Source: an uncultured cyanobacterium (GTDB lineage Bacteria > Cyanobacteriota > Cyanobacteriia > CAKZMO01). Taken from it: 64,000 bases of DNA. The first letter of the stretch is position 1, and each line of letters opens with the position of its first letter. The stretch is from contig CAVRCJ010000001.1 of NCBI GenBank assembly GCA_963719515.1, positions 301,079 through 365,078 on the forward strand, given 5' to 3'. Position numbers and translations under genes: made by a program. The notes beneath the pieces were generated by a model. That model was not told the DNA's origin. It ran no database searches and saw nothing but the letters and a program-made list of their open reading frames with translations. Of this stretch, positions 1 through 64,000 are shown piece after piece.

Positions 1-221
1 CTTTAGACCAGCAGCTTGGCCCCGTGTTTCCTATTCGAATTCGCCTCGATAAGACGGCGATAGTCTTGAGCGATGACTCTTCGACCAGCGCCGCTCAAGC
101 GGTAGAGCTGATTCCCGGCATGAGCGCCACGGGGGAGGTGGTAACCCGGCGCAAGTCGGTGCTGACGTTTATGCTGGAGCCGATTACCCGCCGCTTTGGC
201 AGCGCCTTTTCGGTGCGGTGA
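1..221 (+). CDS. C-terminal end of HlyD-family membrane fusion protein (truncated by window edge)
   Basis: FPIRIRLD...LIPGMSATGEVVTRRKSVLTFMLEPI resembles the conserved HlyD C-terminus. Confidence 0.75.
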   Translation, partial: LDQQLGPVFPIRIRLDKTAIVLSDDSSTSAAQAVELIPGMSATGEVVTRRKSVLTFMLEPITRRFGSAFSVR

Positions 222-256
222 GGGTTCCCAAAGGAACCTTCACGGCTTGCGAGGTG

Positions 257-2413
257 CTAGGGAATCGCTATCGCCGGAACGCCCTGCGGCGCTGCAGCGG
301 GCCGTCCCTGCTCGACGGCTCCGCGCGGCGCGTGGACGACCACCATTGAGGTTCCCCAACAGCGGTGAGCAATGGCTTCCGGCAGCCGGCTACTGCTCAG
401 ATTGCCACCATAGCGGCGGTACTGATCGGGCAATACCAGTAGATCTTGGTTGCTCAGGAGTTCAGAGATACGCCCCGCGGGAGATCCTTCGGCAATTGAC
501 CAATCGACGCCTTCGGGAAGAGCGTCCACCCAAGCGGGGCGCTGACGAGCGCGGGGGCCACTGCGAACTAAGACAACCTTGAGCGGAGCCTTGAGCTGCT
601 CCGAGAGCTGCTGGGCTAGCTCTATGGAGAGCTGGGCGGCGGCAGAGAGCCGGCGGTCCATAGGCATGGCTAAGACAATCTGCTCTATCGTCTCGAGGGG
701 CTGCGGAAAGCGAGTCACCAGTACAGGAATAGACGCCTGCTGAAGAACCCGATCAATCACGCTGCCAAAGGTGCGATTGGCCTTCGACCACCCTTCAGAA
801 CCGCGGTGGTTAGATTGCCTCCAGCCACAGACAATTAGGCTGGCCCGATGCTCAATTCCAGCGCGCACAATGCCCTTGCTGGTGCTGTGGTCAACTCGGG
901 AAATAGTTTGCACATCTACCACAGCGCTGTGGGCTAAATCTTCGGCCTCGTCCAGCATACGCTGTTGGGCCATGTGCTGCTGGGGGGAAACAGGACCACG
1001 GCGATCGCTAAGGACATTGAGTGGTAGCAGCGTCCCGGCGGCTTGCTTGGAGAGCAGTATAGCCAGGTTCAGCAAATTGGCCTCGGTTTCCGCGTTAGCT
1101 ACGGGCACCAAAATACGCTTGCCCCAGTCTTGGACTGTGGAATCGCTCGCGGCGACAGGCTCCATACGGCTGCCCCAGCGCTGAGTAATCCAGGGAGAGG
1201 CAATACAGCTCACCAGAATCATGGCGATGACGCCATTCACCGTAGCTTCGTCCACAATTTTGAGGTTATAGGCGACGGTGATGGCCGCTAGGGTAGAGGC
1301 GGCTTGGGCTACAGACAAACCAAATACGGTCATCGAGCTGGCGGGAGACCAGCCGAAGAGCTTTCCAGAGACCCAAGCGGCGATGTACTTACTGAGCAGC
1401 TCTGCAGCCACAATAACGCCCGCTATCAGCAGCGACTTAGGCTCTTTCAAGAGCACCAGCGGGTTTACCAGCATGCCCACCGAGATCAAGAAGAAGGGAA
1501 CAAACAGGGTATTCCCAATGAACTGAATGCGGTTCATCAGCGGGCTGTGGTCGGGAATTTGCTGCGTGATGGCGACACCCACCAGAAAAGCGCCCACAAT
1601 AGGTTCGATTTCAATCAGACCCGCAATATAAGACACCACAAACAGCGCCACCAAAACAAAGACGAACTCAGCGCCTTCATCATGGCCAAATTTGACAAAG
1701 AACCAGCGCCCTAGGCGAGGCAGTCCCCACAGGGTCATGACGGTGAATACGATCAGCGAGGGAATGATGAAGAGCCAGAATCCTAGGGTTAACTCGCCAG
1801 ACTGAGCTTTAACCACGACCGCCAAAACAAGCAGCGCTAGCACATTCGTAATCAGCGTCCCGCCTAGGGTTGCCGTGACGGGGCGGGCCTTGGTAATCCC
1901 CAGCTGACTGAGCAGCGGTAAGGCGACTAAAGTGTGGGAGGCTAAGCAGGAGGCCACCAGCACCGCCGCGAGCCAGCTATAGCCCGCTAGCAGCATCGCT
2001 CCCGTTCCCAAAGCCATGGGAACTAGAAAGGTCAACAGGCCAAAGCCAATGGCGGGCTTAGCATTTTGCTTGAGGTCATCCAGGCTCGTTTCCAGGCCAC
2101 CCAAAAACATAAGAAATAGCAGCCCTACAGTCCCGAGCAGCACGATGGTTTCATCCCGAGCCAGTAGATTAGCTCCGTAGGGACCAACGGCCATTCCCGC
2201 CAGAATCAGGCCGACGATGCCCGGTAGCCCTAGCCGCTCAAACAGTAGCGGGGCGACCAGCATCATACCTACAATCACTAGGAAAATAGTGACCGGATCG
2301 TCGATGGGCAGGCGATCCAAGACATCAAACGGCAGGCTGAACGCCGCGGTTGGAGAAGCGCTCAAGCCGCTACAGCGCACCAGAAAAGCAGACATCCATA
2401 TCAAAGAAGACAT
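257..2413 (-). CDS. cation:proton antiporter (CPA2) with C-terminal universal stress protein domain
   Basis: Many hydrophobic helices, LLFLMFLGGLE and GAFLVG motifs; C-terminal RILVPVAN USP-like domain; start codon uncertain. Confidence 0.85.
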   Translation of the reverse strand: MSSLIWMSAFLVRCSGLSASPTAAFSLPFDVLDRLPIDDPVTIFLVIVGMMLVAPLLFERLGLPGIVGLILAGMAVGPYGANLLARDETIVLLGTVGLLFLMFLGGLETSLDDLKQNAKPAIGFGLLTFLVPMALGTGAMLLAGYSWLAAVLVASCLASHTLVALPLLSQLGITKARPVTATLGGTLITNVLALLVLAVVVKAQSGELTLGFWLFIIPSLIVFTVMTLWGLPRLGRWFFVKFGHDEGAEFVFVLVALFVVSYIAGLIEIEPIVGAFLVGVAITQQIPDHSPLMNRIQFIGNTLFVPFFLISVGMLVNPLVLLKEPKSLLIAGVIVAAELLSKYIAAWVSGKLFGWSPASSMTVFGLSVAQAASTLAAITVAYNLKIVDEATVNGVIAMILVSCIASPWITQRWGSRMEPVAASDSTVQDWGKRILVPVANAETEANLLNLAILLSKQAAGTLLPLNVLSDRRGPVSPQQHMAQQRMLDEAEDLAHSAVVDVQTISRVDHSTSKGIVRAGIEHRASLIVCGWRQSNHRGSEGWSKANRTFGSVIDRVLQQASIPVLVTRFPQPLETIEQIVLAMPMDRRLSAAAQLSIELAQQLSEQLKAPLKVVLVRSGPRARQRPAWVDALPEGVDWSIAEGSPAGRISELLSNQDLLVLPDQYRRYGGNLSSSRLPEAIAHRCWGTSMVVVHAPRGAVEQGRPAAAPQGVPAIAIP

Positions 2414-2767
2414 CTCTGCTCAATCCTTTGGCGATGGGCCAAGAAGTTGTTTAAAAAATCAGGCAGCCACTGGGTTCGAGCTTCCTCCCTAGAGAAGCAG
2501 TGGACCCTATCAATTTGAGTAAAGCTCTGCAGTAGCCCTATTCAGAACGGAGGTCCATTCGAGCAAGGTGGTCGCCATTATTACGCTATTTTCCGGCAGC
2601 TGCCTTGGGGAAGCTATCTCTCTAATGGCAGAATCGCGCCGTATTTGATAGCCGTGAAGCCTCTGCGGTGCGACAGTTGGCGACAATCGGCCCCTCCAAC
2701 ACGACTAAGCCGCATCCTCTAGTGACGTCCTCCCGACGCTGATGCTACGCATACAGCGCGGGCTTCC

Positions 2768-3965
2768 TCAGTGACTCCCAGCTACTGCTGAGACATTTCC
2801 TGAGAGATTAAGGGCTTGATGTCCCACAGCCCTATTCAATAGGTTGATAGCCGCGTTGTGGTCGCGACAGATCGTTAAGCCGCATGACGGGCAACTATGG
2901 ACCCGATCGGCCAGCGTCTTTGGTACCCGCTCACCACAACCCGAGCAATCAATGCTGGTTCCGCGTGGGTTCTCAGCGATGGTCATCTTTCCAGCTTTCG
3001 CGGCTTTGAAAGAGCCTATCTCCAAGAATGTACCCCATGCGGCATCAGCGATTGACTTTGCCAGTCTGGTTCGAGCAAGTCCTTTGATGTTGAGCTTTTC
3101 ATGAGCGACAACATCGTACTTTGAGAACAGCCAATCCCACACCTTAGAAAAGAAATCACGACGCTGACGCGATATCTTTAGGTGTAGTTTGGCGATGCGA
3201 TTCACCTGCTTACGCCAGCGGTTAGAGCCCTTCTTCTGTCTCGATAGCTGCCGCTGCAGCTTGGATAGCTGCCGCTCTGAGCGTCGAAAGAACTGAGGGA
3301 TAGGAACGCTCTCACCGTCACTGGTAACCAAGAAATCCTTCAGCCCAACGTCAACACCGACAGACTTAGCCCTATCGACATCCGGAGTAAGCATCGGAAC
3401 GGCATTGTTTTCCAGTAACAGGCTCACATACCAACCATCTGCTTTGCGAGTCACCTTGGCCGTTTTGACAGTAAACCCATCAGGTATCGGGCGATGAAGG
3501 ATTAGCTTCACCTGGCCAATCTTAGGCAGGGTAATACGACTTCCATCGATGCAGTCAGGTTTTATCTGCGGGAACGTGAACGTCCTGTAGCGCCCCGCGC
3601 CTTTGAACCGAGGCTTGCCGCTACGCTTACCGTTTTTATCACCTTTGATGAAACGCTCGAACGTCTGCTTTACCTGCTTCGTCACCTCCTGAAGCGCTTG
3701 TGAGTGCAAATCTTTGTACCAGGGCCGCTCTCGCTTGAGAGGGTACTAGGCTAGCCTTCTGGCTGTAGTAATTAGGATTATCTTTGAGTGGCGCAAGGCT
3801 ACAGGTGAGTGGGCAGGCGTTGACCGAACAGCGGTTCATCTCCCACCAGTCGAAGCGCTCAGCCAGCAACCAGTTGTACTGTGCCCGAAGCATGTCTAGC
3901 CATCGGGTCATAGTAACCGTTTGCTCAGCCGTTGGGCGTAACCTGTACTGATGGGTGATTTTCAC
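2768..3965 (-). pseudogene. tnpB: TnpB RNA-guided nuclease, frameshifted near 3740
   Basis: N-terminal HQYRLRPT ORF (3639-3977) and C-terminal ORF (2768-3709) join as SLVP-LKRERPWYKDLHSQ if 1 nt is removed; RuvC GVDVG / HEKLNI / RDHNAA and Zn finger present. Confidence 0.85.
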
Positions 3966-4018
3966 TACTGCATCCAAGTCAGTGATATCATAATAGCATA
4001 CGCTGATTTCGATGCACC

Positions 4019-4498
4019 ATGAAAAATGACTTTGTTTCTAACGGTCGCTCAATTTCAGACCTTAAGGCCCATCTGGTTTTGACGACGAAATACTGCCGTA
4101 AGGTTTTTACCGAAGAAATGATACGGCGACTTCTAGAGATTGTCGGAGATCTGTGCGAGAAGTGGGACTGCAAGATGATTGAGTTCAACGGAGAGGCCGA
4201 CCACGTTCATCTGCTGTTTCAGTATTATCCGCAGATGGAGCTACCCAAGTTCGTCAGTAATTTGAAGTCTGTTTCCAGCCGCAGGCTGAGGTCGGAGTTC
4301 GCAGAGCGAGTAGACCAGTTCTACTGGCAGTCTGTTCTCTGGAACGAATCGTACTTTATCGCCAGTTGTGGCGGGGTCACTGTCTCTGTGCTGAAACGGT
4401 ACATTGAGCAGCAGGACGCCCCGGAGATGGGTGCTTCTGGGGCATTGAACCCCGTCAGCACCCGCGACTCTCATCCCGACGCTCACCCTAGCGGGTAG
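4019..4498 (+). CDS. tnpA: IS200/IS605 TnpA Y1 (HUH) transposase
   Basis: HLVLTTKY, EADHVHLL (HUH), LWNESYF and YIEQQ motifs. Confidence 0.93.
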   Translation: MKNDFVSNGRSISDLKAHLVLTTKYCRKVFTEEMIRRLLEIVGDLCEKWDCKMIEFNGEADHVHLLFQYYPQMELPKFVSNLKSVSSRRLRSEFAERVDQFYWQSVLWNESYFIASCGGVTVSVLKRYIEQQDAPEMGASGALNPVSTRDSHPDAHPSG

Positions 4499-5099
4499 AT
4501 CGCGGGGCTTCCCGTCTAGCAGCTAAATGTCCAGCCGCGATCGCCTTCTCAACCATCTCCAGCACCCAAGGCCACAGGGCCGGCGTCCCCACTTCCACCG
4601 CCGCCATCCGTCCCATCACCTGCGCCCGCGTAATCGACTGCCCCCGCCAGGTGCCCCCCGCCGTGTACTGGTTGTGCAAAAACGGCTGAATTCGGTCCAG
4701 CGCTGCCGCGAACTGGGCCTCTGGCGTGCCTTGAGCCTCAAACTCGTCCCACGCTGTCCGAAAAGACTGCGCTAGGTCTGTGGGCAGTAGACCGAACAGC
4801 CGGTCCGCGGCCTTCGCCTCCCGCTCTGCTTTGCCGACGTTGCCCGCTTCGTCGTAGCAAAAGACGTCCCCTGCGTCAATCTCTACGACGTCGTGCAGCA
4901 GCAGCATGGTCATGACCCGCTGTAAATCCACAGGGGTAGGGGCGTATTCTGCCAGTACGAGCGCCATCACCGCGATCTGCCAGGAGTGCTCAGCGCTGTT
5001 TTCCCGCCGAGAATCGTCGATCAGGCGCGTTTGACGTAGGACAGTCTTTAGCTTGTCGAGTTCGGCGATGAACTGGAGCTGCTGGGCGAATCGACTCAT
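4488..5099 (-). CDS. HD-domain phosphohydrolase
   Basis: RRENSAEHSW, LLLHDVVEIDAGD and AAALDRIQP motifs. Confidence 0.88.
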   Translation of the reverse strand: MSRFAQQLQFIAELDKLKTVLRQTRLIDDSRRENSAEHSWQIAVMALVLAEYAPTPVDLQRVMTMLLLHDVVEIDAGDVFCYDEAGNVGKAEREAKAADRLFGLLPTDLAQSFRTAWDEFEAQGTPEAQFAAALDRIQPFLHNQYTAGGTWRGQSITRAQVMGRMAAVEVGTPALWPWVLEMVEKAIAAGHLAARREAPRSTR

Positions 5100-5197
5100 G
5101 GGATGGACCCTGTTGGCGTTTTGGGTACTGTACTACGCTGGAGGCGCTGCAGGCTGGCGTTAAGGTCACGCATGACGTGAGTGGACCCGGCGAAACG

Positions 5198-6118
5198 CTA
5201 ACCCTTGCACCACTGCTCCACCTGCTCTAAGAACGCAAACACCGCCGGAGCGTGCATTACCTCCGACAGCGTGGCCGCCGCCAGCGTTCGGGTCAGCGGC
5301 TGAGGCAGGTGGCGAACCCTCACCGTCTCAGGAATGGGCAGGGCAGCGTAGCGCGGCAAAACGGCCATTCCCAGGCCTTGGGCCACCAGGCTAACAATCA
5401 TGGCGTCTTCGTTGATTTCGTAAGCCACCGTCAGAGGCACCTCTGCCTGTTGAAGATACTGCCGCAGCGCCGCGTAGCCGCCATCGTTGGCCGCTGGCAT
5501 AATCAGGTCATATTGACCCATCTCCTGCCAGGAAATGGGCTTCTCGTAGCCCAAAGGGGACGGCGGTTCGTTGGAAATACCGGGCGGCAGCAGAGCCACG
5601 TAGTCGTCCTCGCAAATGGCGCAGACCGTCAGCCCCTCGGTGTCATAGATATCCATCAGGCCCACGTCCGCAGTGCGATCGCGGAGGGCTTGGTGAACGC
5701 CGTGGTAATCAAAGCACTTAGAGACCGTGACGTTGAGCTGGGGATGCTGCTGGTGAAATGCCGCTAGCACCGGAGGAAGCCAGTGGGTGGCGAGGCTGCG
5801 GATAGAAACGATGCGCACCTGACCGGCATCTAGACCCCGCGCCTGGTGGGCGGTTTTTACCACCGCATCGAGGCGCTCTAGAATCGAGTGAATGTCCTGC
5901 AGGACAGCTTCCCCCGTGGTGGTGAGAGTAGCGCCTAGACGCCCGCGAAACAGCAGCTCTACTCCCAAAATTTCTTCTAAGGAGGCGATCGCGTGGCTGA
6001 CAGACGATTGAGTCACGCCTAGCTCTAGCGCGGCTCTACCAAAGCTACCGCACTGGGCCACGGCGACAAGGGCTCGAAGCTGAGATAACTTAAGCTTGGA
6101 GCTATCAATTTGATTCAT
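5198..6118 (-). CDS. LysR-family transcriptional regulator
   Basis: N-terminal HTH SFGRAALELGVTQSSVSHAIASLE plus substrate-binding domain; ATG at 6118 preferred. Confidence 0.92.
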   Translation of the reverse strand: MNQIDSSKLKLSQLRALVAVAQCGSFGRAALELGVTQSSVSHAIASLEEILGVELLFRGRLGATLTTTGEAVLQDIHSILERLDAVVKTAHQARGLDAGQVRIVSIRSLATHWLPPVLAAFHQQHPQLNVTVSKCFDYHGVHQALRDRTADVGLMDIYDTEGLTVCAICEDDYVALLPPGISNEPPSPLGYEKPISWQEMGQYDLIMPAANDGGYAALRQYLQQAEVPLTVAYEINEDAMIVSLVAQGLGMAVLPRYAALPIPETVRVRHLPQPLTRTLAAATLSEVMHAPAVFAFLEQVEQWCKG

Positions 6119-6269
6119 GGGGCCTATCGATGGCGTGGGTTGATGCACCGCGGAAACATCTAATATGGTGTCTCACAATAGCTGTACATCGGGGCCTGCA
6201 GGCTCATCGTGCTTACCGAGCTGCCAGGCCAGTTACCCTCAAACCATCTGTAGCGATATTCTATCCTTG

Positions 6270-7637
6270 AACAGAATCGCGGCAGTCCCTAATCTCAGCG
6301 AAGCGGATTAGGGAAGGATAGCGCGTGAGCGTAGCGAACATAGTACGATTGTCTCAGTGCATACATCGAGTTATGGCAACACGCCGTGTAACGTATAGGC
6401 TCTACCCGACGACCCAGCAAGGGGCGATGCTGTTCGAGTGGCGGCGTCTTCATGCCTACCTGTACAACGCCTGCATAGAGCACCGCCGCACCAGCTACAA
6501 ACAGCACGGGCAGTCTGTGGGCTACATCGACCAGCAAAACCTGCTACCTGCATTCAAGGAGTGCTGGCCAGAGTACAAAGCTTTGGGCAGTCATGCTTTG
6601 CAGGCTACGGTCAAGCGAGTAGACTTTGCGTTTCAGCGGTTCTTCAAAGGGCTAGGGAAGTATCCCAAGTTCAAGTCGATACGGCTGTTCTCTGGCTGGA
6701 CCTATCCGTGCGGTTCTGGCTGGAAGGCGCTAAGCGATGGCATCAATGGTTGCCTGCAGCTATCAAACTTGGGCAAGATTCGGATGCGAGGACAAGCTCG
6801 TACCTGGGGGAGACCGACAACCTGCACGATTGTCTACCGGCCAAGTGAAGGGAAGTGGTACGCCTCCATCACCGTGGCGTGCAGCCCAGAGCGCCAAACC
6901 GCTGGCGGTGCTGTCGGGATAGACTTAGGCTGCACTAATGCGGTGTCGTTCTCAGACGGCACCAAAGAGGAAAAGCCTGAGTTCATCAAAGCGGGCGATG
7001 TCGCGGTTAAGCAGGCCTGCAAGGTGCTGCGCCGCAAACGCAGGCCCAACCGCAAGCAGGGCGTCAAAGCCTCTAACCGCTGGCGCAAAGCCAGACGCAA
7101 AGTTTCCAAGATTCAACGCAAGGTAGCCAACCAGCGAGCGGATTGGTTGCACAAGCTCACCAGCAACATAGTTAGCCGTAATAGCCTAGTCGCCGGAGAG
7201 CAGCTTAACGTCAAGGGCATGACCCGCAAGGCCCGCAAAGGCAAGCGGAAACGTCAAAAGGCCGGTCTCAATCGCTCAATCCTGTCGGTGGGGTTTGCAA
7301 GGGTTAGACCGCTGCTGTCCTACAAGGAAGCTGAGGCGGGCGGATTCTATCTGGAGTCTCCTACCCGGCAGCTCAAGCCGTCCCAGCGCTGCGCTCAGTG
7401 CTGGGAGCTGACGCCCAAGACGTTGAGCGACCGTATCCACCGATGCCAACACTGCGGCCATACCGAAGACCGCGATACCAATGCTGCTCAGGTCAATCTG
7501 ATCTGGGCACGGGGGCAGGAATCTTCCCTCGCAAGCGCTGAGCCGCCTAGCTCTACCAACTGCGGAAGCATGAGGCAACTAGGGGCAATGAAGCGCACGA
7601 AACACCTAGCTCAGCGTAGCGGTTAGGTGTAGTTCAT
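6270..7637 (+). mobile_element. Non-autonomous tnpB-only element (IS1341-like)
   Basis: Left hairpin tccctaatc...gattaggga (~6286-6313); right hairpin acacctagc...gttaggtgt followed by agttcat (end 7637); no tnpA; left boundary approximate. Confidence 0.7.
6373..7626 (+). CDS. tnpB: TnpB RNA-guided endonuclease, apparently intact
   Basis: TYRLYPT N-terminus; RuvC GIDLG / AGEQLNV / DRDTNAA; CAQC...CQHC Zn finger. Confidence 0.92.
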   Translation: MATRRVTYRLYPTTQQGAMLFEWRRLHAYLYNACIEHRRTSYKQHGQSVGYIDQQNLLPAFKECWPEYKALGSHALQATVKRVDFAFQRFFKGLGKYPKFKSIRLFSGWTYPCGSGWKALSDGINGCLQLSNLGKIRMRGQARTWGRPTTCTIVYRPSEGKWYASITVACSPERQTAGGAVGIDLGCTNAVSFSDGTKEEKPEFIKAGDVAVKQACKVLRRKRRPNRKQGVKASNRWRKARRKVSKIQRKVANQRADWLHKLTSNIVSRNSLVAGEQLNVKGMTRKARKGKRKRQKAGLNRSILSVGFARVRPLLSYKEAEAGGFYLESPTRQLKPSQRCAQCWELTPKTLSDRIHRCQHCGHTEDRDTNAAQVNLIWARGQESSLASAEPPSSTNCGSMRQLGAMKRTKHLAQRSG

Positions 7638-7732
7638 ACCCTATGTTGCCTATCAAATGTTGCCTACCAAATTAGATCAAAGACCAGCTACGCAGAGCGA
7701 TCGCACCGTAGCCGCCCCGAAGCGAATCTAGC

Positions 7733-8638
7733 ATGACCAACGCCAAAGCCGCTCCTCCCGCCGCCAGTCCCTTGCTCTATGCCAAGCTGTCGGCCATGAC
7801 CGTAATTTGGGGCGGTACCTTTATCGCTGGTCGGGTCGTCACCCAAACCCTCGGCCCCTTTTCCGCTGCCTTTTGCCGCTACGCGATCGCTACCCTACTG
7901 CTGCTACTTCTTACCCGCCGCGTCGAAGGCCGCTTGCCCCCTCTAAAACAGGCTCAGCTTTTACCCCTGGTCATCTTAGGGCTAACGGGGGTATTTGCCT
8001 ACAACGCCCTGTTTTTTCTAGGGCTAGAGCGCATCCCGGCCGGACGTGCCTCCCTCATTGTCACAACCAATCCGACAATGATTGCGTTGGGAGCTGCGAT
8101 CTTTTTTCGCCATCCTCTGACGCCGCTGCGGATTTTGGGCATTGCCTTGGGGCTGATGGGGGCAGTGACGGTGATTACTGACGGTGCCCCCTGGGCGATT
8201 TTGCACTCAGGCGTCAGCTTGGGAGATCTGTACCTGGTGGGCTGCGTGTTTTCCTGGGCGGCATACTCCCTAGTAGGCAAAGCCGTGATGGACACCCTGT
8301 CGCCCTTTGCCGCCATTACCTACGCCTGCCTTGTGGGAACGCCGCTGCTGCTGGGGCCTGCCCTGAGGGAAGGACTGATTGGGGATGTCGTTACCGCCTC
8401 GCCCGCGCTCTGGCTCAATGTCCTGTATCTGGCCGTGCTGGGGACGGTGGTGGCCTTCTACTGGTACTATCAGGGGCTAAAGATTCTGGGACCGGCCCGC
8501 GCCTCGATTTTCATTAACTTTGTGCCGGTGGTGGCAGTGCTGCTGGCGGCGGTGCTGCTGGGGGAGCCGCTATCGGTGTCGCTGCTGGTGGGAGGAGCCT
8601 TAGTGGTAATGGGAGTGTTTTTGACGAACCGATACTGA
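7733..8638 (+). CDS. DMT/EamA-family transporter
   Basis: About 10 hydrophobic helices in two repeats; IWGGTF and LLGEPL motifs. Confidence 0.9.
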   Translation: MTNAKAAPPAASPLLYAKLSAMTVIWGGTFIAGRVVTQTLGPFSAAFCRYAIATLLLLLLTRRVEGRLPPLKQAQLLPLVILGLTGVFAYNALFFLGLERIPAGRASLIVTTNPTMIALGAAIFFRHPLTPLRILGIALGLMGAVTVITDGAPWAILHSGVSLGDLYLVGCVFSWAAYSLVGKAVMDTLSPFAAITYACLVGTPLLLGPALREGLIGDVVTASPALWLNVLYLAVLGTVVAFYWYYQGLKILGPARASIFINFVPVVAVLLAAVLLGEPLSVSLLVGGALVVMGVFLTNRY

Positions 8639-8893
8639 AACGGAGAGCAGGAGAGCTGCCCAAAACGATTTCCGGTCATAAGGGAGCCAATGAATAGCCC
8701 CATATCAGTCCCTACCCCATAGGCTTAGCGATAAAGGAGTTGAACATTGAGGGGACCACGAGCGGGTTTTACGCAACGCGCAATTCTAATTCTTGCGGAG
8801 CAGGATGCCCAGCGCTAGGGGGTATTCTACTAAGGCCTCAATCCATTGACGTCGGCCTTGCGCAACGCGCTAATAGTGAGCCAATATCATCAA

Positions 8894-11800
8894 CTACGAA
8901 GTCAAAGATTGCGCTAGCTCAACGATGAATTCAGTGCCCTCGCCAGGGTTAGAGTGACAGTAGAGCCTTCCCTGATGGTTACCCGTGACAATTTGGTAGC
9001 TGATGGAGAGCCCCATCCCTGTGCCAACGCCAGTGGGTTTAGTAGTAAAGAAGGGGTTGAAAATGCTGGACTGGGTCGCTGTGTCCATCCCGATGCCGTT
9101 ATCTTTCACCGAGATAGAAATCTTGCTTTCAGAAAGGACTGAGGTCTCAATCGTTAGCTTTCCCCCATAGCCTGAGTCCTCGCTGGCCTGTCGCTCTTCA
9201 ATGGCATCGACAGCATTTACCAATAGATTTAAAAACACTTGGTCAAGCAAACTGCCATAGCACTCAATGCGGGGCAGTTTGCCATATTGTTTGACTACGT
9301 CAATTCTTGGGTTGCCCGCTCGACCGTTAAGACGGTTTTGTAAAATGATGAGGGAATTGTCGATATACTCGTGAACGTCGATCGCCGAGTAATTGGCCTG
9401 ATTTAGATGGGAGAACGTCCGCAAAGACTGAACAATATTCTGAATGCGCGTCGCTCCATTTTCCATAGACGCCAATAGCTTGGGAAAATCGCTGAGGATG
9501 TAGTCTGCGTCGATTTGGCTGATGAGCTTATCGATCGCGCTAGGAGGCTCTGGATAATGTTGTTGATAGAGCTGAATCAACGCCGCTAAACTGTTGGCAT
9601 AGTCAGACGCTGCGGCTAAGTTCCCGTAGATAAAGCCCACAGGATTGTTGATCTCATGGGCGATGCCTGCAACAAGCTGCCCCAAACTCGACATCTTTTC
9701 AGCTTGGACAAGATGAATCTGGGCATCTTGTAGCTCTTGATAAGAGCGCTGCAGCTGCTCAGTTTTAGCCTGAGACTCTTTGTAAATCTGGGCCTGAGAG
9801 ATGGCAATCGCCACCTGATTGGCAATACTTTGAAACAGCTCCACTTCTTCGTCTTTCCAGGGCTGATCGCTAGTCGCCCGGCCAATATGCAAGCTGCCGA
9901 TTTCAACGCCAGCAGTATGGATAGGTAAGCACAAGAGAGCAGAAATGCCAGACGATTTGAGCTTATCGATTAGGGTTTCATTGTGTGGCTCTGTCAAGCT
10001 GTCGATGCGGTAGATTTGATTGTTAATAATGCTCTCAAAGAGTTGAGGAAAATTTTCAGAACGATAGGTTCCGACACAGCTGCGCAGCCCGCTCACTTTC
10101 CTCTCTTCTACCACCTCTATCTGCCCTGAGGGCAGACCTGAGCTGTCGCTATCTTTGGTGTACCAAGCAAAAACGCAGCTATCCACCGGAAACTCCACAA
10201 CAATGCCAGTGACGAGATTGCGTAGAATAATGTTGAGATCGAGGGAGTCGCGAATTTCTGAACCGATGCGGTTGAGGAGCTGCGCTCGGCTAAGCAAGTG
10301 GTGGACCTGCGCTTCAGCTTGCCGGCGATCGGTTACATCTTGTATAGTGACCACCACCCCAAAAACGCTCCCGTTTAGATCTTTTAGAGGCGCTTTGTTG
10401 GTCACAAGCCAGCGCTGTTCACCACCGGGTACCGTCAAGGGCTCCTCAATTCCAAGCGTTGGTTTACCCGACTCCATCACCTCTCTATCGTCAGCGCGAA
10501 AGTGCTCAGCTTCGCTTTGGTCTACGACAATTTCGAAATCGGTCTTGCCGACAATTTCAGCTGAGGATTTAAATCCAAGAATTGTGGCGAGCTGCTGATT
10601 ACAGCCTAAATAGACAGAATTACGATCTTTCCAATTGACCGGTATTGGCAGCGTGTCTAGCACCGTCTGCAAGAACTGCTCTCGCTCTCGCAGGGCAGCT
10701 GTACGTTCCTCAACCTTAATCTCTAGCTGTTGGTTGAGCTGCTCCGACAAAACTAATGCCCGCTGGCGCTCTAGCTCCGCTGCTGCGCGAGCAGCAAAGA
10801 CGTGCAGAATTCGGATTGTCTGCTGTGGCGCTTGAAGAGCCTGCTTGTGCATGACAAACAGGGTACCGATAGCATTTCCTGCACCATCGCGCAGGGCGAC
10901 ACCGAGATAGGCCCGCAGATCGCCCCAGGGGTGATCTGCGGCCTCCGCAAAGGTATCTTTGATGGGGCCTTCCAAGTAAAACGAGCCGTCTTGTAAGGTA
11001 CGCCCGCAGGGAAGGGTGGTGGCATCAAAGGGGGGCAAGTCTTGAAGCTTGCCATCAGCCCAAGATGCCAAGACATGAAGCTTGTTGTCAATCCATTCAG
11101 TGATACCGGCGTGGGAAACGTTGAGGCCCTGTGAGATATGCCTGGCCAATGCAGGAAAAAAGTCCTGCCCGGTGGTCGCTGCTGTGCCCTCAAATAGGTT
11201 TTGCAGCTGTGCTTCAGCTTGCTTACGCTCGGTAATATCTCGAACGACAACCAAAACCTCTTGCGCGTTGAGAGGAGCAATGCGAACTTCTTCGTGGCGC
11301 AAGTCTCCGTCGAAATCGAAGATCTGCTCGTAAACCTGTAGGCTCTCGCTTTCAATGGCCTGGTTAGCGTAATGGAGGCGCTGCTGTGCTAGCTCAGGGG
11401 GCAGCGCCGCATAGACGTCTCGGTTATCAAGCAATTGGGGAGGATGTTTGATGTGAACGGCGCTTCCCCCAGCGATGCGGCTGTAGCGCCCGTGCCGATC
11501 CATCTGAATCAGCAGGTCAGGCATCGTGTTGATGATGGCGCGGTTGGTCAATTCACTCTGCCGCAAAGCCGCCTCGGCCCGCTTCCGCTCGCTGATGTCC
11601 CGAATCATCAGCAAGACTTCATCGTCACCGCTCTTGATCAGGCGCACCTCCTCGTCCTGAAAGCGATCGCCCACCTGCACCCGCTGCTCGTAGATCTGCA
11701 GCTCTCCGGTGCGTAAAGCCTGCTCTATATAGTAGCGCTGTTTAACCGCAATTTTCTCTGGAAGCACATCTGCCATCGCCAGCCCAGTCGGATCGACAGA

Positions 11801-12886
11801 TTCAGGAATGATGACGAGTCCGCGCCGGTCCGTTACAGCTTCCCGATAAACGCCATCAGCACCGATGCGCAGCATGTAGTCCGGAATGACGGCCAAAAGC
11901 GCTCGGCTTTCAGCCTCTCGCTGCTGCAGCGCTATCTCGGCCTGCTTGCGATCGCTAATGTCAATAAGGATACCGACATAGCCAACAATTTTCCCGCAGC
12001 CATCGTGCTCTGCCATAGCCTGACAGTAGGCCCAAACGACCGTCCCATCAGGTCGAAGGAAACGGCACTCAAGCCGAATTTCGCGCTGCTCTTGAACCGA
12101 TTGCTCCCAAGCTCCGACGACAGGGCTGTGGTCCTCGGGATGGATGGACTGCTGCCAGCCGGCTCTGAGAGAGGACTCTAAGGTCGCGCCCGTGATTTTA
12201 CAGTAGCGATCGTTGACATAGGTGCAGCTGCCTAACGCATCGGTGCGGAAAATGCCGACAGGGACCACAGCGGCTAGAGACGCATAACGACGCTCGCTTT
12301 CAAGCAAAAGCGCTTCGATTCGCCGGCGTTCGTTCAGCTCTTGGTCTAATGCGAGCTGGAGGCTTTCACAGGTGACTAAACCGATGGGGTAGTCCTGTTC
12401 ATTCAAGATGGGCAGCTGCCGACCGCAATGCTGCTGAATTAGGGCGATCGCCGCAGACACATCGACCAGCTCAGCCTCCCTGAGGCTAAGGGTAGCCGGC
12501 GTCATGACTTGTCCAACAGTGTCGGAGGGCGATCGCTGTTGGGCGCTCAGGCGCACGACGTCCGCCTCGGTCAACATCCCGGCGTATCGTCCATTGTCTA
12601 CAACGAGCACGCAGCTTGACCGTATCCGCTGATGGAGCGGCAAGTTGCTCCCCCTATGCTGGAAGGAGGGCGACCCGGAGGCCTTTGGTAGGGAGGCACC
12701 GCCTCGGACGCGACGCCCCTGTACATTGCTTACCGCGACGCCGCTCCTCTGAACCTCGTTGGTCTGGGCAATCTCCCCCTGGGCCTTACTCATCAGAACA
12801 ATCGCGTCTACTGCTGCCGTATCCGGCGAAACAATGAGCGGGTTCCGTATGATAAACGGTCCAAGGTCTGCAAGATTTGAGGGCAT
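8894..12886 (-). CDS. Multi-sensor histidine kinase (CBS-PAS-GAF-PAS-GAF-HisKA-HATPase)
   Basis: H-box VAGIAHEINNP, N-box QVFLNLLVNAVDAI, FNPFFTTKP, GTGMGLSIS; repeated PAS/PAC ends such as DISDRKQAE. Confidence 0.93.
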   Translation of the reverse strand: MPSNLADLGPFIIRNPLIVSPDTAAVDAIVLMSKAQGEIAQTNEVQRSGVAVSNVQGRRVRGGASLPKASGSPSFQHRGSNLPLHQRIRSSCVLVVDNGRYAGMLTEADVVRLSAQQRSPSDTVGQVMTPATLSLREAELVDVSAAIALIQQHCGRQLPILNEQDYPIGLVTCESLQLALDQELNERRRIEALLLESERRYASLAAVVPVGIFRTDALGSCTYVNDRYCKITGATLESSLRAGWQQSIHPEDHSPVVGAWEQSVQEQREIRLECRFLRPDGTVVWAYCQAMAEHDGCGKIVGYVGILIDISDRKQAEIALQQREAESRALLAVIPDYMLRIGADGVYREAVTDRRGLVIIPESVDPTGLAMADVLPEKIAVKQRYYIEQALRTGELQIYEQRVQVGDRFQDEEVRLIKSGDDEVLLMIRDISERKRAEAALRQSELTNRAIINTMPDLLIQMDRHGRYSRIAGGSAVHIKHPPQLLDNRDVYAALPPELAQQRLHYANQAIESESLQVYEQIFDFDGDLRHEEVRIAPLNAQEVLVVVRDITERKQAEAQLQNLFEGTAATTGQDFFPALARHISQGLNVSHAGITEWIDNKLHVLASWADGKLQDLPPFDATTLPCGRTLQDGSFYLEGPIKDTFAEAADHPWGDLRAYLGVALRDGAGNAIGTLFVMHKQALQAPQQTIRILHVFAARAAAELERQRALVLSEQLNQQLEIKVEERTAALREREQFLQTVLDTLPIPVNWKDRNSVYLGCNQQLATILGFKSSAEIVGKTDFEIVVDQSEAEHFRADDREVMESGKPTLGIEEPLTVPGGEQRWLVTNKAPLKDLNGSVFGVVVTIQDVTDRRQAEAQVHHLLSRAQLLNRIGSEIRDSLDLNIILRNLVTGIVVEFPVDSCVFAWYTKDSDSSGLPSGQIEVVEERKVSGLRSCVGTYRSENFPQLFESIINNQIYRIDSLTEPHNETLIDKLKSSGISALLCLPIHTAGVEIGSLHIGRATSDQPWKDEEVELFQSIANQVAIAISQAQIYKESQAKTEQLQRSYQELQDAQIHLVQAEKMSSLGQLVAGIAHEINNPVGFIYGNLAAASDYANSLAALIQLYQQHYPEPPSAIDKLISQIDADYILSDFPKLLASMENGATRIQNIVQSLRTFSHLNQANYSAIDVHEYIDNSLIILQNRLNGRAGNPRIDVVKQYGKLPRIECYGSLLDQVFLNLLVNAVDAIEERQASEDSGYGGKLTIETSVLSESKISISVKDNGIGMDTATQSSIFNPFFTTKPTGVGTGMGLSISYQIVTGNHQGRLYCHSNPGEGTEFIVELAQSLTS

Positions 12887-13176
12887 AGGGCTGTGGGCTT
12901 ATTCCTTCTTCCGGCGGCAGCACCTCTCTAAATACTTAGAGGCAAAGATTCACCTTGCGATCGCTGTCTCGTGCATAGGATTGAGAGATCTATTATTTAG
13001 ACTGAACTTCGCGGGCGATCGCTGTCTTGACATGGGTTTCCCGCACCCTAGATAGATTATAGTCGAAGGCTTCCCTACAGCAATTTCTCTAAAAACTATT
13101 CCTTATTGCCAAAACTGCTGCGGTTTGATCTTTAAACCAGCAGGCCCAGCGCCGCAAATCTCCGCTGCCGCCCGTC

Positions 13177-14694
13177 TCAACGCTGCCATTCTAGCCACTT
13201 CGCCGCAAGCTTCTTAATCAACGGCGTGAACTGCTGCAGGCTATACGCTTCTGCGGCTTTGCGGATCACCTCCGCCTGGGTGGGGTAGGGGTGAATGACG
13301 TCAGCGATCGCCCCGAGCCCTAGTCCCTTGGTCATCGCCAGGGTGATTTCGTTGATTATTTCCCCCGCGTGGGCCGCCACCACCGTCGCCCCCAAGATGC
13401 GGTCTTTGCTTGGGGCTAGGTAAATCTTGGCAAACCCCTCGGTCTCCCCATCGGCGATCGCCCGATCGACGTCGCCCAAAGGCACGTGAAAGACGCGACA
13501 GCCCGCCTGTGACGCCTCGCTCGCCGAGAGACCCACCTGTGCGAGCTCAGGGTCGGTATAAACGCAGGACGGCATCGTGAGATCGTTCAGCTCACGACAC
13601 CCGATGCCAAAGGGGGCAAACAGAGCATTTTGAACAACAATGCGGGCCGCTGCATCCGCCGCGTGGGTAAACTTCCAGGCCATGCAGCAGTCCCCTACGG
13701 CGTAGATGGTAGGGCTGGAGGTTTGTAGACGCTCGTTGATGAGGATGCCTTTCTTTTTGTCGGCTTTGACGCCCCCCTGCTCTAGCCCCAAGCTGCTGAT
13801 GTTGGGGGCACGGCCGACGCTCACCAGCACGGCGTCCACCTCCACCGAGCGGGCGGCCCCGTTGCTCTCGTAATGCACGACCTTTGCGCTACCCTGCTGC
13901 GCTACCCGCGTCACGTCGGCGTTGAGCAGCAGGGTTACCCCCTCATGGGCAAACCGGCGCTGCAGGAGCTCCGACACTTCAGGCTCACCAGCGCTGAGAA
14001 TGCGATCGCCTCGCTGCAGCAGCGTTACCGCCGTTCCCAGGCGCTGAAACGCCTGGGCCAGCTCGCAGCCGATATAGCCGCCGCCAATCACCGCCAGTCG
14101 TTGAGGACGCTCGGTGAGGTTGAAGATATTCTCGTTGGTGAGGTGCTCTACGGTGTCTAGTCCCTCAATGGGCGGCAGCACCGGACTAGAGCCGGTAGCA
14201 ATGACGGCTTTCTTGAACCGCAGAATTTGGGTGCCGACGGCGATCGCATCTTTGCTGATAAATTTGGCTTCGCCGAAGAAAAGGTCAATGCCATATGTCT
14301 TGACCATATGCTCGGCGGAGTCGTTCTCGCTGATTTCGGCCCGCACCTGGCGCACCCGTTCCATTACTTCAGAAAAATTGACTGCGACGCCTTCAGGGAC
14401 ATTGACGCCAAAGCGATGAGCCTGCCGCACCTCATGGGCGGCGCGGGCGGCGCGAATCAAGGTTTTGGAGGGGATGCAGCCGACGTTGGTGCAGTCGCCC
14501 CCTAGCAAATGCTTTTCGATTAGAGCGACTTTACCGCCCAATAGACCGGCCCCGCCCGCGGTGACTAGGCCAGCAGTGCCGCCGCCAATGACAACCAGGT
14601 TATAGCGCTCGGCGGGGGTGGGATTTTGCCAGTTTGGAGGGTGAACGTGGGAGAGAAGGGTGCGGTTGTGGTGGTCGAGGGGAGAAAGGGTCAT
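13177..14694 (-). CDS. Mercuric-reductase-like pyridine nucleotide-disulfide oxidoreductase
   Basis: GGGTAG FAD motif, GGDCTNVGCIPSK redox disulfide, GGGYIG, HPYPT; no C-terminal Cys-Cys pair. Confidence 0.85.
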   Translation of the reverse strand: MTLSPLDHHNRTLLSHVHPPNWQNPTPAERYNLVVIGGGTAGLVTAGGAGLLGGKVALIEKHLLGGDCTNVGCIPSKTLIRAARAAHEVRQAHRFGVNVPEGVAVNFSEVMERVRQVRAEISENDSAEHMVKTYGIDLFFGEAKFISKDAIAVGTQILRFKKAVIATGSSPVLPPIEGLDTVEHLTNENIFNLTERPQRLAVIGGGYIGCELAQAFQRLGTAVTLLQRGDRILSAGEPEVSELLQRRFAHEGVTLLLNADVTRVAQQGSAKVVHYESNGAARSVEVDAVLVSVGRAPNISSLGLEQGGVKADKKKGILINERLQTSSPTIYAVGDCCMAWKFTHAADAAARIVVQNALFAPFGIGCRELNDLTMPSCVYTDPELAQVGLSASEASQAGCRVFHVPLGDVDRAIADGETEGFAKIYLAPSKDRILGATVVAAHAGEIINEITLAMTKGLGLGAIADVIHPYPTQAEVIRKAAEAYSLQQFTPLIKKLAAKWLEWQR

Positions 14695-14814
14695 GGCGAT
14701 CGCCCAATGTTTAGCGCTGTCAGCGGCTATTGCTTTTGCAGGCTGCACCGGCAGTCGTAAGAAAGAATCATATACTGAAAAAACGTGGCGCAGTAGTTAT
14801 CTGGAAGCTGTCAT

Positions 14815-15306
14815 ATGAATCGCCGGCTGTTCTCTAAGCTCTCGCTCGCTTTTGCGGCAGGGGGCATTGCCTTATCAGGCTGCTCAGGGGCCAGAAGCAG
14901 TGCCGCAGGTCGGCAAACGTCCCTCTCAGCGGTGAACAAGCTGATGGTATTCCGCAGCCCAACCTGCGGCTGCTGCGAACAGTGGGTCGACCACATGACG
15001 GCAGCAGGCTTTCAGGTGCAGGATAAGGTTACCGATGAGATGGTGATGGTGAAGCAGCGCTATGGGGTGCCGCCGCAGCTAGAGTCTTGCCACACCGCCC
15101 TGGTCAATGGCTACGTTATCGAAGGTCATGTCCCAGCGGCGGATGTGCAGCGGCTGCTCGCGGAGCGTCCCGACGTGGCGGGAATTGCGGCACCGGGGAT
15201 GCCTGCCGGCTCTCCTGGTATGGAGCAGGGCGATCGCATCGATCCCTACAGGGTAGTTTCCTTCACGGCAGGCGGGGCAACAGCTATTTTCGCAGAGCAT
15301 TTATAA
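14815..15306 (+). CDS. DUF411-type metal-binding protein with Tat/lipoprotein signal
   Basis: RRLF twin-arginine, LSGC lipobox; SPTCGCC, SCHTA, EGHVPA and PGMPAGSPGM motifs. Confidence 0.85.
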   Translation: MNRRLFSKLSLAFAAGGIALSGCSGARSSAAGRQTSLSAVNKLMVFRSPTCGCCEQWVDHMTAAGFQVQDKVTDEMVMVKQRYGVPPQLESCHTALVNGYVIEGHVPAADVQRLLAERPDVAGIAAPGMPAGSPGMEQGDRIDPYRVVSFTAGGATAIFAEHL

Positions 15307-15555
15307 CCACTGATCGCTTTCTAGCAGACGCTTCGACTGGGCGGGCATCTCTTGGTGGCAAGAGCCACATCGCCAATACACTTCGCCGGAACGAACGTGA
15401 CGCAGCAGTACGTCGGAACAACAGAGGCAGGTTCGTCGACCTCGGGGAGCTGAGCATTTCTTCGAATCGGTCAACGGATGAAGGACTTCTTTGAAAGGAA
15501 CAACGTGATGTAGAGACGATGCGTTGGTATTCAGCAGTGCTTTCATGGTAATCAC
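15301..15555 (-). CDS. Small cyanobacterial zinc-ribbon protein
   Basis: CLCCSDVLLRHVRSGEVYWRCGSCHQEMP pattern. Confidence 0.65.
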   Translation of the reverse strand: MITMKALLNTNASSLHHVVPFKEVLHPLTDSKKCSAPRGRRTCLCCSDVLLRHVRSGEVYWRCGSCHQEMPAQSKRLLESDQWL

Positions 15556-16073
15556 CGTTAAATTTAAAGTGGTTTTGTTAAAGCGAAGTTAGTTTTTAAA
15601 GGATTTAGCCGCGACAGTTAAACTATCGGTTTAAATTGGGGTCGTTAAATTGGTGAAAGAAACGATCACAGCATGCTATGAGAGACTTGATTTATTAGGT
15701 AAGTGTCAACTTATCTAAATCCGACATGCGTTTCTTCTACACAAAGGCGTAAATCGAGGTTTGAAGGCGTAGGTCTATAAGCGGACTAGCAGTACTTTAG
15801 AGCAATCTATTGGCCTCGAATTTAGTCTATGCTACGGTGCCCAGCCTGTGCTAGGACTACCAAACGTTTTGTTAACTTGTATCAAGCCAGGTAAACTTTA
15901 GAAAGTATCTTATATCGCTTAAGGAAGAAGAAAAGAGCCTAGCAGAGCTTTTGCAGCTGCCTCCTCTTATGGGTTTGGGTATGAGGGCGTGGCAAACGCT
16001 TTCCCTCTGGATAACCGCAAAGAAAATCAACAGTTATACACATTAATTGTGTAGCGATAACTAAACGTAGCTA

Positions 16074-17294
16074 TCAGGAGGAGATCGAATCGTCCCCGCG
16101 AACTGCATCGAGAATAGCCGCAAAAATACTGTCTACATCCGCCAGTGGATTGGCGGCAACAGAGCGCAGCCAATGTCGGTTATCCAGCACGCAGGTTGAC
16201 AGCATCCCGTCCGGTAAGCGGCGGCGGGCTTCTTCCGTTGAGCAGGTTAGAGGGCGAAATACCGTGACCCCGGTTTTGGGCATCGCCCACAGCTCAATAT
16301 CCGATTCAGCGCTGAGTCGCTCGGCCAAGCGGGTCGCGATCGCCATCGACCGGTCAATCCGCTCGGCAACGCCGGCCCGGCCCCAAGCCAGCAGCGTGGC
16401 CAGCAGCGGGACTGCCGCAGCACCACGAGACCCTTGAACACCTATATTCGGGTCGGTGAGATAGCTGCCGCTAAAGCTGATGGCCTTGTGGGCGTCGGGC
16501 TCCCGAAACAAAATTAAGGCTGATTCTTTGGGCTGAAAGAGCCATTTATGGGCCGATAGGGTCACCGAGTCTGCTGCCTCAACGCCCGCTAGCAAATGTC
16601 CGTGAACGGCACTGAGCCGCAGCGGTCCGCCCCAGGCGGCATCGACGTGGGTCCATTGCGCCTGGCCTATAAGATGAAGTGGGTCAATCGCTCCTGTCGT
16701 AGTGGTTCCAGCAATGAGCACGAGTGCAGCATCAGCCAGGTCGCCCAAACGACTGGCATCGAGCCGACCTCGAGCATCGAGAGGCACCTGCTCATAGGGG
16801 AGCCCCAGGATACGGGCGGCTTTCTCAACACTAACGTGAGCGGCCTGTGAAGCAACCACTCTTTTGACGCCTTTTCCATCCCGCGCGGCCCACAGGGCTG
16901 TCAGGTTGGCCAGCGTCGAACCGGAACAGAGGTGACCACTCGCCATCCCAAAAAAAGGCGTCAGCCAATCTATGACGAGCCGTTCGGCCTCGGTGGCGAA
17001 GGGGGCAGTGGAGCGGTGGAGCAGGTTTTGATTGAGACGGGCATTCCAAAGCGCCATGGCCCAGGTAATCCATGGGGTGGGCGGATCCATATGGGCAAGA
17101 ACATGGCGATCGCCAAGGGCAGCTGCACCGCCCAGAACATGGGGCGCAAGGCGCTCTAAGGTCTCTAGCTCTCCTAAACCCTGCTCGGGGCATGAGGCGG
17201 GTAGATCAGCCGCATTGAAGGGGGCCTGGCGCAGTAGCTCAACCGCGCGCTCTAGTCCGGCATTAGGTGAAAAACTGCTATCAAAATGACTCAT
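16074..17294 (-). CDS. Group II PLP-dependent decarboxylase
   Basis: HVDAAWGG, SAHKWLF (PLP Lys) and GTTTTGAIDP motifs. Confidence 0.88.
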   Translation of the reverse strand: MSHFDSSFSPNAGLERAVELLRQAPFNAADLPASCPEQGLGELETLERLAPHVLGGAAALGDRHVLAHMDPPTPWITWAMALWNARLNQNLLHRSTAPFATEAERLVIDWLTPFFGMASGHLCSGSTLANLTALWAARDGKGVKRVVASQAAHVSVEKAARILGLPYEQVPLDARGRLDASRLGDLADAALVLIAGTTTTGAIDPLHLIGQAQWTHVDAAWGGPLRLSAVHGHLLAGVEAADSVTLSAHKWLFQPKESALILFREPDAHKAISFSGSYLTDPNIGVQGSRGAAAVPLLATLLAWGRAGVAERIDRSMAIATRLAERLSAESDIELWAMPKTGVTVFRPLTCSTEEARRRLPDGMLSTCVLDNRHWLRSVAANPLADVDSIFAAILDAVRGDDSISS

Positions 17295-17479
17295 GCGATT
17301 CTGCCGTTACCCTCCATCCAACTCGCTCTTAAAGCTAATATCTATAAAAATCTTTGCAGACTAGCGCCATGCGCCCCCAAAGCGAAGAACCAGAACGGCG
17401 ACGGTGCCCCCCCGCAAAACCTCTCGATTGTATACTCGAATTCTAAGGGAACGAGCGTTTATGGGATTTTGCGACCACT

Positions 17480-18259
17480 ATGCTACCGAAGGACGACTTG
17501 CTCAAGGCGGTTGAGAATCGAGAAACCGCGACTCGTGTGATCGACCAGGCGGAGCAGGCGCTGCGCACCTGGGAGATTGTTCAGACGGGGTTCCTATCGC
17601 CGCCGGAGCTGATGGATGCTGAGGCTATGTTTCAGCAGCTTACAGAGCTGACTAGCCTTGCGGGCGGGGGCTATCCTCAGGCTGAGCGCCAGCGCCTCGC
17701 GATCGCCCGCTCTGAGCTACCCCTAGACCCCTCTCAGATTGAGCTTACCGCCATTAGCATCGCCGGAAATTTCCTCTTTGACACGGCGACCCACCGCGAC
17801 TTTATGGGGGCGCTGCTAGGGACAGGTATCGTGCGCGATAAGGTGGGAGACATCGTCGTGCTGGGCGATCGCGGGGCGCAGGCGGTGGTGGTGCCGGAAC
17901 TGGTAGAGTTTTTGCAGATGAGCTTGACCCAGGTGCGTACGGTGCCGGTGAAGGTGGAGCCCATCGATCTAGGTGAGCTGAAGGTGCGCGAACCCCGCCG
18001 CAAGGAGATGACTACGGTGGAGGCGTCGCTGCGGTTAGACGCGATCGCCTCGGCGGGCTTTGGTATGTCCCGCAGCAAGATGGTGGACCTGATCAGCGGC
18101 GGCAGCGTGCGGGTGAACTGGCGGGATGTGACCCAATCTAGCCACCAGCTTGCTGCGGGGGATCTAGTGGCGATTCGCGGTAAGGGGCGGCTGGAAATTG
18201 GGGAGGTCAGCGTGACGAAGAAGGACCGTTATCGAGTGAATCTGACGCGGCTGGTGTAA
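17480..18259 (+). CDS. Photosystem II S4-domain protein (YlmH/Sll1252 family)
   Basis: GGYPQAERQR, ATHRDFMGALLG, SLRLDAIASAGFGMSRSKM S4 motif. Confidence 0.9.
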   Translation: MLPKDDLLKAVENRETATRVIDQAEQALRTWEIVQTGFLSPPELMDAEAMFQQLTELTSLAGGGYPQAERQRLAIARSELPLDPSQIELTAISIAGNFLFDTATHRDFMGALLGTGIVRDKVGDIVVLGDRGAQAVVVPELVEFLQMSLTQVRTVPVKVEPIDLGELKVREPRRKEMTTVEASLRLDAIASAGFGMSRSKMVDLISGGSVRVNWRDVTQSSHQLAAGDLVAIRGKGRLEIGEVSVTKKDRYRVNLTRLV

Positions 18260-18332
18260 GTGCTATGCGTCTTGGCTGATGCTGTGTTATCTTGGTTATC
18301 CGCGTGGGTGTTACTTACCTGCTGTGGATTCC

Positions 18333-18406
18333 GGACGTATAGCTCAGTTGGTTAGAGCACCACGTTGACATCGTGGGGGTCACTGGTTCGAGTCCAGTTA
18401 CGTCCA
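18333..18406 (+). tRNA. trnV: tRNA-Val(GAC)
   Basis: Cloverleaf GGACGTA/TACGTCC acceptor stem, GCTC/GAGC D stem, CCACG-TTGACAT-CGTGG anticodon arm, ACTGG-TTCGAGT-CCAGT T arm; CCA not encoded. Confidence 0.97.
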
Positions 18407-18450
18407 TCTCCTAAAGCATAGTGCTCGGTACAAATACGGTACGGTGCTAT

Positions 18451-18485
18451 TTTCTAGCCCCCGTAATCGTTTCGGGGTCTAGAAA
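18451..18485. terminator. Hairpin between tRNA-Val and the convergent caspase gene
   Basis: tttctagcccccg...cggggtctagaaa inverted repeat. Confidence 0.5.
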
Positions 18486-18522
18486 GTGCCCTATCCTGAC
18501 CTTTGCGACCTGGCGCGACGAT

Positions 18523-20805
18523 CTAACGCTCTACGACTTCAATAACTGTCGAGAAAACAGCAATCGCATCCGTGCTGATAGGCGTTTGGTCTTCAGCCAT
18601 TGGCACCAAATCGAGACTTGCAGCGCTGCGGGAAACATCGCCCACATCGCCGAGTAAGCTATCCAAAATATCCAGCTCCTCCCCACGTAGCCCAACTGCC
18701 CCTCGCTTCTGGCCGCCCCGCTCAGCGATCGCCTTCAGCCCCCGTAAGGCGCGATTGAGCGGCTGACGGCTGACCAAGGTAAGCAATTCAACAAAGCCGC
18801 TGCCGCTCAATCGCAGCTCAACCTCATCCTCTTGGCGCGGAACGACTAGCTCCTCGCCTGGGGCGATTAGGGCCGCTTCTGCCGGTGCGTCCCAATTGGC
18901 AGGATGAAGAACGACAATGTCGCCGCTGCCAGCAATGGCGATCGCGCTCAGATAAACGTCGGTGTCCTCATCATTGCGTACGCGAATTTTGACGTTCTCC
19001 CCCGCCTGAAAGGCCTGGGCCGCGATCGCAGCCTGGAAGCCCCGCCCTGCGGCCTGTGCCCCCCGACTGGCAATGGGAATCGCAGACCCCCGCCCGCCCT
19101 CTGCAAACAGCTCTCCGCTAATGTTGAGGTTCGAGGCCGTGGATGCCATCTCCTGCAAAACCTTGGCGACCAATAGTGACTTCAAACGGTCCCCAAGTCG
19201 GCTGATGGCGGCAGTGATAGATTCCCCAACAGGCCCTTCAGACTCAGACACGTACTCAGAAAAGTCGGGGGCAAATAGCGCTAGCGTCCCTAAGGGCGGT
19301 TGCTCGACGGCTCCAGCCTCATCCATCAGCTGACGAATGTCTTCAGTAGTGCGGGCTAGATTAAACGCTACGTCGGCCTGGGTGGTTACCGGTTCAGCCG
19401 TGACGCGACGCTGAAGCGCTGAGCGGATAGCGGTCTCAGCCTCTGCACTCTCTTCGCTAAGGGACTCATGCAGGCCAATGCGCAGGGTGGGGTCGGGAAT
19501 CGCCAACACCTGCTCCCGCAGCAGCATGCCTTCCGTGACAGTGAAGGACTCTCCCTCGACAAGGCCAGCCGTCCCGAGCAGACCGTTTCGTCTCGAAAGC
19601 CGGAGGCTGCCCAGCGGCGCACCATCTGAACCCAGCGCGGTATAGATGGCGTCTGGAGCCGCCGCCTCTAGGTTTTGATACGCCGTGCCACCGAACCAAA
19701 CTTCGATTTCAGGGCCGGAAGCAGTGGGTGTTGTTGTTCTAACGACGGCATCGGCAAAGGATCGAGAGGGCGCTAGAAAAAACAGGTTCGCCTGACTGTA
19801 GTTGCTGCCGGGGGCGTACTCAAAAATAGGAATCTGGGCGCTACGCTTTTGTGAGGTTGCTGCCGCTTTGGTGCTGCGGACCAGGTTGGTTCGAATGGTA
19901 TCAGCAGGTTCAGCGTTAGGCGACTGCCAAAGGTAGCTGGTGAGCAGGTAGGTGAAAATTCCCGATACTTTGCCCGACTCGTAGGGAAGCTCTAGGGCCA
20001 CCTGGTCGCAGCTTGCTGAGCCGATGGCAACTCCTTTGGAGATGCCGAGCGATCGCCGCCGCTGAAACTCGTCTGGCTCCATTCCCAGGTCTTTCAGCCA
20101 GCGCTGCTGATTCTCAAGCTCGGCCTCGCTGGCCACTAGGGGTACGCCGCTGCGCGACAGCCGCGACTGCACCGCTCGCGCCTGGGCCGTGCCCCGGGTG
20201 CCTGCCCCGGAGAAGCAGCTGTCGAGCACCAGGGTGACGTTATCTGTAGGGATGCGCTCAGTGAGCAAAAAGAGCGATCGCCCCATGATATCGGGCACTA
20301 CAATGCGATCGCCGGTTTGTCCCTCGGGGGTAATGTCTTGAGGCACTAGGGTACCGTTGAGTCCATCACCGCTGCTAGCCCCGCAGGCTTCAACGGTAAT
20401 AGGGTCCGGATCTTCTACCTTAGACCCATGGCCAGAGTAGTGCACCACCACCACGTCGCCTGGCCGAGCCTGAGCGATGAGGTGCTCCTCGAATGCCTGC
20501 AGAATATTGGCGCGAGTCGGCTCTAAGGCTTCACCGTCGGCGACCTTGAGCACGTCGCTGGGGTTGAAGCCGTAGCGATGGACGAGCAGCTGGTACTGCA
20601 TCTCAATATCCGTCAGGCAGCCTGAAAGAGTTGGGACGCTAGAGTCAGGGTAGTTGTTGATGCCGATAAGCAGAGCGAGCTTACGCGGCGTGGACTGGGC
20701 CACAGCGCGGTTGAACCGGCTGGCCTGCTGCAAAAAGCCTGCTTGGCTAAGGCCGATGGCTCCGAGGGCGGAACCGGTAAATTGGAGGAAGTGGCGACGC
20801 TTCAT
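18523..20805 (-). CDS. Caspase-family (C14 ortho/metacaspase) protease with Tat signal and C-terminal DUF4384-like domain
   Basis: MKRRHFLQ Tat signal; KLALLIGINNY; catalytic HYSGHGS and VLDSCFSG intact. Confidence 0.9.
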   Translation of the reverse strand: MKRRHFLQFTGSALGAIGLSQAGFLQQASRFNRAVAQSTPRKLALLIGINNYPDSSVPTLSGCLTDIEMQYQLLVHRYGFNPSDVLKVADGEALEPTRANILQAFEEHLIAQARPGDVVVVHYSGHGSKVEDPDPITVEACGASSGDGLNGTLVPQDITPEGQTGDRIVVPDIMGRSLFLLTERIPTDNVTLVLDSCFSGAGTRGTAQARAVQSRLSRSGVPLVASEAELENQQRWLKDLGMEPDEFQRRRSLGISKGVAIGSASCDQVALELPYESGKVSGIFTYLLTSYLWQSPNAEPADTIRTNLVRSTKAAATSQKRSAQIPIFEYAPGSNYSQANLFFLAPSRSFADAVVRTTTPTASGPEIEVWFGGTAYQNLEAAAPDAIYTALGSDGAPLGSLRLSRRNGLLGTAGLVEGESFTVTEGMLLREQVLAIPDPTLRIGLHESLSEESAEAETAIRSALQRRVTAEPVTTQADVAFNLARTTEDIRQLMDEAGAVEQPPLGTLALFAPDFSEYVSESEGPVGESITAAISRLGDRLKSLLVAKVLQEMASTASNLNISGELFAEGGRGSAIPIASRGAQAAGRGFQAAIAAQAFQAGENVKIRVRNDEDTDVYLSAIAIAGSGDIVVLHPANWDAPAEAALIAPGEELVVPRQEDEVELRLSGSGFVELLTLVSRQPLNRALRGLKAIAERGGQKRGAVGLRGEELDILDSLLGDVGDVSRSAASLDLVPMAEDQTPISTDAIAVFSTVIEVVER

Positions 20806-20838
20806 AGGATAAATCGTTGAAGTAGGGCTGATTACGGC

Positions 20839-21741
20839 TTATTGGGCAAGAATGTCTTGGAGCTTGGCTGAGAGACGCGAGAGATCCACGGCGTAGTTGA
20901 CAACTCCGGCATTGGCCTCTCCTGCAGTAAACTCCGCTGAATTCAAGGCAACGATCGCCGGTTCGCCTTCTACAAAGCCAAGAATTGGTCCCCCCGAAGA
21001 GCCGCTAAAGGTATCGCAGTTGTGGCGCAAAAACTCGTCTTCGGCGCTGCCCAAGATGCTGCATCCGTCGTGGACGCTGGCTGTCATGCCGGGATTATCC
21101 GCTGGAAAGTCACCGGAGTAACCTACAAGGATGTACTGCTCAGGGTTGTCAAGTAAGACCGACAGCGGCAGCACCTTCCAGGCTACGGTGCCGTAGCGCT
21201 CTCCTAAGGGCTGGTCTAGCTTGATGAAGGCCCAATCGTCGGGGTGGGGTGGCTGGGGGCGATCGCGAAAGTCTGTACCCGGCAATACTTCAACAGCGTT
21301 TGCGATGTCATCCTGCGACAGGATTTCGCCATTGATGACGTTGGGCGCAAACTTAATGTCGCTGTAGAACTCGTGGGTTTCTGGGTCGACAACGCAGTGA
21401 GCGTTGGTCAGCACGATGTCAGTCTCAACCAGGGTGCCGCTGCAGTGACCGCTGCCGTCTGCGGTCTGAAAGTCGACCCGCCCAATAGCGGACCAAGGGT
21501 GACTGCGGCTAGTCATCACCACGCGATCGTCCCGCTGACCAATGACGCCTCGGCTCCCGCCTTCAGTAGGGCTGCGGGCCTGCCCGAGTCCTTCTGGAAC
21601 GAACGTCGTGGGGTCGGGGTCAAGGTTGAGTGAGCTGTCTAGGCTGGGCTGGGCCTGCACGGCGGCGAGACCGGCAAGGGCGGCTCCGGTGAAACCGGCG
21701 ATCGCCAACAATACGTTGGTGGGTAGGCGATGATGAGTCAT
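20839..21741 (-). CDS. Secreted trypsin-like (V8/S1B) serine protease
   Basis: Signal peptide ending VQA; triad LTNAHC / DWAFIKL / GSSGGP; VIGxxDDR mature N-terminus motif; ATG 21741 preferred. Confidence 0.9.
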   Translation of the reverse strand: MTHHRLPTNVLLAIAGFTGAALAGLAAVQAQPSLDSSLNLDPDPTTFVPEGLGQARSPTEGGSRGVIGQRDDRVVMTSRSHPWSAIGRVDFQTADGSGHCSGTLVETDIVLTNAHCVVDPETHEFYSDIKFAPNVINGEILSQDDIANAVEVLPGTDFRDRPQPPHPDDWAFIKLDQPLGERYGTVAWKVLPLSVLLDNPEQYILVGYSGDFPADNPGMTASVHDGCSILGSAEDEFLRHNCDTFSGSSGGPILGFVEGEPAIVALNSAEFTAGEANAGVVNYAVDLSRLSAKLQDILAQ

Positions 21742-22071
21742 GGTGGTGTTGAACAGGGGCAAAGAACGGTATGCGTAAAAATGGCTCAGTTGACGTTGCG
21801 AATCAAGGTGAACGCGGCCCAAAGACGCGGGTTGGGTGCTGCTCTATGGTGGTGAGCATGGTCTGCCGTAAGGCTTGGGCTTTGTCCACAGGGTTGTCGG
21901 GGTCTTGTCACAGGCAGTAGAACTGCGGTTGCCTACGGAACTTCGAGCTTTCAGCCGCTTGAACTGTCACAAGCAACCGCGCCAACGCAATAGATCTCAA
22001 CTAATTTTCCTTAGAAGAGGATACCGCAGCCACCCGACCCCTGGCGTCAGTGTTACAGAATTGTGAACAGC

Positions 22072-22929
22072 TCAAATCCGCGCCTGCTGCCGCTGCCGAA
22101 TTGCATCGATATTCTCCTGAGCCTCCGCCAAATTCGGGTTCAGCGTCAGGGTTCGCTCAAACGCCGCGATCGCCTCCTCATTTCGCTCCAGCGCCATCAG
22201 CACCACGCCCTTGTAATACCAGCCGCTCACATTGCTAGCGTTGAGCTGCAGCACCCGCTCAAACGATAGTAGCGCCGTCTCCAGCTGCCCCAACTGCCCC
22301 GCCATTCTGCCCCGGTTTAGCCAAGCCCGCTCGAAGCTGGGGTTTAGCGTCACGGCTTTGTCGTAGGCCGCGAAGGCGTCCTCATAGCGCTCTAGCCGGG
22401 TGAGCGTAATCCCCTGGTGGAACCACGCGTCGGCGTTGTCGGGATTGAGGGCGATCGCCTCCGCGTAGGCCCCTAGGGCCTCTTGGGGGCGACCCGCATC
22501 GTCGAGGGAAATGCCCAGCCAAATCCAGGCGTATTGGTGGCTGCTGTCGAGGGTGGTTGCCTGTTTGAGGGACGCGATCGCTTCCTCGTAGCGCTCTAAG
22601 TGATACAGCGCGTAGCCTTTGCCGACGTGGGCTGGGGCGTGGGCTGCATTGAGGGCAATCGCTTCTTCAAAGGCGGCGATCGCGTCGGTATAGCGGCCTG
22701 CATCAATTGCGGCAATGCCCTGGTCCATCCAAGTTTGGAGGGTATCGGCGGTCTTCTGGGAAATGACTATGGGTGAGGCAAACTGCTGAGGGGTGGTGGT
22801 CGTTGGCACAGCTGCTAAGGAGCTAGGCCGATCCTGAAGCCCCATCGCCACGCTTTTAGGCGATGCGCCCAGCGTCAAGCTGGCCGTAGTGGATAGGAGT
22901 AATCCGATTCCGAGCTGAGTAATACGCAT
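22072..22929 (-). CDS. Secreted TPR protein (34-aa TPRs)
   Basis: Signal peptide; about 6 repeats like AWFHQGITLTRLERYEDAFAAYDKAVTLNP. Confidence 0.88.
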   Translation of the reverse strand: MRITQLGIGLLLSTTASLTLGASPKSVAMGLQDRPSSLAAVPTTTTPQQFASPIVISQKTADTLQTWMDQGIAAIDAGRYTDAIAAFEEAIALNAAHAPAHVGKGYALYHLERYEEAIASLKQATTLDSSHQYAWIWLGISLDDAGRPQEALGAYAEAIALNPDNADAWFHQGITLTRLERYEDAFAAYDKAVTLNPSFERAWLNRGRMAGQLGQLETALLSFERVLQLNASNVSGWYYKGVVLMALERNEEAIAAFERTLTLNPNLAEAQENIDAIRQRQQARI

Positions 22930-23013
22930 TGTTGTTGTCCTCGGTTAAGTCAATAGAAAATGCTGTGCTCTGCTGAAACGTACGTCTCGCTGTGAGAGAC
23001 CTATGGGATTTTT

Positions 23014-23066
23014 GGCGTTGCTGATTTTGGGTATGCATTTTGTAGGGACATGGCAGTGCCATGTAC
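23014..23066. repeat. REP-like palindromic repeat (inverted copy at 52978-53034)
   Basis: gtagggacatggcagtgccatgtac palindrome plus flank; ~53 bp match with few mismatches to the second copy. Confidence 0.75.
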
Positions 23067-23114
23067 TTGTTTAGCGTCCTGGAAGCCCCTATCCCTAGCC
23101 CTTCCCTCAGAATT

Positions 23115-23359
23115 GATACCGCTGGCGAATTTCATGTCTTGTTACATCTCGGCTATTTCTTGCCCCGGAGAAGGCCCCCTTTTCTGGTATGCCCGAAGGG
23201 CTTTAAGCCCCCAATTCTGGGGGACTTCTAGAGCGGTCAGAACTCCTTAAAGGCAATAGCCGCGAATAGTATGGCCACTGCTCCGGTTCCCCCAGAATTG
23301 GGGGTTAGGGGGCCTCGAAAGCGTGCAGCTCGATTACGAAATATTTCGCCAGCGGTATC
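23115..23359. mobile_element. 245-bp MITE inserted in a small dispersed repeat hairpin
   Basis: Perfect 15-bp TIR gataccgctggcgaa / ttcgccagcggtatc; flanking direct repeat agaatt at 23109-23114 and 23360-23365. Confidence 0.8.
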
Positions 23360-23458
23360 AGAATTGGGGGAAGGGAACCAGACTCCCCTCTCCCAGTATT
23401 GGGAGAGGGGCCGGGAGTGAGGGCCTTCGATACGCTAAACAGATACAGTGCCATATCC

Positions 23459-24940
23459 GAATGGCACTGACATAAGCTGTATCAGGCTGCCAGTTTAGCT
23501 TTGAGGACAGAACGCGGTTGCTGCATGCGAGGAAAAGGCTTGGGTCTGCGTTTGACCACTCTCGGTTCGTGGCGATTGGGGCGAAAGGGAACGATGAGCT
23601 GAGCAATCAGACGCAGCAATATCTGATACTGCTGGGAGCGTTGCTGGTGGGTTGCGCCAATAAATGCAGGACGGGCGTGATTCAGCTGCTGTCTTGTGCC
23701 CTGCAGCGACAAGCGCAATGCCGCTGCTGTTGAGTGCTCCGAGGCTTGCCACATCAAGGTGCGCAGCAGATTGTAGGCGAGCAGGTGCATCCATAGGTCC
23801 TTTTTGACTATCTGTGGGGTCTTGGCTGCAATCATCTCCATGCCTAGCGTGGTTTTGAGGTGCTTGAGGTTGACCTCAGTGGCCTGCCAGCGCTGGTGAT
23901 AGAGGTCAATGAGCTTGGCCTTTGGATAGCGTTTGGGATCGCTTAAGGTGGTCACCACAATGATCTCAGTTGGCCGAAATCCGCGCTGAGTAATCAGTAG
24001 ATGCACTTCCCTCACCTCCAGATACAACGGCAGCGACTCAAACGCTGCGCTGCTCATTGAGGCTGGACAGCGGGCGGGGCGCTGCCAAACGACACGGTGG
24101 TCGCCAATGCCCAGCTTCTTGCCTCGGCGAAAGTCGCAGCGGCGAGCATGATGCTTGCGAAACACCCCATCAGCACCAGCCGCCTGGACAAGCGCTAAGT
24201 CAGCATAGGTGCCATAGGCGGAATCAGCTACCACCACATCCTCTGGAGCCAAACAGGCATACAGTTGCCGCGCCAGTTGCCATTCGCTGGTGCCAAACGG
24301 AGCAATGGCCGCTTCGAGTACCGCCCCACTGTTCAGACAAAACCACACCACCACCCGGGCGATGGGAAACCCACAGCCGGGCTTTTGCGTACTCACCTGC
24401 GGATATTCCGCCTGATTGGCAGCAGTATCGCTCATCTGTACTCCGGTGCCATCAAACGCTTTCACCCGTCTGCCACACCAGTACTGCTCAACTGGTACTT
24501 GCGCGTGTAGGGCACTCGCGCTGCGCTTGAGTAACGATGGGAGAATCGCCCAGGGCAGCCGTTTGCGGGCTTTGCTATACCCTCCAGTATCCGATGACGG
24601 CACCGCCTCACCTGTCATCGCCATCCAGGTGGTCACCCGCTTGACTGCGTTGCTCAGGCTGCTGTCACCATCTATCACTTGCGATATCCACGCCCACACA
24701 ACCACCATCGGCGTGTAAAGCACTTGTCGATAAGTTACTTGGTGTTCCTCTAGCACCTGGGCAATTTGAGATTCGCTGAGCACCTGGGCAAACGGCAGGC
24801 CCAGACTGTTTTGGTATTGCTGCTTGAGAATTTCGGCTCGATTCGGCATAGTAGAGACAGTATTTTGTGGCTTTGATCCCCTGATTGTCCCTAATCATGG
24901 GGCTCGAAGCCTTTTTTTGTCTCTTACGTCAGTGCCATTC
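23459..24940 (-). mobile_element. IS4-family insertion sequence
   Basis: TIR gaatggcactgacataag / cttacgtcagtgccattc; 10-bp TSD tgccatatcc. Confidence 0.92.
23482..24849 (-). CDS. IS4-family DDE transposase
   Basis: AFDGT, VADSAY and YHQRWQATEVNLKHLK (YREK-like) motifs. Confidence 0.92.
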   Translation of the reverse strand: MPNRAEILKQQYQNSLGLPFAQVLSESQIAQVLEEHQVTYRQVLYTPMVVVWAWISQVIDGDSSLSNAVKRVTTWMAMTGEAVPSSDTGGYSKARKRLPWAILPSLLKRSASALHAQVPVEQYWCGRRVKAFDGTGVQMSDTAANQAEYPQVSTQKPGCGFPIARVVVWFCLNSGAVLEAAIAPFGTSEWQLARQLYACLAPEDVVVADSAYGTYADLALVQAAGADGVFRKHHARRCDFRRGKKLGIGDHRVVWQRPARCPASMSSAAFESLPLYLEVREVHLLITQRGFRPTEIIVVTTLSDPKRYPKAKLIDLYHQRWQATEVNLKHLKTTLGMEMIAAKTPQIVKKDLWMHLLAYNLLRTLMWQASEHSTAAALRLSLQGTRQQLNHARPAFIGATHQQRSQQYQILLRLIAQLIVPFRPNRHEPRVVKRRPKPFPRMQQPRSVLKAKLAA

Positions 24941-24950
24941 TGCCATATCC

Positions 24951-25370
24951 CTACTGCCTGCCGTTGGGTTTATCCAACGCTGCAAATTCATACCTTGATT
25001 TATTAACGCCTCTCTTTGGTTTAGGAAGGCTGCACCAATGCACGTCGCCCAATGCTCGCGCTAGGGTGAGTGCCTCTTGGTAGCAGCAGTACGCGGCCTG
25101 AATCTGACCCAAATGCCAGTAGCAGCTCCCCAGCCGCTGAAAGATCTGCCGCTCTGCCTGAAAGTTGCCCAAAACCGTCCACAGCGTCAGCGCCGACTCT
25201 AGGTATGGGGCGGCGTCGGCGTATTGACCTTGGTCATAGAAGGTCATCCCTGTGGTCTGTAGTACTAGGGCGCGGCTCTGCTGCTCGCGAGCGGTAGATG
25301 ATGCTAGACAAATTTTTTCGGTGACGTGGTCGCGAAGCTGGCAAAGCAGGTTGACTAAATTTTTCATCAC
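24951..25370 (-). CDS. Small TPR protein
   Basis: Two 40-aa TPR-like units (LGSCYWHLGQIQAAYCCYQEAL). Confidence 0.6.
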   Translation of the reverse strand: MMKNLVNLLCQLRDHVTEKICLASSTAREQQSRALVLQTTGMTFYDQGQYADAAPYLESALTLWTVLGNFQAERQIFQRLGSCYWHLGQIQAAYCCYQEALTLARALGDVHWCSLPKPKRGVNKSRYEFAALDKPNGRQ

Positions 25371-25553
25371 AGCTCTCCTAAATCTGAAAAGGTTCCTCTC
25401 TCTTGCTGATGCATACTTCTCGGCAAGGCAGACATATGGAAATCGTGTTGGCGCTTGCAGGCGTTTTAGCCTTCAGGCAAAGTTTCTGCTTCCATATCTT
25501 TTGCTAAACGAGAGCTATTTCGTAATGTCCCAAGGCGAACCTATAGGAGAGAT

Positions 25554-26033
25554 ATGATGTGCAATGCTGTGCTGCTTCACGTTTGGACGAGCGCTGCCCT
25601 GCCGCTGCTGGCGGTCCCCCAGGCAATCGCGGTGGATATTGGTCGCTATGTGGAGCATCAGACGAACAAAGCTGCCATTTTTAGCGCCGTTGGCGCTGGC
25701 CTGTGCGAGGTGGGTCATGTGTCTCGCGGCGTGGAGTGCCTGGAGCGATCGCGGGCTATCTACGTTGTTTTGGGCGATGAGCGGGCGGAGCGGCGAGTGC
25801 TGCTGCAGATGGGGGAGACCTATCTGCAGGTGGGGCGCTTCACCCTGGCTATCTGCTGTTTTCAGGAGGCGCTTGCCCTAAGCCAGCGGCTGGGCCGGGT
25901 GGCGGAGGTGGAAGCGTTACGGCTGCTGGCGATAGGCTATGAGCAGGCGGCAATGCCGTTTTCGGCGGCGGATGTGACGCAGCAGGCGGCGCTGCTGGAT
26001 GGCAGCGGCGTGGTGGATGTCCCAGTGCATTAG
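25554..26033 (+). CDS. Small TPR protein
   Basis: MGETYLQVGRFTLAICCFQEALALSQRLG TPR-like units; divergent from the previous gene. Confidence 0.6.
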   Translation: MMCNAVLLHVWTSAALPLLAVPQAIAVDIGRYVEHQTNKAAIFSAVGAGLCEVGHVSRGVECLERSRAIYVVLGDERAERRVLLQMGETYLQVGRFTLAICCFQEALALSQRLGRVAEVEALRLLAIGYEQAAMPFSAADVTQQAALLDGSGVVDVPVH

Positions 26034-26123
26034 GGCCACTGCTATATGCCAGCGTTGAGAGCGGCAGCGTTTACTGCACGGTGAGCCTGTAGTCACCGCG
26101 CAGCCTGGTTATCTCTACATTTC

Positions 26124-26501
26124 CTACCGAATAGGCCGCTGCTGCACCAGGTAGCTCAGCACCTGACCGTGGGCGGGGGTGATGTGGACCCCCTTTGCGC
26201 CGATGGTGATCAGCGGTGTCCAGTAGTGGCGCTGTACGTAGTCCAGCAGATGGAGGCGGGCGATCGCCTCCTGGACGCCAGCGGGGGAGCCGATGAGCAG
26301 GTGCCGCAGGTGTGAGTCTTCGACTGGTCCTGAAGGACCAACGCAGCCCGGAGCGGGGGAGGGCTCTAGCAGGGTGGGGATGTTGGGCTGGGCTTCTAGA
26401 GGTGAGTCTAGCCGCGTGGACTGGTCCGCAGCGAGCTGTTGGCGCACTGCGAGTTGGGCGGCCTCTTGAGGAAGAGACAGCGCGGGGTATTGAATTGTCA
26501 T
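26124..26501 (-). CDS. Cyanobacterial hypothetical protein
   Basis: LRHLLIGSPAGVQEAIARLHLLDY...WTPL pattern; GGAG RBS upstream of the ATG. Confidence 0.7.
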   Translation of the reverse strand: MTIQYPALSLPQEAAQLAVRQQLAADQSTRLDSPLEAQPNIPTLLEPSPAPGCVGPSGPVEDSHLRHLLIGSPAGVQEAIARLHLLDYVQRHYWTPLITIGAKGVHITPAHGQVLSYLVQQRPIR

Positions 26502-26926
26502 GAGGGACTCCAGTTTTATGTGTTGGGTTGGAGCCCCCCAAAGAATCTGGGCATTCCAGACGTGTTAAGGGCTCGGTATGACTCAGCTACAATCGACGCT
26601 AGGTCATCCAAACAGCTCACTCTGTTCTGGTGGCTTAGGGGCTGCATGTTGCTTGCGACAGCATGCGGCTCCGCCAGACCGACTCTTTGGGAGACTAGAA
26701 CCATGGGGACCACGGCTCATAGCTCCATAAGGTAGATCATTTGTGCGCCGATGGCAAGAGCCTTTTGGATCTTTGCTCAGGAGCGCTGCTACTGCTGAAT
26801 GGCTTCGTTCACCGCTGCCTGCAACAGGTCATCGCTCATCCCGTGTCGCTTCAAGCTAACAATCAGGGCAGAGACGAAGGATGCCTATAATCGAGAGGAG
26901 CGGTTGCAGCTAAGGGGACAAAGGCC

Positions 26927-27343
26927 ATGGCGGCTAAAGATAGGTTCCATCGCATCGTATGTATCGCCTTGGAGAAGGAAGGATGGACGATTACAGATGA
27001 CCCCTTATCTTTTCGGTTTGGAGGCGTAGATGTACACATTGACCTTGCTGCAGAACGATTCATTGCGGCGGAGCGTGGCGGAGAGAAAATTGCTGTTGAA
27101 GTTAAAAGTTTTCTTGGCGCATCAGTTGTTTCAGAGTTTCATACGGCGCTAGGGCAGTTTATGAACTACCGCACCGTATTACGACGTAAAGATCCGGATC
27201 GGGTCCTTTATCTTGCCGTTCCTAAAGCCGCGTATGATGACTTCTTCAAGCGACAGTTTACGCAGTTAGTAATTCAAGATTATCAGCTCAGTATTGCTGT
27301 CTACGATATTGAGAAAGAGGTGATTTTCCAATGGCTTCCATAG
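26927..27343 (+). CDS. xisH: XisH-family protein
   Basis: MAAKDRFH, GWTITDDP, IDLAAE, IAVEVKSF, ALGQFMNYR. Confidence 0.93.
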   Translation: MAAKDRFHRIVCIALEKEGWTITDDPLSFRFGGVDVHIDLAAERFIAAERGGEKIAVEVKSFLGASVVSEFHTALGQFMNYRTVLRRKDPDRVLYLAVPKAAYDDFFKRQFTQLVIQDYQLSIAVYDIEKEVIFQWLP

Positions 27344-27666
27344 AAGATTATCGGATCCATATTAAGCAGCTGCTGACTAAATATGGGAGCTATTCTTATC
27401 GCTACGGCGAAGTCGAATCTCAAACCCTATTCGATACAGACCATGATCATTATCAGTTAGTCCGAGTTGGCTGGGAAAATAAGCAGCGGGTCTACGGCTG
27501 CGTGCTTCACTTAGATATTAAAGACGGCAAGGTTTGGATTCAGTGGAATTCTTCGGATATTGATATTGGTGAGGAGCTGGTGGCGCTCGGTGTGCCTAAG
27601 CAAGATATTGTGATTGGGTTTCAGCCTGAGTATTTACGCCAGTATTCGGAGTATGCGGTGGGGTGA
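27331..27666 (+). CDS. xisI: XisI-family protein
   Basis: FDTDHDHYQL, HLDIKDGKVWIQ, LGVPKQDIVIGF; overlaps xisH. Confidence 0.93.
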   Translation: MASIEDYRIHIKQLLTKYGSYSYRYGEVESQTLFDTDHDHYQLVRVGWENKQRVYGCVLHLDIKDGKVWIQWNSSDIDIGEELVALGVPKQDIVIGFQPEYLRQYSEYAVG

Positions 27667-28653
27667 GGTGTATCAAGAATTAATTGCGGTTGCTGTCAGC
27701 GATCGCGGGTGGTTGGGCCGCGTTGAGCTGAAGCTGGCCTATGATTTCCATACCTGATTCTAAGGGAGAGGTATAGGCTATTGATGGCCCTTTGCGCCTA
27801 ACGCCGTTCCACGAATAGCTAACGAGGGTTATGAAAATGCGATCGCCTAATGGAATGAAGTGCTGGTCTGTGGCGGCTTGGATGTTGCCGGGGCTGCTGA
27901 TGGTGGCGGCTCCGGTCGTGGGGATGGCGGAGGTAAGGGTGCAGGGGGTGGAGACGGACCGTAAGGCGGAGGCGGACCGGCTGCTTCAGCAGGGCATTGA
28001 GGAGTTTAACGGCAGTCAGTTTCGTGAGGCGCTGCAGTTTTGGGAGCGATCGCTAGAGATTTATCGGGGGATAGGCGATCGCCGCGGGGAAGGCGCTGCC
28101 CTGGGCAACTTGGGCCTTGCCTACAGCAACCTAGGGCAATACCAACAGGCGATCGCCCTCTATGAGCAACACCTTGAAATCGCCCGAGAGATAGGCGATC
28201 GCCGCGGGGAAGGCGCTGCCCTGGGCAACTTGGGCAATGCCTACCGCAACCTAGGGCAATACCAAGAGGCGATCGCGCTCTATGAACAGTCCCTTGAGAT
28301 AGCCCGAGAGCTCGGCAACCGGCTCGCTGCAGGTAATGCCCTCGGCAACTTGGGTCTCGCTTATGACAACCTAGGGCAATACCAACAGGCGCTCGCATTC
28401 CATGAGCAGTCCCTTGAAATAGCCCGAGAGATTGGCGACCGCCGTGGGGAAGGCAATGCTCTGGGAAGCTTGGGCAATGCCTTCCTCCAACTAGGGCAAT
28501 ATCAACAAGCGATCACGCTCTATGAGCAGTACCTTGAAATTTTTCAAGAGATTGGTGACCGCCGAGGGGAAGGGGTCGCTCTCGGTAACTTGGGTCTCAT
28601 TTATGACAGCCTAGGGCAATATCAACAGGCGATTGCATCCTATCAGCAGTCCC

Positions 28654-29969
28654 CTTAGTGGTGCAGGGAAGTCCTGAAAGTATTGGTATACATAAAGTCT
28701 CAGCCTAGGACAGGGGTTAACGGTAGGGGTGTTCCATGAGAAGCTTAAGTTCCCCAACTCAAAGCTAAATCAATGGAAACACCCCTGCTTTATCGTCAGC
28801 TGATGGACCAACTACGTCAATGGGTCAACCCAAAAGACGAGCGTCACCTGCAAGGCGTTGCAGAAGCAGTCGCTGCTATCCTGCAATCTCAAAGCGCCTG
28901 TCTGGGGAAATGGGTCACCTACCTGAGCCATCGAAACTGCGAGGCTAGAGCACACATGGAGCGCCTAAGCTACTTGGTTCACAACCAGCACATCAGCGCT
29001 GAGCGCTTCTACGTACCGCTCCTACGCCATGCTCTGCAAGCATTTGACGGCAGCGAGATTACCCTAACTTTAGACACCAGCATGCTGTGGGAGCAGTTCT
29101 GTTTGGTGGAAGTCTGTCTGGTGTGGGGTGGGCGCTCGTTTGCCTTGGCTCAGGTGGTGCTAGAGCACAAGAGTGCTAGTGTCGCCTTCAAGGACTACAA
29201 ACACGTTCTTGAGGCAGCCAAAGCGCTGGTGCCCTCCGGTTGCGGGGTGACGCTGTTGGCTGACCGAGGCTTTGCCCACAGAGAACTGCTGGTCTGGCTC
29301 GAGGAGTGCCAGTGGCAGTGGGCGGTTCGGGTCAAGTGTGACATGCAGGTCCGCCTTGCTACTGGAGCGACTCGTTCGGTGCAATATCTATTCCCCCCAG
29401 AGCAGCAAGCTTATCTATTACACAATGTCACTGTCTTAGAGGACATTGAGGCGCACCTCGTCACAGGCCACCTTCCCAACGCCAGCGAGCCCTGGGCGGT
29501 TCTATCAAGCACGCCCCCCTCCCTGCAAACCTTCGCGCTCTACGGCAAGCGCTTTGGCGGCATAGAGCCGCACTTCAAAGACTACAAGTCGGCGGCCTTC
29601 AATGTTGTCGCTTCCGGTCTAAGGGATGCTCAAGCCCTGACGTGTCTATTCATGCTGTTGGACACGGCCTATCTGATTGCGCTGATTGTTGGCATGATCC
29701 TTGTTCAGAGCGGTCAACGCTCAAAGCTCGACTGGCATGGCGATAGGGGACTGAGTTTTCTGCAGCTTGGTCTGAGAAATATAGGACGGTGCTGCTACAG
29801 GCGAGTGCTACTGCCAACGCTGATTGCCCTGCCGCCCCAAAGTCCACCTAAAGCCTGTGCCTCGAGGCGCAAGCGAGCCGCTTTAGACTGCCAAATTGAG
29901 TTCTCAAGGGTGGTCGTCTTCTCATGATGAGTCCGCTTAAGCCTCCTTTGAGATTTCTGCACCACTAAG
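28654..29969 (+). mobile_element. Insertion sequence (IS4-superfamily-like) within CHAT-A
   Basis: TIR cttagtggtgcag / ctgcaccactaag; 10-bp TSD cagcagtccc at 28644-28653 and 29970-29979. Confidence 0.92.
28773..29927 (+). CDS. DDE transposase
   Basis: LTLDTS, LLADRGF and YGKRFGGIEPHFKDYKS motifs. Confidence 0.9.
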   Translation: METPLLYRQLMDQLRQWVNPKDERHLQGVAEAVAAILQSQSACLGKWVTYLSHRNCEARAHMERLSYLVHNQHISAERFYVPLLRHALQAFDGSEITLTLDTSMLWEQFCLVEVCLVWGGRSFALAQVVLEHKSASVAFKDYKHVLEAAKALVPSGCGVTLLADRGFAHRELLVWLEECQWQWAVRVKCDMQVRLATGATRSVQYLFPPEQQAYLLHNVTVLEDIEAHLVTGHLPNASEPWAVLSSTPPSLQTFALYGKRFGGIEPHFKDYKSAAFNVVASGLRDAQALTCLFMLLDTAYLIALIVGMILVQSGQRSKLDWHGDRGLSFLQLGLRNIGRCCYRRVLLPTLIALPPQSPPKACASRRKRAALDCQIEFSRVVVFS

Positions 29970-32258
29970 CAGCAGTCCCTTAAAATAGCCCGAGAGATTG
30001 GTGACCGCCGCGGGGAAGGTAATGCCCTGGGTAACTTGGGCAGTACCCTTGGCAACCTAGGACAATACAAAGAGGCGATCGCACTCTATGAGCAACAGCT
30101 TGAAATTTTTCAAGAGATAGGTGACCGCCAAGGGGAAGGGGTTACCTTTGGCAACTTGGGCATTGCTTACAGTAACCTAGGGCAATATCAACAAGCGATC
30201 GCGCTCCTTGAGCAGCGCCTTGAGATAGCCCGAGAGATTGGCGACCGCCAAGGGGAAGGCAATGCCATCGGCAGCTTGGGTAACGCTTACCTCCGACTAG
30301 GACAATACCAACAGGGGATCGCATTTCATAAGCAATACCTTGAGATAGCCCGAGAGATTGGCGACCGCCAAGGGGAAGGCAACGCCCTCGGCAACTTAGG
30401 CAATGCTTACCTTCAGGTAGGGCAATACCAACAGGCCATCGCTTCTTATCAGCAGGCTCTAGCCATCCACCAAGACATCGGCGATCGCGCTGCCGTAGGG
30501 CTTGGGTTTAGCAACATCGGCAACCTCTTCGCCACGCAAGACCAACCTCAACTCGCCATCCTCTTCCTCAAACAGTCCGTCAACGTCCGCGAATCTATAC
30601 GCAACGACATCCGCCAGCTCCCCACCGACCAACAGCAATCCTTTACCGACACCGTCGCGGACACCTACCGCCAGCTAGCCGACCTCCTCCTCCAAGAGAA
30701 CCGAATCCTAGAAGCCCAGCGCGTCCTCGACCTCCTCAAAGTCCAAGAGCTAGGCGACTACCTCGGCACCGTCCGCAGCAGCCCCAACACCCAAACCGGC
30801 ATCGACCTCACCACACCCGAACGCCCCGTCCGCGATCGCCAGCAGGCCATCACCAACCGAGCGATCGCCGTGGGCCAGCAAATCGCCCAGCTGCGGCAGA
30901 TAGACGAAGGGCGATCGCCCCAGCAGCAGGCGCAGCTCATTGAACTCGAAGCCGAACAGGACGACATCCGCGCCGAATTCTTCGCCTTTATCGACGGGCC
31001 AGAGGTGCAGGCCCTGGTTGACGCTCTCAGCCGCGACCAGGCTAAGCAAGATCTAGTGGCCAACCTAGAGGAGCTAGTCAACCTGCAAAACAACCTCAAA
31101 GACCTGAACCAAAACGCGGTCCTCATCTATCCCCTAGTCCTAGAAGATCGCCTAGAGCTAGTGCTGGTCACTCCCTTCAGCGAACCCACCCGCTACCCCA
31201 TCACCGTCCCTCGGGAAGAGCTGAACCAGGCCATCGTCCAGTTTCGCCAAGCTTTAGAAGATCCCACCAGCAACCCGCTGCCCGCCGCCCAGCAGCTCTA
31301 CGACTGGCTGATTGCTCCCATGGCCGATGACCTAGCCGCCATTGACGCTCAAACCCTGCTCTACGCCCCCGATAGCATCCTGCGCTACATCCCCCTCGCC
31401 GCCCTGCACAACGGCGACAGATGGCTAGCAGAAGATTACCGCGTCAACCACATCACCGCCGCCAGCCTGGGCAACCTCAACCTGCGCCCCGACTCAGAAC
31501 TCGACATCCTAGCCGCCGCCTTCAGCGACGGGTTCCACAGCGTTGCCGTGGGAGAGCGCAATCTCGACTTTGACGGCCTCCCCTTCGCCGGGCAGGAGGT
31601 AGAGAACTTGGCCAAGGCCTTCCCCGGCACCACAACTCTGGTCAACGACGACTTCAGCCTTGATGATACTGTCCTGCTCATGGATGATCACACCGTGGTC
31701 CACCTGGCCACCCACGCCGCCTTTGTCCAGGGCACCCCCCAAGATTCCTTCATCCTATTCGGCAACGGCGATCGCATTACCCTGGAGGAAATGAAGCAGT
31801 GGCGGGGCCGCTTCAACGCTATCGACCTAATTGTGCTCAGCGCCTGTGAAACAGGGCTAGGAGACGATGGCTCCGGCACCGGGGAAGAGATTCTCGGCTT
31901 TGGCTACCTGATGCAGCAGGCGGGGGCCGCAGCGGCGATCGCCTCTCTATGGCAAGTGAGCGACGGCGGCACCCAAGCGCTGATGAACGCCTTTTACACC
32001 GCGCTGAGCAACGGCTACAGCAAAGCAGAGGCCCTGCAGCGATCGCAGCGGGCGTTGATTGAGGGTGACCTCTCGGTTGTGGGGGAACAGCGCGGCACCA
32101 TTGAGCTGATCAGCACGGCAACAGGGGAGCCGATTAGCGCTGATGACCTCAGCCATCCATACTACTGGGCACCGTTCATCCTCATCGGCAACGGGCTGTA
32201 GGATGTGCAGGATACCCATGCCCTACTAAAGAGCAGTCACTAGCGCAGATCCTCTGGG

Positions 32259-33011
32259 TCAATTTGGGCAAAGTACCTCGGGCGCTTCACTGATCAGAGT
32301 TACCAGCTCCGCTGAAGGATTCTCCACCAAAAGGACTTCCCTCCAAAAATCGGACCAAAAGCCTTTAGCCGCGAAGTAGTCAGCGCGTCGTCTGGCCTTT
32401 TCTTCAGAGGAGCCCCCCGCCGCCGCTAGGGCGTCTAGCTCCTCGTTAATTTGCGCCTGCTGGGCTGACGTCAGGGTCACAAACGGCACCTCGACTGGAG
32501 GCTGGTCGGTCTCGGGTGAGTAAATTAGCCACTGGTATATCTGACCTGGAGCGATGGAGGGGGTGCCATTGTAGATGGCGTGACCCTGCTCACCCGTGGT
32601 CTGCCACAACGGTGACTGCGCCCCTTGCAACCGCAGCTCAACGGTCTCTACATCGCCTTTCCACACCAAGGTTGGCCCCGATATCGTCGTCTGGGTCACT
32701 TCCAGGTTGGCAACGGATGTCAATGGCGCAATCAGGCAAAGGTCAGTCGCGATGGCGCTAGGAGAATCGCCTCTGCTGCCGCCGGGATCAGTCGGGACCG
32801 GTGGCTCAATCCTGCGCTCTTGCAAACTGCCTCGGCTTCCCCCCCCTTCAGCAGGCACCGGGGGATCGCTGCTAAAAATATCGCTCCAAGAGATCCAAGC
32901 CGTTGAGGTGAACTGGGCGATCGCCTCTGTTGCGGGCAGCGCTAGCCCTAACGTGAGACTAGCGACAAGGGACAGGCGAACGGTAGCGCGAGCTGAGCAG
33001 TAGAGCATCAT
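32259..33011 (-). CDS. Secreted DUF928-like protein
   Basis: Signal peptide ending EAIA; GGSRG twice; LCLIAP, PTLVW, GQIYQW, YFAAKGFWSD; ATG overlaps the upstream stop (ATGA). Confidence 0.75.
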   Translation of the reverse strand: MMLYCSARATVRLSLVASLTLGLALPATEAIAQFTSTAWISWSDIFSSDPPVPAEGGGSRGSLQERRIEPPVPTDPGGSRGDSPSAIATDLCLIAPLTSVANLEVTQTTISGPTLVWKGDVETVELRLQGAQSPLWQTTGEQGHAIYNGTPSIAPGQIYQWLIYSPETDQPPVEVPFVTLTSAQQAQINEELDALAAAGGSSEEKARRRADYFAAKGFWSDFWREVLLVENPSAELVTLISEAPEVLCPN

Positions 33012-35394
33012 GACTTTTTCCTGGTGAGTGCTGGAAAGCTGTAAAAGACTATCGTCAGAACCGGAAGCACAACGGGCAGCAAAACTGCCGTAGAAACGAA
33101 GAGTTGAAAGCTGATGCCGGTGCAAAGAGCGGTGCCTGCCGCAAAGATGAGCCACCGCGATCGCCGACTAAGCTGTTCTAGAGAGGATGATCCCGGCTTA
33201 GAAAACCGCTGGCGCTGAACATATACCGTCAACGCTTTACCGATAAGAGCCATCAACCCAATCATCCAGAGATTGGGAACCGAGACAACGTACCGTTGAT
33301 CAAAGTAATGGCTGAGCTGGTAAGCGTGGATCTCACCGCCCGTGAGAATTTTGCGATTGTCTGATGAGGTCAGCTGTCGCCGCCAGTAGGCAACAGCGGC
33401 GGGCGTCGGTTGACTATCTTGGTTTGCCTTGTGAATTCCAGCCTCGCGATACCCTCCTGCGGCAATCATGACAACCTGATGCTCAAGGGATTGCAGTCGT
33501 TCAGGGGTTTCGTTGCTAGAATCAGCTGCAAGCAGCTCCCACGCCGAAATCCGCTCATAGACTTGGGGGGGGGAACTGAGAAATCAACTATTGGATGAAG
33601 CCACATCTGCCGAAGTCGATAGCCAATCTCCGAAATCAGCATGGAGCGAGGGGGGGCTAGTTGAGAGACATGACGCGGGTGATAGCGTGTCAGCTCATAG
33701 CTAAAGGGCTGAGGTTCAGTCGGGTCCGCTGACAGCAATTTGAGGTAGTAGGTGTTTCCCAAGCGGCGGTAGCGGATATCGCCGTGGATGCTTTCCTCAA
33801 ACTGGGCCAGTTCTGGCAGAGCAAATAGCCAAGCATCATTGAGCGATGGAGTCGCGGCAAAAACAACGTCAACATCTCGATCAGCAGCGGCCTGAAGCGA
33901 TAGGGCCAGTTGCGCATCGTTATCTTGGGGGTAGTCCAAAAGGTAATCCAATCCAATCACTTGGGCATTGAGTGACACTAGCTGATCCACTATCTGCGCC
34001 AAATAGCCGCGATCCATCACCTTCGGATCGCTGATGTTTGCCTTCGCGATCGAGGTGTCATCGATTTGCACCAGCAGCACGGGCGGCACTTGGTCCGCTG
34101 TGAACTGCTGAGTTGCGTGGCGATAAAAGGCCTGCGCCACCATCCGCCGCTCCAATAGCCAGCTCTGCACCGGCAACTGCCAGCTCAGCGCCGCCAATAG
34201 CCCCACCGCGATCGCCTCCCGACGGCTAGGTATCAGTTTCTGCAGCCGCTGCCGCCAGCCGTAGGGCTGAAGCTGAAATAGCGGGGCGCTGGGGCGGCAA
34301 AAGAGGGAGGGGACCAAATCTGCAGAAGGATAGGTCAGTTCGGCCTTACTTTTGAGAAACTCGGTGGCGGCAATCAGAGCGGTGTGGACATCCGCGTAGG
34401 CAGCGAGGCTCTGTAAGAACTGCGGCAAAAAGAGCTGGGCCACCCGGTTGTGGATCGGTTCGCGCATCACCGCCACTTGGTTCAGCCCCAGGCCAATGAG
34501 GGCGGCGGCGATATCCATGCCGTTGCAGGAATTGAACAGAGCAAACTGCAGCCCCCGCTGCTGGGCTTTCTCCAGGTGGGGCTGCAGTTCACTAAGGGCA
34601 ATAGCCGTATTGGGCGCAATCGCCAGCTCTCCCCCTAGCCCTGGCTTCTCGTTGCTGTGCCCCGCAAAAAAGAGGATGTCCCACCCCTGCTCGGCGGCGA
34701 TCGCCGCGACGATATCGCGCTTGAGGGTCTCGATGTCAGCCCCCGGCTGCCAGCCCACAAAGCGGATCTCAGCCAGAGAGGCCAGCGACTGTACCGCCTT
34801 GCGGTCTTCCGCAAAATTGAGGCCGGTATCATCCCCCATAATCGCCAAAATGCGAAGACGACGGCGTGAAGACTGGGGCACAGCCGCCGCAGCGCGAATA
34901 TTGTCTGGGGTACGGGCAATGCGGATGCTGCCCGTGGCGGCAAACTCGCGACCAATCTCCCACGCCTCCCACGGCAGGCGGGCGATGTCATCTGTCGAGC
35001 AAGTCAGGAAAATATTGACGGCGGCATCGGCGCGGCTTGCTTTCGCAATCTCAGAGCGGATATCGTGCAGCTCTGGCGATCGCAGCCACTGGTGGAAGTC
35101 GTGCAGCAGCCGCGACTTTGCCTCGACAAGCCGCATCCGCCGGTCATTGGGTGTGGCAATCACGCTACCGCCGCCAACGGCCTTGCCGCGCAGCCCATCC
35201 CCAGCCTCTGGTGGGTCTAGAGAAATCGGCAGCGTTTGATAAAAGCTGAGGTAAGTTCGCTGCCAATCGCGATAGCGCTGCATCAGCACGTCTGGAAAGG
35301 TGACCGGGACGCTCAACTGCCGTTCTCCGTCCCACCTTAAGGTAAACAGGCAGTCTTGCCCCACGTGCCGTACCAAAAGTCGAAAGTTAGTCAT
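33008..35394 (-). pseudogene. Membrane CHAT-CHASE2 protein, frameshifted at a G9 tract (33565-33573)
   Basis: N-terminal CHAT (LPWEAW, FFAGHS, FNSCNG), TM helix, CHASE2 (LLVQIDD, VIGLDYLLD); adding one base joins DFSVPPP-QVYERISAWELL to the 33008-33469 ORF with its TM helices. Confidence 0.85.
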
Positions 35395-36706
35395 GACGAA
35401 TATAGGTAAAAGGCGGTAAGGTGATTTCCGCGCCGTTGGTTAAATTAACCGTGACCTGAAACTGCTCGCGCCACTCGCCAACGACCTGGGAGAACAAGTA
35501 GGCGTCAGGCCCTGTTTCCGATAGGGTCTGCTGGTCTAGCACCTGTATATCGTCGCTGATCCTGAGGGTAATGCCAGCGGGTAGCTCTCGGTTGGGCTGT
35601 GGCCCGAGCAGCAGCAGTAGGCACCAAGCCTGGTCCGATGCGGTGGAGAGATCCCAGGTGATGGCGTAGAGGCGCACCGACACCGTTTCCCAGGTGAGGT
35701 CGCGGTAGGCGGCGCGGGCCTGGGAGGGAATCGGGGTACCGCTTTGGGATATCGTGGTCACGATGTCCTCGAACTGCTCCACGGGCGATCGCGCATACCG
35801 CATTGAGGTTGCCTCCTGGAGCCGCGATAGGGGCGGCAGCAATCGCCAGTCTTGGTCTTGAGGAATTTGTACTGAGTCTTGGAACCACTGCCTGACGTTG
35901 ACGACAGCCTGCGCCACTGGGCCGGGTGATGGACTAGGCAATAGCGATCGCCCTAGCTCAGGCTGGGTGAGGACTACCGCTGCCTGCTCCCAGGTGAGCA
36001 GCTTCCAAATAGGCACCTGAGATTGAAGTCGACCTGCGAGAGTGGATAGGGTCTCTTGCACCTGAGCTACAGAGGGCAGCGTAGGGGGCGCGATCGCCAC
36101 TGAGCCTGACGCCACTGAGCCTGACGCCAGAGCTTCGGGCGGCAGGCAGCGCAGGTAAAGCAGCAAGGCATCGGGGTCAAGATCAAACCAGGTTCGGGGG
36201 ATGGTGTAAGTCCAGTCGCGATGAGCGGTCAATTCTTCTGGCAGCGCCGCGATATGGGCGCGCATCTGGTCATAGCGCAGGCATCCCTGCACATCGACCT
36301 GTCCGACTTCCTCCCGCACGTCGACTAGCACCAATAGCTGTGGCACAAACGCGGCTAGCTCTAAAGCAGCTCGGGGAATGGTAACGGCCTCGTCGTCCAG
36401 GCTCCCAGCGGGAATGAGACAGAGGCGAAAGCCGTTAACCTCTAGGCTGCACACGGCGCTCAGCAGCCCCGCCACCTCAGGCCGCGTCACCGAACAGGCG
36501 GGGTTTTCTACGGCGATGCCCCGCTCAGATAGCCACTGCTGAAATCCCACCCAGGCGATCGCATTGAGATGAGCTTGCCAGCCCTCGGCGGGACGGAGGG
36601 TTTCAGTTTGTGCAACCGCTCGCTCTAGATCTTCTTCTGACAAAACAATTAGGTTGGGAGACTGTGTCTCGGCTTCGAGAGCCAGCGAATCTTCAGTAAG
36701 TGTCAT
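35387..36706 (-). CDS. DUF1822-like cytoplasmic protein
   Basis: LEVNGFRLCLIP, VTIPRAALE, VREEVGQV, LLLYLRCL, VVNVRQWF, LPAGITLRISD; stop overlaps the CHAT-CHASE2 start. Confidence 0.75.
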   Translation of the reverse strand: MTLTEDSLALEAETQSPNLIVLSEEDLERAVAQTETLRPAEGWQAHLNAIAWVGFQQWLSERGIAVENPACSVTRPEVAGLLSAVCSLEVNGFRLCLIPAGSLDDEAVTIPRAALELAAFVPQLLVLVDVREEVGQVDVQGCLRYDQMRAHIAALPEELTAHRDWTYTIPRTWFDLDPDALLLYLRCLPPEALASGSVASGSVAIAPPTLPSVAQVQETLSTLAGRLQSQVPIWKLLTWEQAAVVLTQPELGRSLLPSPSPGPVAQAVVNVRQWFQDSVQIPQDQDWRLLPPLSRLQEATSMRYARSPVEQFEDIVTTISQSGTPIPSQARAAYRDLTWETVSVRLYAITWDLSTASDQAWCLLLLLGPQPNRELPAGITLRISDDIQVLDQQTLSETGPDAYLFSQVVGEWREQFQVTVNLTNGAEITLPPFTYIRHD

Positions 36707-36725
36707 GATATTTAATCTCCTAATC

Positions 36726-38090
36726 TTAAATTCTGGTGTCTAAATATCGGCACAGGTGGCGGGCAAATCGACTTTTCAGGGGACCGTTGCGGCGAACGCT
36801 AGTTTCCACTTCGGTTTCGTGAATCAGGTCTGTAATCTCTTCGTCTAGCGCCTGAGCGAGGCGCTGGTCGAGATCCTGTAGATTAGCGGCATTGGTGAAG
36901 GTTTTTGCCAGCAGCAGGATGCGATCGCGCAGCAGCTGCAGCATCTGGTGCCGCACATCGGTCCGCAGGGGCTTTAGCTTCAGCAAAGCGGTCACCTGAT
37001 CTTGACGGATATAGCCAATTTTGGGGGCAATGTCTTTCATGGCTTCTCCCAGGCAGTGAAACAGATGCAGCCCCTTGAGAAACCGCTGGGGGCGATCGCC
37101 CTTCCGCCGTCCTAGAAAGCTGACCCGCTGCTCAACGACGGTTTTTAGGGCGTCGTCTAGGCTAGAGAGAAACTGCTGCCGGTATTCGCCCAGAAAGACG
37201 TCGGCTTGGACGTCATCTGAGCTGGCATCGGTGGCGGAGAGACTATTTAGCGTTTTGGCTTGGTCGGGGTTGTCTAAAGAATCGGTGGGCAGCACCTTGC
37301 TGCGGTTGTGGATGCGCAGGGCGCGAAGCTGCTGGGCCAGGCTCTGCAGCTGCTGCATGACCTGGTTAGCCGATAGCGACAGCGAATACTCGTCGGCCAG
37401 ATATGCGGCAATGCGCTGCAGCTGGTCAGTGCTTGGGGGGGCGCACCGTCCTACCCGCTGCTTTTGCTTCTGCCGCCAGCGATCGCTCCGGTAGACGGCA
37501 TTATAGCCTTCTAGGAGGGCGCTAGCCTGGGACATTTCGACGGCGCTCAGCAGATGAAACATCCCTGACGCCTCAAGCTGAGAGGGTTTGGTATCGTTTA
37601 ATATAGCCCAATCGCTGACCAAATAAACGCCGTGCTCTAGGAGGACGGCATTAACCTCGCTGTGCTGGCGAACAAGCCGAATAGTCCAGGTGCTGAGGCT
37701 GCTCTGCTGTGGGTCGAAACTGTCGAGAACTTTGCTGGCGAATGACTGGTACGACGATTGGGGGCGATCGCGGATTAGGGAAGTGTCGTCCAGCACCAGA
37801 TGCAGCAGGTCGTAGCGGCTGACGCCGTGGCGCTTGCCAAAGCCCGCTTCTAGGTCTTGGCAAGCGTAGACAATCTGGTGAGAGATGAAGCATCGCAAAC
37901 AGGCTTCTGCAGCTTCCGCCTGATGGGCTTTCAGCCACCGCTGGATGTCGCGGTGGGGCAGCTCCTGGCGCGATATGCGATCGCTGCCCTCTCGCTCAAG
38001 CCAGGTGCGGGTGCTGTCAATGGTTCTACGCTGTGGGGTTCCAGCGGCGGTGAGATGCAGAAAGGTCCAGTATTGAGAGATGTCATCCAT
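36726..38090 (-). CDS. Divergent sigma-70-like / HetZ-related transcription factor
   Basis: Region-2-like FDPQQSSLSTWTIRLV; C-terminal HTH-like MKDIAPKIGYIRQDQVTALLK; AGGA RBS before ATG 38090. Confidence 0.6.
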   Translation of the reverse strand: MDDISQYWTFLHLTAAGTPQRRTIDSTRTWLEREGSDRISRQELPHRDIQRWLKAHQAEAAEACLRCFISHQIVYACQDLEAGFGKRHGVSRYDLLHLVLDDTSLIRDRPQSSYQSFASKVLDSFDPQQSSLSTWTIRLVRQHSEVNAVLLEHGVYLVSDWAILNDTKPSQLEASGMFHLLSAVEMSQASALLEGYNAVYRSDRWRQKQKQRVGRCAPPSTDQLQRIAAYLADEYSLSLSANQVMQQLQSLAQQLRALRIHNRSKVLPTDSLDNPDQAKTLNSLSATDASSDDVQADVFLGEYRQQFLSSLDDALKTVVEQRVSFLGRRKGDRPQRFLKGLHLFHCLGEAMKDIAPKIGYIRQDQVTALLKLKPLRTDVRHQMLQLLRDRILLLAKTFTNAANLQDLDQRLAQALDEEITDLIHETEVETSVRRNGPLKSRFARHLCRYLDTRI

Positions 38091-38277
38091 TATCAGTCCT
38101 CTAGGTCGTTGAGCGGCAGGGCACGACTCCGCCACTAGACTACAGAATTCTTCACTAATGGGAAATAGCTCTGAGCATTTTGAACCTATGGAAGTTTTGA
38201 GGTGCTGCCTGAGGTTCTGAATTCTGAATGGGTTGGGACGCAGTTTGATGCGCCCATACTACTTGTGGATTGTGGAA

Positions 38278-39726
38278 TTAAAGGCCGTTGCCGATGAGGA
38301 TAAAGGGTGCCCAGTAGTAGGGGTGGGCTAAGGGATTTCGCTCAAGGCTTGCGCCTTCTATGACAGTGCCTCTCAGGCTTGGAGAGACATCTTCGCGCTT
38401 GATCATCGAAAGCTGCGCCTGCCGCAGGGCCGCGCCGTAGGAACTGCCCTCCTGCAGCGCTCGATAAAACGCTTCCATAAACGCAGGCGTGCTGCCGTCG
38501 CTGATGGCCCATAGAGAGGCGATCGCCGCTCTGGCACCAGCCTGCTGCGCTAAATAGCCAAAGCCCAAAATTTCTTCGCCGTTGTCAAAACCGCCTATCC
38601 CCGTTTCACAGGCGCTCAGCACGACTAAATCCACGTTTTGCAGGGACCAGTTACGCATATCGGCGAGGGTGACGCGATCGCCATTGCCCATCAAGATAAA
38701 GGAGTCCTGCGGGGAGCCGGGGACAAAGACGGAGTTAGAAGCTAGGTGCAGGACGGTGTAGTTGTTCATTTGAGACCGGAGCGCCGCCGTCGTGAACGCC
38801 TCGTTGAGCAACACCGTCGTTTCAGGCACGATCGCAGCGATCGCCTCCACTTCAGCGCCGGTTCCAGGCAGGCCCGTCAGCGAAACTGGGCGATCGCCAA
38901 GTTCAATGTCGTATGTGCCTTCCGTGTGGGCTGCGGCTAAGACCCTCAGAGGTGCCTGGGGCGATCGCTCTAAATCGGTCAGGGTTGCCGCTGTGATACG
39001 GTTGACGATAAAGCGCTCTGTGAGCCAGCTTTCCCCATCGTGGAGTGCGGCAAGGGGAATATAGCGCAGCGCGCCGTCTGGGGCGTAGAGCAGCGCTTCG
39101 GTGCCCGCAGCGGTGAGGGCTACCTCCATGGGCTGGATGAGCCACTGGTAGAGCTGCTCAGCGACGGGGCGCGGGTCGCTGCTGGGGTCGCCCAAGCTTT
39201 GGCGGAACGCTGCGACAGCTTGGCTGACCTCAGCGCGAGAAACCGGTACGGTGTAGGTGAGCGGCGACGCGTCGGGGGTGAGCAGAACAAGCTCGATGCG
39301 GTCTTCTAGCAGCAGGGGGTAGAAGATCGCCGCTGGCCGCTCTAAGCGCTGTAAGTTATCTTGCAGGGCGGCGAGATCTTCGAGGGGAAGGGTCGCCTGT
39401 CGCTGCCGGGACGCTTCAAGCTGCTGGACTTCTGGGCTGTCGAGGAACTCACGAAACTGATGAACGAACTGCCGCTGGAGAATGCGTAGGTCTTCGAGCC
39501 GCTGCTGTTGCTCAGGAGTGCGCTCGTCTAGTGGAATGCGCTCTAAGTGACGGCGATCGCGGCCCGCTTCGATGGCGGTGGTGTACTGCTCAGTTAACTG
39601 TGACTCAGCCCCCCGAAGTTCGATGCCCTGTTCTGTTTGTGCAGATTCGGCAGGGGCGATCGCGGTGGGGTTGAGCAGGGCGATCGCGCTTAGGAGGGCG
39701 GTGAGGGTGGGTTTGATAGATTTCAT
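38278..39726 (-). CDS. Secreted TPR-less CHAT-domain protein (CHAT-B), catalytic His replaced by Asn
   Basis: Signal MKSIKPTLTALLSAIALL; VLHLASNSVF where paralogs have HLATH; LSACETG retained. Confidence 0.85.
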   Translation of the reverse strand: MKSIKPTLTALLSAIALLNPTAIAPAESAQTEQGIELRGAESQLTEQYTTAIEAGRDRRHLERIPLDERTPEQQQRLEDLRILQRQFVHQFREFLDSPEVQQLEASRQRQATLPLEDLAALQDNLQRLERPAAIFYPLLLEDRIELVLLTPDASPLTYTVPVSRAEVSQAVAAFRQSLGDPSSDPRPVAEQLYQWLIQPMEVALTAAGTEALLYAPDGALRYIPLAALHDGESWLTERFIVNRITAATLTDLERSPQAPLRVLAAAHTEGTYDIELGDRPVSLTGLPGTGAEVEAIAAIVPETTVLLNEAFTTAALRSQMNNYTVLHLASNSVFVPGSPQDSFILMGNGDRVTLADMRNWSLQNVDLVVLSACETGIGGFDNGEEILGFGYLAQQAGARAAIASLWAISDGSTPAFMEAFYRALQEGSSYGAALRQAQLSMIKREDVSPSLRGTVIEGASLERNPLAHPYYWAPFILIGNGL

Positions 39727-39832
39727 GGTGATTATGGGGTTGGGCACAGCATGCTGTGCCGGTACGTTTGGGGATGGTTTGGATGGGTTGGGGCACAGCA
39801 TGCTGCGCCCGTACGACTTGTGGATTGTAGAA

Positions 39833-42800
39833 TTAAAGGCCGTTGCCGATGAGGATGAAGGGTGCCCAGTAGTGGGGATGGCTGAGGCCGGTCGAGCTAG
39901 CTCTTGCGCCTGTGGGGACGATGGTGGCGGGTCCGCCGCCTTGCGGAGCTGCGATCGCATCTGCGGTTCCATCATCTTCGCTGGAGGTGGCTTCGCCCTG
40001 GGCAATCAGGGTTTGCTGGGCGAGCTGTAGGGCTCTAGACTTAGATTCACCCTGCTGCAGCGCATCGTAAAAGGCGGTCATCAGCACTTGGGTACCCTGA
40101 TCGTTTACCTGCCACAGCGAAGCCAACGTTGCCCTGGCCCCAGCCCGCTGAAACTGATAGCCCAGCCCCAAAATCTCTTCCCCGTTGCCAAAGCCGCCCA
40201 GCCCCGTTTCGCAGGCGCTCAGCACGACTAAATCGACGTTTTGCAGGGACCAGTCGCGCACGTCAGCTAGGGTAGGGCGATCGCCGTTGCCAAACAGTAT
40301 GAAGGAGTCTTCGGGAACGCCGGGGACGAAGGCGGCGTGGGTAGCAAAGTGGATGATGTCGTGCTCGTTGAGGCGCGATCGCACTGCAGCGAGGCTAAAG
40401 TCTTGGTCGAGGAAGGGGGTGATGTTGGGCAGGCTGGCGATTAGGGTTTCGACTTCTATTCCGGCAAAGGGCAAACCCTGAAAGTCGACGCTGCGCTGCC
40501 CCACCTGCACAGGGTAGCTGAGAGTCTCGTCGGCGAAGGCTCCGGCCAGGACGCTGGGCGATTTGGCGGGCTGGGCGGCAAGATCGGTGAGCGATCGCGC
40601 GGTGATGTTGTTGACGGCGTAGCGCTGGGCCAGCCAGGTCTCGCCGTCGTGGAGGGCCGCGAGGGGAACGTAGCGCAGCTGTCCGTCGGGGGCGTAGATG
40701 ATGGTGTCGATGTCGAGGTTGGCGAGGTCGTCTTCTAAGGGTTCAACCAGCCACTGGTAGAGCTGATGGGCGGGGGTGATGACGTCGCTATTGGGGTTTT
40801 CGAGAGCCTGCCGGAAGGCGAGGATGGCGCGGTTGAGGTCTTCTCGGGTGACGTTCTCGACGGTGCGCCGCAGGGGGGGAGAGTCGGGGGTGGTGAGCAC
40901 GAGTTCGAGCCGGTCGTCTAGGATGAGCGGGTAGAGCAGGACGGCGTTGAGCTGGCCCAGGTCGTTCCGCAGGGCGGCGATATCGGCGGGGTTGAGGGTT
41001 TGCTGGCGGGTGGTGGTGCTGAGCTGGCTGATGAGAGTAAGGATTTCGTCGCTGTCGATGAAGTTGTTGAACTGGCGGGTCAGCTCTTGCTCTAGGTCAA
41101 CGAGTTCGCGGATGCGGGCTTGCTGAGCGGGGGTGCGATCGCTCTCTGGGGTTTGGCGGAGCTGGGTGAGTTCTTGGCCGAGTTCGATGGCTTGCTGCTG
41201 GCGGGCGTTGAAGCGCTCCAGGATTTCTTGCTCGGGTTGCCAGTATTCGACGCCGCTGGCGGTGGTGGCGTTGCCGCGAACACCGCGCAGGTAGTCATCG
41301 AGTTCTTGGACTTTGAGCAGGTCTAAGACTTGCTGTGCTTCTAGGATGCGGTTTTGTTGGAGGAGGAGGTCGGCGAGTTTGCGGTAGGTGCTTTCAATAG
41401 TGTCGGTGAAGGACTGCTGTTGCTCGGTGGGTAAGTCACGCAAGCCGTCGCGGATGTCTTCGCGAACATTGACGGACTGCTTGAGAAAGAGGATGGCGAG
41501 CTGGGGATGGTTCTGGTCGGTAAGGAGGTTGCCGATATTGCTGAGCCAGGTTCCTTGAGCAGCGCGATCGCCAATATCTTGGTGAATGGCTAGAGCTTGC
41601 TGGTAGGAAGCGATCGCCTGTTGGTATTGCCCCAGGTTGCGGTAAGCGAGGCCCAAATTGCCCAGGGCGGCACCTTCCCCGCGCCTGTCCCCTATCTCTT
41701 GGGCTATCTCAAGGTGCTGCTCATAGAAGGCGATCGCCTGTTGGTATTGCCCCAGGTTGAGGTAAGCGATGCCCAAGCCGCCCAGGGCATTGCCTTCCCC
41801 GCGCCGGTCCCCTATCTCTCGGACAATGTCAAGCTGCTGCTCATAGAACGCGATCGCCTGTTGGTATTGCCCCAGGTTGTCGTAAGCGATGCCTAAGTTG
41901 CCCAGGGCATTGCCTTCCCCGCGCCGGTCCCCTATCTCTCGGGCTATCTCAAGTCGTTGCTCATAGAGTGCGATCGCCTGCTGATATTGCCCTAGATTGT
42001 CGTAAGCGCTGCCCAAGTTGCCCAGGGCATTGCCTTCCCCGCGCCGGTCCCCTATCTCTCGGACAATGTCAAGCTGCTGCTCATAGAAGGCGATCGCCTC
42101 TTGGTATTGCCCTAGGTTGCGGTAGGCACTGCCCAAGTTGCCGAGGGCAACGCCTTCCCCTTGTCGGTCGCCAATCTCTCGGGCGATTTCAAGGTGCTGC
42201 TCATAGAAGGCGATCGCCTGTTGGTATCGCCCTAGCCTGAGGTAAGTAGTGCCCAAGTTACCGAGGGCAACGCCTTCCCCTTGTCGGTCGCCAATCTCTC
42301 GGGCGATTTCAAGGTGCTGCTCATAGAAGGCGATCGCCTCTTGGTATTGCCCTAGGTTGCTGTAGGCACTGCCCAAGTTGCCCAGGGCATTGCCTTCCCC
42401 GCGCCGGTCGCCAATCTCTCGGGCGATTTCAAGGTGCTGCTCATAGAAGGCGATCGCCTCTTGGTATTGCCCTAGGTTGCGGTAGGCACTGCCCAAGTTG
42501 CCCAGGGCATTGCCTTCCCCGCGCCGGTCCCCTATCTCTCGGGCGATTTCAAGTCTTTGCTCATAGAGTGCGATCGCCTCTTGGTATTGCCCTAGGTTGC
42601 GGTAGGCACTGCCCAAGTTGCCCAGGGCATTGCCTTCCCCGCGCCGGTTGCCTATCTCTCGGACAATGTCAAGGGATTGCTCATAGAATGCGATCGCCTG
42701 TTGGTATTGCCCCAGGTTGTTGTATGTAAGGCCCAAATTGCCCAGGGCATTGCCTTCCCCTTGCCGGTCCCCTATCTTCCGATAAATCTCTAACGCCTGC

Positions 42801-43351
42801 TCCCACGACTGCAGCGCCTCGCGAAACTGACTCACATTGAACTGCTCAATCCCCTCCTGGAACAGCCGATCGGCCTCTGCCTTGCGATCATCCTCAACTG
42901 GTGACTCCGCCTCACTGCCCTGAGATTGTCCTTCTGTGGCCACCTCCCGCACCATCAGCCGATACCGCCCCCGATTCTCCGCATCAGCCGCATTAGCAAT
43001 CACCATGTAGGTGCCATCCTCCGGCAGCGTCACCACCAGGCCCGCATTCGTCGTCGTTTCGTCCAAATTGTTGTTCTGAGCGATCGCCTCCCCCTGCGGG
43101 TCTAGCAGCAGCAGGTAGGTGTCAAACGCCTCGCTCTCCATCACAATCTGCAAGGTCTGGCCCGCTCGCCCTTCCACAGGATAGGCATCATAGAGGCTGT
43201 CATCGTCTGGAACAACGCGATCGCCCTCCTCCAGCACCCCTTCCACCTGCAAAATCGGCTCCGCCTCCTGCGCCAGCACCCCGCCCGCCACCATCCCCTC
43301 TACCACAAGCGCCACTGCCGCTATGCCAATCCACGTGATGAGGAAACGCAT
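39833..43351 (-). CDS. Secreted PPC-TPR-CHAT protease (CHAT-C)
   Basis: Signal ending VLA; PPC-like FDTYLLLLDPQG; 10 x 40-aa TPRs; HFATH and LSACETG dyad. Confidence 0.92.
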   Translation of the reverse strand: MRFLITWIGIAAVALVVEGMVAGGVLAQEAEPILQVEGVLEEGDRVVPDDDSLYDAYPVEGRAGQTLQIVMESEAFDTYLLLLDPQGEAIAQNNNLDETTTNAGLVVTLPEDGTYMVIANAADAENRGRYRLMVREVATEGQSQGSEAESPVEDDRKAEADRLFQEGIEQFNVSQFREALQSWEQALEIYRKIGDRQGEGNALGNLGLTYNNLGQYQQAIAFYEQSLDIVREIGNRRGEGNALGNLGSAYRNLGQYQEAIALYEQRLEIAREIGDRRGEGNALGNLGSAYRNLGQYQEAIAFYEQHLEIAREIGDRRGEGNALGNLGSAYSNLGQYQEAIAFYEQHLEIAREIGDRQGEGVALGNLGTTYLRLGRYQQAIAFYEQHLEIAREIGDRQGEGVALGNLGSAYRNLGQYQEAIAFYEQQLDIVREIGDRRGEGNALGNLGSAYDNLGQYQQAIALYEQRLEIAREIGDRRGEGNALGNLGIAYDNLGQYQQAIAFYEQQLDIVREIGDRRGEGNALGGLGIAYLNLGQYQQAIAFYEQHLEIAQEIGDRRGEGAALGNLGLAYRNLGQYQQAIASYQQALAIHQDIGDRAAQGTWLSNIGNLLTDQNHPQLAILFLKQSVNVREDIRDGLRDLPTEQQQSFTDTIESTYRKLADLLLQQNRILEAQQVLDLLKVQELDDYLRGVRGNATTASGVEYWQPEQEILERFNARQQQAIELGQELTQLRQTPESDRTPAQQARIRELVDLEQELTRQFNNFIDSDEILTLISQLSTTTRQQTLNPADIAALRNDLGQLNAVLLYPLILDDRLELVLTTPDSPPLRRTVENVTREDLNRAILAFRQALENPNSDVITPAHQLYQWLVEPLEDDLANLDIDTIIYAPDGQLRYVPLAALHDGETWLAQRYAVNNITARSLTDLAAQPAKSPSVLAGAFADETLSYPVQVGQRSVDFQGLPFAGIEVETLIASLPNITPFLDQDFSLAAVRSRLNEHDIIHFATHAAFVPGVPEDSFILFGNGDRPTLADVRDWSLQNVDLVVLSACETGLGGFGNGEEILGLGYQFQRAGARATLASLWQVNDQGTQVLMTAFYDALQQGESKSRALQLAQQTLIAQGEATSSEDDGTADAIAAPQGGGPATIVPTGARASSTGLSHPHYWAPFILIGNGL
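41581..42780 (-). repeat. Ten near-identical 120-bp tandem repeats encoding TPR units
   Basis: Exact 120-nt periodicity visible in the sequence. Confidence 0.95.
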
Positions 43352-43578
43352 CAAATTCTCTCCGCCAAATGACTCCAGTAGTCTATACCGCTAGGCCGAA
43401 TAGAGGTATGGAAATTAACAGTGTTTGATGGTGGCCCTCAGACCCCTGGAATCTAGCAGCTTTTCTCCAACACCACCCGTATTTTGTAGAGATTCCAGCG
43501 GTCCACTTCAAGCGCCATACCCTTTGACACCTCAGAGCTACTTAGCCTATGACTAAGACGTGTTGAGGAGAAAAAACA

Positions 43579-45720
43579 ATGAAGCGACCTACGGGAACCC
43601 CGCTACTAGGCGCGATCGCCCTATCCACTGGCCTGCTCACCCTGCTCGCCGCCCACCGCCAGCCCGCCACCGCCCAGTTCCAGCCCGCCCCCCAGGACTC
43701 CTATTCCTTCTTCGGCCAGCAGATTCCGCTGACGACCCAGTCCGACGTCGTTGCCGTCGCCTTTGCGCCACAGTCCGGCACGCGGGGCGTTGGGCAGCCG
43801 GCCTACGCTCAGCTTGAGGCCGACCTTCGGGGAGAGCCTACAGGAACGCGGGGCGGTCGCTCCCCCTCCCCCTTGCGCTTCGACGTGTGGGTCAGTCCCT
43901 TAGGCGATCGCTACGCCTTGGTCACCACTGAAGACGGGGAAACCGTCCGTCAGGCGATCGCCCAGCGTCCCTACGTCGAGGCAACTCTGCCCGTGTTGAC
44001 GGTGGGCAGTGGGGAGGACGCTGCGCAAGTGGTGCTACCCAACGAGATTTTGCTCAGCCTGGAGCCGGATTTGTCGGGCAGCGAGCGGCAGGCGCTGCTC
44101 AATCGCTACGGCCTAGAGGTGGTGAGGCCCCTACAGTTTGCCCGCGATCGCTACCTCGTGCGATCGCGGCGCGAGGTGGGGCTAGCGGTGCTGGAGGTGG
44201 CCAATCGCCTCCACGGCGCTGTGGGAGTTGAGTCCGCCACGCCCAACTTCATTCAGTCGGTGCCCTACCGGGTGCAGGCGCAGGATATCGAAGACGCGAC
44301 GTTGAGCGATCGCCCCAACGCCGCCGCCCAGCTCCAGCAGCTTCTGGGCTCATTCCCCAAAATCGACACCGCTTTCCCCAGCAGCCTGTCTCCCCTCGCC
44401 TGGCACCTCGACAGTACGCCTCAGCGCGGCAGACTGCAGCCCCGCACCGACATCCGCGCCACGGAAGCCTGGGGCGAGGGCAACGGCGGCGAGGGCGTAG
44501 TGGTAGCCGTTATCGACAGCCTTATCCAGTGGGACCACCCCGACCTAGCGCAAAACCTCTACTCCACCCAAGATCACCCCGACCGCTACCCCGGCGAAGA
44601 GTACGGCTGGGATTTCACCAGCGAGGCCAACTGCCCAAACGCCCAGCCCGACTGCATTCCCGGCGACCCCGATACCCGCATCAGCGCCGCCGAGGTGGAC
44701 CTGCTACGCCCCCACCTGCAAAACACCTTCCAGCTTTCAGACGCCGCCCTGCTGGAGACCTACAGCGGTTTGGCAGGGCGGATCAAGGAGCGCTATCCCA
44801 GCCTCTCCAGCGCCCGCACCGCTAGCCTCATCCGCAACCTCATTCGTGGTGATATCTCGTCCGAGTTCCACGGCACCTGGTCCGCCGGGGTAGTGGCTGC
44901 CCATCCCCAGGGCGGGGAGGGGGCGATTGGGGTTGCACCTATGGCCAAGATTTTGCCGGTGCGGGTATTTGGCATTGAGGGGGAAATCACCACAGCGCGG
45001 CTGATTGAAGCGGTGGGCTATGCCGCCGACCGAGGCGCGGATGTAATCAACATGAGCTTGGGTAGCGCGGTACCCGACCAGGCGTTTGTTGACCAGATTT
45101 TCGCCGTTTTAGACGAGAACCCCGAGCTTGTGATTGTCGCTTCGGCGGGCAACGACAGCGTCGACGGCGTGGGCTTTCCCGCCGCGACGCCGGGGGTGCT
45201 CTCGGTGGGGGCGACCAATCTGGAGGGCCAGCGCACTTACTACAGCAGCTACGGCGGGCGGCTCGACGTGGTGGCCCCCGGTGGGGAGACAAATCTGTTC
45301 CAGCAGGGCGGCATTCTCACCACGGGGGGCACTTGGGTCGATGGGTTTTGGAGCGCTTTAGAGGCCCCGCCCTACGGCTGGGGTGCGGCCCTAGACCCGT
45401 TAGGTAAGTACGTCCAGGTTCAGGGCACCTCCTTCTCGGCTCCGGCGGTTTCCGGGGTGGTGGCGCTGATGAAGGGGGTAAACCCGTCGCTGGAGCGCGA
45501 TCGCCTGCTGGCGGTTTTGCGGGAGACGGCGAGCTATGAGGGCCTGACGCTCACCCGCGCGGACCTAAACCGCTACCGACTGCAGCGGGAGGTAGGTCTG
45601 ACGCTGATGGAGGACCGGGTATCGGGCCTATTTCCGTTCCCGGAGCCGATTTCGCCAGAGGAGTATTTCTTTGGTGCGGGGTTGGTGGACGCGGAAGCGG
45701 CAGTGGAGGCGGTGCGGTAG
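43579..45720 (+). CDS. Secreted S8 subtilisin-like protease
   Basis: Signal peptide; VAVIDS, FHGTWSAG, SAGND and QGTSFSAP catalytic motifs. Confidence 0.92.
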   Translation: MKRPTGTPLLGAIALSTGLLTLLAAHRQPATAQFQPAPQDSYSFFGQQIPLTTQSDVVAVAFAPQSGTRGVGQPAYAQLEADLRGEPTGTRGGRSPSPLRFDVWVSPLGDRYALVTTEDGETVRQAIAQRPYVEATLPVLTVGSGEDAAQVVLPNEILLSLEPDLSGSERQALLNRYGLEVVRPLQFARDRYLVRSRREVGLAVLEVANRLHGAVGVESATPNFIQSVPYRVQAQDIEDATLSDRPNAAAQLQQLLGSFPKIDTAFPSSLSPLAWHLDSTPQRGRLQPRTDIRATEAWGEGNGGEGVVVAVIDSLIQWDHPDLAQNLYSTQDHPDRYPGEEYGWDFTSEANCPNAQPDCIPGDPDTRISAAEVDLLRPHLQNTFQLSDAALLETYSGLAGRIKERYPSLSSARTASLIRNLIRGDISSEFHGTWSAGVVAAHPQGGEGAIGVAPMAKILPVRVFGIEGEITTARLIEAVGYAADRGADVINMSLGSAVPDQAFVDQIFAVLDENPELVIVASAGNDSVDGVGFPAATPGVLSVGATNLEGQRTYYSSYGGRLDVVAPGGETNLFQQGGILTTGGTWVDGFWSALEAPPYGWGAALDPLGKYVQVQGTSFSAPAVSGVVALMKGVNPSLERDRLLAVLRETASYEGLTLTRADLNRYRLQREVGLTLMEDRVSGLFPFPEPISPEEYFFGAGLVDAEAAVEAVR

Positions 45721-45801
45721 GGATGAGGGGCGATCGCTTTCCCATACCTTCTCTTGGCCGAGAGGTATACACTGCTATGTGTCTCGGTCGGAGCAATTCT
45801 C

Positions 45802-48800
45802 ATGCGGTTTTCTGTCTTGTGGTTGGGTTTGACGGTGCTGATGGTGGAGGGGGCGATCGCTCCTCGCGTCCTCGCACAGTCTGAGGGGTCTGCACCGTCA
45901 GTGCAGACTGAGGGGGAGGCGTCGCTTGAGATAAGCGAGGCTGAGGCGCTGCTAGCGGAGGGCGATCGCCTATTCTATCAAGGCCGCCTTCTAGAGGCCC
46001 TAGAAACACTAGAGCAAGCCCGAAACCTGTATCAGGAGCGTGGCGATGCCTTGGGCGAGGCGAACGCGCTGGTCTCCTTATCTCTTGTGCAGGGGTGGCT
46101 ATCTGAGTATGAGGAGGGGCGATCGCTGGTACAGGCTGCCCTTGATATCTATCAGAGTCTAGAATCTGATGCCGAAACGCAATTGGCGGAGGCCCGTGCG
46201 CTACATCGGCTCGCAGTCACACAATACGGGCTTGACGAGCGGGAGACGGCGCTGGAAACCCTAGCGCGATCGCGGAGCCTGTTTCGCGAGTTGGGAGCAT
46301 CGGTGGATGAGGGAATTGCCTTACTGGATACAGGAGCTATCAGCATCCGCGAGGGAGAGCCAGAGGATGGATTAGAGCCCTTGAATGAGGGCCTAGCCTT
46401 GCTAAATAATACTAGCGCCGATGCTGAAGCTGGTTCAATTGCCGAGCTACGTCGGGAGTACTACAAAGCACTGGGTCTAGCCTGGATTGGCCGGGGCTAT
46501 GGTCTGCTGGAGCAGCCGAATGAGGCATTGGAGGCGATCGCCGCGTCGCTGACAATAAGCCGGAGCATTGATGCTCGACTGGTTGAGAATTCTGCCCTAT
46601 TGTCCAAAGGCCTGATCTATGAAAATCAGCAAGAGTTTGATTTGGCTGAGGAGGCCTACAAGCAGGCACTGACTGTCCTACAGCCGATAGGGAGCATGAT
46701 TTCTGAGGGGAACGTATGGAATCGGCTCGGGAATCTCTATAAGCAGCAAGAACAATATGATGAGGCTTTGGCGGCTTATCAACAGGCGCTCTCCCTGTTT
46801 CAGCAGGCGGAAAACTTGGAAGAAATTGGGTCTGCGTGGTACTTCATTGCTACGGTGCATCAATCCCTAGAGCAGTTCGATGAAGCGATCGCCGCCTATC
46901 AAAAATCGATTGACATATTTACCGCATCAGACGAACTCGGCTTGAGCGGAATCGTTCTTCAGGCTCTTGGAACTCTATACCAAATCCAAGAGCGATATGA
47001 GGAGGCGCTAGCAACGTATCAGCAAGCATTACCCATTCTTCAGGAGGCAGAAGAGCAAGAGCAGGAGGGATGGACTTGGTACTGGATCGCTCAAAACTAC
47101 ACCCTACAGAATCAACAGGAAGAGGCTATTGAGGCTTACCAGCGATCGCTGACTATATTCACTGAATTGGAGCAGCCCCGCACGCAGGCAACCATGCTCA
47201 AGCTGATGGGCGACACCTATCAGAATCAAGGCCAGTTTGAGCCAGCCATTGAGGCCTACGAGCAAGCCTTAGCGATTCGTCGTGAGGTAGGGGACCAGCC
47301 CGAGGAAGCGGTGACTCTCAATAGTATTGGTCTTGTGCGCGACAGCCAAGAACGCTACGACCAGGCTCTGGATGCCTATGAGCAAGCTTTAGCCATTGTC
47401 CGAGGGATGGACGAGCGTTCGGGAGAAGACATCATTCTTAGTAATGTTGGCAGCATCTATGAGGACCAGGGACGCTATGACGAGGCCTTAGAGACCTACG
47501 AGCAGGTTCTGGACATTCGCCGGGAGGCGGGCGATCGCGCTGGGGAATGCACGACTCTCAATACCATTGGTTTGATATACGATGATCTTGACCAATATCT
47601 CCAAGCCTTAGAAACTCACCAGCAAGCCTTAATAGTCTGCCGCGAGGTAGGCGATCGCGCGACAGAGAGTTCCGTGCTCGGCAACATCGGCATAGTCTAC
47701 CGGGCTTTAGGACGCTATGAATCCGTCCTGGATGTCTTTCAGCAGGCCTTAATCATTAAGCGGGAGCTAGGCGATCGCGCTGGGGAAGGCCTTGTCCTCA
47801 ATCATATTGGATTGACTCACAGCGATCTAGGGCAGTATCTTCAGGCTTTAGAGGCCTATGAGCAATCGCTAGCTATCCGCCGAGAGTTGGGCGATCGCGC
47901 TGGGGAAAGTGCTGTCCTCAATAATATTGGTGCTATATATAAGGCTCAAAGCCGATATGAGCTAGCCCTCGAGCTTTATGAGCAGTCGCTAGCGATTGAC
48001 CGAGAGATTGGCGATCGCATTGGGGAAAGCACAACCCTCGCCAATATAGGTGTAGTGCATAATGTGCAAGGCCGCTATGAGCTGGCCCTAGAACTTACTC
48101 AGCAAGCGTTGGCAATCAAACGCGAAGTGAAGGATCGCGCTGGGCAAGGTGCAGTTCTCGATAATATTGGCTCGGTGTACAACAGCTTAGGGCAGTATGA
48201 ACTTGCCCTTGAGTTCTACCAACAGGCTCTAGAAATTCGCCGAGAGGTGAGCGCTAGGTTAGGGGAGAGCATCACCCTCAGTAGCATCGGTCAAGTCTAT
48301 ATCAACACAGGGCAATATCAACAGGCGCTGGACACCTTTCAGCAGGCGCTAGACATCAGTCAGCAGCTCGGCAGTCCTGCCCAAGAGGGAGCAATCCTCA
48401 ACGATATCGGCATAGTGTATGACAGATTGGGGCGCTATCAACCGGCTCTAGAAACTTATGAGCAGGCCTTGGCCATTAACCGAGAGATTGGCAATCGCGC
48501 TGGTGAAGGCACTACTCTCAACAACATTGGCTTAACTTACGGCAATTTGGGACAGTATCAGGTAGCGCTAGACCTCTTTCAGCAGTCCCTGGCTATCAAG
48601 CAGGAGATTGGCGATCGCCCTGGAGAGGGGACTACCTTCAACAATCTTGCTGGCATCTACGGCGGCTTGGGCCAATATCAGCTCTCGCTAGAGACCTACG
48701 AGCAGGCCCTCGCTATCCTTCGAGATGTTGGCGATCGCGCTGGAGAGGGTAATATCCTCAACAACATCGGCTCAATCCACAACAGTCTTGGGCGCTACTC

Positions 48801-51522
48801 GCTAGCGCTGGAGACTTTTGAGCAGGCGCTGGCCATTCAACAAGATATCGGCGATCGCGATCGGGAAGCCACGACCCTCAACAATATTGGTGGCGTCTAC
48901 CAAAACCTAGCGCAGTACGAAAAGGCACTAGATTTCTATCAGCAGGCCCTTACCATTACCCAGGAACTTGAGGATCGCGCCGGGGAGGGCGACATCCTCA
49001 ACAATATAGGTTTTGCTTATAAAAGCTTGGGACAGTATCAGCAAGCGCTGAATCTTTACGAGAAATCCCTAGCCATTCGCCGAGAAATTGGCGATCGGGT
49101 TGGGGAGGGAGTCAACATGGGCAATATTAGCTTAGTCTACTTCGATTTAGGACAGCCTCAGCTGGCTCTGAAGACCTCCCAGGAAGCCTTAACCATCCTT
49201 CGAGACATCGGCGCTCGTGCCGAGGAGGGAAGTGCTATCAATATTCTTGGTGGGCTTTATGACAGCTTGGGACAGTATCAGCAGGCGCTGGAGCTCTACG
49301 AGCAGTCCCTAGCCATTCGCCAAGAAATTGGCGATCGCCTTGGCGAAGGAATTACCCTCAACAATATTGGCGTGACCTATGGCCAGCTAGGGCAGTATCA
49401 GCTTGCACTGGAGACCGCTCAGCGAGCCTTAGCCATCTCCCAAGATATCGGTGCTCGCGCTGAGGAAGCAAATACCCTGACTAACATCGGCGTGCTGTAT
49501 GCCGATCTTGAACAATATCAGCGCGCCTCAGAGTTCTATCAGCAGGCTCTGGCCATCCGGCAGGAGATTGGCGACCAGGCAGGGGTAGGCCACACGCTCC
49601 ACAACATCGGCGCAAACTACCGTGAACTAGGGCAGTATTCTCAAGCGCTAGCGTTTCATCAACAGGCCGTCGCCATTGGTCAAGACATTGGTAATCAGGC
49701 CGTAGTAGGCTCTGCCCTCAACGGAGTAGGCCTAGCCTACGAGAAGCTCGCTCAATACGAAGAAGCGGTAGCGGCCTATCAGCAAGCTTTAGCTATTCGC
49801 CAAGAAGTGGGCGATCGCGCTGGAATAGGACAAACCTTAGGTGATATGGGCTCTGCACTCAGCGCTCTAGATCAGCCTGAACTCGCCATTCTCTTCCTCA
49901 AGCAGTCGGTGAATCAGTACGAAGCCATCCGCGATGACATTCGTGGCCTCAGCGACGAGCAGCAGCAGTCCTATACTGATACGGTTGAAGAAACCTACCG
50001 CGAACTCGCCGATCTGCTGCTGCAGGAAAACCGTATCCTCGAAGCCCAGCGCGTTTTGGACCTGCTAAAAGTCCAAGAACTCGACGACTACCTAGAAAAC
50101 GTCCGTAGCACTCCCGAAACTCGTCAAGGTGTCGAGACGCTGCCTCCAGAAAACGAACTTCTCGAAGAATACAATGCCCGTCTCGCCCGAGCCGTTGAGC
50201 TGGGCAAACAGCTCCAGGCTATCCCCAACGACCTCACCCAGCGCACCCCTGAGCAAGAGCAGCAGCGCCGCGACATCGAAGACGAGCAAAAGGCGATTCT
50301 CAGAGAATTTCTCGACTTCATCGACACACCTCAGGTCCAAGACCTCGTCGCCCAGCTGCGGCAAACCACCGAAGGAGGAAATCTAGAACCTGCCCTGCTC
50401 CGCAGCCTCCAAGACGACCTACTAGAGCTAGGGGAAGACGCCGCCCTCATCTATCCTCTCGTCCTTGAAGATCGACTAGAGCTAGTGCTCGTCACACCTT
50501 ATGCCCCGCCCATCAGTCGCCCCGTCGGCGTCGGCAAGGCCGAGTTAAATGAAGCCATCTTGGCCTACCGCCAAGCCTTGGATAACCCCACGAGTAATCC
50601 TGAACCGCTGGCTCAACAGCTCTACGACTGGCTCATCCGTCCACTAGATGCTGCCCTGCAAGAAGCCGATACCCAAACCCTGATTTACGCCCCCGACGGG
50701 CAACTACGCTATATCCCGCTGGCCGCCCTTCATGACGGGGAGCAGTGGCTCGCCGAGCGATACCGCGTCAACCACATCACCGCCCTAAGCCTCGCCGACT
50801 GGGATGACGCCTCTCAAGCCCCAAAAATTCTCGCTGGAGCCTTTGGGTCGCAGGGGCAAAGCGTTGAGGTTACGGGCGATCGCCTCACGTTTGACGGCTT
50901 GCCGTTCACTATCGACGAGGTTCAAACCCTAGCCGACAGCATCGATAACACCACCACCCTACTCGACGCCAACTTCACCCTCGATGAAACCGAAGCGCGC
51001 ATGAGCGACTATTCCATTTTGCACCTAGCAACCCACGCCGCTTTCGTCATTGGTGACCCTAGCGAGTCCTTCATTCTGTTTGGCAACGGCGATCGCGCCA
51101 CCTTCCGCGATGTTGAGCTATGGCCCCTGAACAACACCGACTTAGTAGTGCTGAGCGCCTGTGAGACAGGAGTAGGCGGTATTCGCGATGGCGATGGACG
51201 AGAGATCTTAGGCTTCGGTTACCTGATGCAGGAAGCCGGGGCCAAAGCGGCAATCGCCTCCCTCTGGCAGGTAAGCGACGGCGGCACCCAAACCCTAATG
51301 AACGCCTTTTACACCGCGTTGAACAACGGCTACAGCAAAGCCGAAGCCCTACAGCGATCGCAGCAGGCCCTAATCACTGGCGACGAAGCCGTCGTTGCAG
51401 GAGAGCGCAGCGCTGACGTCGAAGTCCTTGATGGGCGCACCGGAACGCCCCTAGCGGCCAGCGGAGACTTGAGCCATCCTTATTACTGGGCACCATTCAT
51501 CCTGATTGGCAACGGGCTATAG
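45802..51522 (+). CDS. Secreted giant TPR-CHAT protease (CHAT-D), roughly 30 TPRs
   Basis: Signal MRFSVLW...VLA; long array of 40-aa GDRAGEG.TLNNIG repeats; HLATH and LSACETG dyad. Confidence 0.93.
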   Translation: MRFSVLWLGLTVLMVEGAIAPRVLAQSEGSAPSVQTEGEASLEISEAEALLAEGDRLFYQGRLLEALETLEQARNLYQERGDALGEANALVSLSLVQGWLSEYEEGRSLVQAALDIYQSLESDAETQLAEARALHRLAVTQYGLDERETALETLARSRSLFRELGASVDEGIALLDTGAISIREGEPEDGLEPLNEGLALLNNTSADAEAGSIAELRREYYKALGLAWIGRGYGLLEQPNEALEAIAASLTISRSIDARLVENSALLSKGLIYENQQEFDLAEEAYKQALTVLQPIGSMISEGNVWNRLGNLYKQQEQYDEALAAYQQALSLFQQAENLEEIGSAWYFIATVHQSLEQFDEAIAAYQKSIDIFTASDELGLSGIVLQALGTLYQIQERYEEALATYQQALPILQEAEEQEQEGWTWYWIAQNYTLQNQQEEAIEAYQRSLTIFTELEQPRTQATMLKLMGDTYQNQGQFEPAIEAYEQALAIRREVGDQPEEAVTLNSIGLVRDSQERYDQALDAYEQALAIVRGMDERSGEDIILSNVGSIYEDQGRYDEALETYEQVLDIRREAGDRAGECTTLNTIGLIYDDLDQYLQALETHQQALIVCREVGDRATESSVLGNIGIVYRALGRYESVLDVFQQALIIKRELGDRAGEGLVLNHIGLTHSDLGQYLQALEAYEQSLAIRRELGDRAGESAVLNNIGAIYKAQSRYELALELYEQSLAIDREIGDRIGESTTLANIGVVHNVQGRYELALELTQQALAIKREVKDRAGQGAVLDNIGSVYNSLGQYELALEFYQQALEIRREVSARLGESITLSSIGQVYINTGQYQQALDTFQQALDISQQLGSPAQEGAILNDIGIVYDRLGRYQPALETYEQALAINREIGNRAGEGTTLNNIGLTYGNLGQYQVALDLFQQSLAIKQEIGDRPGEGTTFNNLAGIYGGLGQYQLSLETYEQALAILRDVGDRAGEGNILNNIGSIHNSLGRYSLALETFEQALAIQQDIGDRDREATTLNNIGGVYQNLAQYEKALDFYQQALTITQELEDRAGEGDILNNIGFAYKSLGQYQQALNLYEKSLAIRREIGDRVGEGVNMGNISLVYFDLGQPQLALKTSQEALTILRDIGARAEEGSAINILGGLYDSLGQYQQALELYEQSLAIRQEIGDRLGEGITLNNIGVTYGQLGQYQLALETAQRALAISQDIGARAEEANTLTNIGVLYADLEQYQRASEFYQQALAIRQEIGDQAGVGHTLHNIGANYRELGQYSQALAFHQQAVAIGQDIGNQAVVGSALNGVGLAYEKLAQYEEAVAAYQQALAIRQEVGDRAGIGQTLGDMGSALSALDQPELAILFLKQSVNQYEAIRDDIRGLSDEQQQSYTDTVEETYRELADLLLQENRILEAQRVLDLLKVQELDDYLENVRSTPETRQGVETLPPENELLEEYNARLARAVELGKQLQAIPNDLTQRTPEQEQQRRDIEDEQKAILREFLDFIDTPQVQDLVAQLRQTTEGGNLEPALLRSLQDDLLELGEDAALIYPLVLEDRLELVLVTPYAPPISRPVGVGKAELNEAILAYRQALDNPTSNPEPLAQQLYDWLIRPLDAALQEADTQTLIYAPDGQLRYIPLAALHDGEQWLAERYRVNHITALSLADWDDASQAPKILAGAFGSQGQSVEVTGDRLTFDGLPFTIDEVQTLADSIDNTTTLLDANFTLDETEARMSDYSILHLATHAAFVIGDPSESFILFGNGDRATFRDVELWPLNNTDLVVLSACETGVGGIRDGDGREILGFGYLMQEAGAKAAIASLWQVSDGGTQTLMNAFYTALNNGYSKAEALQRSQQALITGDEAVVAGERSADVEVLDGRTGTPLAASGDLSHPYYWAPFILIGNGL

Positions 51523-51529
51523 TCACAAG

Positions 51530-52949
51530 CAGCAATTCTCAGTTTGGCGAAAGGGTAGCGATGGTTGAGGGATTAGGAGTAGTGTGATGACATCGAGACG
51601 CAGCTGAGCGTGACGCTGATTGAAGCAACCAGGCAAATTTGACGCCATCGTAAGCTACTTCCGCCAAGTGCTGGCAACGCTACCGGACCAGCGCAGGGGG
51701 AGCAATAGTCGATATGGGATGGAAGATGCAGCGCTGAGCGCGTTCAGCGTGTTCTTCACTCAGACGCCATCGTTTCTAGCGTATCAGCGGGCAATGGAGG
51801 GGAACAAGGGCAGTAGTAATGCTCAAAGCCTGTTCGGGGTGCATCAGATACCGAGCGACAACCAGGTTCGCAGCTTGCTCGATGGGGTGAGTCCGAGCTG
51901 CCTTTTGGCGGTGTTTGAGCACATCATAGCGGTGCTAGAGGAGAGCGGGCATCTAGAGGGGATGCGCTCGGTGGGCGGGACGGTGCTGATAGCGCTAGAC
52001 GGCACGGAGTATTTCAGCTCCAAGAAGATCCACTGCCCAGCATGCTCAACGCGAGCGCTCAAGAATGGGCAGACCCACTACTTCCACAGCGTAGTGACGC
52101 CAGTGGTAGTTTGCCCTGGGCGCAGCGAGGTGCTGCCGCTGATGCCAGAGTTTGTGGTGCCGCAGGATGGTCATGACAAGCAAGACTGCGAGAGTGCAGC
52201 AGCAAAGCGCTGGCTGCTGGGTCATGGCGCACGCTACAGCGCCTGGAATACAACGCTGCTGGGCGATGACCTCTATTGCCGCCAGCCCCTAGTCAAGCTA
52301 CTGCAAGAGCAACAGTTCAACTTCATCTTCACCTGCCGCCCTGAGTCTCACACCACGCTCTACGAGCATCTAGAGGGTATCGAGATACCGACAGTCGTCA
52401 CCCAGCGCTGGACCGGCAAGATGCAGGAGACTTACACCTACCGCTACCTCAATGGGGTGCCGCTGATTGACCACAAGGACGCCCTGAGCGTCAACTGGTG
52501 TGAGCTGACGGTGACTCGCCCTGACGGCCAGGTCCTCTACAAGAACGCTTTTGCCACCAATCACGCCATTACTGACGGCACCGTCGCTGAGCTAGTGCAG
52601 GCCGCTCGCTCCCGCTGGAAGATTGAGAACGAGAACAACAACACGCTCAAAACCAAGGGCTACAACCTAGAGCACAACTTCGGCCACGGCCAGCAGCATC
52701 TGGCCTCCTTCTTGTTGACCCTCAATGTCCTAGCGCTACTATTCCACACCCTGCTGGAGTTGCTCGATACTAAGTACAAGTTGCTCAGGACGCATCTAAG
52801 CGCCCGTAAGACCTTTTTTGATGACTTGCGGGCACTGACCCGCTACATGTATTTCGACAGTTGGGACCATCTACTCACCTTCATGCTCGACGGTCTAGAG
52901 CTAGAGATACCGCCCGACACCAGCTGATTTCCTAAACTGAGAATTGCTG
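51530..52949 (+). mobile_element. ISNCY-like insertion sequence
   Basis: TIR cagcaattctcagttt / aaactgagaattgctg; 9-bp TSD agtcacaag overlapping the CHAT-D stop codon. Confidence 0.92.
51620..52927 (+). CDS. DDE transposase (ISNCY-like)
   Basis: ALDGTEYF, LGDDLY and RWKIENENNNTLK motifs; probable TTG/ATT-type start. Confidence 0.88.
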   Translation: MKQPGKFDAIVSYFRQVLATLPDQRRGSNSRYGMEDAALSAFSVFFTQTPSFLAYQRAMEGNKGSSNAQSLFGVHQIPSDNQVRSLLDGVSPSCLLAVFEHIIAVLEESGHLEGMRSVGGTVLIALDGTEYFSSKKIHCPACSTRALKNGQTHYFHSVVTPVVVCPGRSEVLPLMPEFVVPQDGHDKQDCESAAAKRWLLGHGARYSAWNTTLLGDDLYCRQPLVKLLQEQQFNFIFTCRPESHTTLYEHLEGIEIPTVVTQRWTGKMQETYTYRYLNGVPLIDHKDALSVNWCELTVTRPDGQVLYKNAFATNHAITDGTVAELVQAARSRWKIENENNNTLKTKGYNLEHNFGHGQQHLASFLLTLNVLALLFHTLLELLDTKYKLLRTHLSARKTFFDDLRALTRYMYFDSWDHLLTFMLDGLELEIPPDTS

Positions 52950-52977
52950 AGTCACAAGATAGGTCTAAAGTCAGGCG

Positions 52978-53034
52978 GTAGGGACATGGCACTGCCATGT
53001 CCTTACAAAAGGCATACCCCAAATCAGCAACGCC
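52978..53034. repeat. REP-like palindromic repeat (copy of 23014-23066)
   Basis: gtagggacatggcactgccatgtccttac plus matching flank. Confidence 0.75.
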
Positions 53035-53041
53035 CTAAGTA

Positions 53042-53073
53042 AAGAGGCCCAGGGGCATATCCCTGGACCTCTT
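53042..53073. terminator. Hairpin downstream of the peroxidase gene
   Basis: aagaggcccaggg-gcatat-ccctggacctctt. Confidence 0.55.
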
Positions 53074-53096
53074 CTCAACACAGCGGAGAGCACACC

Positions 53097-55967
53097 TTAG
53101 ACAAATACAAAGCTGTTGCGAATCGCAGTGGCGTTATCCGTCACGTTATCCAAGATAGCAATCAGCTCCACCTGGTTTGTCGCATCATCGCGATAGAGCA
53201 GCTGCGCATCAGCTGTACCGACCCCTATCGAAAACAGCTCGATTTCGTAGTTTGAGCCATTGCCCTGCAGCTGAATCTCATCTTGACCCGGCTGGAAGTC
53301 GGTGATCTCCGCGAAGTCTTGGAAGCCAAAATTAGAGGGATGGCCGTCCAGGTAGTAAATCGCCTCGATATCGCCCAAAATAAAGCGATCGCTGCCTGCC
53401 CCTCCGGTCAATACGTCGTGCTGACCGACGCCAGCAGAGCGGGCATTCGCGCCGTTGAGAATGTCGTTGCCGCTACCCCCCAGGAGCGTGTCGCTGCCCC
53501 CGTCGCCTCGAAGGATGTCGTTGCCGGTGCTGCCATAGAGGCGATCGCCTTGGCTACCGCCAAACAGGGTGTCGTTACCGCTACTGCCGATGAGGGTGTC
53601 TTCGCCGGCAAAGCCGACGATAAAGTCGTCTCCGCCGTTGCCAAAGATCAGGTCCTCGCCCAAGCCACCGTCTAGCCGCTCGTCTGCCTCGCTGCCCGAG
53701 TTCGTCAGCGAGAAGGCGTTGTCTTGAATGATGGTGGTGTTGGTGTTGCGGCGGATGATATCCGACAGGCTCACATCTTGGATGGCCTCCACCTCTTCGG
53801 GGAGCAGGGTATTTTCGAAGTAGAAGCGATCGCCATTCCGCAGCCGCAAAAACTGATCTTGCAAAATCACGCCCACCGTTTCGCCGACGCTACTGCCTGG
53901 CTCTAAATCTTCGGCCAGCAGTCCGACAAAGGCGTCGATGTCGTTGACGCTGCCGTAGATCTCCTGCAAGGTCTGCTGAATCTCAGGGCTAGTACTGATT
54001 TGGGAGAAGCTTGTAACCCGCGCCAGCCCGAAGGACTCGCGCACCGTATTGTAGTCGGCAACGCCGTTCAGCCGTCCCCGCTCAATGTTGATGGCGGCGA
54101 GGTCGCGTGCTGGGGAGTTGGGGCCTTCTCCAAACAGGAGGCTGCGCACGTCTTCAATCACCAGGTTGTCCACCCGCTGACTCTGGGAAGACGCGACGCC
54201 TCGCAAAAAGCCGTCGATGCCTTCCTCCTGCAGCAGCCCAACGCCGGGGAAGAAGATCTCGCTCAGTCGGCGATCGCTCCCACTGGGAGTACCGTCGACG
54301 TTGAGCTGCGGCACAACGGAGCTGAGCTGGGTGTGCCCTAGGCGGAACGCGGCGACCGAAAAGACCCGTTGAATAGAGGGATTAACTAACGAGTTATATC
54401 CGGTGTAGTCCGGCAGCGCCTCGCCCAGCAGCGTCGGTAGGTATTCGTTGAAGGTGATGTTCTGCATCTGGGCGATGTTGATCTGGCGGGCGCGCTGGAA
54501 TAGCTGTTCATCCGTCCAGTCCGCGTGGGTTTGTGCGAGCCTGCCAGCAATCTGATTGTGCTCGCGGACGAACAGCGTGTGCAGGGAGGTGAGCACCGAG
54601 TTTTCGTTAGCCCGCTCGTCTCCAGCAAGGAACTGGGGACGACCCTCGAAGGAAATCGGGAGCAGGTTGCCGCTGCTGGTGCGCAGTCGTCCGCCGCCAA
54701 AGGACCGTAGCTCCGTGAGCTGGGCCTCGTCAGAGCCATAAACGTTAGAGCCGTCTACGAAGTGGGTGATGGCATTGGGCAGCTGTCGGGGGTTGTTGGG
54801 GCTGGTGCCCGTTCCTTCTACAAATTGGCTTTCCCGCAGGCTGATGACGTTGCTGGGGCTGAGAGCCGGGTCGTCCGCTGGAATCTCAATCTCCACAATT
54901 AGCCCTTCGGCTTCGGCCTCTTCCTCCGGAACGTCGCGGTTGAGGGTGATGTCGTGGTCCAAGAACTGCCCCCAGCCCCAGATCAAATTGGTCAGGCCGC
55001 GCGGCTCAGGAACCACGCCCTCCTGCTGAGAGATGGCGTTGCTGATCACACGGGGGTTGGGCCGGTCTTGACCAGCGGGGGTGGAGAAGCCGTTGCCGTA
55101 GTCGAGGGGAACGGTGTCGAGGAGTGGTGACCCCGCCGAACCCAGCGCCGGGTTCAAAATGTTGTTGCCAAAGCCGTCGGTGGGGCTGTTGAGGTCAGCG
55201 GGCGTAAAGCCAGCGCTGTAAGGGTCAAACCCGATCAGGGGATCGCCGGGTGTGTTGGGGCGAACCGATTGGACGCTGAGGGTGTAGTTTCCCGTTACGT
55301 CAGCGCCGAAGGAGGTGGCCTGGACAATGTAGTTGCGGCCTGGAGTGGCAATGAAAGAAAGCGAGGCATCGAGGTTGGGGCCGCTGTCGTCGTCTTGGGC
55401 CAGCAGCGCCCCTGTGTCTGCGTCGACAAGCTGTAAGAAGGTGTCAAAGCTGCCGGCGGCGTCGATAGTCACAACTTCCCCTGGCTGTGTGCTCAAGAGG
55501 TAGCCGTCGTAGAACCGACCGTTGCGGTTGGGGTTGGAAAAGTCGCCGGAGCTAAGGCTGCCGCCGATCACCTGGTTGCTGGAGAGCGGGCTTGCCGGGG
55601 TAAGCAGACCGTCGTCGGTGGAGAGAGTATAGCTGCCGGTGTCGCCTACGGCGAAGGTGGTGGTTCGAACGATGTAGTCGATATTTGGCTGAGCGGTGAA
55701 TGAAAGCTGGGAGTTGAGGCTGCCGTTGCTGTCATCGTTGAATGAAATAACTTCGCCAGTATCGGCGTTAATGAGCTGCAAAAAGGCGTCAATTTCATTA
55801 GAGGCAAGGTCAACGGTAACCTCGCTTCCTGGTGCGATGCTCTGCAGGTAAAAGTCATCGGAAAAGCGACCGTTTCGGGTCAGATTATTCGGGTCGAATT
55901 CCTCTAACAATCCAGTCCAGTTTTGCAATAGAAAAGATGAGCTTATCGGGTTGAAGTTGCCTTCCAT
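53097..55967 (-). CDS. Animal-type heme peroxidase with N-terminal PPC-like domains and C-terminal RTX Ca-binding repeats
   Basis: WGQFLDHDI, AGDERANEN, AFRLGHT, AINIERGR; GGxGxDxL nonapeptides. Confidence 0.92.
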   Translation of the reverse strand: MEGNFNPISSSFLLQNWTGLLEEFDPNNLTRNGRFSDDFYLQSIAPGSEVTVDLASNEIDAFLQLINADTGEVISFNDDSNGSLNSQLSFTAQPNIDYIVRTTTFAVGDTGSYTLSTDDGLLTPASPLSSNQVIGGSLSSGDFSNPNRNGRFYDGYLLSTQPGEVVTIDAAGSFDTFLQLVDADTGALLAQDDDSGPNLDASLSFIATPGRNYIVQATSFGADVTGNYTLSVQSVRPNTPGDPLIGFDPYSAGFTPADLNSPTDGFGNNILNPALGSAGSPLLDTVPLDYGNGFSTPAGQDRPNPRVISNAISQQEGVVPEPRGLTNLIWGWGQFLDHDITLNRDVPEEEAEAEGLIVEIEIPADDPALSPSNVISLRESQFVEGTGTSPNNPRQLPNAITHFVDGSNVYGSDEAQLTELRSFGGGRLRTSSGNLLPISFEGRPQFLAGDERANENSVLTSLHTLFVREHNQIAGRLAQTHADWTDEQLFQRARQINIAQMQNITFNEYLPTLLGEALPDYTGYNSLVNPSIQRVFSVAAFRLGHTQLSSVVPQLNVDGTPSGSDRRLSEIFFPGVGLLQEEGIDGFLRGVASSQSQRVDNLVIEDVRSLLFGEGPNSPARDLAAINIERGRLNGVADYNTVRESFGLARVTSFSQISTSPEIQQTLQEIYGSVNDIDAFVGLLAEDLEPGSSVGETVGVILQDQFLRLRNGDRFYFENTLLPEEVEAIQDVSLSDIIRRNTNTTIIQDNAFSLTNSGSEADERLDGGLGEDLIFGNGGDDFIVGFAGEDTLIGSSGNDTLFGGSQGDRLYGSTGNDILRGDGGSDTLLGGSGNDILNGANARSAGVGQHDVLTGGAGSDRFILGDIEAIYYLDGHPSNFGFQDFAEITDFQPGQDEIQLQGNGSNYEIELFSIGVGTADAQLLYRDDATNQVELIAILDNVTDNATAIRNSFVFV

Positions 55968-56129
55968 GGCGCTGTGTTCCTCACACGTTTGAAGTCTGAA
56001 AATAGATGACGGTATTCGTCGGGCGATCGCTTACGGTGGTGATGGGCTGGTTCCGTAGGGGCGATCGCCTTGTGTCATCACGTACCTCTAGCAGCGCAAG
56101 GGGTATGGATTTTCTTTTGCGAAAGGGCG

Positions 56130-56462
56130 AGGTGATGCGCGGGTGGAGTACCCGCTTACTGTGAGCAACTGGTTGAAGGGCAGCTTCAGCTACTACTTTG
56201 AAGCCAGCAATTTTCTGATTGTTGAGGCTGAGCGGGAGAACCTATACAGCGGGTTTACCCAGCTTGGTGCGGACTGCTGGCTTTAGATCAGTGGATTGAG
56301 AGCGATGTGCCGATGCTTTATGGGGCGGTTAGCGTAAGGCAGATTTGGCAGTTTGACTTGCTGTACTGGGGGGAGAAACACTTAATCCTTCATCGAGTTC
56401 CACAGGAACTAGAGCCGATGATCCGAATGTTGGTTGGTGTTATTTCAGGTGTGTCGAGGTAA
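56130..56462 (+). pseudogene. Decayed fragment of a cyanobacterial nuclease-like hypothetical gene
   Basis: VEYPLTVS...LIVEA...GFTQL, then shifted LALDQWIE...LYGAV, IWQF and RVPQELEPMIRMLV, broken by indels. Confidence 0.55.
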
Positions 56463-56912
56463 GAGGGCTGATGAGATGGCGAGGATAGATGATTGGCCAG
56501 CAGCATCGATTAAGTCTTGGAGTTACTGCTAGGCTTTGTTAACTGAAATTGTAATTTTCTCTGTCGCAGAAATAGATGACTTCCTGTAAGTAGATACTAA
56601 TCAATTAGGCTCAATTGGCAGTCAAGCGCGTAAAAAATGCTTGAGCGTAGTCAAGGCCATAGGTCTCTTTTATAAAGAAATTGTTGCAAATTAGCTATGC
56701 TGTTCCCTCTGTACAGTTTGATTAGAAGTAAGCGGATAGGCTTGAGAAATTGTAGTTAGATCGTAAAATGCAAACTATATCAGCACGTTTCCTTAACTAG
56801 GCTCTCAGAACCGTCTTTACAAAATCTAACTTGCGTAGGTTAATTTGCACTGCAGGTTAACTTGTACTAATCTGCTTATTTAGTCTTAGTTACTCTCACC
56901 GATCTTCAAATC

Positions 56913-59693
56913 ATGCGCTATTATCTAAAATTTCTATTGCCGGTATGTATTGCTGCTTTACCTATTACAGCGGCTGTTTCGTCTCAATCTTTGACCATCG
57001 CTAACTTGATCGTATTGAAGACTCCTCTAGTTGTAGCTCAAGCTCGATTACGTACTGAACTAGAGAGGGCAGACGAATTTCATAATCGAGGCATACAACA
57101 GTTCAATGACAGAAACTTCCGTGAGGCGATAGAATCACTACAATCTGCATTGGAGTTATATCAAAAACTTGGAGAGCGGCAATTAGAAGGACGTACACTA
57201 AATGCAATAGGTTCAGCCCTTCGTGCGGTAGGAGATTATCAAGCTGGAATCGACTATCATCAGCAGGCTCTCATCGTTGCTCAAGATACTAATAGCCCTA
57301 GACAAGAAGCCTCAGCTTTATATAATTTAGGTAGCGCTTATCGCCAAGTAGGTATTTTTCAGCAAGCTGTAGATTTATACAGAAAAGTAATAGAAATTGC
57401 TATTGAAATTGATGATTCAGAGCTAGAAAGGAAAGCCATGAACGATCTGAATCTTGCTATTAGTAATGTAGATCAATCTCAACAGCAAAATGACAGTATT
57501 GACTACTTTTCACAGCAGCTAGAAGCTGCCCGCGATGCTGGCGACCGTATAAGAATTACCCGCGCTCTGGGCGATTTAGCTAACGCGTATAGCGCCTTTG
57601 AATTGTATCCACAAGCTTTTCCTCTTTATGAGGAGCAGCTAGAGCTTGCTCGCGAAATCAATGAGCGTGCAATGGAGGCTAGTGCATTACGTGGTTTAGG
57701 TGAGGCTTACTATAATTTGGGAAAATATCGACAAGCTGTCTCTTTATACGAGCAACAGCTAGCTATTACTCGTGAGATTAGCGATCCCATTTTCGAGATG
57801 CAAGCTTTAACCGCGCTAGCATATTCGCACAACGCACTAAGACAATTTAAAGAAGCTATTGATTATTATGAGCAGCAGCTTGTAATTATCCAAGAAATAG
57901 ATTTTCCCGCAGGAAAAGGAATTATCTTGAGTAACATAGGACTTCTATTTTTACAAGATGGCCAATCTGAGCTTGCAACCATCTTTTTAAAAGAGTCTGT
58001 TAATGTTTGGGAAGAAGTTCGCCAGAGAATCGATGACGAAGAACTAATTCAATCTTATACTAATACTATCTCGGACACCTATCGCAATCTCGCTAGTTTA
58101 CTTCTCGAACAAGACCGTTTGCTTGAAGCGGAGCAGGTCTTAGATCTACTTAAAATTCAAGAAATCAAACAGTATACCCGAGGGCAAGTCCTTGCCCCCA
58201 CCAGTCGTCTCGTCTTCCTCAGTCCTGCTGAACAAGACATTTATCGTAAATATGAAAGCATCATTGGCTTTGCTAAAGAAGTTGCTGCCTGTCGACAAGC
58301 TTCCGACTGTTTTGGAAGCGATCGCATGCAAATCCTACAGGCCGACCGCCGCGCCCTCACCGCTGAATTTGACCAAGCGGTCCAGGAATTTGCCGCTGAG
58401 ATTCAGCGACGTATTGGAGGAGGAGAGCCCCTTATTGCCATTAATACCCTCACCGGTGCTGGTCAAGACATTGTCAACGCCCAGCCAGATACTGTTCTTA
58501 TTTATCCTGTTGTGCTTGACGACAGCCTCTGGCTGATGTGGGTCACAGAAGCCGGGGTGCCCAACGCTATTAAAGTCAACGACATCGGCAAAGCTGAGAT
58601 TGATAAAGCTGTGCTGAAATTTCGCCTACTCATGCGCAAGTGCGAAGATAACAGCCTCTATTGCCAATCTGAAACTGGCATTCAAGCGATTCAGACGGTG
58701 TCTCAGCAGCTCTATACTTGGTTGATGCCCGACCTACTGGAAACTGAGCTGCGCGAGAATGGCATCCAAAACCTGGTGTTTTCCCTAGACCAGTCCATTC
58801 GCTACATCCCCATCGCTGCCTTGTTTGATGGCGATCGCTACCTAGCCGAAAGTTATACTATCTCCACTGTCAACAGCGCTAGCCTCACTAACCGCGACCG
58901 CCCCCTGCCCGATCGCCCCAACGAAACCTCCGTTCTCGCCTTGGGACTATCCGACCCCGTCCCCGCCAACCCCGACATAGGTATCCCTAGCTTCAGGGCA
59001 TTAGACAATGTCCCCGCCGAAATTAACGCAATCGTCAAGCAAAACGGAGCAGACGAGGGCGTCTACCAAGGTACTGAGCAGCTCAATGCCGAGTTTGACG
59101 AATCCGCTATCCTCCAGGCACCGGGCCATCAGATTCTGCATATTGCTACCCATGGCCTATTTGACCCTACTAGCCTCGTCTCCTCATTTCTAGTTCTAGG
59201 GACTCAAGAACCCTGGCGCATCTCTGATATCAACCTCGATCGCCAGCTCTTTTCAGATATCAGTCTTGTTGTCCTCTCTGCTTGTGAAACTGGCTTAGCA
59301 CAAAATGACTGGGCAGCAAATCCGGGAGAGAACGTAGAATTATCTGACGGGCGAGAGGTTTCTAGCATCGCCCAAGCCTTCATCACTGCGGGCGCAAACA
59401 CTGTCATTGCCTCTCTGTGGCAAGTAAGCGACGCAGCTACCAGCGAAGTCATGCAGTCCTTCTACGGCAGCCTAGCCCAAAACACCGCCGACACCCCCGT
59501 CACCATCGCTCAAGCCATGCAGACTGCCCAGCTTCAGATGCTTTATGGCAGTACTGACGCCGACTTTGGGCCGAACCGAAGCACCGAGCAGGACGCGACT
59601 ATCGACGTGCAGACCACTGCTAGCAGCGCATCATCCCGCTATGCCCATCCCTACTACTGGTCACCCTTCGTCATCATCGGCAACGGTCTTTAA
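56913..59693 (+). CDS. Secreted TPR-CHAT protease (CHAT-E)
   Basis: Signal-like N-terminus; 40-aa TPRs; HIATHG and LSACETG dyad; HPYYWSPFVIIGNGL. Confidence 0.92.
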   Translation: MRYYLKFLLPVCIAALPITAAVSSQSLTIANLIVLKTPLVVAQARLRTELERADEFHNRGIQQFNDRNFREAIESLQSALELYQKLGERQLEGRTLNAIGSALRAVGDYQAGIDYHQQALIVAQDTNSPRQEASALYNLGSAYRQVGIFQQAVDLYRKVIEIAIEIDDSELERKAMNDLNLAISNVDQSQQQNDSIDYFSQQLEAARDAGDRIRITRALGDLANAYSAFELYPQAFPLYEEQLELAREINERAMEASALRGLGEAYYNLGKYRQAVSLYEQQLAITREISDPIFEMQALTALAYSHNALRQFKEAIDYYEQQLVIIQEIDFPAGKGIILSNIGLLFLQDGQSELATIFLKESVNVWEEVRQRIDDEELIQSYTNTISDTYRNLASLLLEQDRLLEAEQVLDLLKIQEIKQYTRGQVLAPTSRLVFLSPAEQDIYRKYESIIGFAKEVAACRQASDCFGSDRMQILQADRRALTAEFDQAVQEFAAEIQRRIGGGEPLIAINTLTGAGQDIVNAQPDTVLIYPVVLDDSLWLMWVTEAGVPNAIKVNDIGKAEIDKAVLKFRLLMRKCEDNSLYCQSETGIQAIQTVSQQLYTWLMPDLLETELRENGIQNLVFSLDQSIRYIPIAALFDGDRYLAESYTISTVNSASLTNRDRPLPDRPNETSVLALGLSDPVPANPDIGIPSFRALDNVPAEINAIVKQNGADEGVYQGTEQLNAEFDESAILQAPGHQILHIATHGLFDPTSLVSSFLVLGTQEPWRISDINLDRQLFSDISLVVLSACETGLAQNDWAANPGENVELSDGREVSSIAQAFITAGANTVIASLWQVSDAATSEVMQSFYGSLAQNTADTPVTIAQAMQTAQLQMLYGSTDADFGPNRSTEQDATIDVQTTASSASSRYAHPYYWSPFVIIGNGL

Positions 59694-59709
59694 AGGCCGC
59701 TAAACCTCC

Positions 59710-62661
59710 CTACTCCGCCGCCCCAAATAGAGTAAACGCCGCCCACCGCGCCGGGTCATCCGGATAGCGATCGCGGGTGGCCAACATCGCCTGCTGAAGG
59801 GCGATCGCCCGATTCGGCTGCTGCTGGAGCTGACGATAGAACTCTTCCATCAGCTCCGCCGTTGGCCCATCGGGAATGGCCCACAGCGTCACCACCAAGC
59901 TTTCTACCCCCGCTGTCAAAAACGAGCGGGATAAACCAATGACGCCATCTCCCGTAATACGACCCTGCCCTGTGTCGCAGGCGCTCAGTACCACTAGCCG
60001 AGCGCTCATAGACAAGTCAGTAATTTCGGCGGCGGTAAGATAGCCGTCGTCGTCATCTGTTGGCGCTAATGCCAAAGCGCCTGGAATGCCAGTGTCCAGA
60101 TCGTCGAGCAGGCCATGGGTGGCTAGATGTACAATCGATGCCGTCTGCATTTGCGACACCACCGCCTTCTCCGTCGCCGCAGTGTCTATCAGAGGTGTAG
60201 CGCTGAGCAGCGGCGACACTTGTTCTGCTTCTCGTCTGGCCCCCGGGAGCTGATTCCAAGGGACGATGCTGCCTGGCCGATTAGGCATTTTAGGATCGCC
60301 AACAACTAGGGCAGCATCGGTACCGACGCGCAGGGGCGATCGCTGCGGCGAGACGTTGAGCAGGCCGATGGCGGGGGCAAATAGCAGCGGGTGCTTTTCG
60401 ATTAGCGCAGTGTTATTTTCGTCAGGTAGGGCGGCGAAGGGGACTAAAAATAGGGCATCGTGGGGAATGATGACGACCGGGGTGTTGTGGTTCGCGCCGT
60501 TTTCGCCATGCAAAACATCAGAGATAGGCTCAATCAAGAGCTGGTGTAAGGGATAGAGCACCTCTTTGCTCGGCAGCGGATTTCTTCCGATGACCTCGAT
60601 ACCGGCGCTGCGCAGCAGCACCCCTGGTATACCCAAAGCTCTGCGGCTTTGAATCACCCAATCGGCCAGTGGCTTATCTATCGGACTTTGGCGAAAGTGG
60701 ATTTGTCCCGTCGGTTCGATTACCCAGATGTAAAGCTCGTCTTCCACCAGCGAGTACTCCACCAGGATGGCGTCCTGTGCCTGGGCGATCGCCTTAATCT
60801 TCTCGATGCTGGGGGGCTGCACCTGCTGATCTGGAAGCGGTTCACCCCGCAGCGATAGCCTGTGGGCAAGCAGTTCCGCAAAGGCTCGCGATCGCCCTTG
60901 TTCGGAGACTTCTAGGGCTTGGTCGCTGTTGCCCACAGCAACTAGAGCCTGCTGCAATAGGCGGTAGGTGTGAGACTGGGTCTCGATGATCGAGATTTTG
61001 TCTGCGTCGGTTAGCCCCGGTCGCTGCTGCTCCCAGGCAAGCACTGCATCTCGCAGGACAATCGCCGCATCCTCTGGCTTATTTTGCAGCAACAGTTCTC
61101 CCTTGGCGCTGAGGGTTTCGGCTTCACCGCTGACGTAGGTGTTGTCGGTACTGTCGCCACCATCCTCAATATTGTGCCATAGGTATAGAGCCTGATCGTA
61201 CTGCGTTAGAGCTTCGCTGACTTCATCTTGTCGGACAGCGAGCTGACCTAAGCCGTAGTGACTGCGGGCCATGGCGGTTGGGTCATTTGCGGCTTGGGAA
61301 ATTTCTAGCGCTTTTGTGAGGTAGAGCCGTGCTTTGTCTAGGTTGCCTAGCTCTAAGTAGGCCTCCCCGACGCGGCTGAGGGCGATCGCCTCCCCGGCAT
61401 CATCGCTGTTCTTTCGGTAGTCAGCTAGACTGAGTTTAGCAAACCGCAGAGCCTGGGTGAGATTGTCGGAGCGGCTGTAGGCCAGCGCTAGCGCCCTGAA
61501 AATTAGTCCTTCTTGACCCTGTCCTTCGCGGTCAGAACTTCGTCGATCAGTGCCCTGGGGGATAGGCTGGTATTGCTCAAGAGCTCGCTTCAGTAAGGCA
61601 ATCGCCCGCTCAGTTTGTCCTAGGCGAATGTAAGTTTCGCCCAAGTAAGCTAAGGAGTCCACGTCCCCCTGCGGATCGCCGATGGCTTGTCGAACGGCCT
61701 GACTCTGCTGATAGTAGTCCAGGGCGTTGGCATATTCTCCCCGCTCGGCGTAGAGGTTACCAATTTGGTCTAGGGCGTCGCTCTCCCGCAGGCGGTTACC
61801 CGTGGTGCGGTACACCTGTAGCGCCGCTTCAAAAGTGGTTTGTGCGCCGTCCAGGTCACCCCCTTCGGATTGCTGCTGGCCTGTTTGGTACAGTTCGGCG
61901 GCATCATCGCTAAAGGCGCAGATAGTTGCAGGATAGACAGGACAACCTTTAATTCTGAGAGGGAGGTTTCTTAGTTCGAACTCAATAAGCTGCTGAAGCG
62001 GCGATAGACTGCTGATGTCGCGAATTGCATTTCCACTAAGTCTGAGACTTTTGAGCTCTACCAATTGGGCTAGCGGTTCTACTAACTCTATGCGGTTGCT
62101 AATCAAGTCAAGGTTAGTTAGTGTAGTAAGAGAGCTTAAGGGTGACAAGTCACTAATCCAATTGTTTTTGATGTAGAGTTCGGTTAAGTAAAGGCGAGCT
62201 ATAGGTTTTATATTTTCAATACGGTTCTCGTCGACAGAGAGAATCTCTAACCGGGTTAGACTTGTCAGCGGACTGAGGTTCCGAATCTGATTCTTACTTA
62301 GATCGAGAGTTTGCAAATTAGTAAGAGCTGACAGTGGGCCAATGTCTTCAACTTCGTTATTTCCAAGAGATAATACTCGTAGCTGAGTCAAACTGGTTAG
62401 AGGAGCTAGAGATTTGATTTGACGATTGTCAAGCCGTAAGCGCTCCAGACCGTGAAGATATTTATCTGCTACGTTACAGTCATTAGTTTCCGCCGTCTCC
62501 AGCAATACTTCAATAGTGTGACGCTCAGCGGCGGGGAGATCCTCCCGTTGAGCGCACAAGCTAGCAAAGCGGAGAGGCTGCGCGACGGCTAAAGTTGCGG
62601 GTAACAAAGCCGAGACGGAGGGTAAGGTAAATACCAAGGGAGCTAATAAATTTATAATCAT
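59710..62661 (-). CDS. Secreted LRR-TPR-CHAT protease (CHAT-F)
   Basis: 22-aa internalin-type LRRs, TPRs, HLATHG and LSACDTG dyad, WAAFTLFG. Confidence 0.92.
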   Translation of the reverse strand: MIINLLAPLVFTLPSVSALLPATLAVAQPLRFASLCAQREDLPAAERHTIEVLLETAETNDCNVADKYLHGLERLRLDNRQIKSLAPLTSLTQLRVLSLGNNEVEDIGPLSALTNLQTLDLSKNQIRNLSPLTSLTRLEILSVDENRIENIKPIARLYLTELYIKNNWISDLSPLSSLTTLTNLDLISNRIELVEPLAQLVELKSLRLSGNAIRDISSLSPLQQLIEFELRNLPLRIKGCPVYPATICAFSDDAAELYQTGQQQSEGGDLDGAQTTFEAALQVYRTTGNRLRESDALDQIGNLYAERGEYANALDYYQQSQAVRQAIGDPQGDVDSLAYLGETYIRLGQTERAIALLKRALEQYQPIPQGTDRRSSDREGQGQEGLIFRALALAYSRSDNLTQALRFAKLSLADYRKNSDDAGEAIALSRVGEAYLELGNLDKARLYLTKALEISQAANDPTAMARSHYGLGQLAVRQDEVSEALTQYDQALYLWHNIEDGGDSTDNTYVSGEAETLSAKGELLLQNKPEDAAIVLRDAVLAWEQQRPGLTDADKISIIETQSHTYRLLQQALVAVGNSDQALEVSEQGRSRAFAELLAHRLSLRGEPLPDQQVQPPSIEKIKAIAQAQDAILVEYSLVEDELYIWVIEPTGQIHFRQSPIDKPLADWVIQSRRALGIPGVLLRSAGIEVIGRNPLPSKEVLYPLHQLLIEPISDVLHGENGANHNTPVVIIPHDALFLVPFAALPDENNTALIEKHPLLFAPAIGLLNVSPQRSPLRVGTDAALVVGDPKMPNRPGSIVPWNQLPGARREAEQVSPLLSATPLIDTAATEKAVVSQMQTASIVHLATHGLLDDLDTGIPGALALAPTDDDDGYLTAAEITDLSMSARLVVLSACDTGQGRITGDGVIGLSRSFLTAGVESLVVTLWAIPDGPTAELMEEFYRQLQQQPNRAIALQQAMLATRDRYPDDPARWAAFTLFGAAE

Positions 62662-62678
62662 ATCAATTGCGCTATTGG

Positions 62679-63827
62679 TTATGGTATCAATGTTTCTCGC
62701 TCACATGGGCCTAACTCGTCATTCGGCAAAGTGGCTTGACAAAAATTAGTATCTTGTAGGCTAGCCCCATCTAGCTGCGCGTTGAGCAGGCTAGCCCGCT
62801 CCAAATCTGCCCCTGCTAAATTAGCGTTGCGTAAATTAGCGTTGTCCAAAATGGCACCGGCTAAATCGGCTCCTTGCAAATTACTACTAGATAAGTCAGC
62901 ACCTTTGAGTTGAACTCCAATCAGGTCAGCATTGCTGAAGTCTATGTTACTAAGGTTGCAGTATAAGCACTCATTTCCAGCTCTAAGCCGTCGTAAGTGA
63001 GCCGCCTGCTCAATTTTAAGGCGATCGCTTTCAGCAATAGAATTATTTTGCAAACTAAGTCTCGTCACCTGTTCTAAAAGTAATAGAGGGGAAGCATCTA
63101 CAACTTGATTTGAGATAAGCCTTATTGTCGCCAGCGCTGTTAAGTTTCTTAGCGGCTCTAGGTCTTCAACTTGATTGTTGTTGAGATGGAGATTTTCTAA
63201 ATAAGTCAGCTCTTGTAAAGGATATATATCGTATATTTGATTTGTAGACAAATTGAGCTCATTTAGTGCAATAAGTCTACTCAATGGCGCTAAATCTCGA
63301 ATGGCGTTGTCCTCAAGCTCCAGAACTTCTAAATTAGTCAAGGATACTAGAGGACGTAGATCTTCAACTTGATTTCTTGATAGCCTAAGGGTCCGTAAAC
63401 TCACAAGTTGAGCAAGCGGGCTCAAGTCGCTTACCGAGTTACCGCTAAAAGTCAAATCGTATAGGTTAGTGAGCTGTGATAGTGGAGTTAAATCGGTAAT
63501 CTGATTGTTGTCTAAGTACAGTTTGTTAAGCTGGGTAAAATCGGCTAGAACACCAATGTCTTGAAGACGAGAATTTCCGAGCTGAAGGCTATCTGCTTCG
63601 AGTAAGATGCGATTGGCTTCTTCGCAGTCATCAACATCTGCAAGCGTCAAAAGTACCTCTATAGTCTGCTGCCTATTCTCATTTATGCGATCGCGCTGTT
63701 CACACTGCGACAGAAACCGCTTCGGAGTGGTAGACAAAGGCCGTAGCGTAGGCGTCGATTTGGGCATCAAGCCGATCAATAGGGCGATCGCAGGTCCCCA
63801 CGTCAACATGTTATGAAAAATATACAC
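62679..63827 (-). CDS. LRR plus pentapeptide-repeat protein
   Basis: 22-aa LRRs (LDNNQITDLTPLSQLTNL) followed by ADL/ANL pentapeptides. Confidence 0.9.
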   Translation of the reverse strand: MYIFHNMLTWGPAIALLIGLMPKSTPTLRPLSTTPKRFLSQCEQRDRINENRQQTIEVLLTLADVDDCEEANRILLEADSLQLGNSRLQDIGVLADFTQLNKLYLDNNQITDLTPLSQLTNLYDLTFSGNSVSDLSPLAQLVSLRTLRLSRNQVEDLRPLVSLTNLEVLELEDNAIRDLAPLSRLIALNELNLSTNQIYDIYPLQELTYLENLHLNNNQVEDLEPLRNLTALATIRLISNQVVDASPLLLLEQVTRLSLQNNSIAESDRLKIEQAAHLRRLRAGNECLYCNLSNIDFSNADLIGVQLKGADLSSSNLQGADLAGAILDNANLRNANLAGADLERASLLNAQLDGASLQDTNFCQATLPNDELGPCERETLIP

Positions 63828-64000
63828 TCTTAAGAAAGTATTGAATTCTGGGGGTTTCTTTCGAAACGCGGTAAATTATATTCACTGGTCTTACGGTACG
63901 ACTATCTTGTTCAGCATTGTAGAGATTTAATATCCTCAGATTCTCAATGCAGCAATAGAAATTCTACTAACAAGAATGGACCAGCGACGGTTCATATTAC

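Follow-up and report, generated by a model that had tools for sequence, protein, structure and literature searches.

The closest described systems are the "EACC2" systems of Kaur et al. (2021), in whose available text the sigma/DUF1822/caspase-CHASE2 part is described in silico, without experiments. There, caspase-CHASE2 proteins are associated with an ECF sigma factor and DUF1822, and peptidase-gated signalling to sigma was proposed. An earlier note on the DNA analyzed here knew of no experimental description of the assembled pathway; this stands as far as the available text is concerned, but the peptidase-gated sigma idea had already been put forward in silico.

The window (the whole stretch of 64,000 nucleotides that was analyzed) contains a four-gene core operon (sigma-like, DUF1822, CHAT-CHASE2 and DUF928-like) in an island rich in protease genes. 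In our judgement there is an even chance that the core operon is a transmembrane protease-gated transcription switch, and that the exported enzymes are mainly its regulon.

Genes and export signals of the island

A Pfam search of the window ORFs detected seven ORFs with a CHAT domain (PF12770), and confirmed the caspase, trypsin-like protease, subtilase and haem peroxidase that the earlier note had placed around the core operon:

18523-20805 (-): Peptidase_C14 caspase with C-terminal DUF4384 (64.8 bits; YSGHG and DSCFSG motifs), closing gene of the TPR-trypsin-caspase operon
20839..21741 (-), in ORF 20839-21822: trypsin-like serine protease (Trypsin_2, 43.2 bits; AHC and GSSGG motifs), with GGSR/GVIGQ at the presumed propeptide junction
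22072..22929 (-): exported-type TPR protein opening the same operon (Pfam; signal heuristic 1.92)
23482..24849 (-): IS transposase (DDE_Tnp_1), element with 4 genomic copies
24951..25370 (-): TPR gene fragment, 139 aa (Pfam)
25554..26033 (+): TPR gene fragment, 159 aa, signal-like (Pfam, heuristic)
27831-28658 (+): signal and TPR part of a split TPR-CHAT gene, the remainder of which runs to 32201
28654-29969: IS in this TPR-CHAT gene, with 13-nt perfect terminal inverted repeats (transposase 28773-29927; 6 genomic copies)
30036-32201 (+): CHAT ORF (196 bits)
33466-35394 (-): CHAT and CHASE2 ORF (41 and 46 bits)
38278-40005 (-), gene 38278..39726: CHAT ORF (225 bits)
39833-43354 (-): exported-type TPR-CHAT, 1173 aa (210 bits; signal heuristic)
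43579-45720 (+): subtilase (Peptidase_S8) with signal-like N-terminus (Pfam)
45754-51522 (+): exported-type TPR-CHAT ORF (214 bits)
51620..52927 (+): IS transposase, 2 genomic copies
53097-55967 (-): animal-type haem peroxidase (An_peroxidase) with RTX repeats (Pfam)
56913-59693 (+): TPR-CHAT with signal-like N-terminus (190 bits)
59710-62661 (-): LRR-TPR-CHAT, signal-like (CHAT 222 bits, with LRR)
62679-63827 (-): LRR-pentapeptide protein, signal-like (Pfam, heuristic)

The whole genome (5.28 Mb) gave 22 CHAT matches, and since eight of these fall within a single 41-kb stretch on the window's contig, the clustering is not a matter of chance. Low GC was observed in the 5' part of the TPR-CHAT gene at 56913-59693, and a tRNA-Val lies at the edge of the island.

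Export was judged with a home-made hydrophobicity heuristic on the N-terminal h-region, by which 27 window proteins were scored. Eleven had an uncharged h-region scoring at least 1.9 (trypsin-like protease, 2.12; DUF928-like protein, 2.11). The subtilase scored 1.89 and the caspase 1.34, yet the latter carries a twin-arginine RRHFLQF at its N-terminus. The other 14 scored 1.39 or less, and included the kinase, the transposases, XisH/I, the sigma-like and DUF1822 proteins, the CHAT-CHASE2 N-terminus and the peroxidase, for which the heuristic gave no N-terminal signal and only RTX repeats were present. The near-universal export signals claimed earlier therefore apply to most of the enzymes, but not to the peroxidase. 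In related loci, where the heuristic was lenient in scoring each gene by whichever of its first four start codons did best, signal-like N-termini were found in 44/48 CHAT, 60/64 DUF928-like and 6/6 subtilase proteins, compared with 1/76 to 8/40 in cytoplasmic controls.

The core operon and its conservation

The core operon consists of the following genes, the starts and stops of which often overlap:

36726..38090 (-): divergent sigma-70/ECF-like protein (profile-profile homology; likely start Met16 of a 469-aa ORF)
35387-36706 (-): DUF1822 protein (Pfam, 122.6 bits)
33008..35394 (-): CHAT-CHASE2 receptor (Pfam CHAT and CHASE2)
32259..33014 (-): DUF928-like exported-type protein with two PPVP..GGSRG motifs, final gene

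The receptor has a conserved N-terminal domain, followed by CHAT (His246, Cys290), a TM, CHASE2 and C-terminal TMs. Both His246 and Cys290 were invariant in 74/74 homologues, as would be expected of the CHASE2-CHAT receptor postulated earlier, but the gene is frameshifted in this genome.

Relatives of the receptor numbered 144, and 80 loci were fetched. Of the 58 loci with enough upstream flank, 34 had sigma-like and DUF1822 genes ahead of the CHAT-CHASE2 gene; in the remaining 24 they did not adjoin it, indicating that the receptor can work with other partners. A DUF928-like gene was found downstream in 58/72 loci. In a separate class-wide sample, DUF1822 lay directly downstream of 27/29 full-length sigma-like genes, and was present in 20/20 sigma-bearing genomes. 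The core operon is thus conserved across cyanobacteria. A further CHAT gene occurred within 8–10 kb of the receptor in 18/33 well-flanked loci, so that the co-occurrence of these families anticipated in the earlier note extends to other genomes. With a subtilase nearby in 6/33 and a caspase in 2/33 of these loci, neither these nor the additional CHAT genes are obligatory parts.

The window sigma-like ORF, reported earlier as such, had no match in Pfam or NCBIfam, none of the 31 family members passed the Pfam sigma models, and profile searching against PDB structures returned no sigma among its matches. The sigma assignment therefore relies on transitive remote homology. The family aligned (hhalign, 97.2%, E 4e-11, 252 columns) with that of a paralogue, which matches Pfam Sigma70_r4 at 36.9 bits as well as sigma-4 domains in the PDB. 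Pfam detected no recognised anti-sigma domain in the window DUF1822, no related solved structure was found, and a search for fused sigma-DUF1822 forms, a weak test, found none. DUF1822 may be the partner of the sigma-like factor, or its anti-sigma.

The proposed DUF928 ligand gene matched PF06051 at 21.8–22.4 bits, which is below the Pfam cut-off of 26 and makes it DUF928-like only; 16 of 24 family members matched PF06051. A PP-x5-7-GGSRG-x-C motif is conserved near the mature N-terminus in this family. The exact GG[ST]RG form was present in 17/63 members, and occurred 20 times in total among 3711 ORFs. Adjacency to CHASE2 genes is general for DUF928: of 30 genomes, at least 17 had a CHASE2 gene flanking a canonical DUF928 gene, the outputs being cyclase, GGDEF or CHAT.

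Several features point to erosion of the window copy. The receptor frame is broken at a C9 run (33565-33573), where a run of C7 or C10 would keep the reading frame and relatives read PP-Q in frame. A single TPR-CHAT gene (27747..32201, +, including its motif) is interrupted by an IS, and there are two TPR gene fragments. In the short exported-type CHAT (38278..39726, -), Asn replaces the catalytic His (HLASNS), which was kept in 22/23 related CHAT ORFs, the 23rd being a fragment that gave no match to the pattern. Pfam scores were far under those of paralogous copies (DUF1822, 122 vs 257 bits; DUF928-like, 22 vs 135 bits). The receptor frameshift may leave the switch inactive or defective in this genome, and this frameshift, the IS-split CHAT and the His-less CHAT together suggest that the window copy may be non-functional. 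The module could accordingly be real in the lineage but dead here, with the island decaying after loss of function. However, homopolymer indels are a common assembly error, and one metagenome contig (depth 2.6) from a 95–99% identical population has an extra G at the C9 run, which restores the frame. Moreover, the low Pfam scores are common to the whole W-type family, which is itself conserved with invariant catalytic residues, and all nine promoter motifs described below are intact. We lean against a dead copy, while giving it a substantial probability.

A bipartite promoter-like motif

A motif of the form TGCATA-N14-AGArnTA in most cyanobacteria, and TCCATA-N14-AGmnsTA in the clade of the window, precedes nine island operons (three TPR-CHAT, TPR-trypsin-caspase, subtilase, peroxidase, two TPR fragments and the sigma operon):

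22981..23007 (-): CCCATA-N14-AGACGTA, 51 nt before the TPR gene start of the TPR-trypsin-caspase operon
25414-25440 (-): 43 nt upstream of the 139-aa TPR fragment
25491-25517 (+): 36 nt upstream of the 159-aa TPR fragment
27747-27773 (+): before the IS-split TPR-CHAT
38166..38192 (-): TCCATA-N14-AGAGCTA, sigma operon (PWM)
43386-43412 (-): 31 nt upstream of TPR-CHAT 39833-43354
43514-43540 (+): one-mismatch GCCATA-N14-AGAGCTA, 38 nt upstream of the subtilase
45741-45767 (+): overlaps the TTG start (45754) of a TPR-CHAT, so that ATG 45802 (1906 aa) is the likely start
56083-56109 (-): 115 nt upstream of the peroxidase

The nine sites lie 31–115 nt ahead of a start codon on the correct strand, and show no conservation in their spacers. 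A PWM built from other genomes only gave its top score in the whole genome (24.9 bits) at the site before the window sigma gene, and also matched before a TPR-CHAT, a TPR fragment, the TPR-trypsin-caspase operon and the peroxidase. A derived pattern, built partly from five window sites so that only sites 25491, 27747, 45741 and that of the subtilase are new finds, had eight exact matches in the window (0.07 expected; 0/100 shuffles reached eight). Genome-wide it had 16 matches, eight in the island and one before another signal-bearing TPR-CHAT. The motif was not found before the LRR-TPR-CHAT, the LRR-pentapeptide gene or TPR-CHAT 56913 (CHAT domain 34–36% identical to those of motif-bearing paralogues), nor before an eighth TPR-CHAT downstream of the window genes or elsewhere in that flank.

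Across genomes, TGCATA was present in 26/35 regions upstream of sigma-like genes, and the motif preceded the sigma gene itself in 29–31 loci. The 80 receptor loci contained 94 PWM matches of at least 16 bits (0–11 in shuffles), among which six preceded a subtilase gene, five a CHAT gene, one a caspase gene and one a peroxidase gene. Five whole genomes had 36 matches, compared with 2 for the reversed control; the 30 sites fetched from them included those before six sigma-like, one subtilase, one Tat-caspase, one trypsin-like and four signal-bearing TPR genes. In the closest relative locus, L004, the clade variant preceded a peroxidase orthologue (81% identity) and a CHAT gene, and in another genome (G171) a loosened pattern (TGCATA-N14-AGNNNTA) gave seven sites within ~20 kb around the sigma operon. 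The putative sigma-4 helix reads QVT[R/K]LLK in 28/28 TGCATA-type loci, and A, Y or S takes that position in the three loci with a TCCATA or TCTATA -35 element; this covariation is confined to a single clade and therefore represents one evolutionary event.

Another reading is that there is no pathway, i.e. that a paralogue-rich, IS-ridden island of exported repeat-proteases lies beside a signalling operon by chance, the motif being an ordinary stress/envelope promoter of another regulator. The three IS families (4, 6 and 2 genomic copies), the fragments, split gene and frameshift, the tRNA-Val, a gene order unlike that of L004 and the 24/58 receptor loci lacking sigma-like or DUF1822 neighbours would all fit. 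This reading is nevertheless improbable, as the motif was in excess only in sigma-bearing genomes (65 matches vs 5 for the reversed control in 20 other genomes with sigma; 13 vs 12 in 38 genomes without), precedes the sigma gene itself, recurs before the same families at unlinked sites in other genomes, and was absent from the paralogous sigma/DUF1822/CHAT-CHASE2 locus (C3) of the same genome. The motif reader could still be another factor, merely correlated with the core operon.

The motif also bears on the cascade proposed in the earlier note, in which exported TPR/LRR-CHAT proteins are the primary sensors, activate trypsin-like, subtilase and caspase zymogens and process DUF928 into a CHASE2 ligand, and the membrane CHAT then cuts DUF1822 to free sigma (Toll/Spaetzle logic). 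The export heuristic, the DUF928-like gene directly after the receptor, the CHASE2 genes adjoining canonical DUF928 genes (at least 17/30 loci), and the TPR-CHAT genes that interrupt or adjoin the core operon in many Nostocales loci are consistent with it. The GGSR/GVIGQ of the trypsin-like protease sits at the position expected for cleavage of a chymotrypsin-fold zymogen, and since GGSRG occurs in both this protein and the DUF928-like family, where the motif is conserved, a common Arg-specific processing step is conceivable. However, this match is a single case, absent from a partial homologue (L003), and nearby CHAT, subtilase and caspase genes are inconstant. Above all, the supposed sensors carry the promoter motif of the sigma operon, which marks them as co-induced or downstream, and at most as elements of a feedback loop. 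We think the cascade as written unlikely, and the earlier interpretation as a whole is partly supported.

The proposed switch and described systems

In the switch favoured here, the CHASE2 domain would lie on the periplasmic side, as would the exported DUF928-like protein, and the cytoplasmic CHAT (His-Cys dyad) would be the receptor output. Its putative target is DUF1822, which would bind and retain the sigma-like factor until DUF1822 is cut. Once released, the factor would recognise the bipartite promoter of its own operon and of the exported TPR-CHAT, TPR-trypsin-caspase, subtilase and RTX haem peroxidase operons. The ligand and the biological role are likewise inferred: the regulon may be a response outside the cell, both proteolytic and oxidative, that can be induced, and DUF928 may relay feedback from the exported enzymes to the receptor.

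Because the motif is common to their operons and the sigma operon, the exported enzymes look like a regulon, with possible feedback, and not like pure upstream sensors. The shared motif thus suggests that the island proteases are outputs of the switch rather than only its sensors. Compared with the available text of Kaur et al. (2021), the bipartite promoter-like motif before the sigma-like gene in many genomes is new.

Composition and setting of the island

When the 26 larger ORFs from 18.5 to 63.8 kb were searched with Pfam, the gene inventory of the earlier note was recovered, namely seven CHAT ORFs, a C14 caspase with DUF4384, a trypsin-like protease, a subtilase and an animal-type haem peroxidase with RTX repeats, as well as a minus-strand run of a 469-aa ORF, DUF1822, CHAT with CHASE2 and a weak DUF928 match. 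Clustering of the CHAT genes was also borne out: the genome (5.28 Mb, 21 contigs) has 22 such matches, of which 8 fall inside 41 kb, the eighth lying just beyond the window end. In addition, the island encodes three DDE transposases, a XisH/XisI pair and several TPR-only ORFs.

Features of the island (window positions)
18333-18406, plus strand, tRNA-Val (GAC)
20839-21741, minus strand, trypsin-like protease
23482-24849, IS element, first family
26927-27666, plus strand, XisH/XisI pair
27831-32201, TPR-CHAT split by an IS element
28654-29969, IS element, second family
32259-33014, minus strand, DUF928-like protein
33008-35394, minus strand, receptor CHAT-CHASE2
35387-36706, minus strand, DUF1822 protein
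36726-38090, minus strand, sigma-like protein (counted from its likely start, Met16 of the 469-aa ORF)
38278-39726, short CHAT
39833-43354, TPR-CHAT
51620-52927, IS element, third family

The tRNA-Val gene lies 117 nt from the end of the caspase gene and marks the left edge of the island. It may be the integration site of a genomic island that extends from there to the contig end. Past the window (L002, G000:C1:365079-374941) are genes for a TPR-M48 peptidase, a Uma2 endonuclease, the eighth TPR-CHAT (1063 aa) and an NYN-domain protein, after which the contig ends. The XisH/XisI pair (189 and 152 bits) is found between the TPR fragments and the split TPR-CHAT. Window GC is 57%, and two stretches of 43% GC (56001-58000 and 62001-64000, surroundings 57%) span the 5' half of the TPR-CHAT gene at 56913 and an LRR-pentapeptide gene. 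Both genes lack the promoter-like motif described below and may be of foreign origin.

Genome-wide, the three IS families number 4, 6 and 2 copies, respectively, which are nearly the same in sequence (97–100% identity). The element of the six-copy family, 1.3 kb long with 13-nt perfect terminal inverted repeats (28654-28666 and 29957-29969), is inserted in a TPR repeat of the TPR-CHAT that it breaks. In the short CHAT, HLASNS replaces the HLATHA/G of other CHATs. Among related CHAT ORFs scoring above 140 bits the His was kept in 22 of 23, and the 23rd is a fragment that gave no match to the pattern; both His and Cys are retained in the other six window CHAT domains.

The earlier note stated that nearly all of these proteins carry export signals. 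Here, the most hydrophobic uncharged 10-residue stretch within the first ~45 residues was scored heuristically for 27 window proteins. Eleven scored at least 1.9 (four TPR-CHATs, the LRR-TPR-CHAT, the short CHAT, the DUF928-like protein, the trypsin-like protease, two TPR proteins and the LRR-pentapeptide protein), and several of the signal-like N-termini close with A-x-A-Q. The subtilase reached 1.89; the caspase scored 1.34, yet its N-terminus, MKRRHFLQF, has the twin-arginine pattern. The remaining 14 were all at 1.39 or below; no signal-like segment was seen in the sigma-like protein, DUF1822 or the CHAT-CHASE2 N-terminus.

In the related loci, where the best of the first four start codons was scored (a lenient rule), signal-like N-termini were found in 44/48 other CHAT genes, 60/64 DUF928-like genes and 6/6 subtilases, as against 6/37 sigma-like, 8/40 DUF1822 and 1/76 receptor genes taken as controls. 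All four caspase orthologues begin with RRQFLQ.

Conservation and identity of the core operon

According to the sections of Kaur et al. (eLife 2021, PMC8195603) drawn on here, EACC2 proteins consist of a constant N-terminal domain, a caspase domain and a variable C-terminus, e.g. CHASE2, and their genes usually lie beside an ECF sigma factor and DUF1822. This computational work proposed a stimulus-induced peptidase activation that is relayed to the sigma factor. The window operon resembles the EACC2 system as those sections present it (PMC8195603), having the CHAT His-Cys dyad, a C-terminus of CHASE2 with TM segments and a DUF1822 neighbour. The same sections mention neither a DUF928 partner, a promoter or a regulon, nor exported TPR-CHAT, caspase, subtilase or peroxidase genes.

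In the window receptor, the CHAT domain (PF12770) scored 41.2 bits, and its His246 and Cys290 are invariant in 74 of 74 homologues. Mean column conservation of residues 1-95 was 0.68, vs 0.70 for CHAT. CHASE2 (45.9 bits) begins in the first ORF, the rest and the TM segments being encoded in a -1 frame ORF: the alignment of relatives (805–890 aa) covers 33466-35394 and continues in the -1 frame over 33008-33469. The break falls at nine consecutive C of the coding strand (33565-33573), where relatives read PP-Q and either C7 or C10 would be in frame. Four sediment-metagenome runs from one study contained 10–27% of the sampled words, and one extra G was present at the C9 run in a single metagenome contig from a 95–99% identical population (depth 2.6). 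Because of this extra G, the C9 run was judged to be either an assembly error or a real slipped-strand variant. Programmed frameshifting was considered and set aside, simple indel polymorphism accounting for the data.

One genome per species yielded 144 receptor relatives, of which 80 loci were taken and their ORFs labelled by BLAST with the window proteins. The closest fetched receptor (68% identity) was from an Elainellaceae MAG. The co-occurrence of families on which the earlier proposal depended was found: sigma-like and DUF1822 genes together precede the receptor in 34 of the 58 loci with at least 3.5 kb upstream (36 of 58 for DUF1822 considered alone), and of the 72 loci with 1 kb or more downstream, 58 have a DUF928-like gene next after the receptor. 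Where both flanks reach 8 kb or more, another CHAT was present in 18/33, a subtilase in 6/33 and a caspase in 2/33, while among all 80 a true peroxidase orthologue (81% identity) occurred in the closest relative (L004) only. Many Nostocales loci have a TPR-CHAT of 1000–1800 aa between the DUF1822 and receptor genes.

Apparent peroxidases beside DUF928 in Lyngbya and Limnoraphis loci were rejected, these weak BLAST matches covering RTX repeats only. It was also found that in loci of Lyngbya, Limnoraphis and Capilliphycus (L014, L017, L018, L025, L027, L028) the DUF928-like gene is followed by a ~700-nt ORF for a small RTX-repeat protein. No sigma-like or DUF1822 gene is visible in these loci; the gene upstream of the receptor is a ~355-aa ORF with the motif in front of it.

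Sixty other genomes of the class served as an independent sample, and 20 of them had the sigma-like family at E≤1e-70. DUF1822 is encoded in all 20; of the 29 full-length sigma-like matches, 27 are immediately followed by it. In one locus (L067:1125-3811) the C-terminal part of the sigma-like protein and DUF1822 share a single open frame, which is either a fusion or an error (MAG coverage 2.8x); a weak search for longer, fused DUF1822 forms found none. A DUF1822/CHAT-CHASE2 locus of typical cyanobacterial type (50% identity) is also present on a contig assigned to an Actinomycetota MAG (L033), an assignment that is probably a binning error.

A paralogous set on another contig of the source genome (L001, G000:C3:131000-150000) scores better than the window set. 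It comprises a TpsB transporter, a sigma factor with Sigma70_r4, DUF1822 (257 bits), an intact 834-aa CHAT-CHASE2 and a canonical DUF928 (135 bits); a 1403-aa TPS-domain exoprotein with a P-domain is encoded there as well.

The 469-aa ORF had no Pfam or NCBIfam match, including sigma-70 regions 2 and 4. No Pfam sigma domain was detected at E≤0.01 in any of 31 members of the sigma-like family, and a PDB profile search with the family returned no sigma factor. The C3-type paralogue family does match Pfam Sigma70_r4 and Sigma70_ECF, and in the PDB its profile matches SigF and ECF SigL in their sigma-4 domains. Aligned by hhalign with this paralogue, the sigma-like family gave a probability of 93.8% with one sequence and 97.2% with four (E 4e-11, 252 columns), over a stretch running from a region-2-like segment through the helix-turn-helix. 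The ORF is best described as sigma-like on this transitive profile homology, which covers region 2-like to region 4.

The window DUF1822 protein matched PF08852 with 122.6 bits. This was its sole Pfam match, with no anti-sigma domain, and a profile search found no sequence relative in the PDB. A literature search found no experimental paper on DUF1822 or DUF928.

In a sample of 121 genomes from the phylum, 34 encode canonical DUF928, mostly in multiple copies. When one locus per genome was inspected in 30 genomes, Pfam CHASE2 was found in 10 upstream and 12 downstream ORFs flanking DUF928, with adenylate/guanylate cyclase, GGDEF or CHAT as output; with a local model, 17 or more of these 30 loci were confirmed to contain CHASE2. 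DUF928 thus accompanies CHASE2 receptors in general, irrespective of their output.

The window protein itself scored 21.8–22.4 bits against PF06051, below the 26-bit cut-off. PF06051 matches at E≤0.01 were obtained for 16 of the 24 members of its divergent subfamily (best 3.2e-8); hhalign of the family against a single canonical paralogue gave 4%, a value that is uninformative with one sequence. The protein is best called DUF928-like rather than DUF928. A PP-x-GGSRG-x-C element is conserved in the subfamily. GGSRG occurs twice in the window DUF928-like protein and once in the trypsin-like protease, where GGSR/GVIGQ, presumed to be the propeptide junction, follows the signal and a stretch of ~30 residues; otherwise it is almost absent from the genome's real-looking ORFs. 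As a single case, the shared GGSRG is a lead only, hinting at a possible zymogen-type processing.

A promoter-like motif shared by the operon and the exported-type genes

Of 35 upstream regions of sigma-like genes, 26 contain TGCATA. At a constant distance behind it stands cYcAGArnTA, a half that played no part in selecting the sites. A weight matrix was built from 22 distinct sites, all from other genomes. Its best match in the whole source genome (24.9 bits) lies 30 nt upstream of the window sigma-like ORF, and the next matches in the window precede the TPR-CHAT at 39833-43354, a TPR fragment, the TPR-trypsin-caspase operon and the peroxidase. The -35 part in the source genome and its two closest relatives is T(T/C)C(C/T)ATA.

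From the matrix sites in the window the pattern YYCATA-N14-AGMNSTA was derived. It has eight exact window matches vs 0.07 expected, and none of 100 shuffles reached eight. The following three of the eight were outside the derivation of the pattern.

Exact sites outside the pattern derivation (window positions)
25491, before a second TPR fragment
27747, before the IS-split TPR-CHAT
45741, before a 1906-aa TPR-CHAT

The whole genome has 16 pattern matches vs ~6 expected from composition; the island accounts for eight of them, and one on contig C3 precedes another TPR-CHAT with a signal-like N-terminus. A site with one mismatch lies 38 nt before the subtilase. All nine of nine sites are on the correct strand, 31–115 nt before a start codon. 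A MITE or other repeat was considered as the source of the motif and rejected, because the spacers between sites are unrelated and the flanks also differ. The CHAT domains of the four motif-bearing TPR-CHAT paralogues are 52–63% identical, and those of two motif-less CHAT genes 28–36% identical to them.

The motif was absent from the C3 paralogue locus and from the 10 kb past the window. A scan of 31.8–43.7 kb for sigma-70-type promoters gave one site vs 3.9 expected, and a literature search on the motif found nothing relevant.

Across the 80 related loci there were 94 matrix matches of at least 16 bits (~22–24 of them training sites) vs 0–11 in five local shuffles. They precede 29 sigma-like genes, 6 subtilases, 5 other CHATs, 3 DUF1822 genes, one caspase and the L004 peroxidase; 44 lie before unlabelled ORFs, many of them signal-like, and 5 have no ORF. 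In L004 the clade variant precedes both the peroxidase and a CHAT gene. The complete genome G171 has seven sites of the loosened form TGCATA-N14-AGNNNTA in ~20 kb, each before an operon, including two sets of the sigma/DUF1822/CHAT-CHASE2 type and a TPR gene.

In five whole genomes the exact pattern TGCATA-N14-AGARNTA occurred 36 times vs 2 for the reversed control, and 30 of these sites were fetched for their neighbouring genes. They precede six sigma-like genes, a subtilase, a Tat-type caspase, a signal-bearing trypsin-like gene on another contig, two large and two small signal-bearing TPR genes, two HisKA_3 kinases, and one gene each for a bacterial dynamin-like protein, a P-type ATPase and a weakly matched cNMP-binding protein; the remaining 10 had no family match or no ORF. 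The motif was seen before a cytoplasmic HisKA_3 histidine kinase in three genomes (L100, L109, L082:12553) and before the dynamin-like protein in L088, making these two possible further members of the regulon.

In the class sample the motif was strongly associated with the sigma gene: 65 pattern vs 5 control matches in the 20 sigma-bearing genomes, and 13 vs 12 in 38 genomes without the family (two with weak sigma matches were excluded), an association rather than a formal test because relatives are not independent. The putative recognition helix reads QVT[R/K]LLK in all 28 TGCATA-type loci, and this position is A, Y or S in the three TCCATA/TCTATA loci; as all three belong to a single clade, this covariation of helix and -35 part counts as one event.

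A candidate transmembrane switch and its relation to known systems

The best-supported model is a membrane-spanning, protease-gated sigma switch, as outlined in what we drew on of Kaur et al. (2021, PMC8195603). DUF1822 would be bound to the sigma-like protein and then cleaved, DUF928 would be a periplasmic companion of CHASE2, and the exported TPR-CHAT, caspase, trypsin-like, subtilase and peroxidase genes would form the regulon of the switch. As far as those sections of that work (PMC8195603) extend, the motif, DUF928 and the proposed exported regulon are additions to its outline. The earlier note had placed the exported CHATs at the first step of a Toll/Spaetzle-like cascade; the promoter evidence points elsewhere, to outputs of the sigma-like factor, and that order of events may be retained as a feedback loop.

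A wider reading joins these parts. The CHASE2-CHAT receptor, with an exported DUF928 co-factor, would cleave DUF1822 and free a highly divergent sigma factor, which would read a dedicated TGCATA-N14-AGAnnTA promoter class. The induced arsenal would be the exported TPR-CHAT, caspase, trypsin-like, subtilase and halogenating-peroxidase enzymes, and these would process DUF928 at GGSR/G, amplifying the signal. Taken jointly, this whole chain, a CRISPR-independent transmembrane caspase-fold switch with exported arsenal and GGSR/G feedback, is considered unlikely, at roughly one chance in five. If true, bacteria would have an extracellular response resembling innate immunity, in which proteases and oxidants act and a feedback loop of the Toll/Spaetzle type operates. 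The module is widespread among large-genome cyanobacteria, going by the occurrence of the sigma family in a third of the class sample. It now has a concrete, testable output, namely a promoter class and a candidate regulon of exported clan-CD, serine and haem enzymes, and DUF1822, DUF928 and CHASE2 gain specific testable roles.

Toll/Spaetzle is an extracellular serine-protease cascade in which zymogens are activated one after another and a cleaved ligand binds the receptor. By analogy, the island has exported-type proteases, a small exported-type protein encoded beside a membrane receptor, and a putative transcriptional output. It differs in that promoter evidence places its proteases downstream of the transcription factor.

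In classical ECF sigma/anti-sigma pairs, regulated proteolysis frees the sigma factor, which typically autoregulates its own operon. Unlike in these pairs, the partner here, DUF1822, has no recognised anti-sigma domain, and the sigma-like protein (~455 aa) is too divergent for Pfam. In CalpL-CalpT-CalpS, as described in the portion of the preprint used here (bioRxiv 10.1101/2023.06.23.546230), a signal-activated protease cuts an anti-sigma partner and an ECF-type sigma factor is freed. The proteases of CalpL and of the classical ECF systems (Lon, or site-1/site-2 proteases) belong to another clan than CHAT.

The same portion of that preprint (bioRxiv 10.1101/2023.06.23.546230) describes a cA3-triggered, cytoplasmic abortive-infection cascade of Haliangium ochraceum, SAVED-CHAT to PCaspase to PCc-sigma, in which one clan-CD protease activates another and a sigma factor is the cleavage target. 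As in that cascade, a CHAT protease, a C14 caspase and a sigma-like factor are encoded together in the island. The window caspase differs in having a Tat signal and in belonging to a separate operon under a sigma-type promoter.

The island is like Craspase in coupling a CHAT protease, there TPR-CHAT, to a sigma factor, which in Craspase is held in a sub-complex. Type III-E Craspase (TPR-CHAT Csx29, Csx30, Csx31 and CASP-sigma) works in the cytoplasm under RNA guidance, and its genes belong to a CRISPR locus with gRAMP/Cas7-11 and an array, whereas the gating CHAT of the island is fused to a periplasmic CHASE2 sensor and its TPR-CHATs have signal-like N-termini; none of the 26 island ORFs had a Cas domain in Pfam. 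To our knowledge, protease-gated sigma factors have so far come from cytoplasmic, nucleotide-triggered defence (Craspase, CalpL, and SAVED-CHAT with PCaspase). If the model is correct, the module described here would be their envelope-spanning counterpart.

Follow-up and report, generated by a model that had tools for sequence, protein, structure and literature searches.

The window analyzed here, i.e., a stretch of 64,000 nucleotides from an uncultured cyanobacterium, harbours on its minus strand a TPR-CHAT gene (Table 1). The reading frame is listed from a TTG codon, while translation is likely to start at the ATG at position 43351, yielding a protein of 1172 residues (P0001). An identical 1172-residue protein is present in the sequence collection, and the sole database copy of the gene is located on this same single contig. 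According to Pfam, the domains are ordered, from the N- to the C-terminus, as a signal-like segment, a PPC domain, a TPR array, a linker and a CHAT domain, which together cover the full length of the protein.

Table 1. Coordinates of the TPR-CHAT gene, its component parts and its paralogue in the window
Feature	Position	Strand	Basis or remark
Whole gene, 1173 aa from TTG 43354	39833..43354	-	ORF list, Pfam
Predicted signal-peptide-like N-terminus, aa 2-28	43271..43351	-	Crude hydrophobicity and small-x-small heuristic
PPC (bacterial pre-peptidase C-terminal type) beta domain, N-terminally placed	43001..43192	-	PF04151
N-terminal cap unit, divergent TPR-like, aa 154-193	42776..42895	-	In register with array
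Ten high-identity 40-codon TPR units, aa 194-593	41576..42775	-	Hypervariable codons 9, 16, 19, 34
Degenerate eleventh unit / C-terminal cap, aa 594-633	41456..41575	-	In-frame unit alignment
Conserved linker, array to CHAT, aa 634-860	40775..41455	-	Alignments
CHAT caspase-like protease domain, aa 861-1171	39842..40774	-	PF12770
Invariant CHAT His codons	40349-40351, 40337-40339	-	Alignment and coordinates
CHAT Cys codon	40211-40213	-	Alignment and coordinates
IS-split paralogous TPR-CHAT gene, same unit family	27831..32201	+	blastn, units, unit tree
Eight full paralogue units	28071-28550, 29997-30476	+	Unit alignment
IS inside paralogue	28654-29969		13-nt perfect terminal inverted repeats; DDE transposase

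The CHAT profile (PF12770) is matched from position 3 to position 289 of 289 (E 9.2e-62; 209.5 bits against a cut-off of 24), and the His/Cys dyad is intact, being carried by the motifs HFATHA and LSACETG. The corresponding residues H1001, H1005 and C1047 are invariant among 70 aligned sequences, and both motifs are present in the open reading frames of 55 of 62 arrays. Based on its domain and catalytic residues, the protein is classified as a CHAT caspase-like peptidase, whose activity is predicted. At the other end of the protein, a basic residue is followed by a hydrophobic 12-mer (KD 2.43) and by the residues V-L-A, a pattern which passes a crude signal-peptide heuristic, as do 85 of 120 homologues, and which precedes a PPC domain (PF04151; E 2.2e-6, 28.9 bits against a cut-off of 25.9); the protein thus looks like an exported one. 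No NACHT, NB-ARC or other NTPase domain was found among the best 25 of the 30 Pfam families matched, or in separate scans of residues 1-153 and 634-985. The linker is closely similar to those of other CHAT genes in the window, with nearly invariant columns in the alignments.

The TPR array comprises ten in-frame units without an indel across 1200 nt, and was returned by Tandem Repeats Finder at 41610-42777 with a period of 120, 9.7 copies, 88% matches, 0% indels and a score of 1587. Its membership of the TPR family is evident from matches to TPR_12 (E 4.3e-98) and TPR_1 (E 2.6e-78, with ten stretches). A preliminary description of this DNA had placed the ten units at 41581-42780, 5 nt away from their in-frame position, and had given a consensus and residue sets which proved exact, i.e., N/V/A at position 9, L/S/T/I at 16, N/R/S/L/D at 19 and S/R/H/Q/A at 34. 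The multi-base codon changes that it reported were likewise confirmed, among them AAT/GTT/GCC at codon 9 and, at codon 34, CAC/CAG/CGA/AGA/TCC/GCT. Its statement that the DNA is nearly identical between units was an overstatement, as pairwise nucleotide identity averages 84.2% (69-98%) and synonymous divergence (dS) is 0.39; units 1-3 alone are 92-98% alike, with units 2 and 3 differing at 3 of 120 nt (97.5% identical), while most units differ by 10-25%. At the amino acid level, identity has a mean of 81% and a median of 80%, reaching 90-97.5% among units 1-3 (120 residues) and at least 85% in 18 of the 45 unit pairs. The claim that variation is focused on a few codons holds in that 23 of the 40 positions are invariant and that positions 9, 16, 19 and 34 account for 38.5% of all pairwise amino acid differences, but codons 5, 17, 26, 30, 36 and 38 vary too. 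The top four positions hold 13 of the 29 extra residue states, a concentration matched by random placement in 420 of 20,000 trials.

The units are mosaics, with 193 of 351 informative-site pairs being incompatible and none of 3000 permutations falling at or below the observed value in a PHI-like test (w=3). Furthermore, adjacent units are more alike than expected (identity of 0.876 against a permuted mean of 0.842, P=0.0012). Such mosaicism together with likeness between neighbours is the mark left by unequal crossing-over and by gene conversion over short tracts. Convergence on a consensus through selection at the protein level alone was rejected as the cause of the likeness of the units, since synonymous sites are far from saturation.

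A second TPR-CHAT gene with units of the same family, split by an IS element, is situated 11 kb from the gene described above and shares with it the cap sequence DRKAEADRL. The two genes align by blastn at 79-82% across approximately 600 nt, and their units are on average 79% identical (up to 92%) and intermix in a tree, apart from the arrays of other genomes. The linker and CHAT regions of the two genes are 55% identical and show a dS of 0.93, as opposed to 0.61 for the units. Within arrays, dS amounts to 0.39 in the gene under study, 0.73 in its paralogue and 2.79 (saturated) in a neighbouring gene encoding 1922 residues.

Among relatives, the number of units was found to change in whole steps: array indels measured exactly 40 or 80 residues in all six close pairs examined. 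In 13 of 15 close pairs the units were less conserved than the remaining protein (e.g., 88.4% against 98.9%), and positions 9, 16 and 19 took 18.2% of the in-unit mismatches where 7.5% was expected. Full-length, C-terminus-only and genome-contig searches returned no strain or orthologue copy of the gene itself, the best non-self match being 75% identical in the C-terminal part, outside the repeats; 78 loci were kept from the genome-contig scan, the source genome not being among them. Reshuffling of this particular array is therefore inferred, while gain and loss of whole units is seen in its relatives. The first sample of homologues was biased towards consensus-like arrays, as its query words were taken from the repeats, and the frequency of high-identity arrays was consequently derived from a sample selected by the C-terminus, in which the state is that of a recurrent minority (median unit identity of at least 0.7 in 8 of 97 relatives). 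Equivalent arrays occur in 24 other genomes, some of which are finished-quality chromosomes.

The match of the Pfam TPR_1 profile (positions 3-32) to residues 563-592 sets the register of the unit, whose positions equal the canonical TPR positions plus seven. Codons 9, 16, 19 and 20 thus correspond to canonical positions 2, 9, 12 and 13, which are among the most variable TPR positions and all lie on the concave face (Magliery and Regan, PMC1261162). From this register and from published structures of relatives, codons 9, 16 and 19, which belong to helix A, are predicted to lie on the concave, ligand-binding face. A search of the PDB returned the TPRs of LGN/Pins as the top solved sequence relatives of the array (E 1e-64), and position 16 aligns with the Asn of the Leu-Gly-Asn motif that in LGN/Pins holds extended peptides in place within the inner groove (PMC3438535). 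Asn is missing from all position-16 residues of the array, and the LGN-type Asn ladder is absent. Codon 34 corresponds to canonical position 27 in helix B, off the classical groove, and is hypervariable solely in the unit family of this genome; elsewhere its dN/dS (omega) is 0.45 (0.24-0.83; 3 of 24 arrays). It may be that position 34 alters the packing of the repeats rather than touching a ligand.

Selection at these codons was assessed by pooling dN/dS over the 24 other high-identity arrays, with bootstraps over 11 taxon groups. Pooled omega reached 1.53 (1.27-1.96) at codon 9, 1.99 (1.39-2.59) at codon 16 and 1.89 (1.38-2.24) at codon 19, none of 2000 group bootstraps falling at or below 1 for any of the three, and values above 1 were also obtained against dS at 4-fold sites and as raw pN/pS. 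At the level of single arrays, dN exceeded dS in 18, 21 and 22 of the 24 for codons 9, 16 and 19, respectively, and across 105 other proteins the within-array entropy was highest at positions 16, 9, 19, 20, 38 and 5. In the array under study alone, a tree-based count, whose tree assumption is violated by recombination, gave 16 nonsynonymous changes for the a priori set 9+16+19 where 9.1 were expected (P=0.023; P=0.072 when the units of the paralogue were added). The same count placed codons 9 and 16 close to the synonymous rate (ratios of 1.28 and 0.98); only codons 19 and 34 exceeded that rate, approximately threefold, and none survives correction for 40 tests. Diversifying selection at the binding-face codons 9, 16 and 19 is consequently indicated for the family, and is suggestive for this array taken alone. 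It may also be that omega values above 1 among paralogous units reflect old differences preserved against gene conversion rather than ongoing novelty.

The preliminary description had proposed a reshufflable ligand-specificity code on a secreted protease and had expected its variable sites in the concave groove, an interpretation which appears largely right and is partly supported. The protease is borne out by the CHAT match and its His and Cys motifs, while secretion remains a prediction from a heuristic. The register places positions 9, 16 and 19 in the groove but position 34 on helix B, and the elevated dN/dS applies to the former three in the other arrays and to no codon of this array after correction. 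Reshuffling is consistent with the mosaic units, the likeness of neighbours and the faster divergence and whole-unit gain and loss of related arrays.

Further genes in the window encode a co-clustered membrane CHASE2-CHAT protein, a DUF1822 protein and a neighbouring protein of 469 residues. A promoter and terminator scan of positions 38100-45800 returned fewer sites than shuffled sequences did and gave no operon information, and a megablast of positions 36726-46000 against a plasmid collection gave no match. PADLOC 2.0 and NCBIfam returned only generic TPR, subtilase and caspase matches, with no defense-system match and no NCBIfam curated cut-off reached, while Rfam detected a single tRNA only. 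Apart from IS605 TnpB-type domains, Pfam revealed no Cas proteins among 30 of the 31 listed open reading frames of at least 200 residues in the window (the remaining one, at 34448..35239 on the plus strand, overlaps the CHASE2-CHAT gene on the opposite strand). An S8 subtilase was considered as an obligate partner and rejected, as it adjoins the CHAT gene in just 2 of the 78 loci.

Taken together, we consider it moderately probable that the product of the gene is a caspase-like protease of the CHAT type which is exported and uses a young, concertedly evolving TPR solenoid as its substrate- or ligand-recognition module. The array would form a superhelix whose inner groove is lined by positions 9, 16 and 19, and possibly 20, of successive units, and this groove would clamp an extended polypeptide, as occurs in LGN/Pins. 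The string of residues at the groove positions would decide which polypeptide is bound, and binding would either bring it to the active site of the C-terminal CHAT domain or turn the protease on, in the periplasm or outside the cell. Fast re-tuning of specificity would follow from the duplication, loss and exchange of units, combined with selection that favours diversity where the ligand is contacted. A more far-reaching proposal, and a rather improbable one, is that such proteins constitute an extracytoplasmic, NTPase-free, innate-immune-like family of receptor-proteases in multicellular cyanobacteria. The shuffled array would then act as a combinatorial sensor of foreign or non-kin envelope or secreted proteins (from phages, competitors, grazers or other strains), binding would turn on or aim the CHAT domain outside the cytoplasm, and the CHASE2-CHAT, DUF1822 and 469-residue proteins would pass the signal on into the cell, with cell death or kin discrimination among the conceivable outcomes; the window would then represent an 'immune island' of such receptors.

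The pattern could also have arisen from neutral repeat dynamics, slippage or unequal crossing-over having recently amplified and homogenised the array. In that case the variable codons would mark the least constrained surface positions of any TPR and would carry no specificity code. The near-synonymous rates of codons 9 and 16 in this array and its overall omega of 0.31 are in keeping with such an origin, as is the general variability of these positions in TPRs (PMC1261162), and stochastic amplification would give high-identity arrays as the recurrent minority observed. We nevertheless regard it as unlikely, because neutral sites cannot outpace the synonymous rate as the pooled codons 9, 16 and 19 do; furthermore, exposed helix-B positions remain below 1 in the pooled arrays (omega of 0.63 at position 36 and 0.47 at position 12), and the arrays of close relatives outpace the rest of the protein in divergence. 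A structural role, in which an envelope protease would use the solenoid as a spacer, as a spring or for self-assembly and unit identity would reflect selection for a very stable fold, would fit the closeness of the units to designed consensus TPRs, the presence of engineered and consensus TPR proteins among the best PDB matches, and a unit number that varies freely in relatives, as if length alone mattered. Selection on the protein only would, however, saturate synonymous sites, as in the 1922-residue neighbour but not here, and omega above 1 at groove positions is unexpected for a spacer, which renders this role decidedly improbable.

That reads of similar TPR genes or of the repeat were collapsed or chimerised into a false array is very improbable. 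Short-read assembly could mis-count or mis-order units as alike as 2 and 3, a second array of the same family is located nearby, and the only database copy derives from the same contig; the perfect frame without indels, the differences between most units (enough to anchor reads), the unique flanks and the equivalent arrays in other genomes, including finished-quality chromosomes, all argue against an artefact. Hypermutation of the array by a diversity-generating retroelement (DGR) is scarcely conceivable and was rejected. Asn codons AAT/AAC do occur at positions 9, 13 and 20, and multicellular bacteria have been described to possess sensors that are diversified by DGRs and partnered with CHAT or other proteases (PMC10907252), but no reverse-transcriptase match was found by Pfam in the 30 scanned open reading frames of the window, the changes are not restricted to adenine (e.g., CGC/CTC/GAC at codon 19), and every unit shows the variable codons, which are not limited to a single variable-repeat/template-repeat pair.

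Hypervariable contact residues within high-internal-conservation (HIC) repeats are a hallmark of the receptors that serve allorecognition and immunity in fungi; bacterial examples have, to our knowledge, received only passing mention, in NLR-like NTPases. Few gene families of filamentous cyanobacteria are as expanded, or as poorly understood, as TPR-CHAT. The present analysis describes an HIC-like regime in another setting, a TPR-CHAT caspase-like protease that is apparently exported, and indicates that it recurs across filamentous cyanobacteria. The shared features are the young age of the units, indels of whole units, inter-locus exchange and a dN/dS greater than 1 at the predicted groove positions, a pattern which suggests a quickly re-tunable recognition module. 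If the specificity string can indeed be read as three residues per unit, it would offer a concrete way to seek ligands and to learn whether the proteins serve defense, the recognition of kin or the remodelling of the envelope. Moreover, the units offer natural TPR scaffolds that are close to a consensus and vary at defined positions, which makes them of interest for binder engineering.

Several known systems invite comparison. The HIC TPR, WD and ANK repeats of fungal NLRs (Podospora nwd/het) consist of near-copy units, vary in repeat number, evolve in concert with inter-locus exchange and carry a few positively selected positions per unit, located in TPRs on the concave face (Dyrka et al. 2014, PMC4986451). 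The protein described here resembles them in its near-copy units, in the variation of unit number among relatives, in sharing between loci and in the few positions per unit that are under selection at the level of the family, but is bacterial, lacks NACHT and NB-ARC, bears its repeats N-terminal to a CHAT effector and, unlike the cytoplasmic fungal NLRs, is apparently exported. Except in units 1-3 and 6, its mean unit identity of 81% lies below the threshold of that same study, namely more than 85% identity over at least 100 residues of repeats. Closer in taxonomy are the bacterial NLR-like proteins with HIC TPR or WD repeats, for which filamentous or multicellular hosts, TPR units that are 80-90% identical and rapid diversification have likewise been proposed or reported (Dyrka et al. 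2020, bioRxiv 10.1101/2020.01.06.895854, which cites Marold 2015 and Hu 2017). These are STAND NTPases, whereas in the present protein nothing intervenes between sensor and protease, and a signal-like peptide is present. The literature searched yielded no description of an HIC regime in TPR-CHAT proteins.

The TPR domain of LGN/GPSM2/Pins (PDB 3sf4, 4wng, 3ro2 and 4a1s; PMC3438535) shares the 40-residue unit, but is part of a protease-free eukaryotic scaffold, consists of divergent, unshuffled units and carries Asn where the array carries S, T, I or L at position 16. Csx29, the TPR-CHAT protein of the type III-E CRISPR Craspase, likewise unites TPR and CHAT in one polypeptide, and its protease is governed by what the non-catalytic part binds, to which the proposed mechanism may be likened by analogy. 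Csx29 is cytoplasmic and docked on Cas7-11, while the window provides no Cas7-11 or CRISPR context; Csx29 was not retrieved by a PDB sequence search at E 1e-5, and the accounts of it consulted describe no high-identity array. The DGR sensors reported in 2024 (PMC10907252) also couple a hypervariable sensor to CHAT, trypsin or S8 effectors in multicellular bacteria, and some are predicted to be periplasmic or secreted; there, a reverse transcriptase diversifies one lectin fold, while here turnover of units is combined with selection at a few positions per unit. Judged from sequence, the array is best described as following an HIC-like repeat regime of the fungal NLR type, free of an NTPase and carried by an apparently exported protease.

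The tandem array lies within a single open reading frame (ORF) of 1173 aa on the minus strand, termed here the target gene, in whose reading frame eleven 'IG[DN]R' anchors occur at an exact 40-residue spacing; Tandem Repeats Finder places the array at 41610-42777, with 9.7 copies of period 120 that are free of indels (88% matches). Its ten well-conserved units are preceded by a divergent cap unit and followed by a degenerate one, and the protein matches Pfam TPR_12 (E 4e-98) together with related TPR models. The start of the protein is hydrophobic and signal-like, with a PPC domain behind it in the N-terminal 153 aa (E 2e-6, exceeding its cut-off), while the C-terminus is formed by a CHAT domain (aa 861-1171, Pfam E 9e-62), whose His and Cys motifs are present in the target and invariant across 70 aligned relatives.

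The consensus and residue sets given in the preliminary description match the in-frame units exactly, and the multi-base codon differences that it reported at the variable positions are indeed found in these units. Its description of the DNA as nearly identical was too strong, as mean pairwise unit identity is 84% (69-98%), with NG86 estimates of dS 0.39, dN 0.12 and omega (dN/dS) 0.31. Of the 40 positions of the unit, 23 are invariant, and the proposed focus of variation on a few codons was borne out: positions 9, 16, 19 and 34 account for 38.5% of pairwise amino-acid differences, and the top four variable positions hold 13 of the 29 extra residue states, a share reached in 420 of 20000 trials of random placement.

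The adjacent 1922-aa TPR-CHAT array provides a contrast to the target array within the window. Its synonymous sites are saturated (dS 2.79, versus 0.39 in the target), and the identity of the target units thus derives from recent DNA ancestry or homogenisation rather than from convergence on a protein-level consensus. Neighbouring target units are 0.876 identical, compared to 0.842 for random pairs (P=0.0012), 193 of 351 informative-site pairs conflict with one tree, and the PHI-type statistic reaches significance over short distances (0/3000 at w=3, P=0.043 at w=5 and P=0.24 at w=10). This is the pattern expected of local duplication combined with short-tract conversion.

Positions 3-32 of the Pfam TPR_1 profile align to target aa 563-592, such that a unit position equals the canonical TPR position plus seven, and unit positions 9, 16, 19 and 20 correspond to canonical positions 2, 9, 12 and 13. 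According to excerpts of Magliery and Regan (PMC1261162), the most variable TPR positions (canonical 2, 5, 9, 12, 13, 33 and 34) all belong to the concave face, where ligands bind, and HOP binds peptide through canonical positions 2, 5, 6, 9, 12 and 13. The 40-residue LGN/GPSM2/Pins TPRs are the solved structures closest by sequence (E 1e-64). In these, as excerpts of PMC3438535 describe, the peptides of Insc and NuMA run in extended form along the inner groove and are anchored by the Asn of Leu-Gly-Asn triplets; this Asn aligns to unit position 16. The variable sites had been expected to lie in the groove, and by this alignment three of the four (9, 16 and 19) are predicted to be classical ligand-contact positions, while the fourth, position 34, equates to canonical position 27 in helix B.

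The pattern of variation is not particular to the target gene, being instead family-wide. Of 8000 candidates scored in a full-length search, 6917 were relatives, practically all of them cyanobacterial TPR-CHAT proteins, and array entropy in 105 other proteins is highest at positions 16, 9, 19, 20, 38 and 5 (Spearman 0.63 with the target), with position 34 breaking the match (entropy 2.12 in the target versus 0.87 elsewhere). From 387 relatives identified in species-representative genomes, 78 loci were retained; these and the window together contain 62 arrays with six or more units in register, and 55 of the 62 lie in ORFs that have both catalytic motifs. The target array ranks third of the 62 by median nucleotide identity, and 25 reach 0.70. 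In a sample selected on the C-terminal domain alone, which avoids a bias for repeats, median unit identity was at least 0.7 in 8/97 and at least 0.8 in 4/97, so that high internal conservation is a recurrent but minority state in TPR-CHAT proteins.

Selection was assessed as codon-wise dN over array-wide dS, pooled across 24 high-identity arrays other than the target, with intervals bootstrapped across 11 taxon groups (2000 replicates). Pooled omega was 1.53 [1.27-1.96] at codon 9, 1.99 [1.39-2.59] at codon 16 and 1.89 [1.38-2.24] at codon 19, with 0/2000 replicates at or below 1 for these codons, and dN exceeded dS in 18, 21 and 22 of the 24 arrays, respectively. The excess over 1 is robust to the use of 4-fold-site divergence and of raw pN/pS. 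Codon 38 reached 1.56 [0.85-2.39], codon 20 gave 0.84 and codon 34 gave 0.45; since the unit HMM is permissive at 34, yet no excess occurs there, the signal is not produced by the detection method. Parsimony counts for the target array gave nine nonsynonymous changes at codon 19 (ratio 3.1, P=0.003), nine changes at codon 34 (ratio 2.95, P=0.004), and ratios of 1.28 and 0.98 at codons 9 and 16, while the a-priori set 9+16+19 showed 16 changes where 9.1 were expected (P=0.023; P=0.072 with the paralogue included). Once 40 tests are corrected for, none of these target-array results holds, and the tree assumption is violated by recombination, so the case for selection rests on the family and not on the target locus alone. 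Position 34, which takes S/R/H/Q/A in the target (41576-42775) and H/S/Y/Q/R/A in the paralogue (28071-28550 and 29997-30476), is an additional hypervariable site specific to this genome, being conserved in the 24 arrays elsewhere.

A collection of 5.8 billion proteins contained no close orthologue of the target. The best non-self match is 75% in the C-terminal part, and this closest relative carries a divergent array (median nucleotide identity 0.46). Turnover is visible between other family members: in all six close pairs examined the arrays differ by indels whose length is exactly 40 or 80 residues, and the units are less conserved than the remaining protein in 13 of 15 close pairs (e.g., 88.4% versus 98.9%, and 59.2% versus 91.6%). 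Positions 19, 9 and 16 show mismatch rates of about 50% in close pairs and together contribute 18.2% of in-unit mismatches versus 7.5% expected.

Exchange of units is suggested within the window, where an insertion sequence (IS) interrupts a paralogous TPR-CHAT gene. The IS has perfect 13-nt terminal inverted repeats (28654-28666 and 29957-29969), a transposase and, on its flanks, a short direct duplication (CAGCAGTCCC-like), and the insertion thus looks recent. The paralogue is without the PPC domain, shares the cap and last unit with the target, and has eight full units with a mean identity of 79%, and up to 92%, to those of the target. In a unit tree, poorly resolved at 120 nt, target and paralogue units intermix and stand apart from the high-identity arrays of other genomes, which cluster separately, array by array. 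The linker and CHAT regions of the two proteins are just 55% identical (dS 0.93, dN 0.41), compared to dS 0.61 and dN 0.16 for the units, and this closer relationship, together with the intermixed tree, favours a swapping of units between the loci. Stronger constraint on the units could contribute to this gap in divergence.

Features of the window (TPR-CHAT array and neighbourhood)
Feature	Position	Strand	Remarks
IS605 OrfB/TnpB-type genes (two) and further DDE transposases (two)	2768-3709, 6325-7626, 23482-24849, 51620-52927	-, +, -, +	
C14 caspase adjoining trypsin-like peptidase	18523-21822	-	caspase with twin-arginine-like N-terminus (RRHFLQ) and DUF4384
TPR-CHAT gene interrupted by IS (paralogue)	27831..32201	+	break falls within a TPR unit
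Insertion sequence, 1316 bp	28654-29969		inside the paralogue
DDE transposase of the IS	28773-29927		
Trio: 469-aa protein without family match, DUF1822 protein, CHAT-CHASE2 membrane protein	33466-38135	-	
Small CHAT gene	38278-39726	-	directly downstream of target; signal-like N-terminus, no TPRs
Target TPR-CHAT gene	39833..43354	-	
Ten well-conserved TPR units	41576..42775	-	aa 194-593, in-frame reading
S8 subtilase	43579-45720		divergent from target; 1922-aa gene directly downstream
1922-aa TPR-CHAT gene	45754-51522	+	fully diverged 40-residue units (at least 25 in register), with a median nucleotide identity of 0.56
Animal-type haem peroxidase domain fused to RTX calcium-binding repeats	53097-55967	-	peroxidase E 1e-139
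Further TPR-CHAT gene	56913-59693		low-G+C stretch at 56-58 kb
LRR-TPR-CHAT gene	59710-62661		between low-G+C segments
LRR and pentapeptide-repeat protein	62679-63827		low-G+C stretch at 62-64 kb

The window forms an island of genes for recognition and proteolysis whose products look exported. CHAT domains are encoded by seven genes, including the IS-split gene and one with an N-terminal LRR region, and no Pfam match to a reverse transcriptase or Cas protein was found in 30 of the 31 listed window ORFs of at least 200 aa. Downstream of the target, and on its strand, lie the small CHAT gene and the genes for the 469-aa, DUF1822 and CHASE2-CHAT proteins, the last two ORFs overlapping by 8 nt. 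The small CHAT protein has an intact Cys motif but reads 'LHLASNSVF' in place of the otherwise invariant 'H.ATHA', with Asn at one of the two invariant His positions, and it may represent an inactive or decoy protease. At least two members of the trio occur near CHAT genes in 6 of the 78 related loci, and trio members lie downstream of the matched CHAT gene on the same strand in four (L018, L019, L027 and L073); homologues of the C14 caspase and the trypsin-like peptidase are found in 12/78 and 9/78 loci, respectively, and an S8 gene in just 2/78. The fusion of haem peroxidase and RTX repeats is an unusual pairing in the middle of the CHAT island. G+C content is 0.43 at 56-58 kb and 62-64 kb, versus ~0.57 elsewhere in the window, and these segments may have been acquired horizontally, while the richness in mobile elements may make ectopic recombination between TPR-CHAT genes more likely.

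The best-supported reading of the target is that of a putatively exported protease which its TPR groove would aim or switch, in which selection would keep the contact residues of the groove diverse and units would be duplicated, lost and converted, with exchange between loci as part of this turnover. No description of such a near-copy-repeat regime in TPR-CHAT proteins was found in the literature searched, which omits most subscription journals. The evolutionary regime is that described for fungal NLR repeats in excerpts of PMC4986451, and the same regime is mentioned for bacterial NLRs in excerpts of Dyrka et al. (2020, bioRxiv 10.1101/2020.01.06.895854). Fungal nwd genes exchange units between loci, as is likewise favoured for the target and its paralogue, while, unlike NLRs, the target is without an NTPase, has a signal-like N-terminus and carries an attached CHAT protease.
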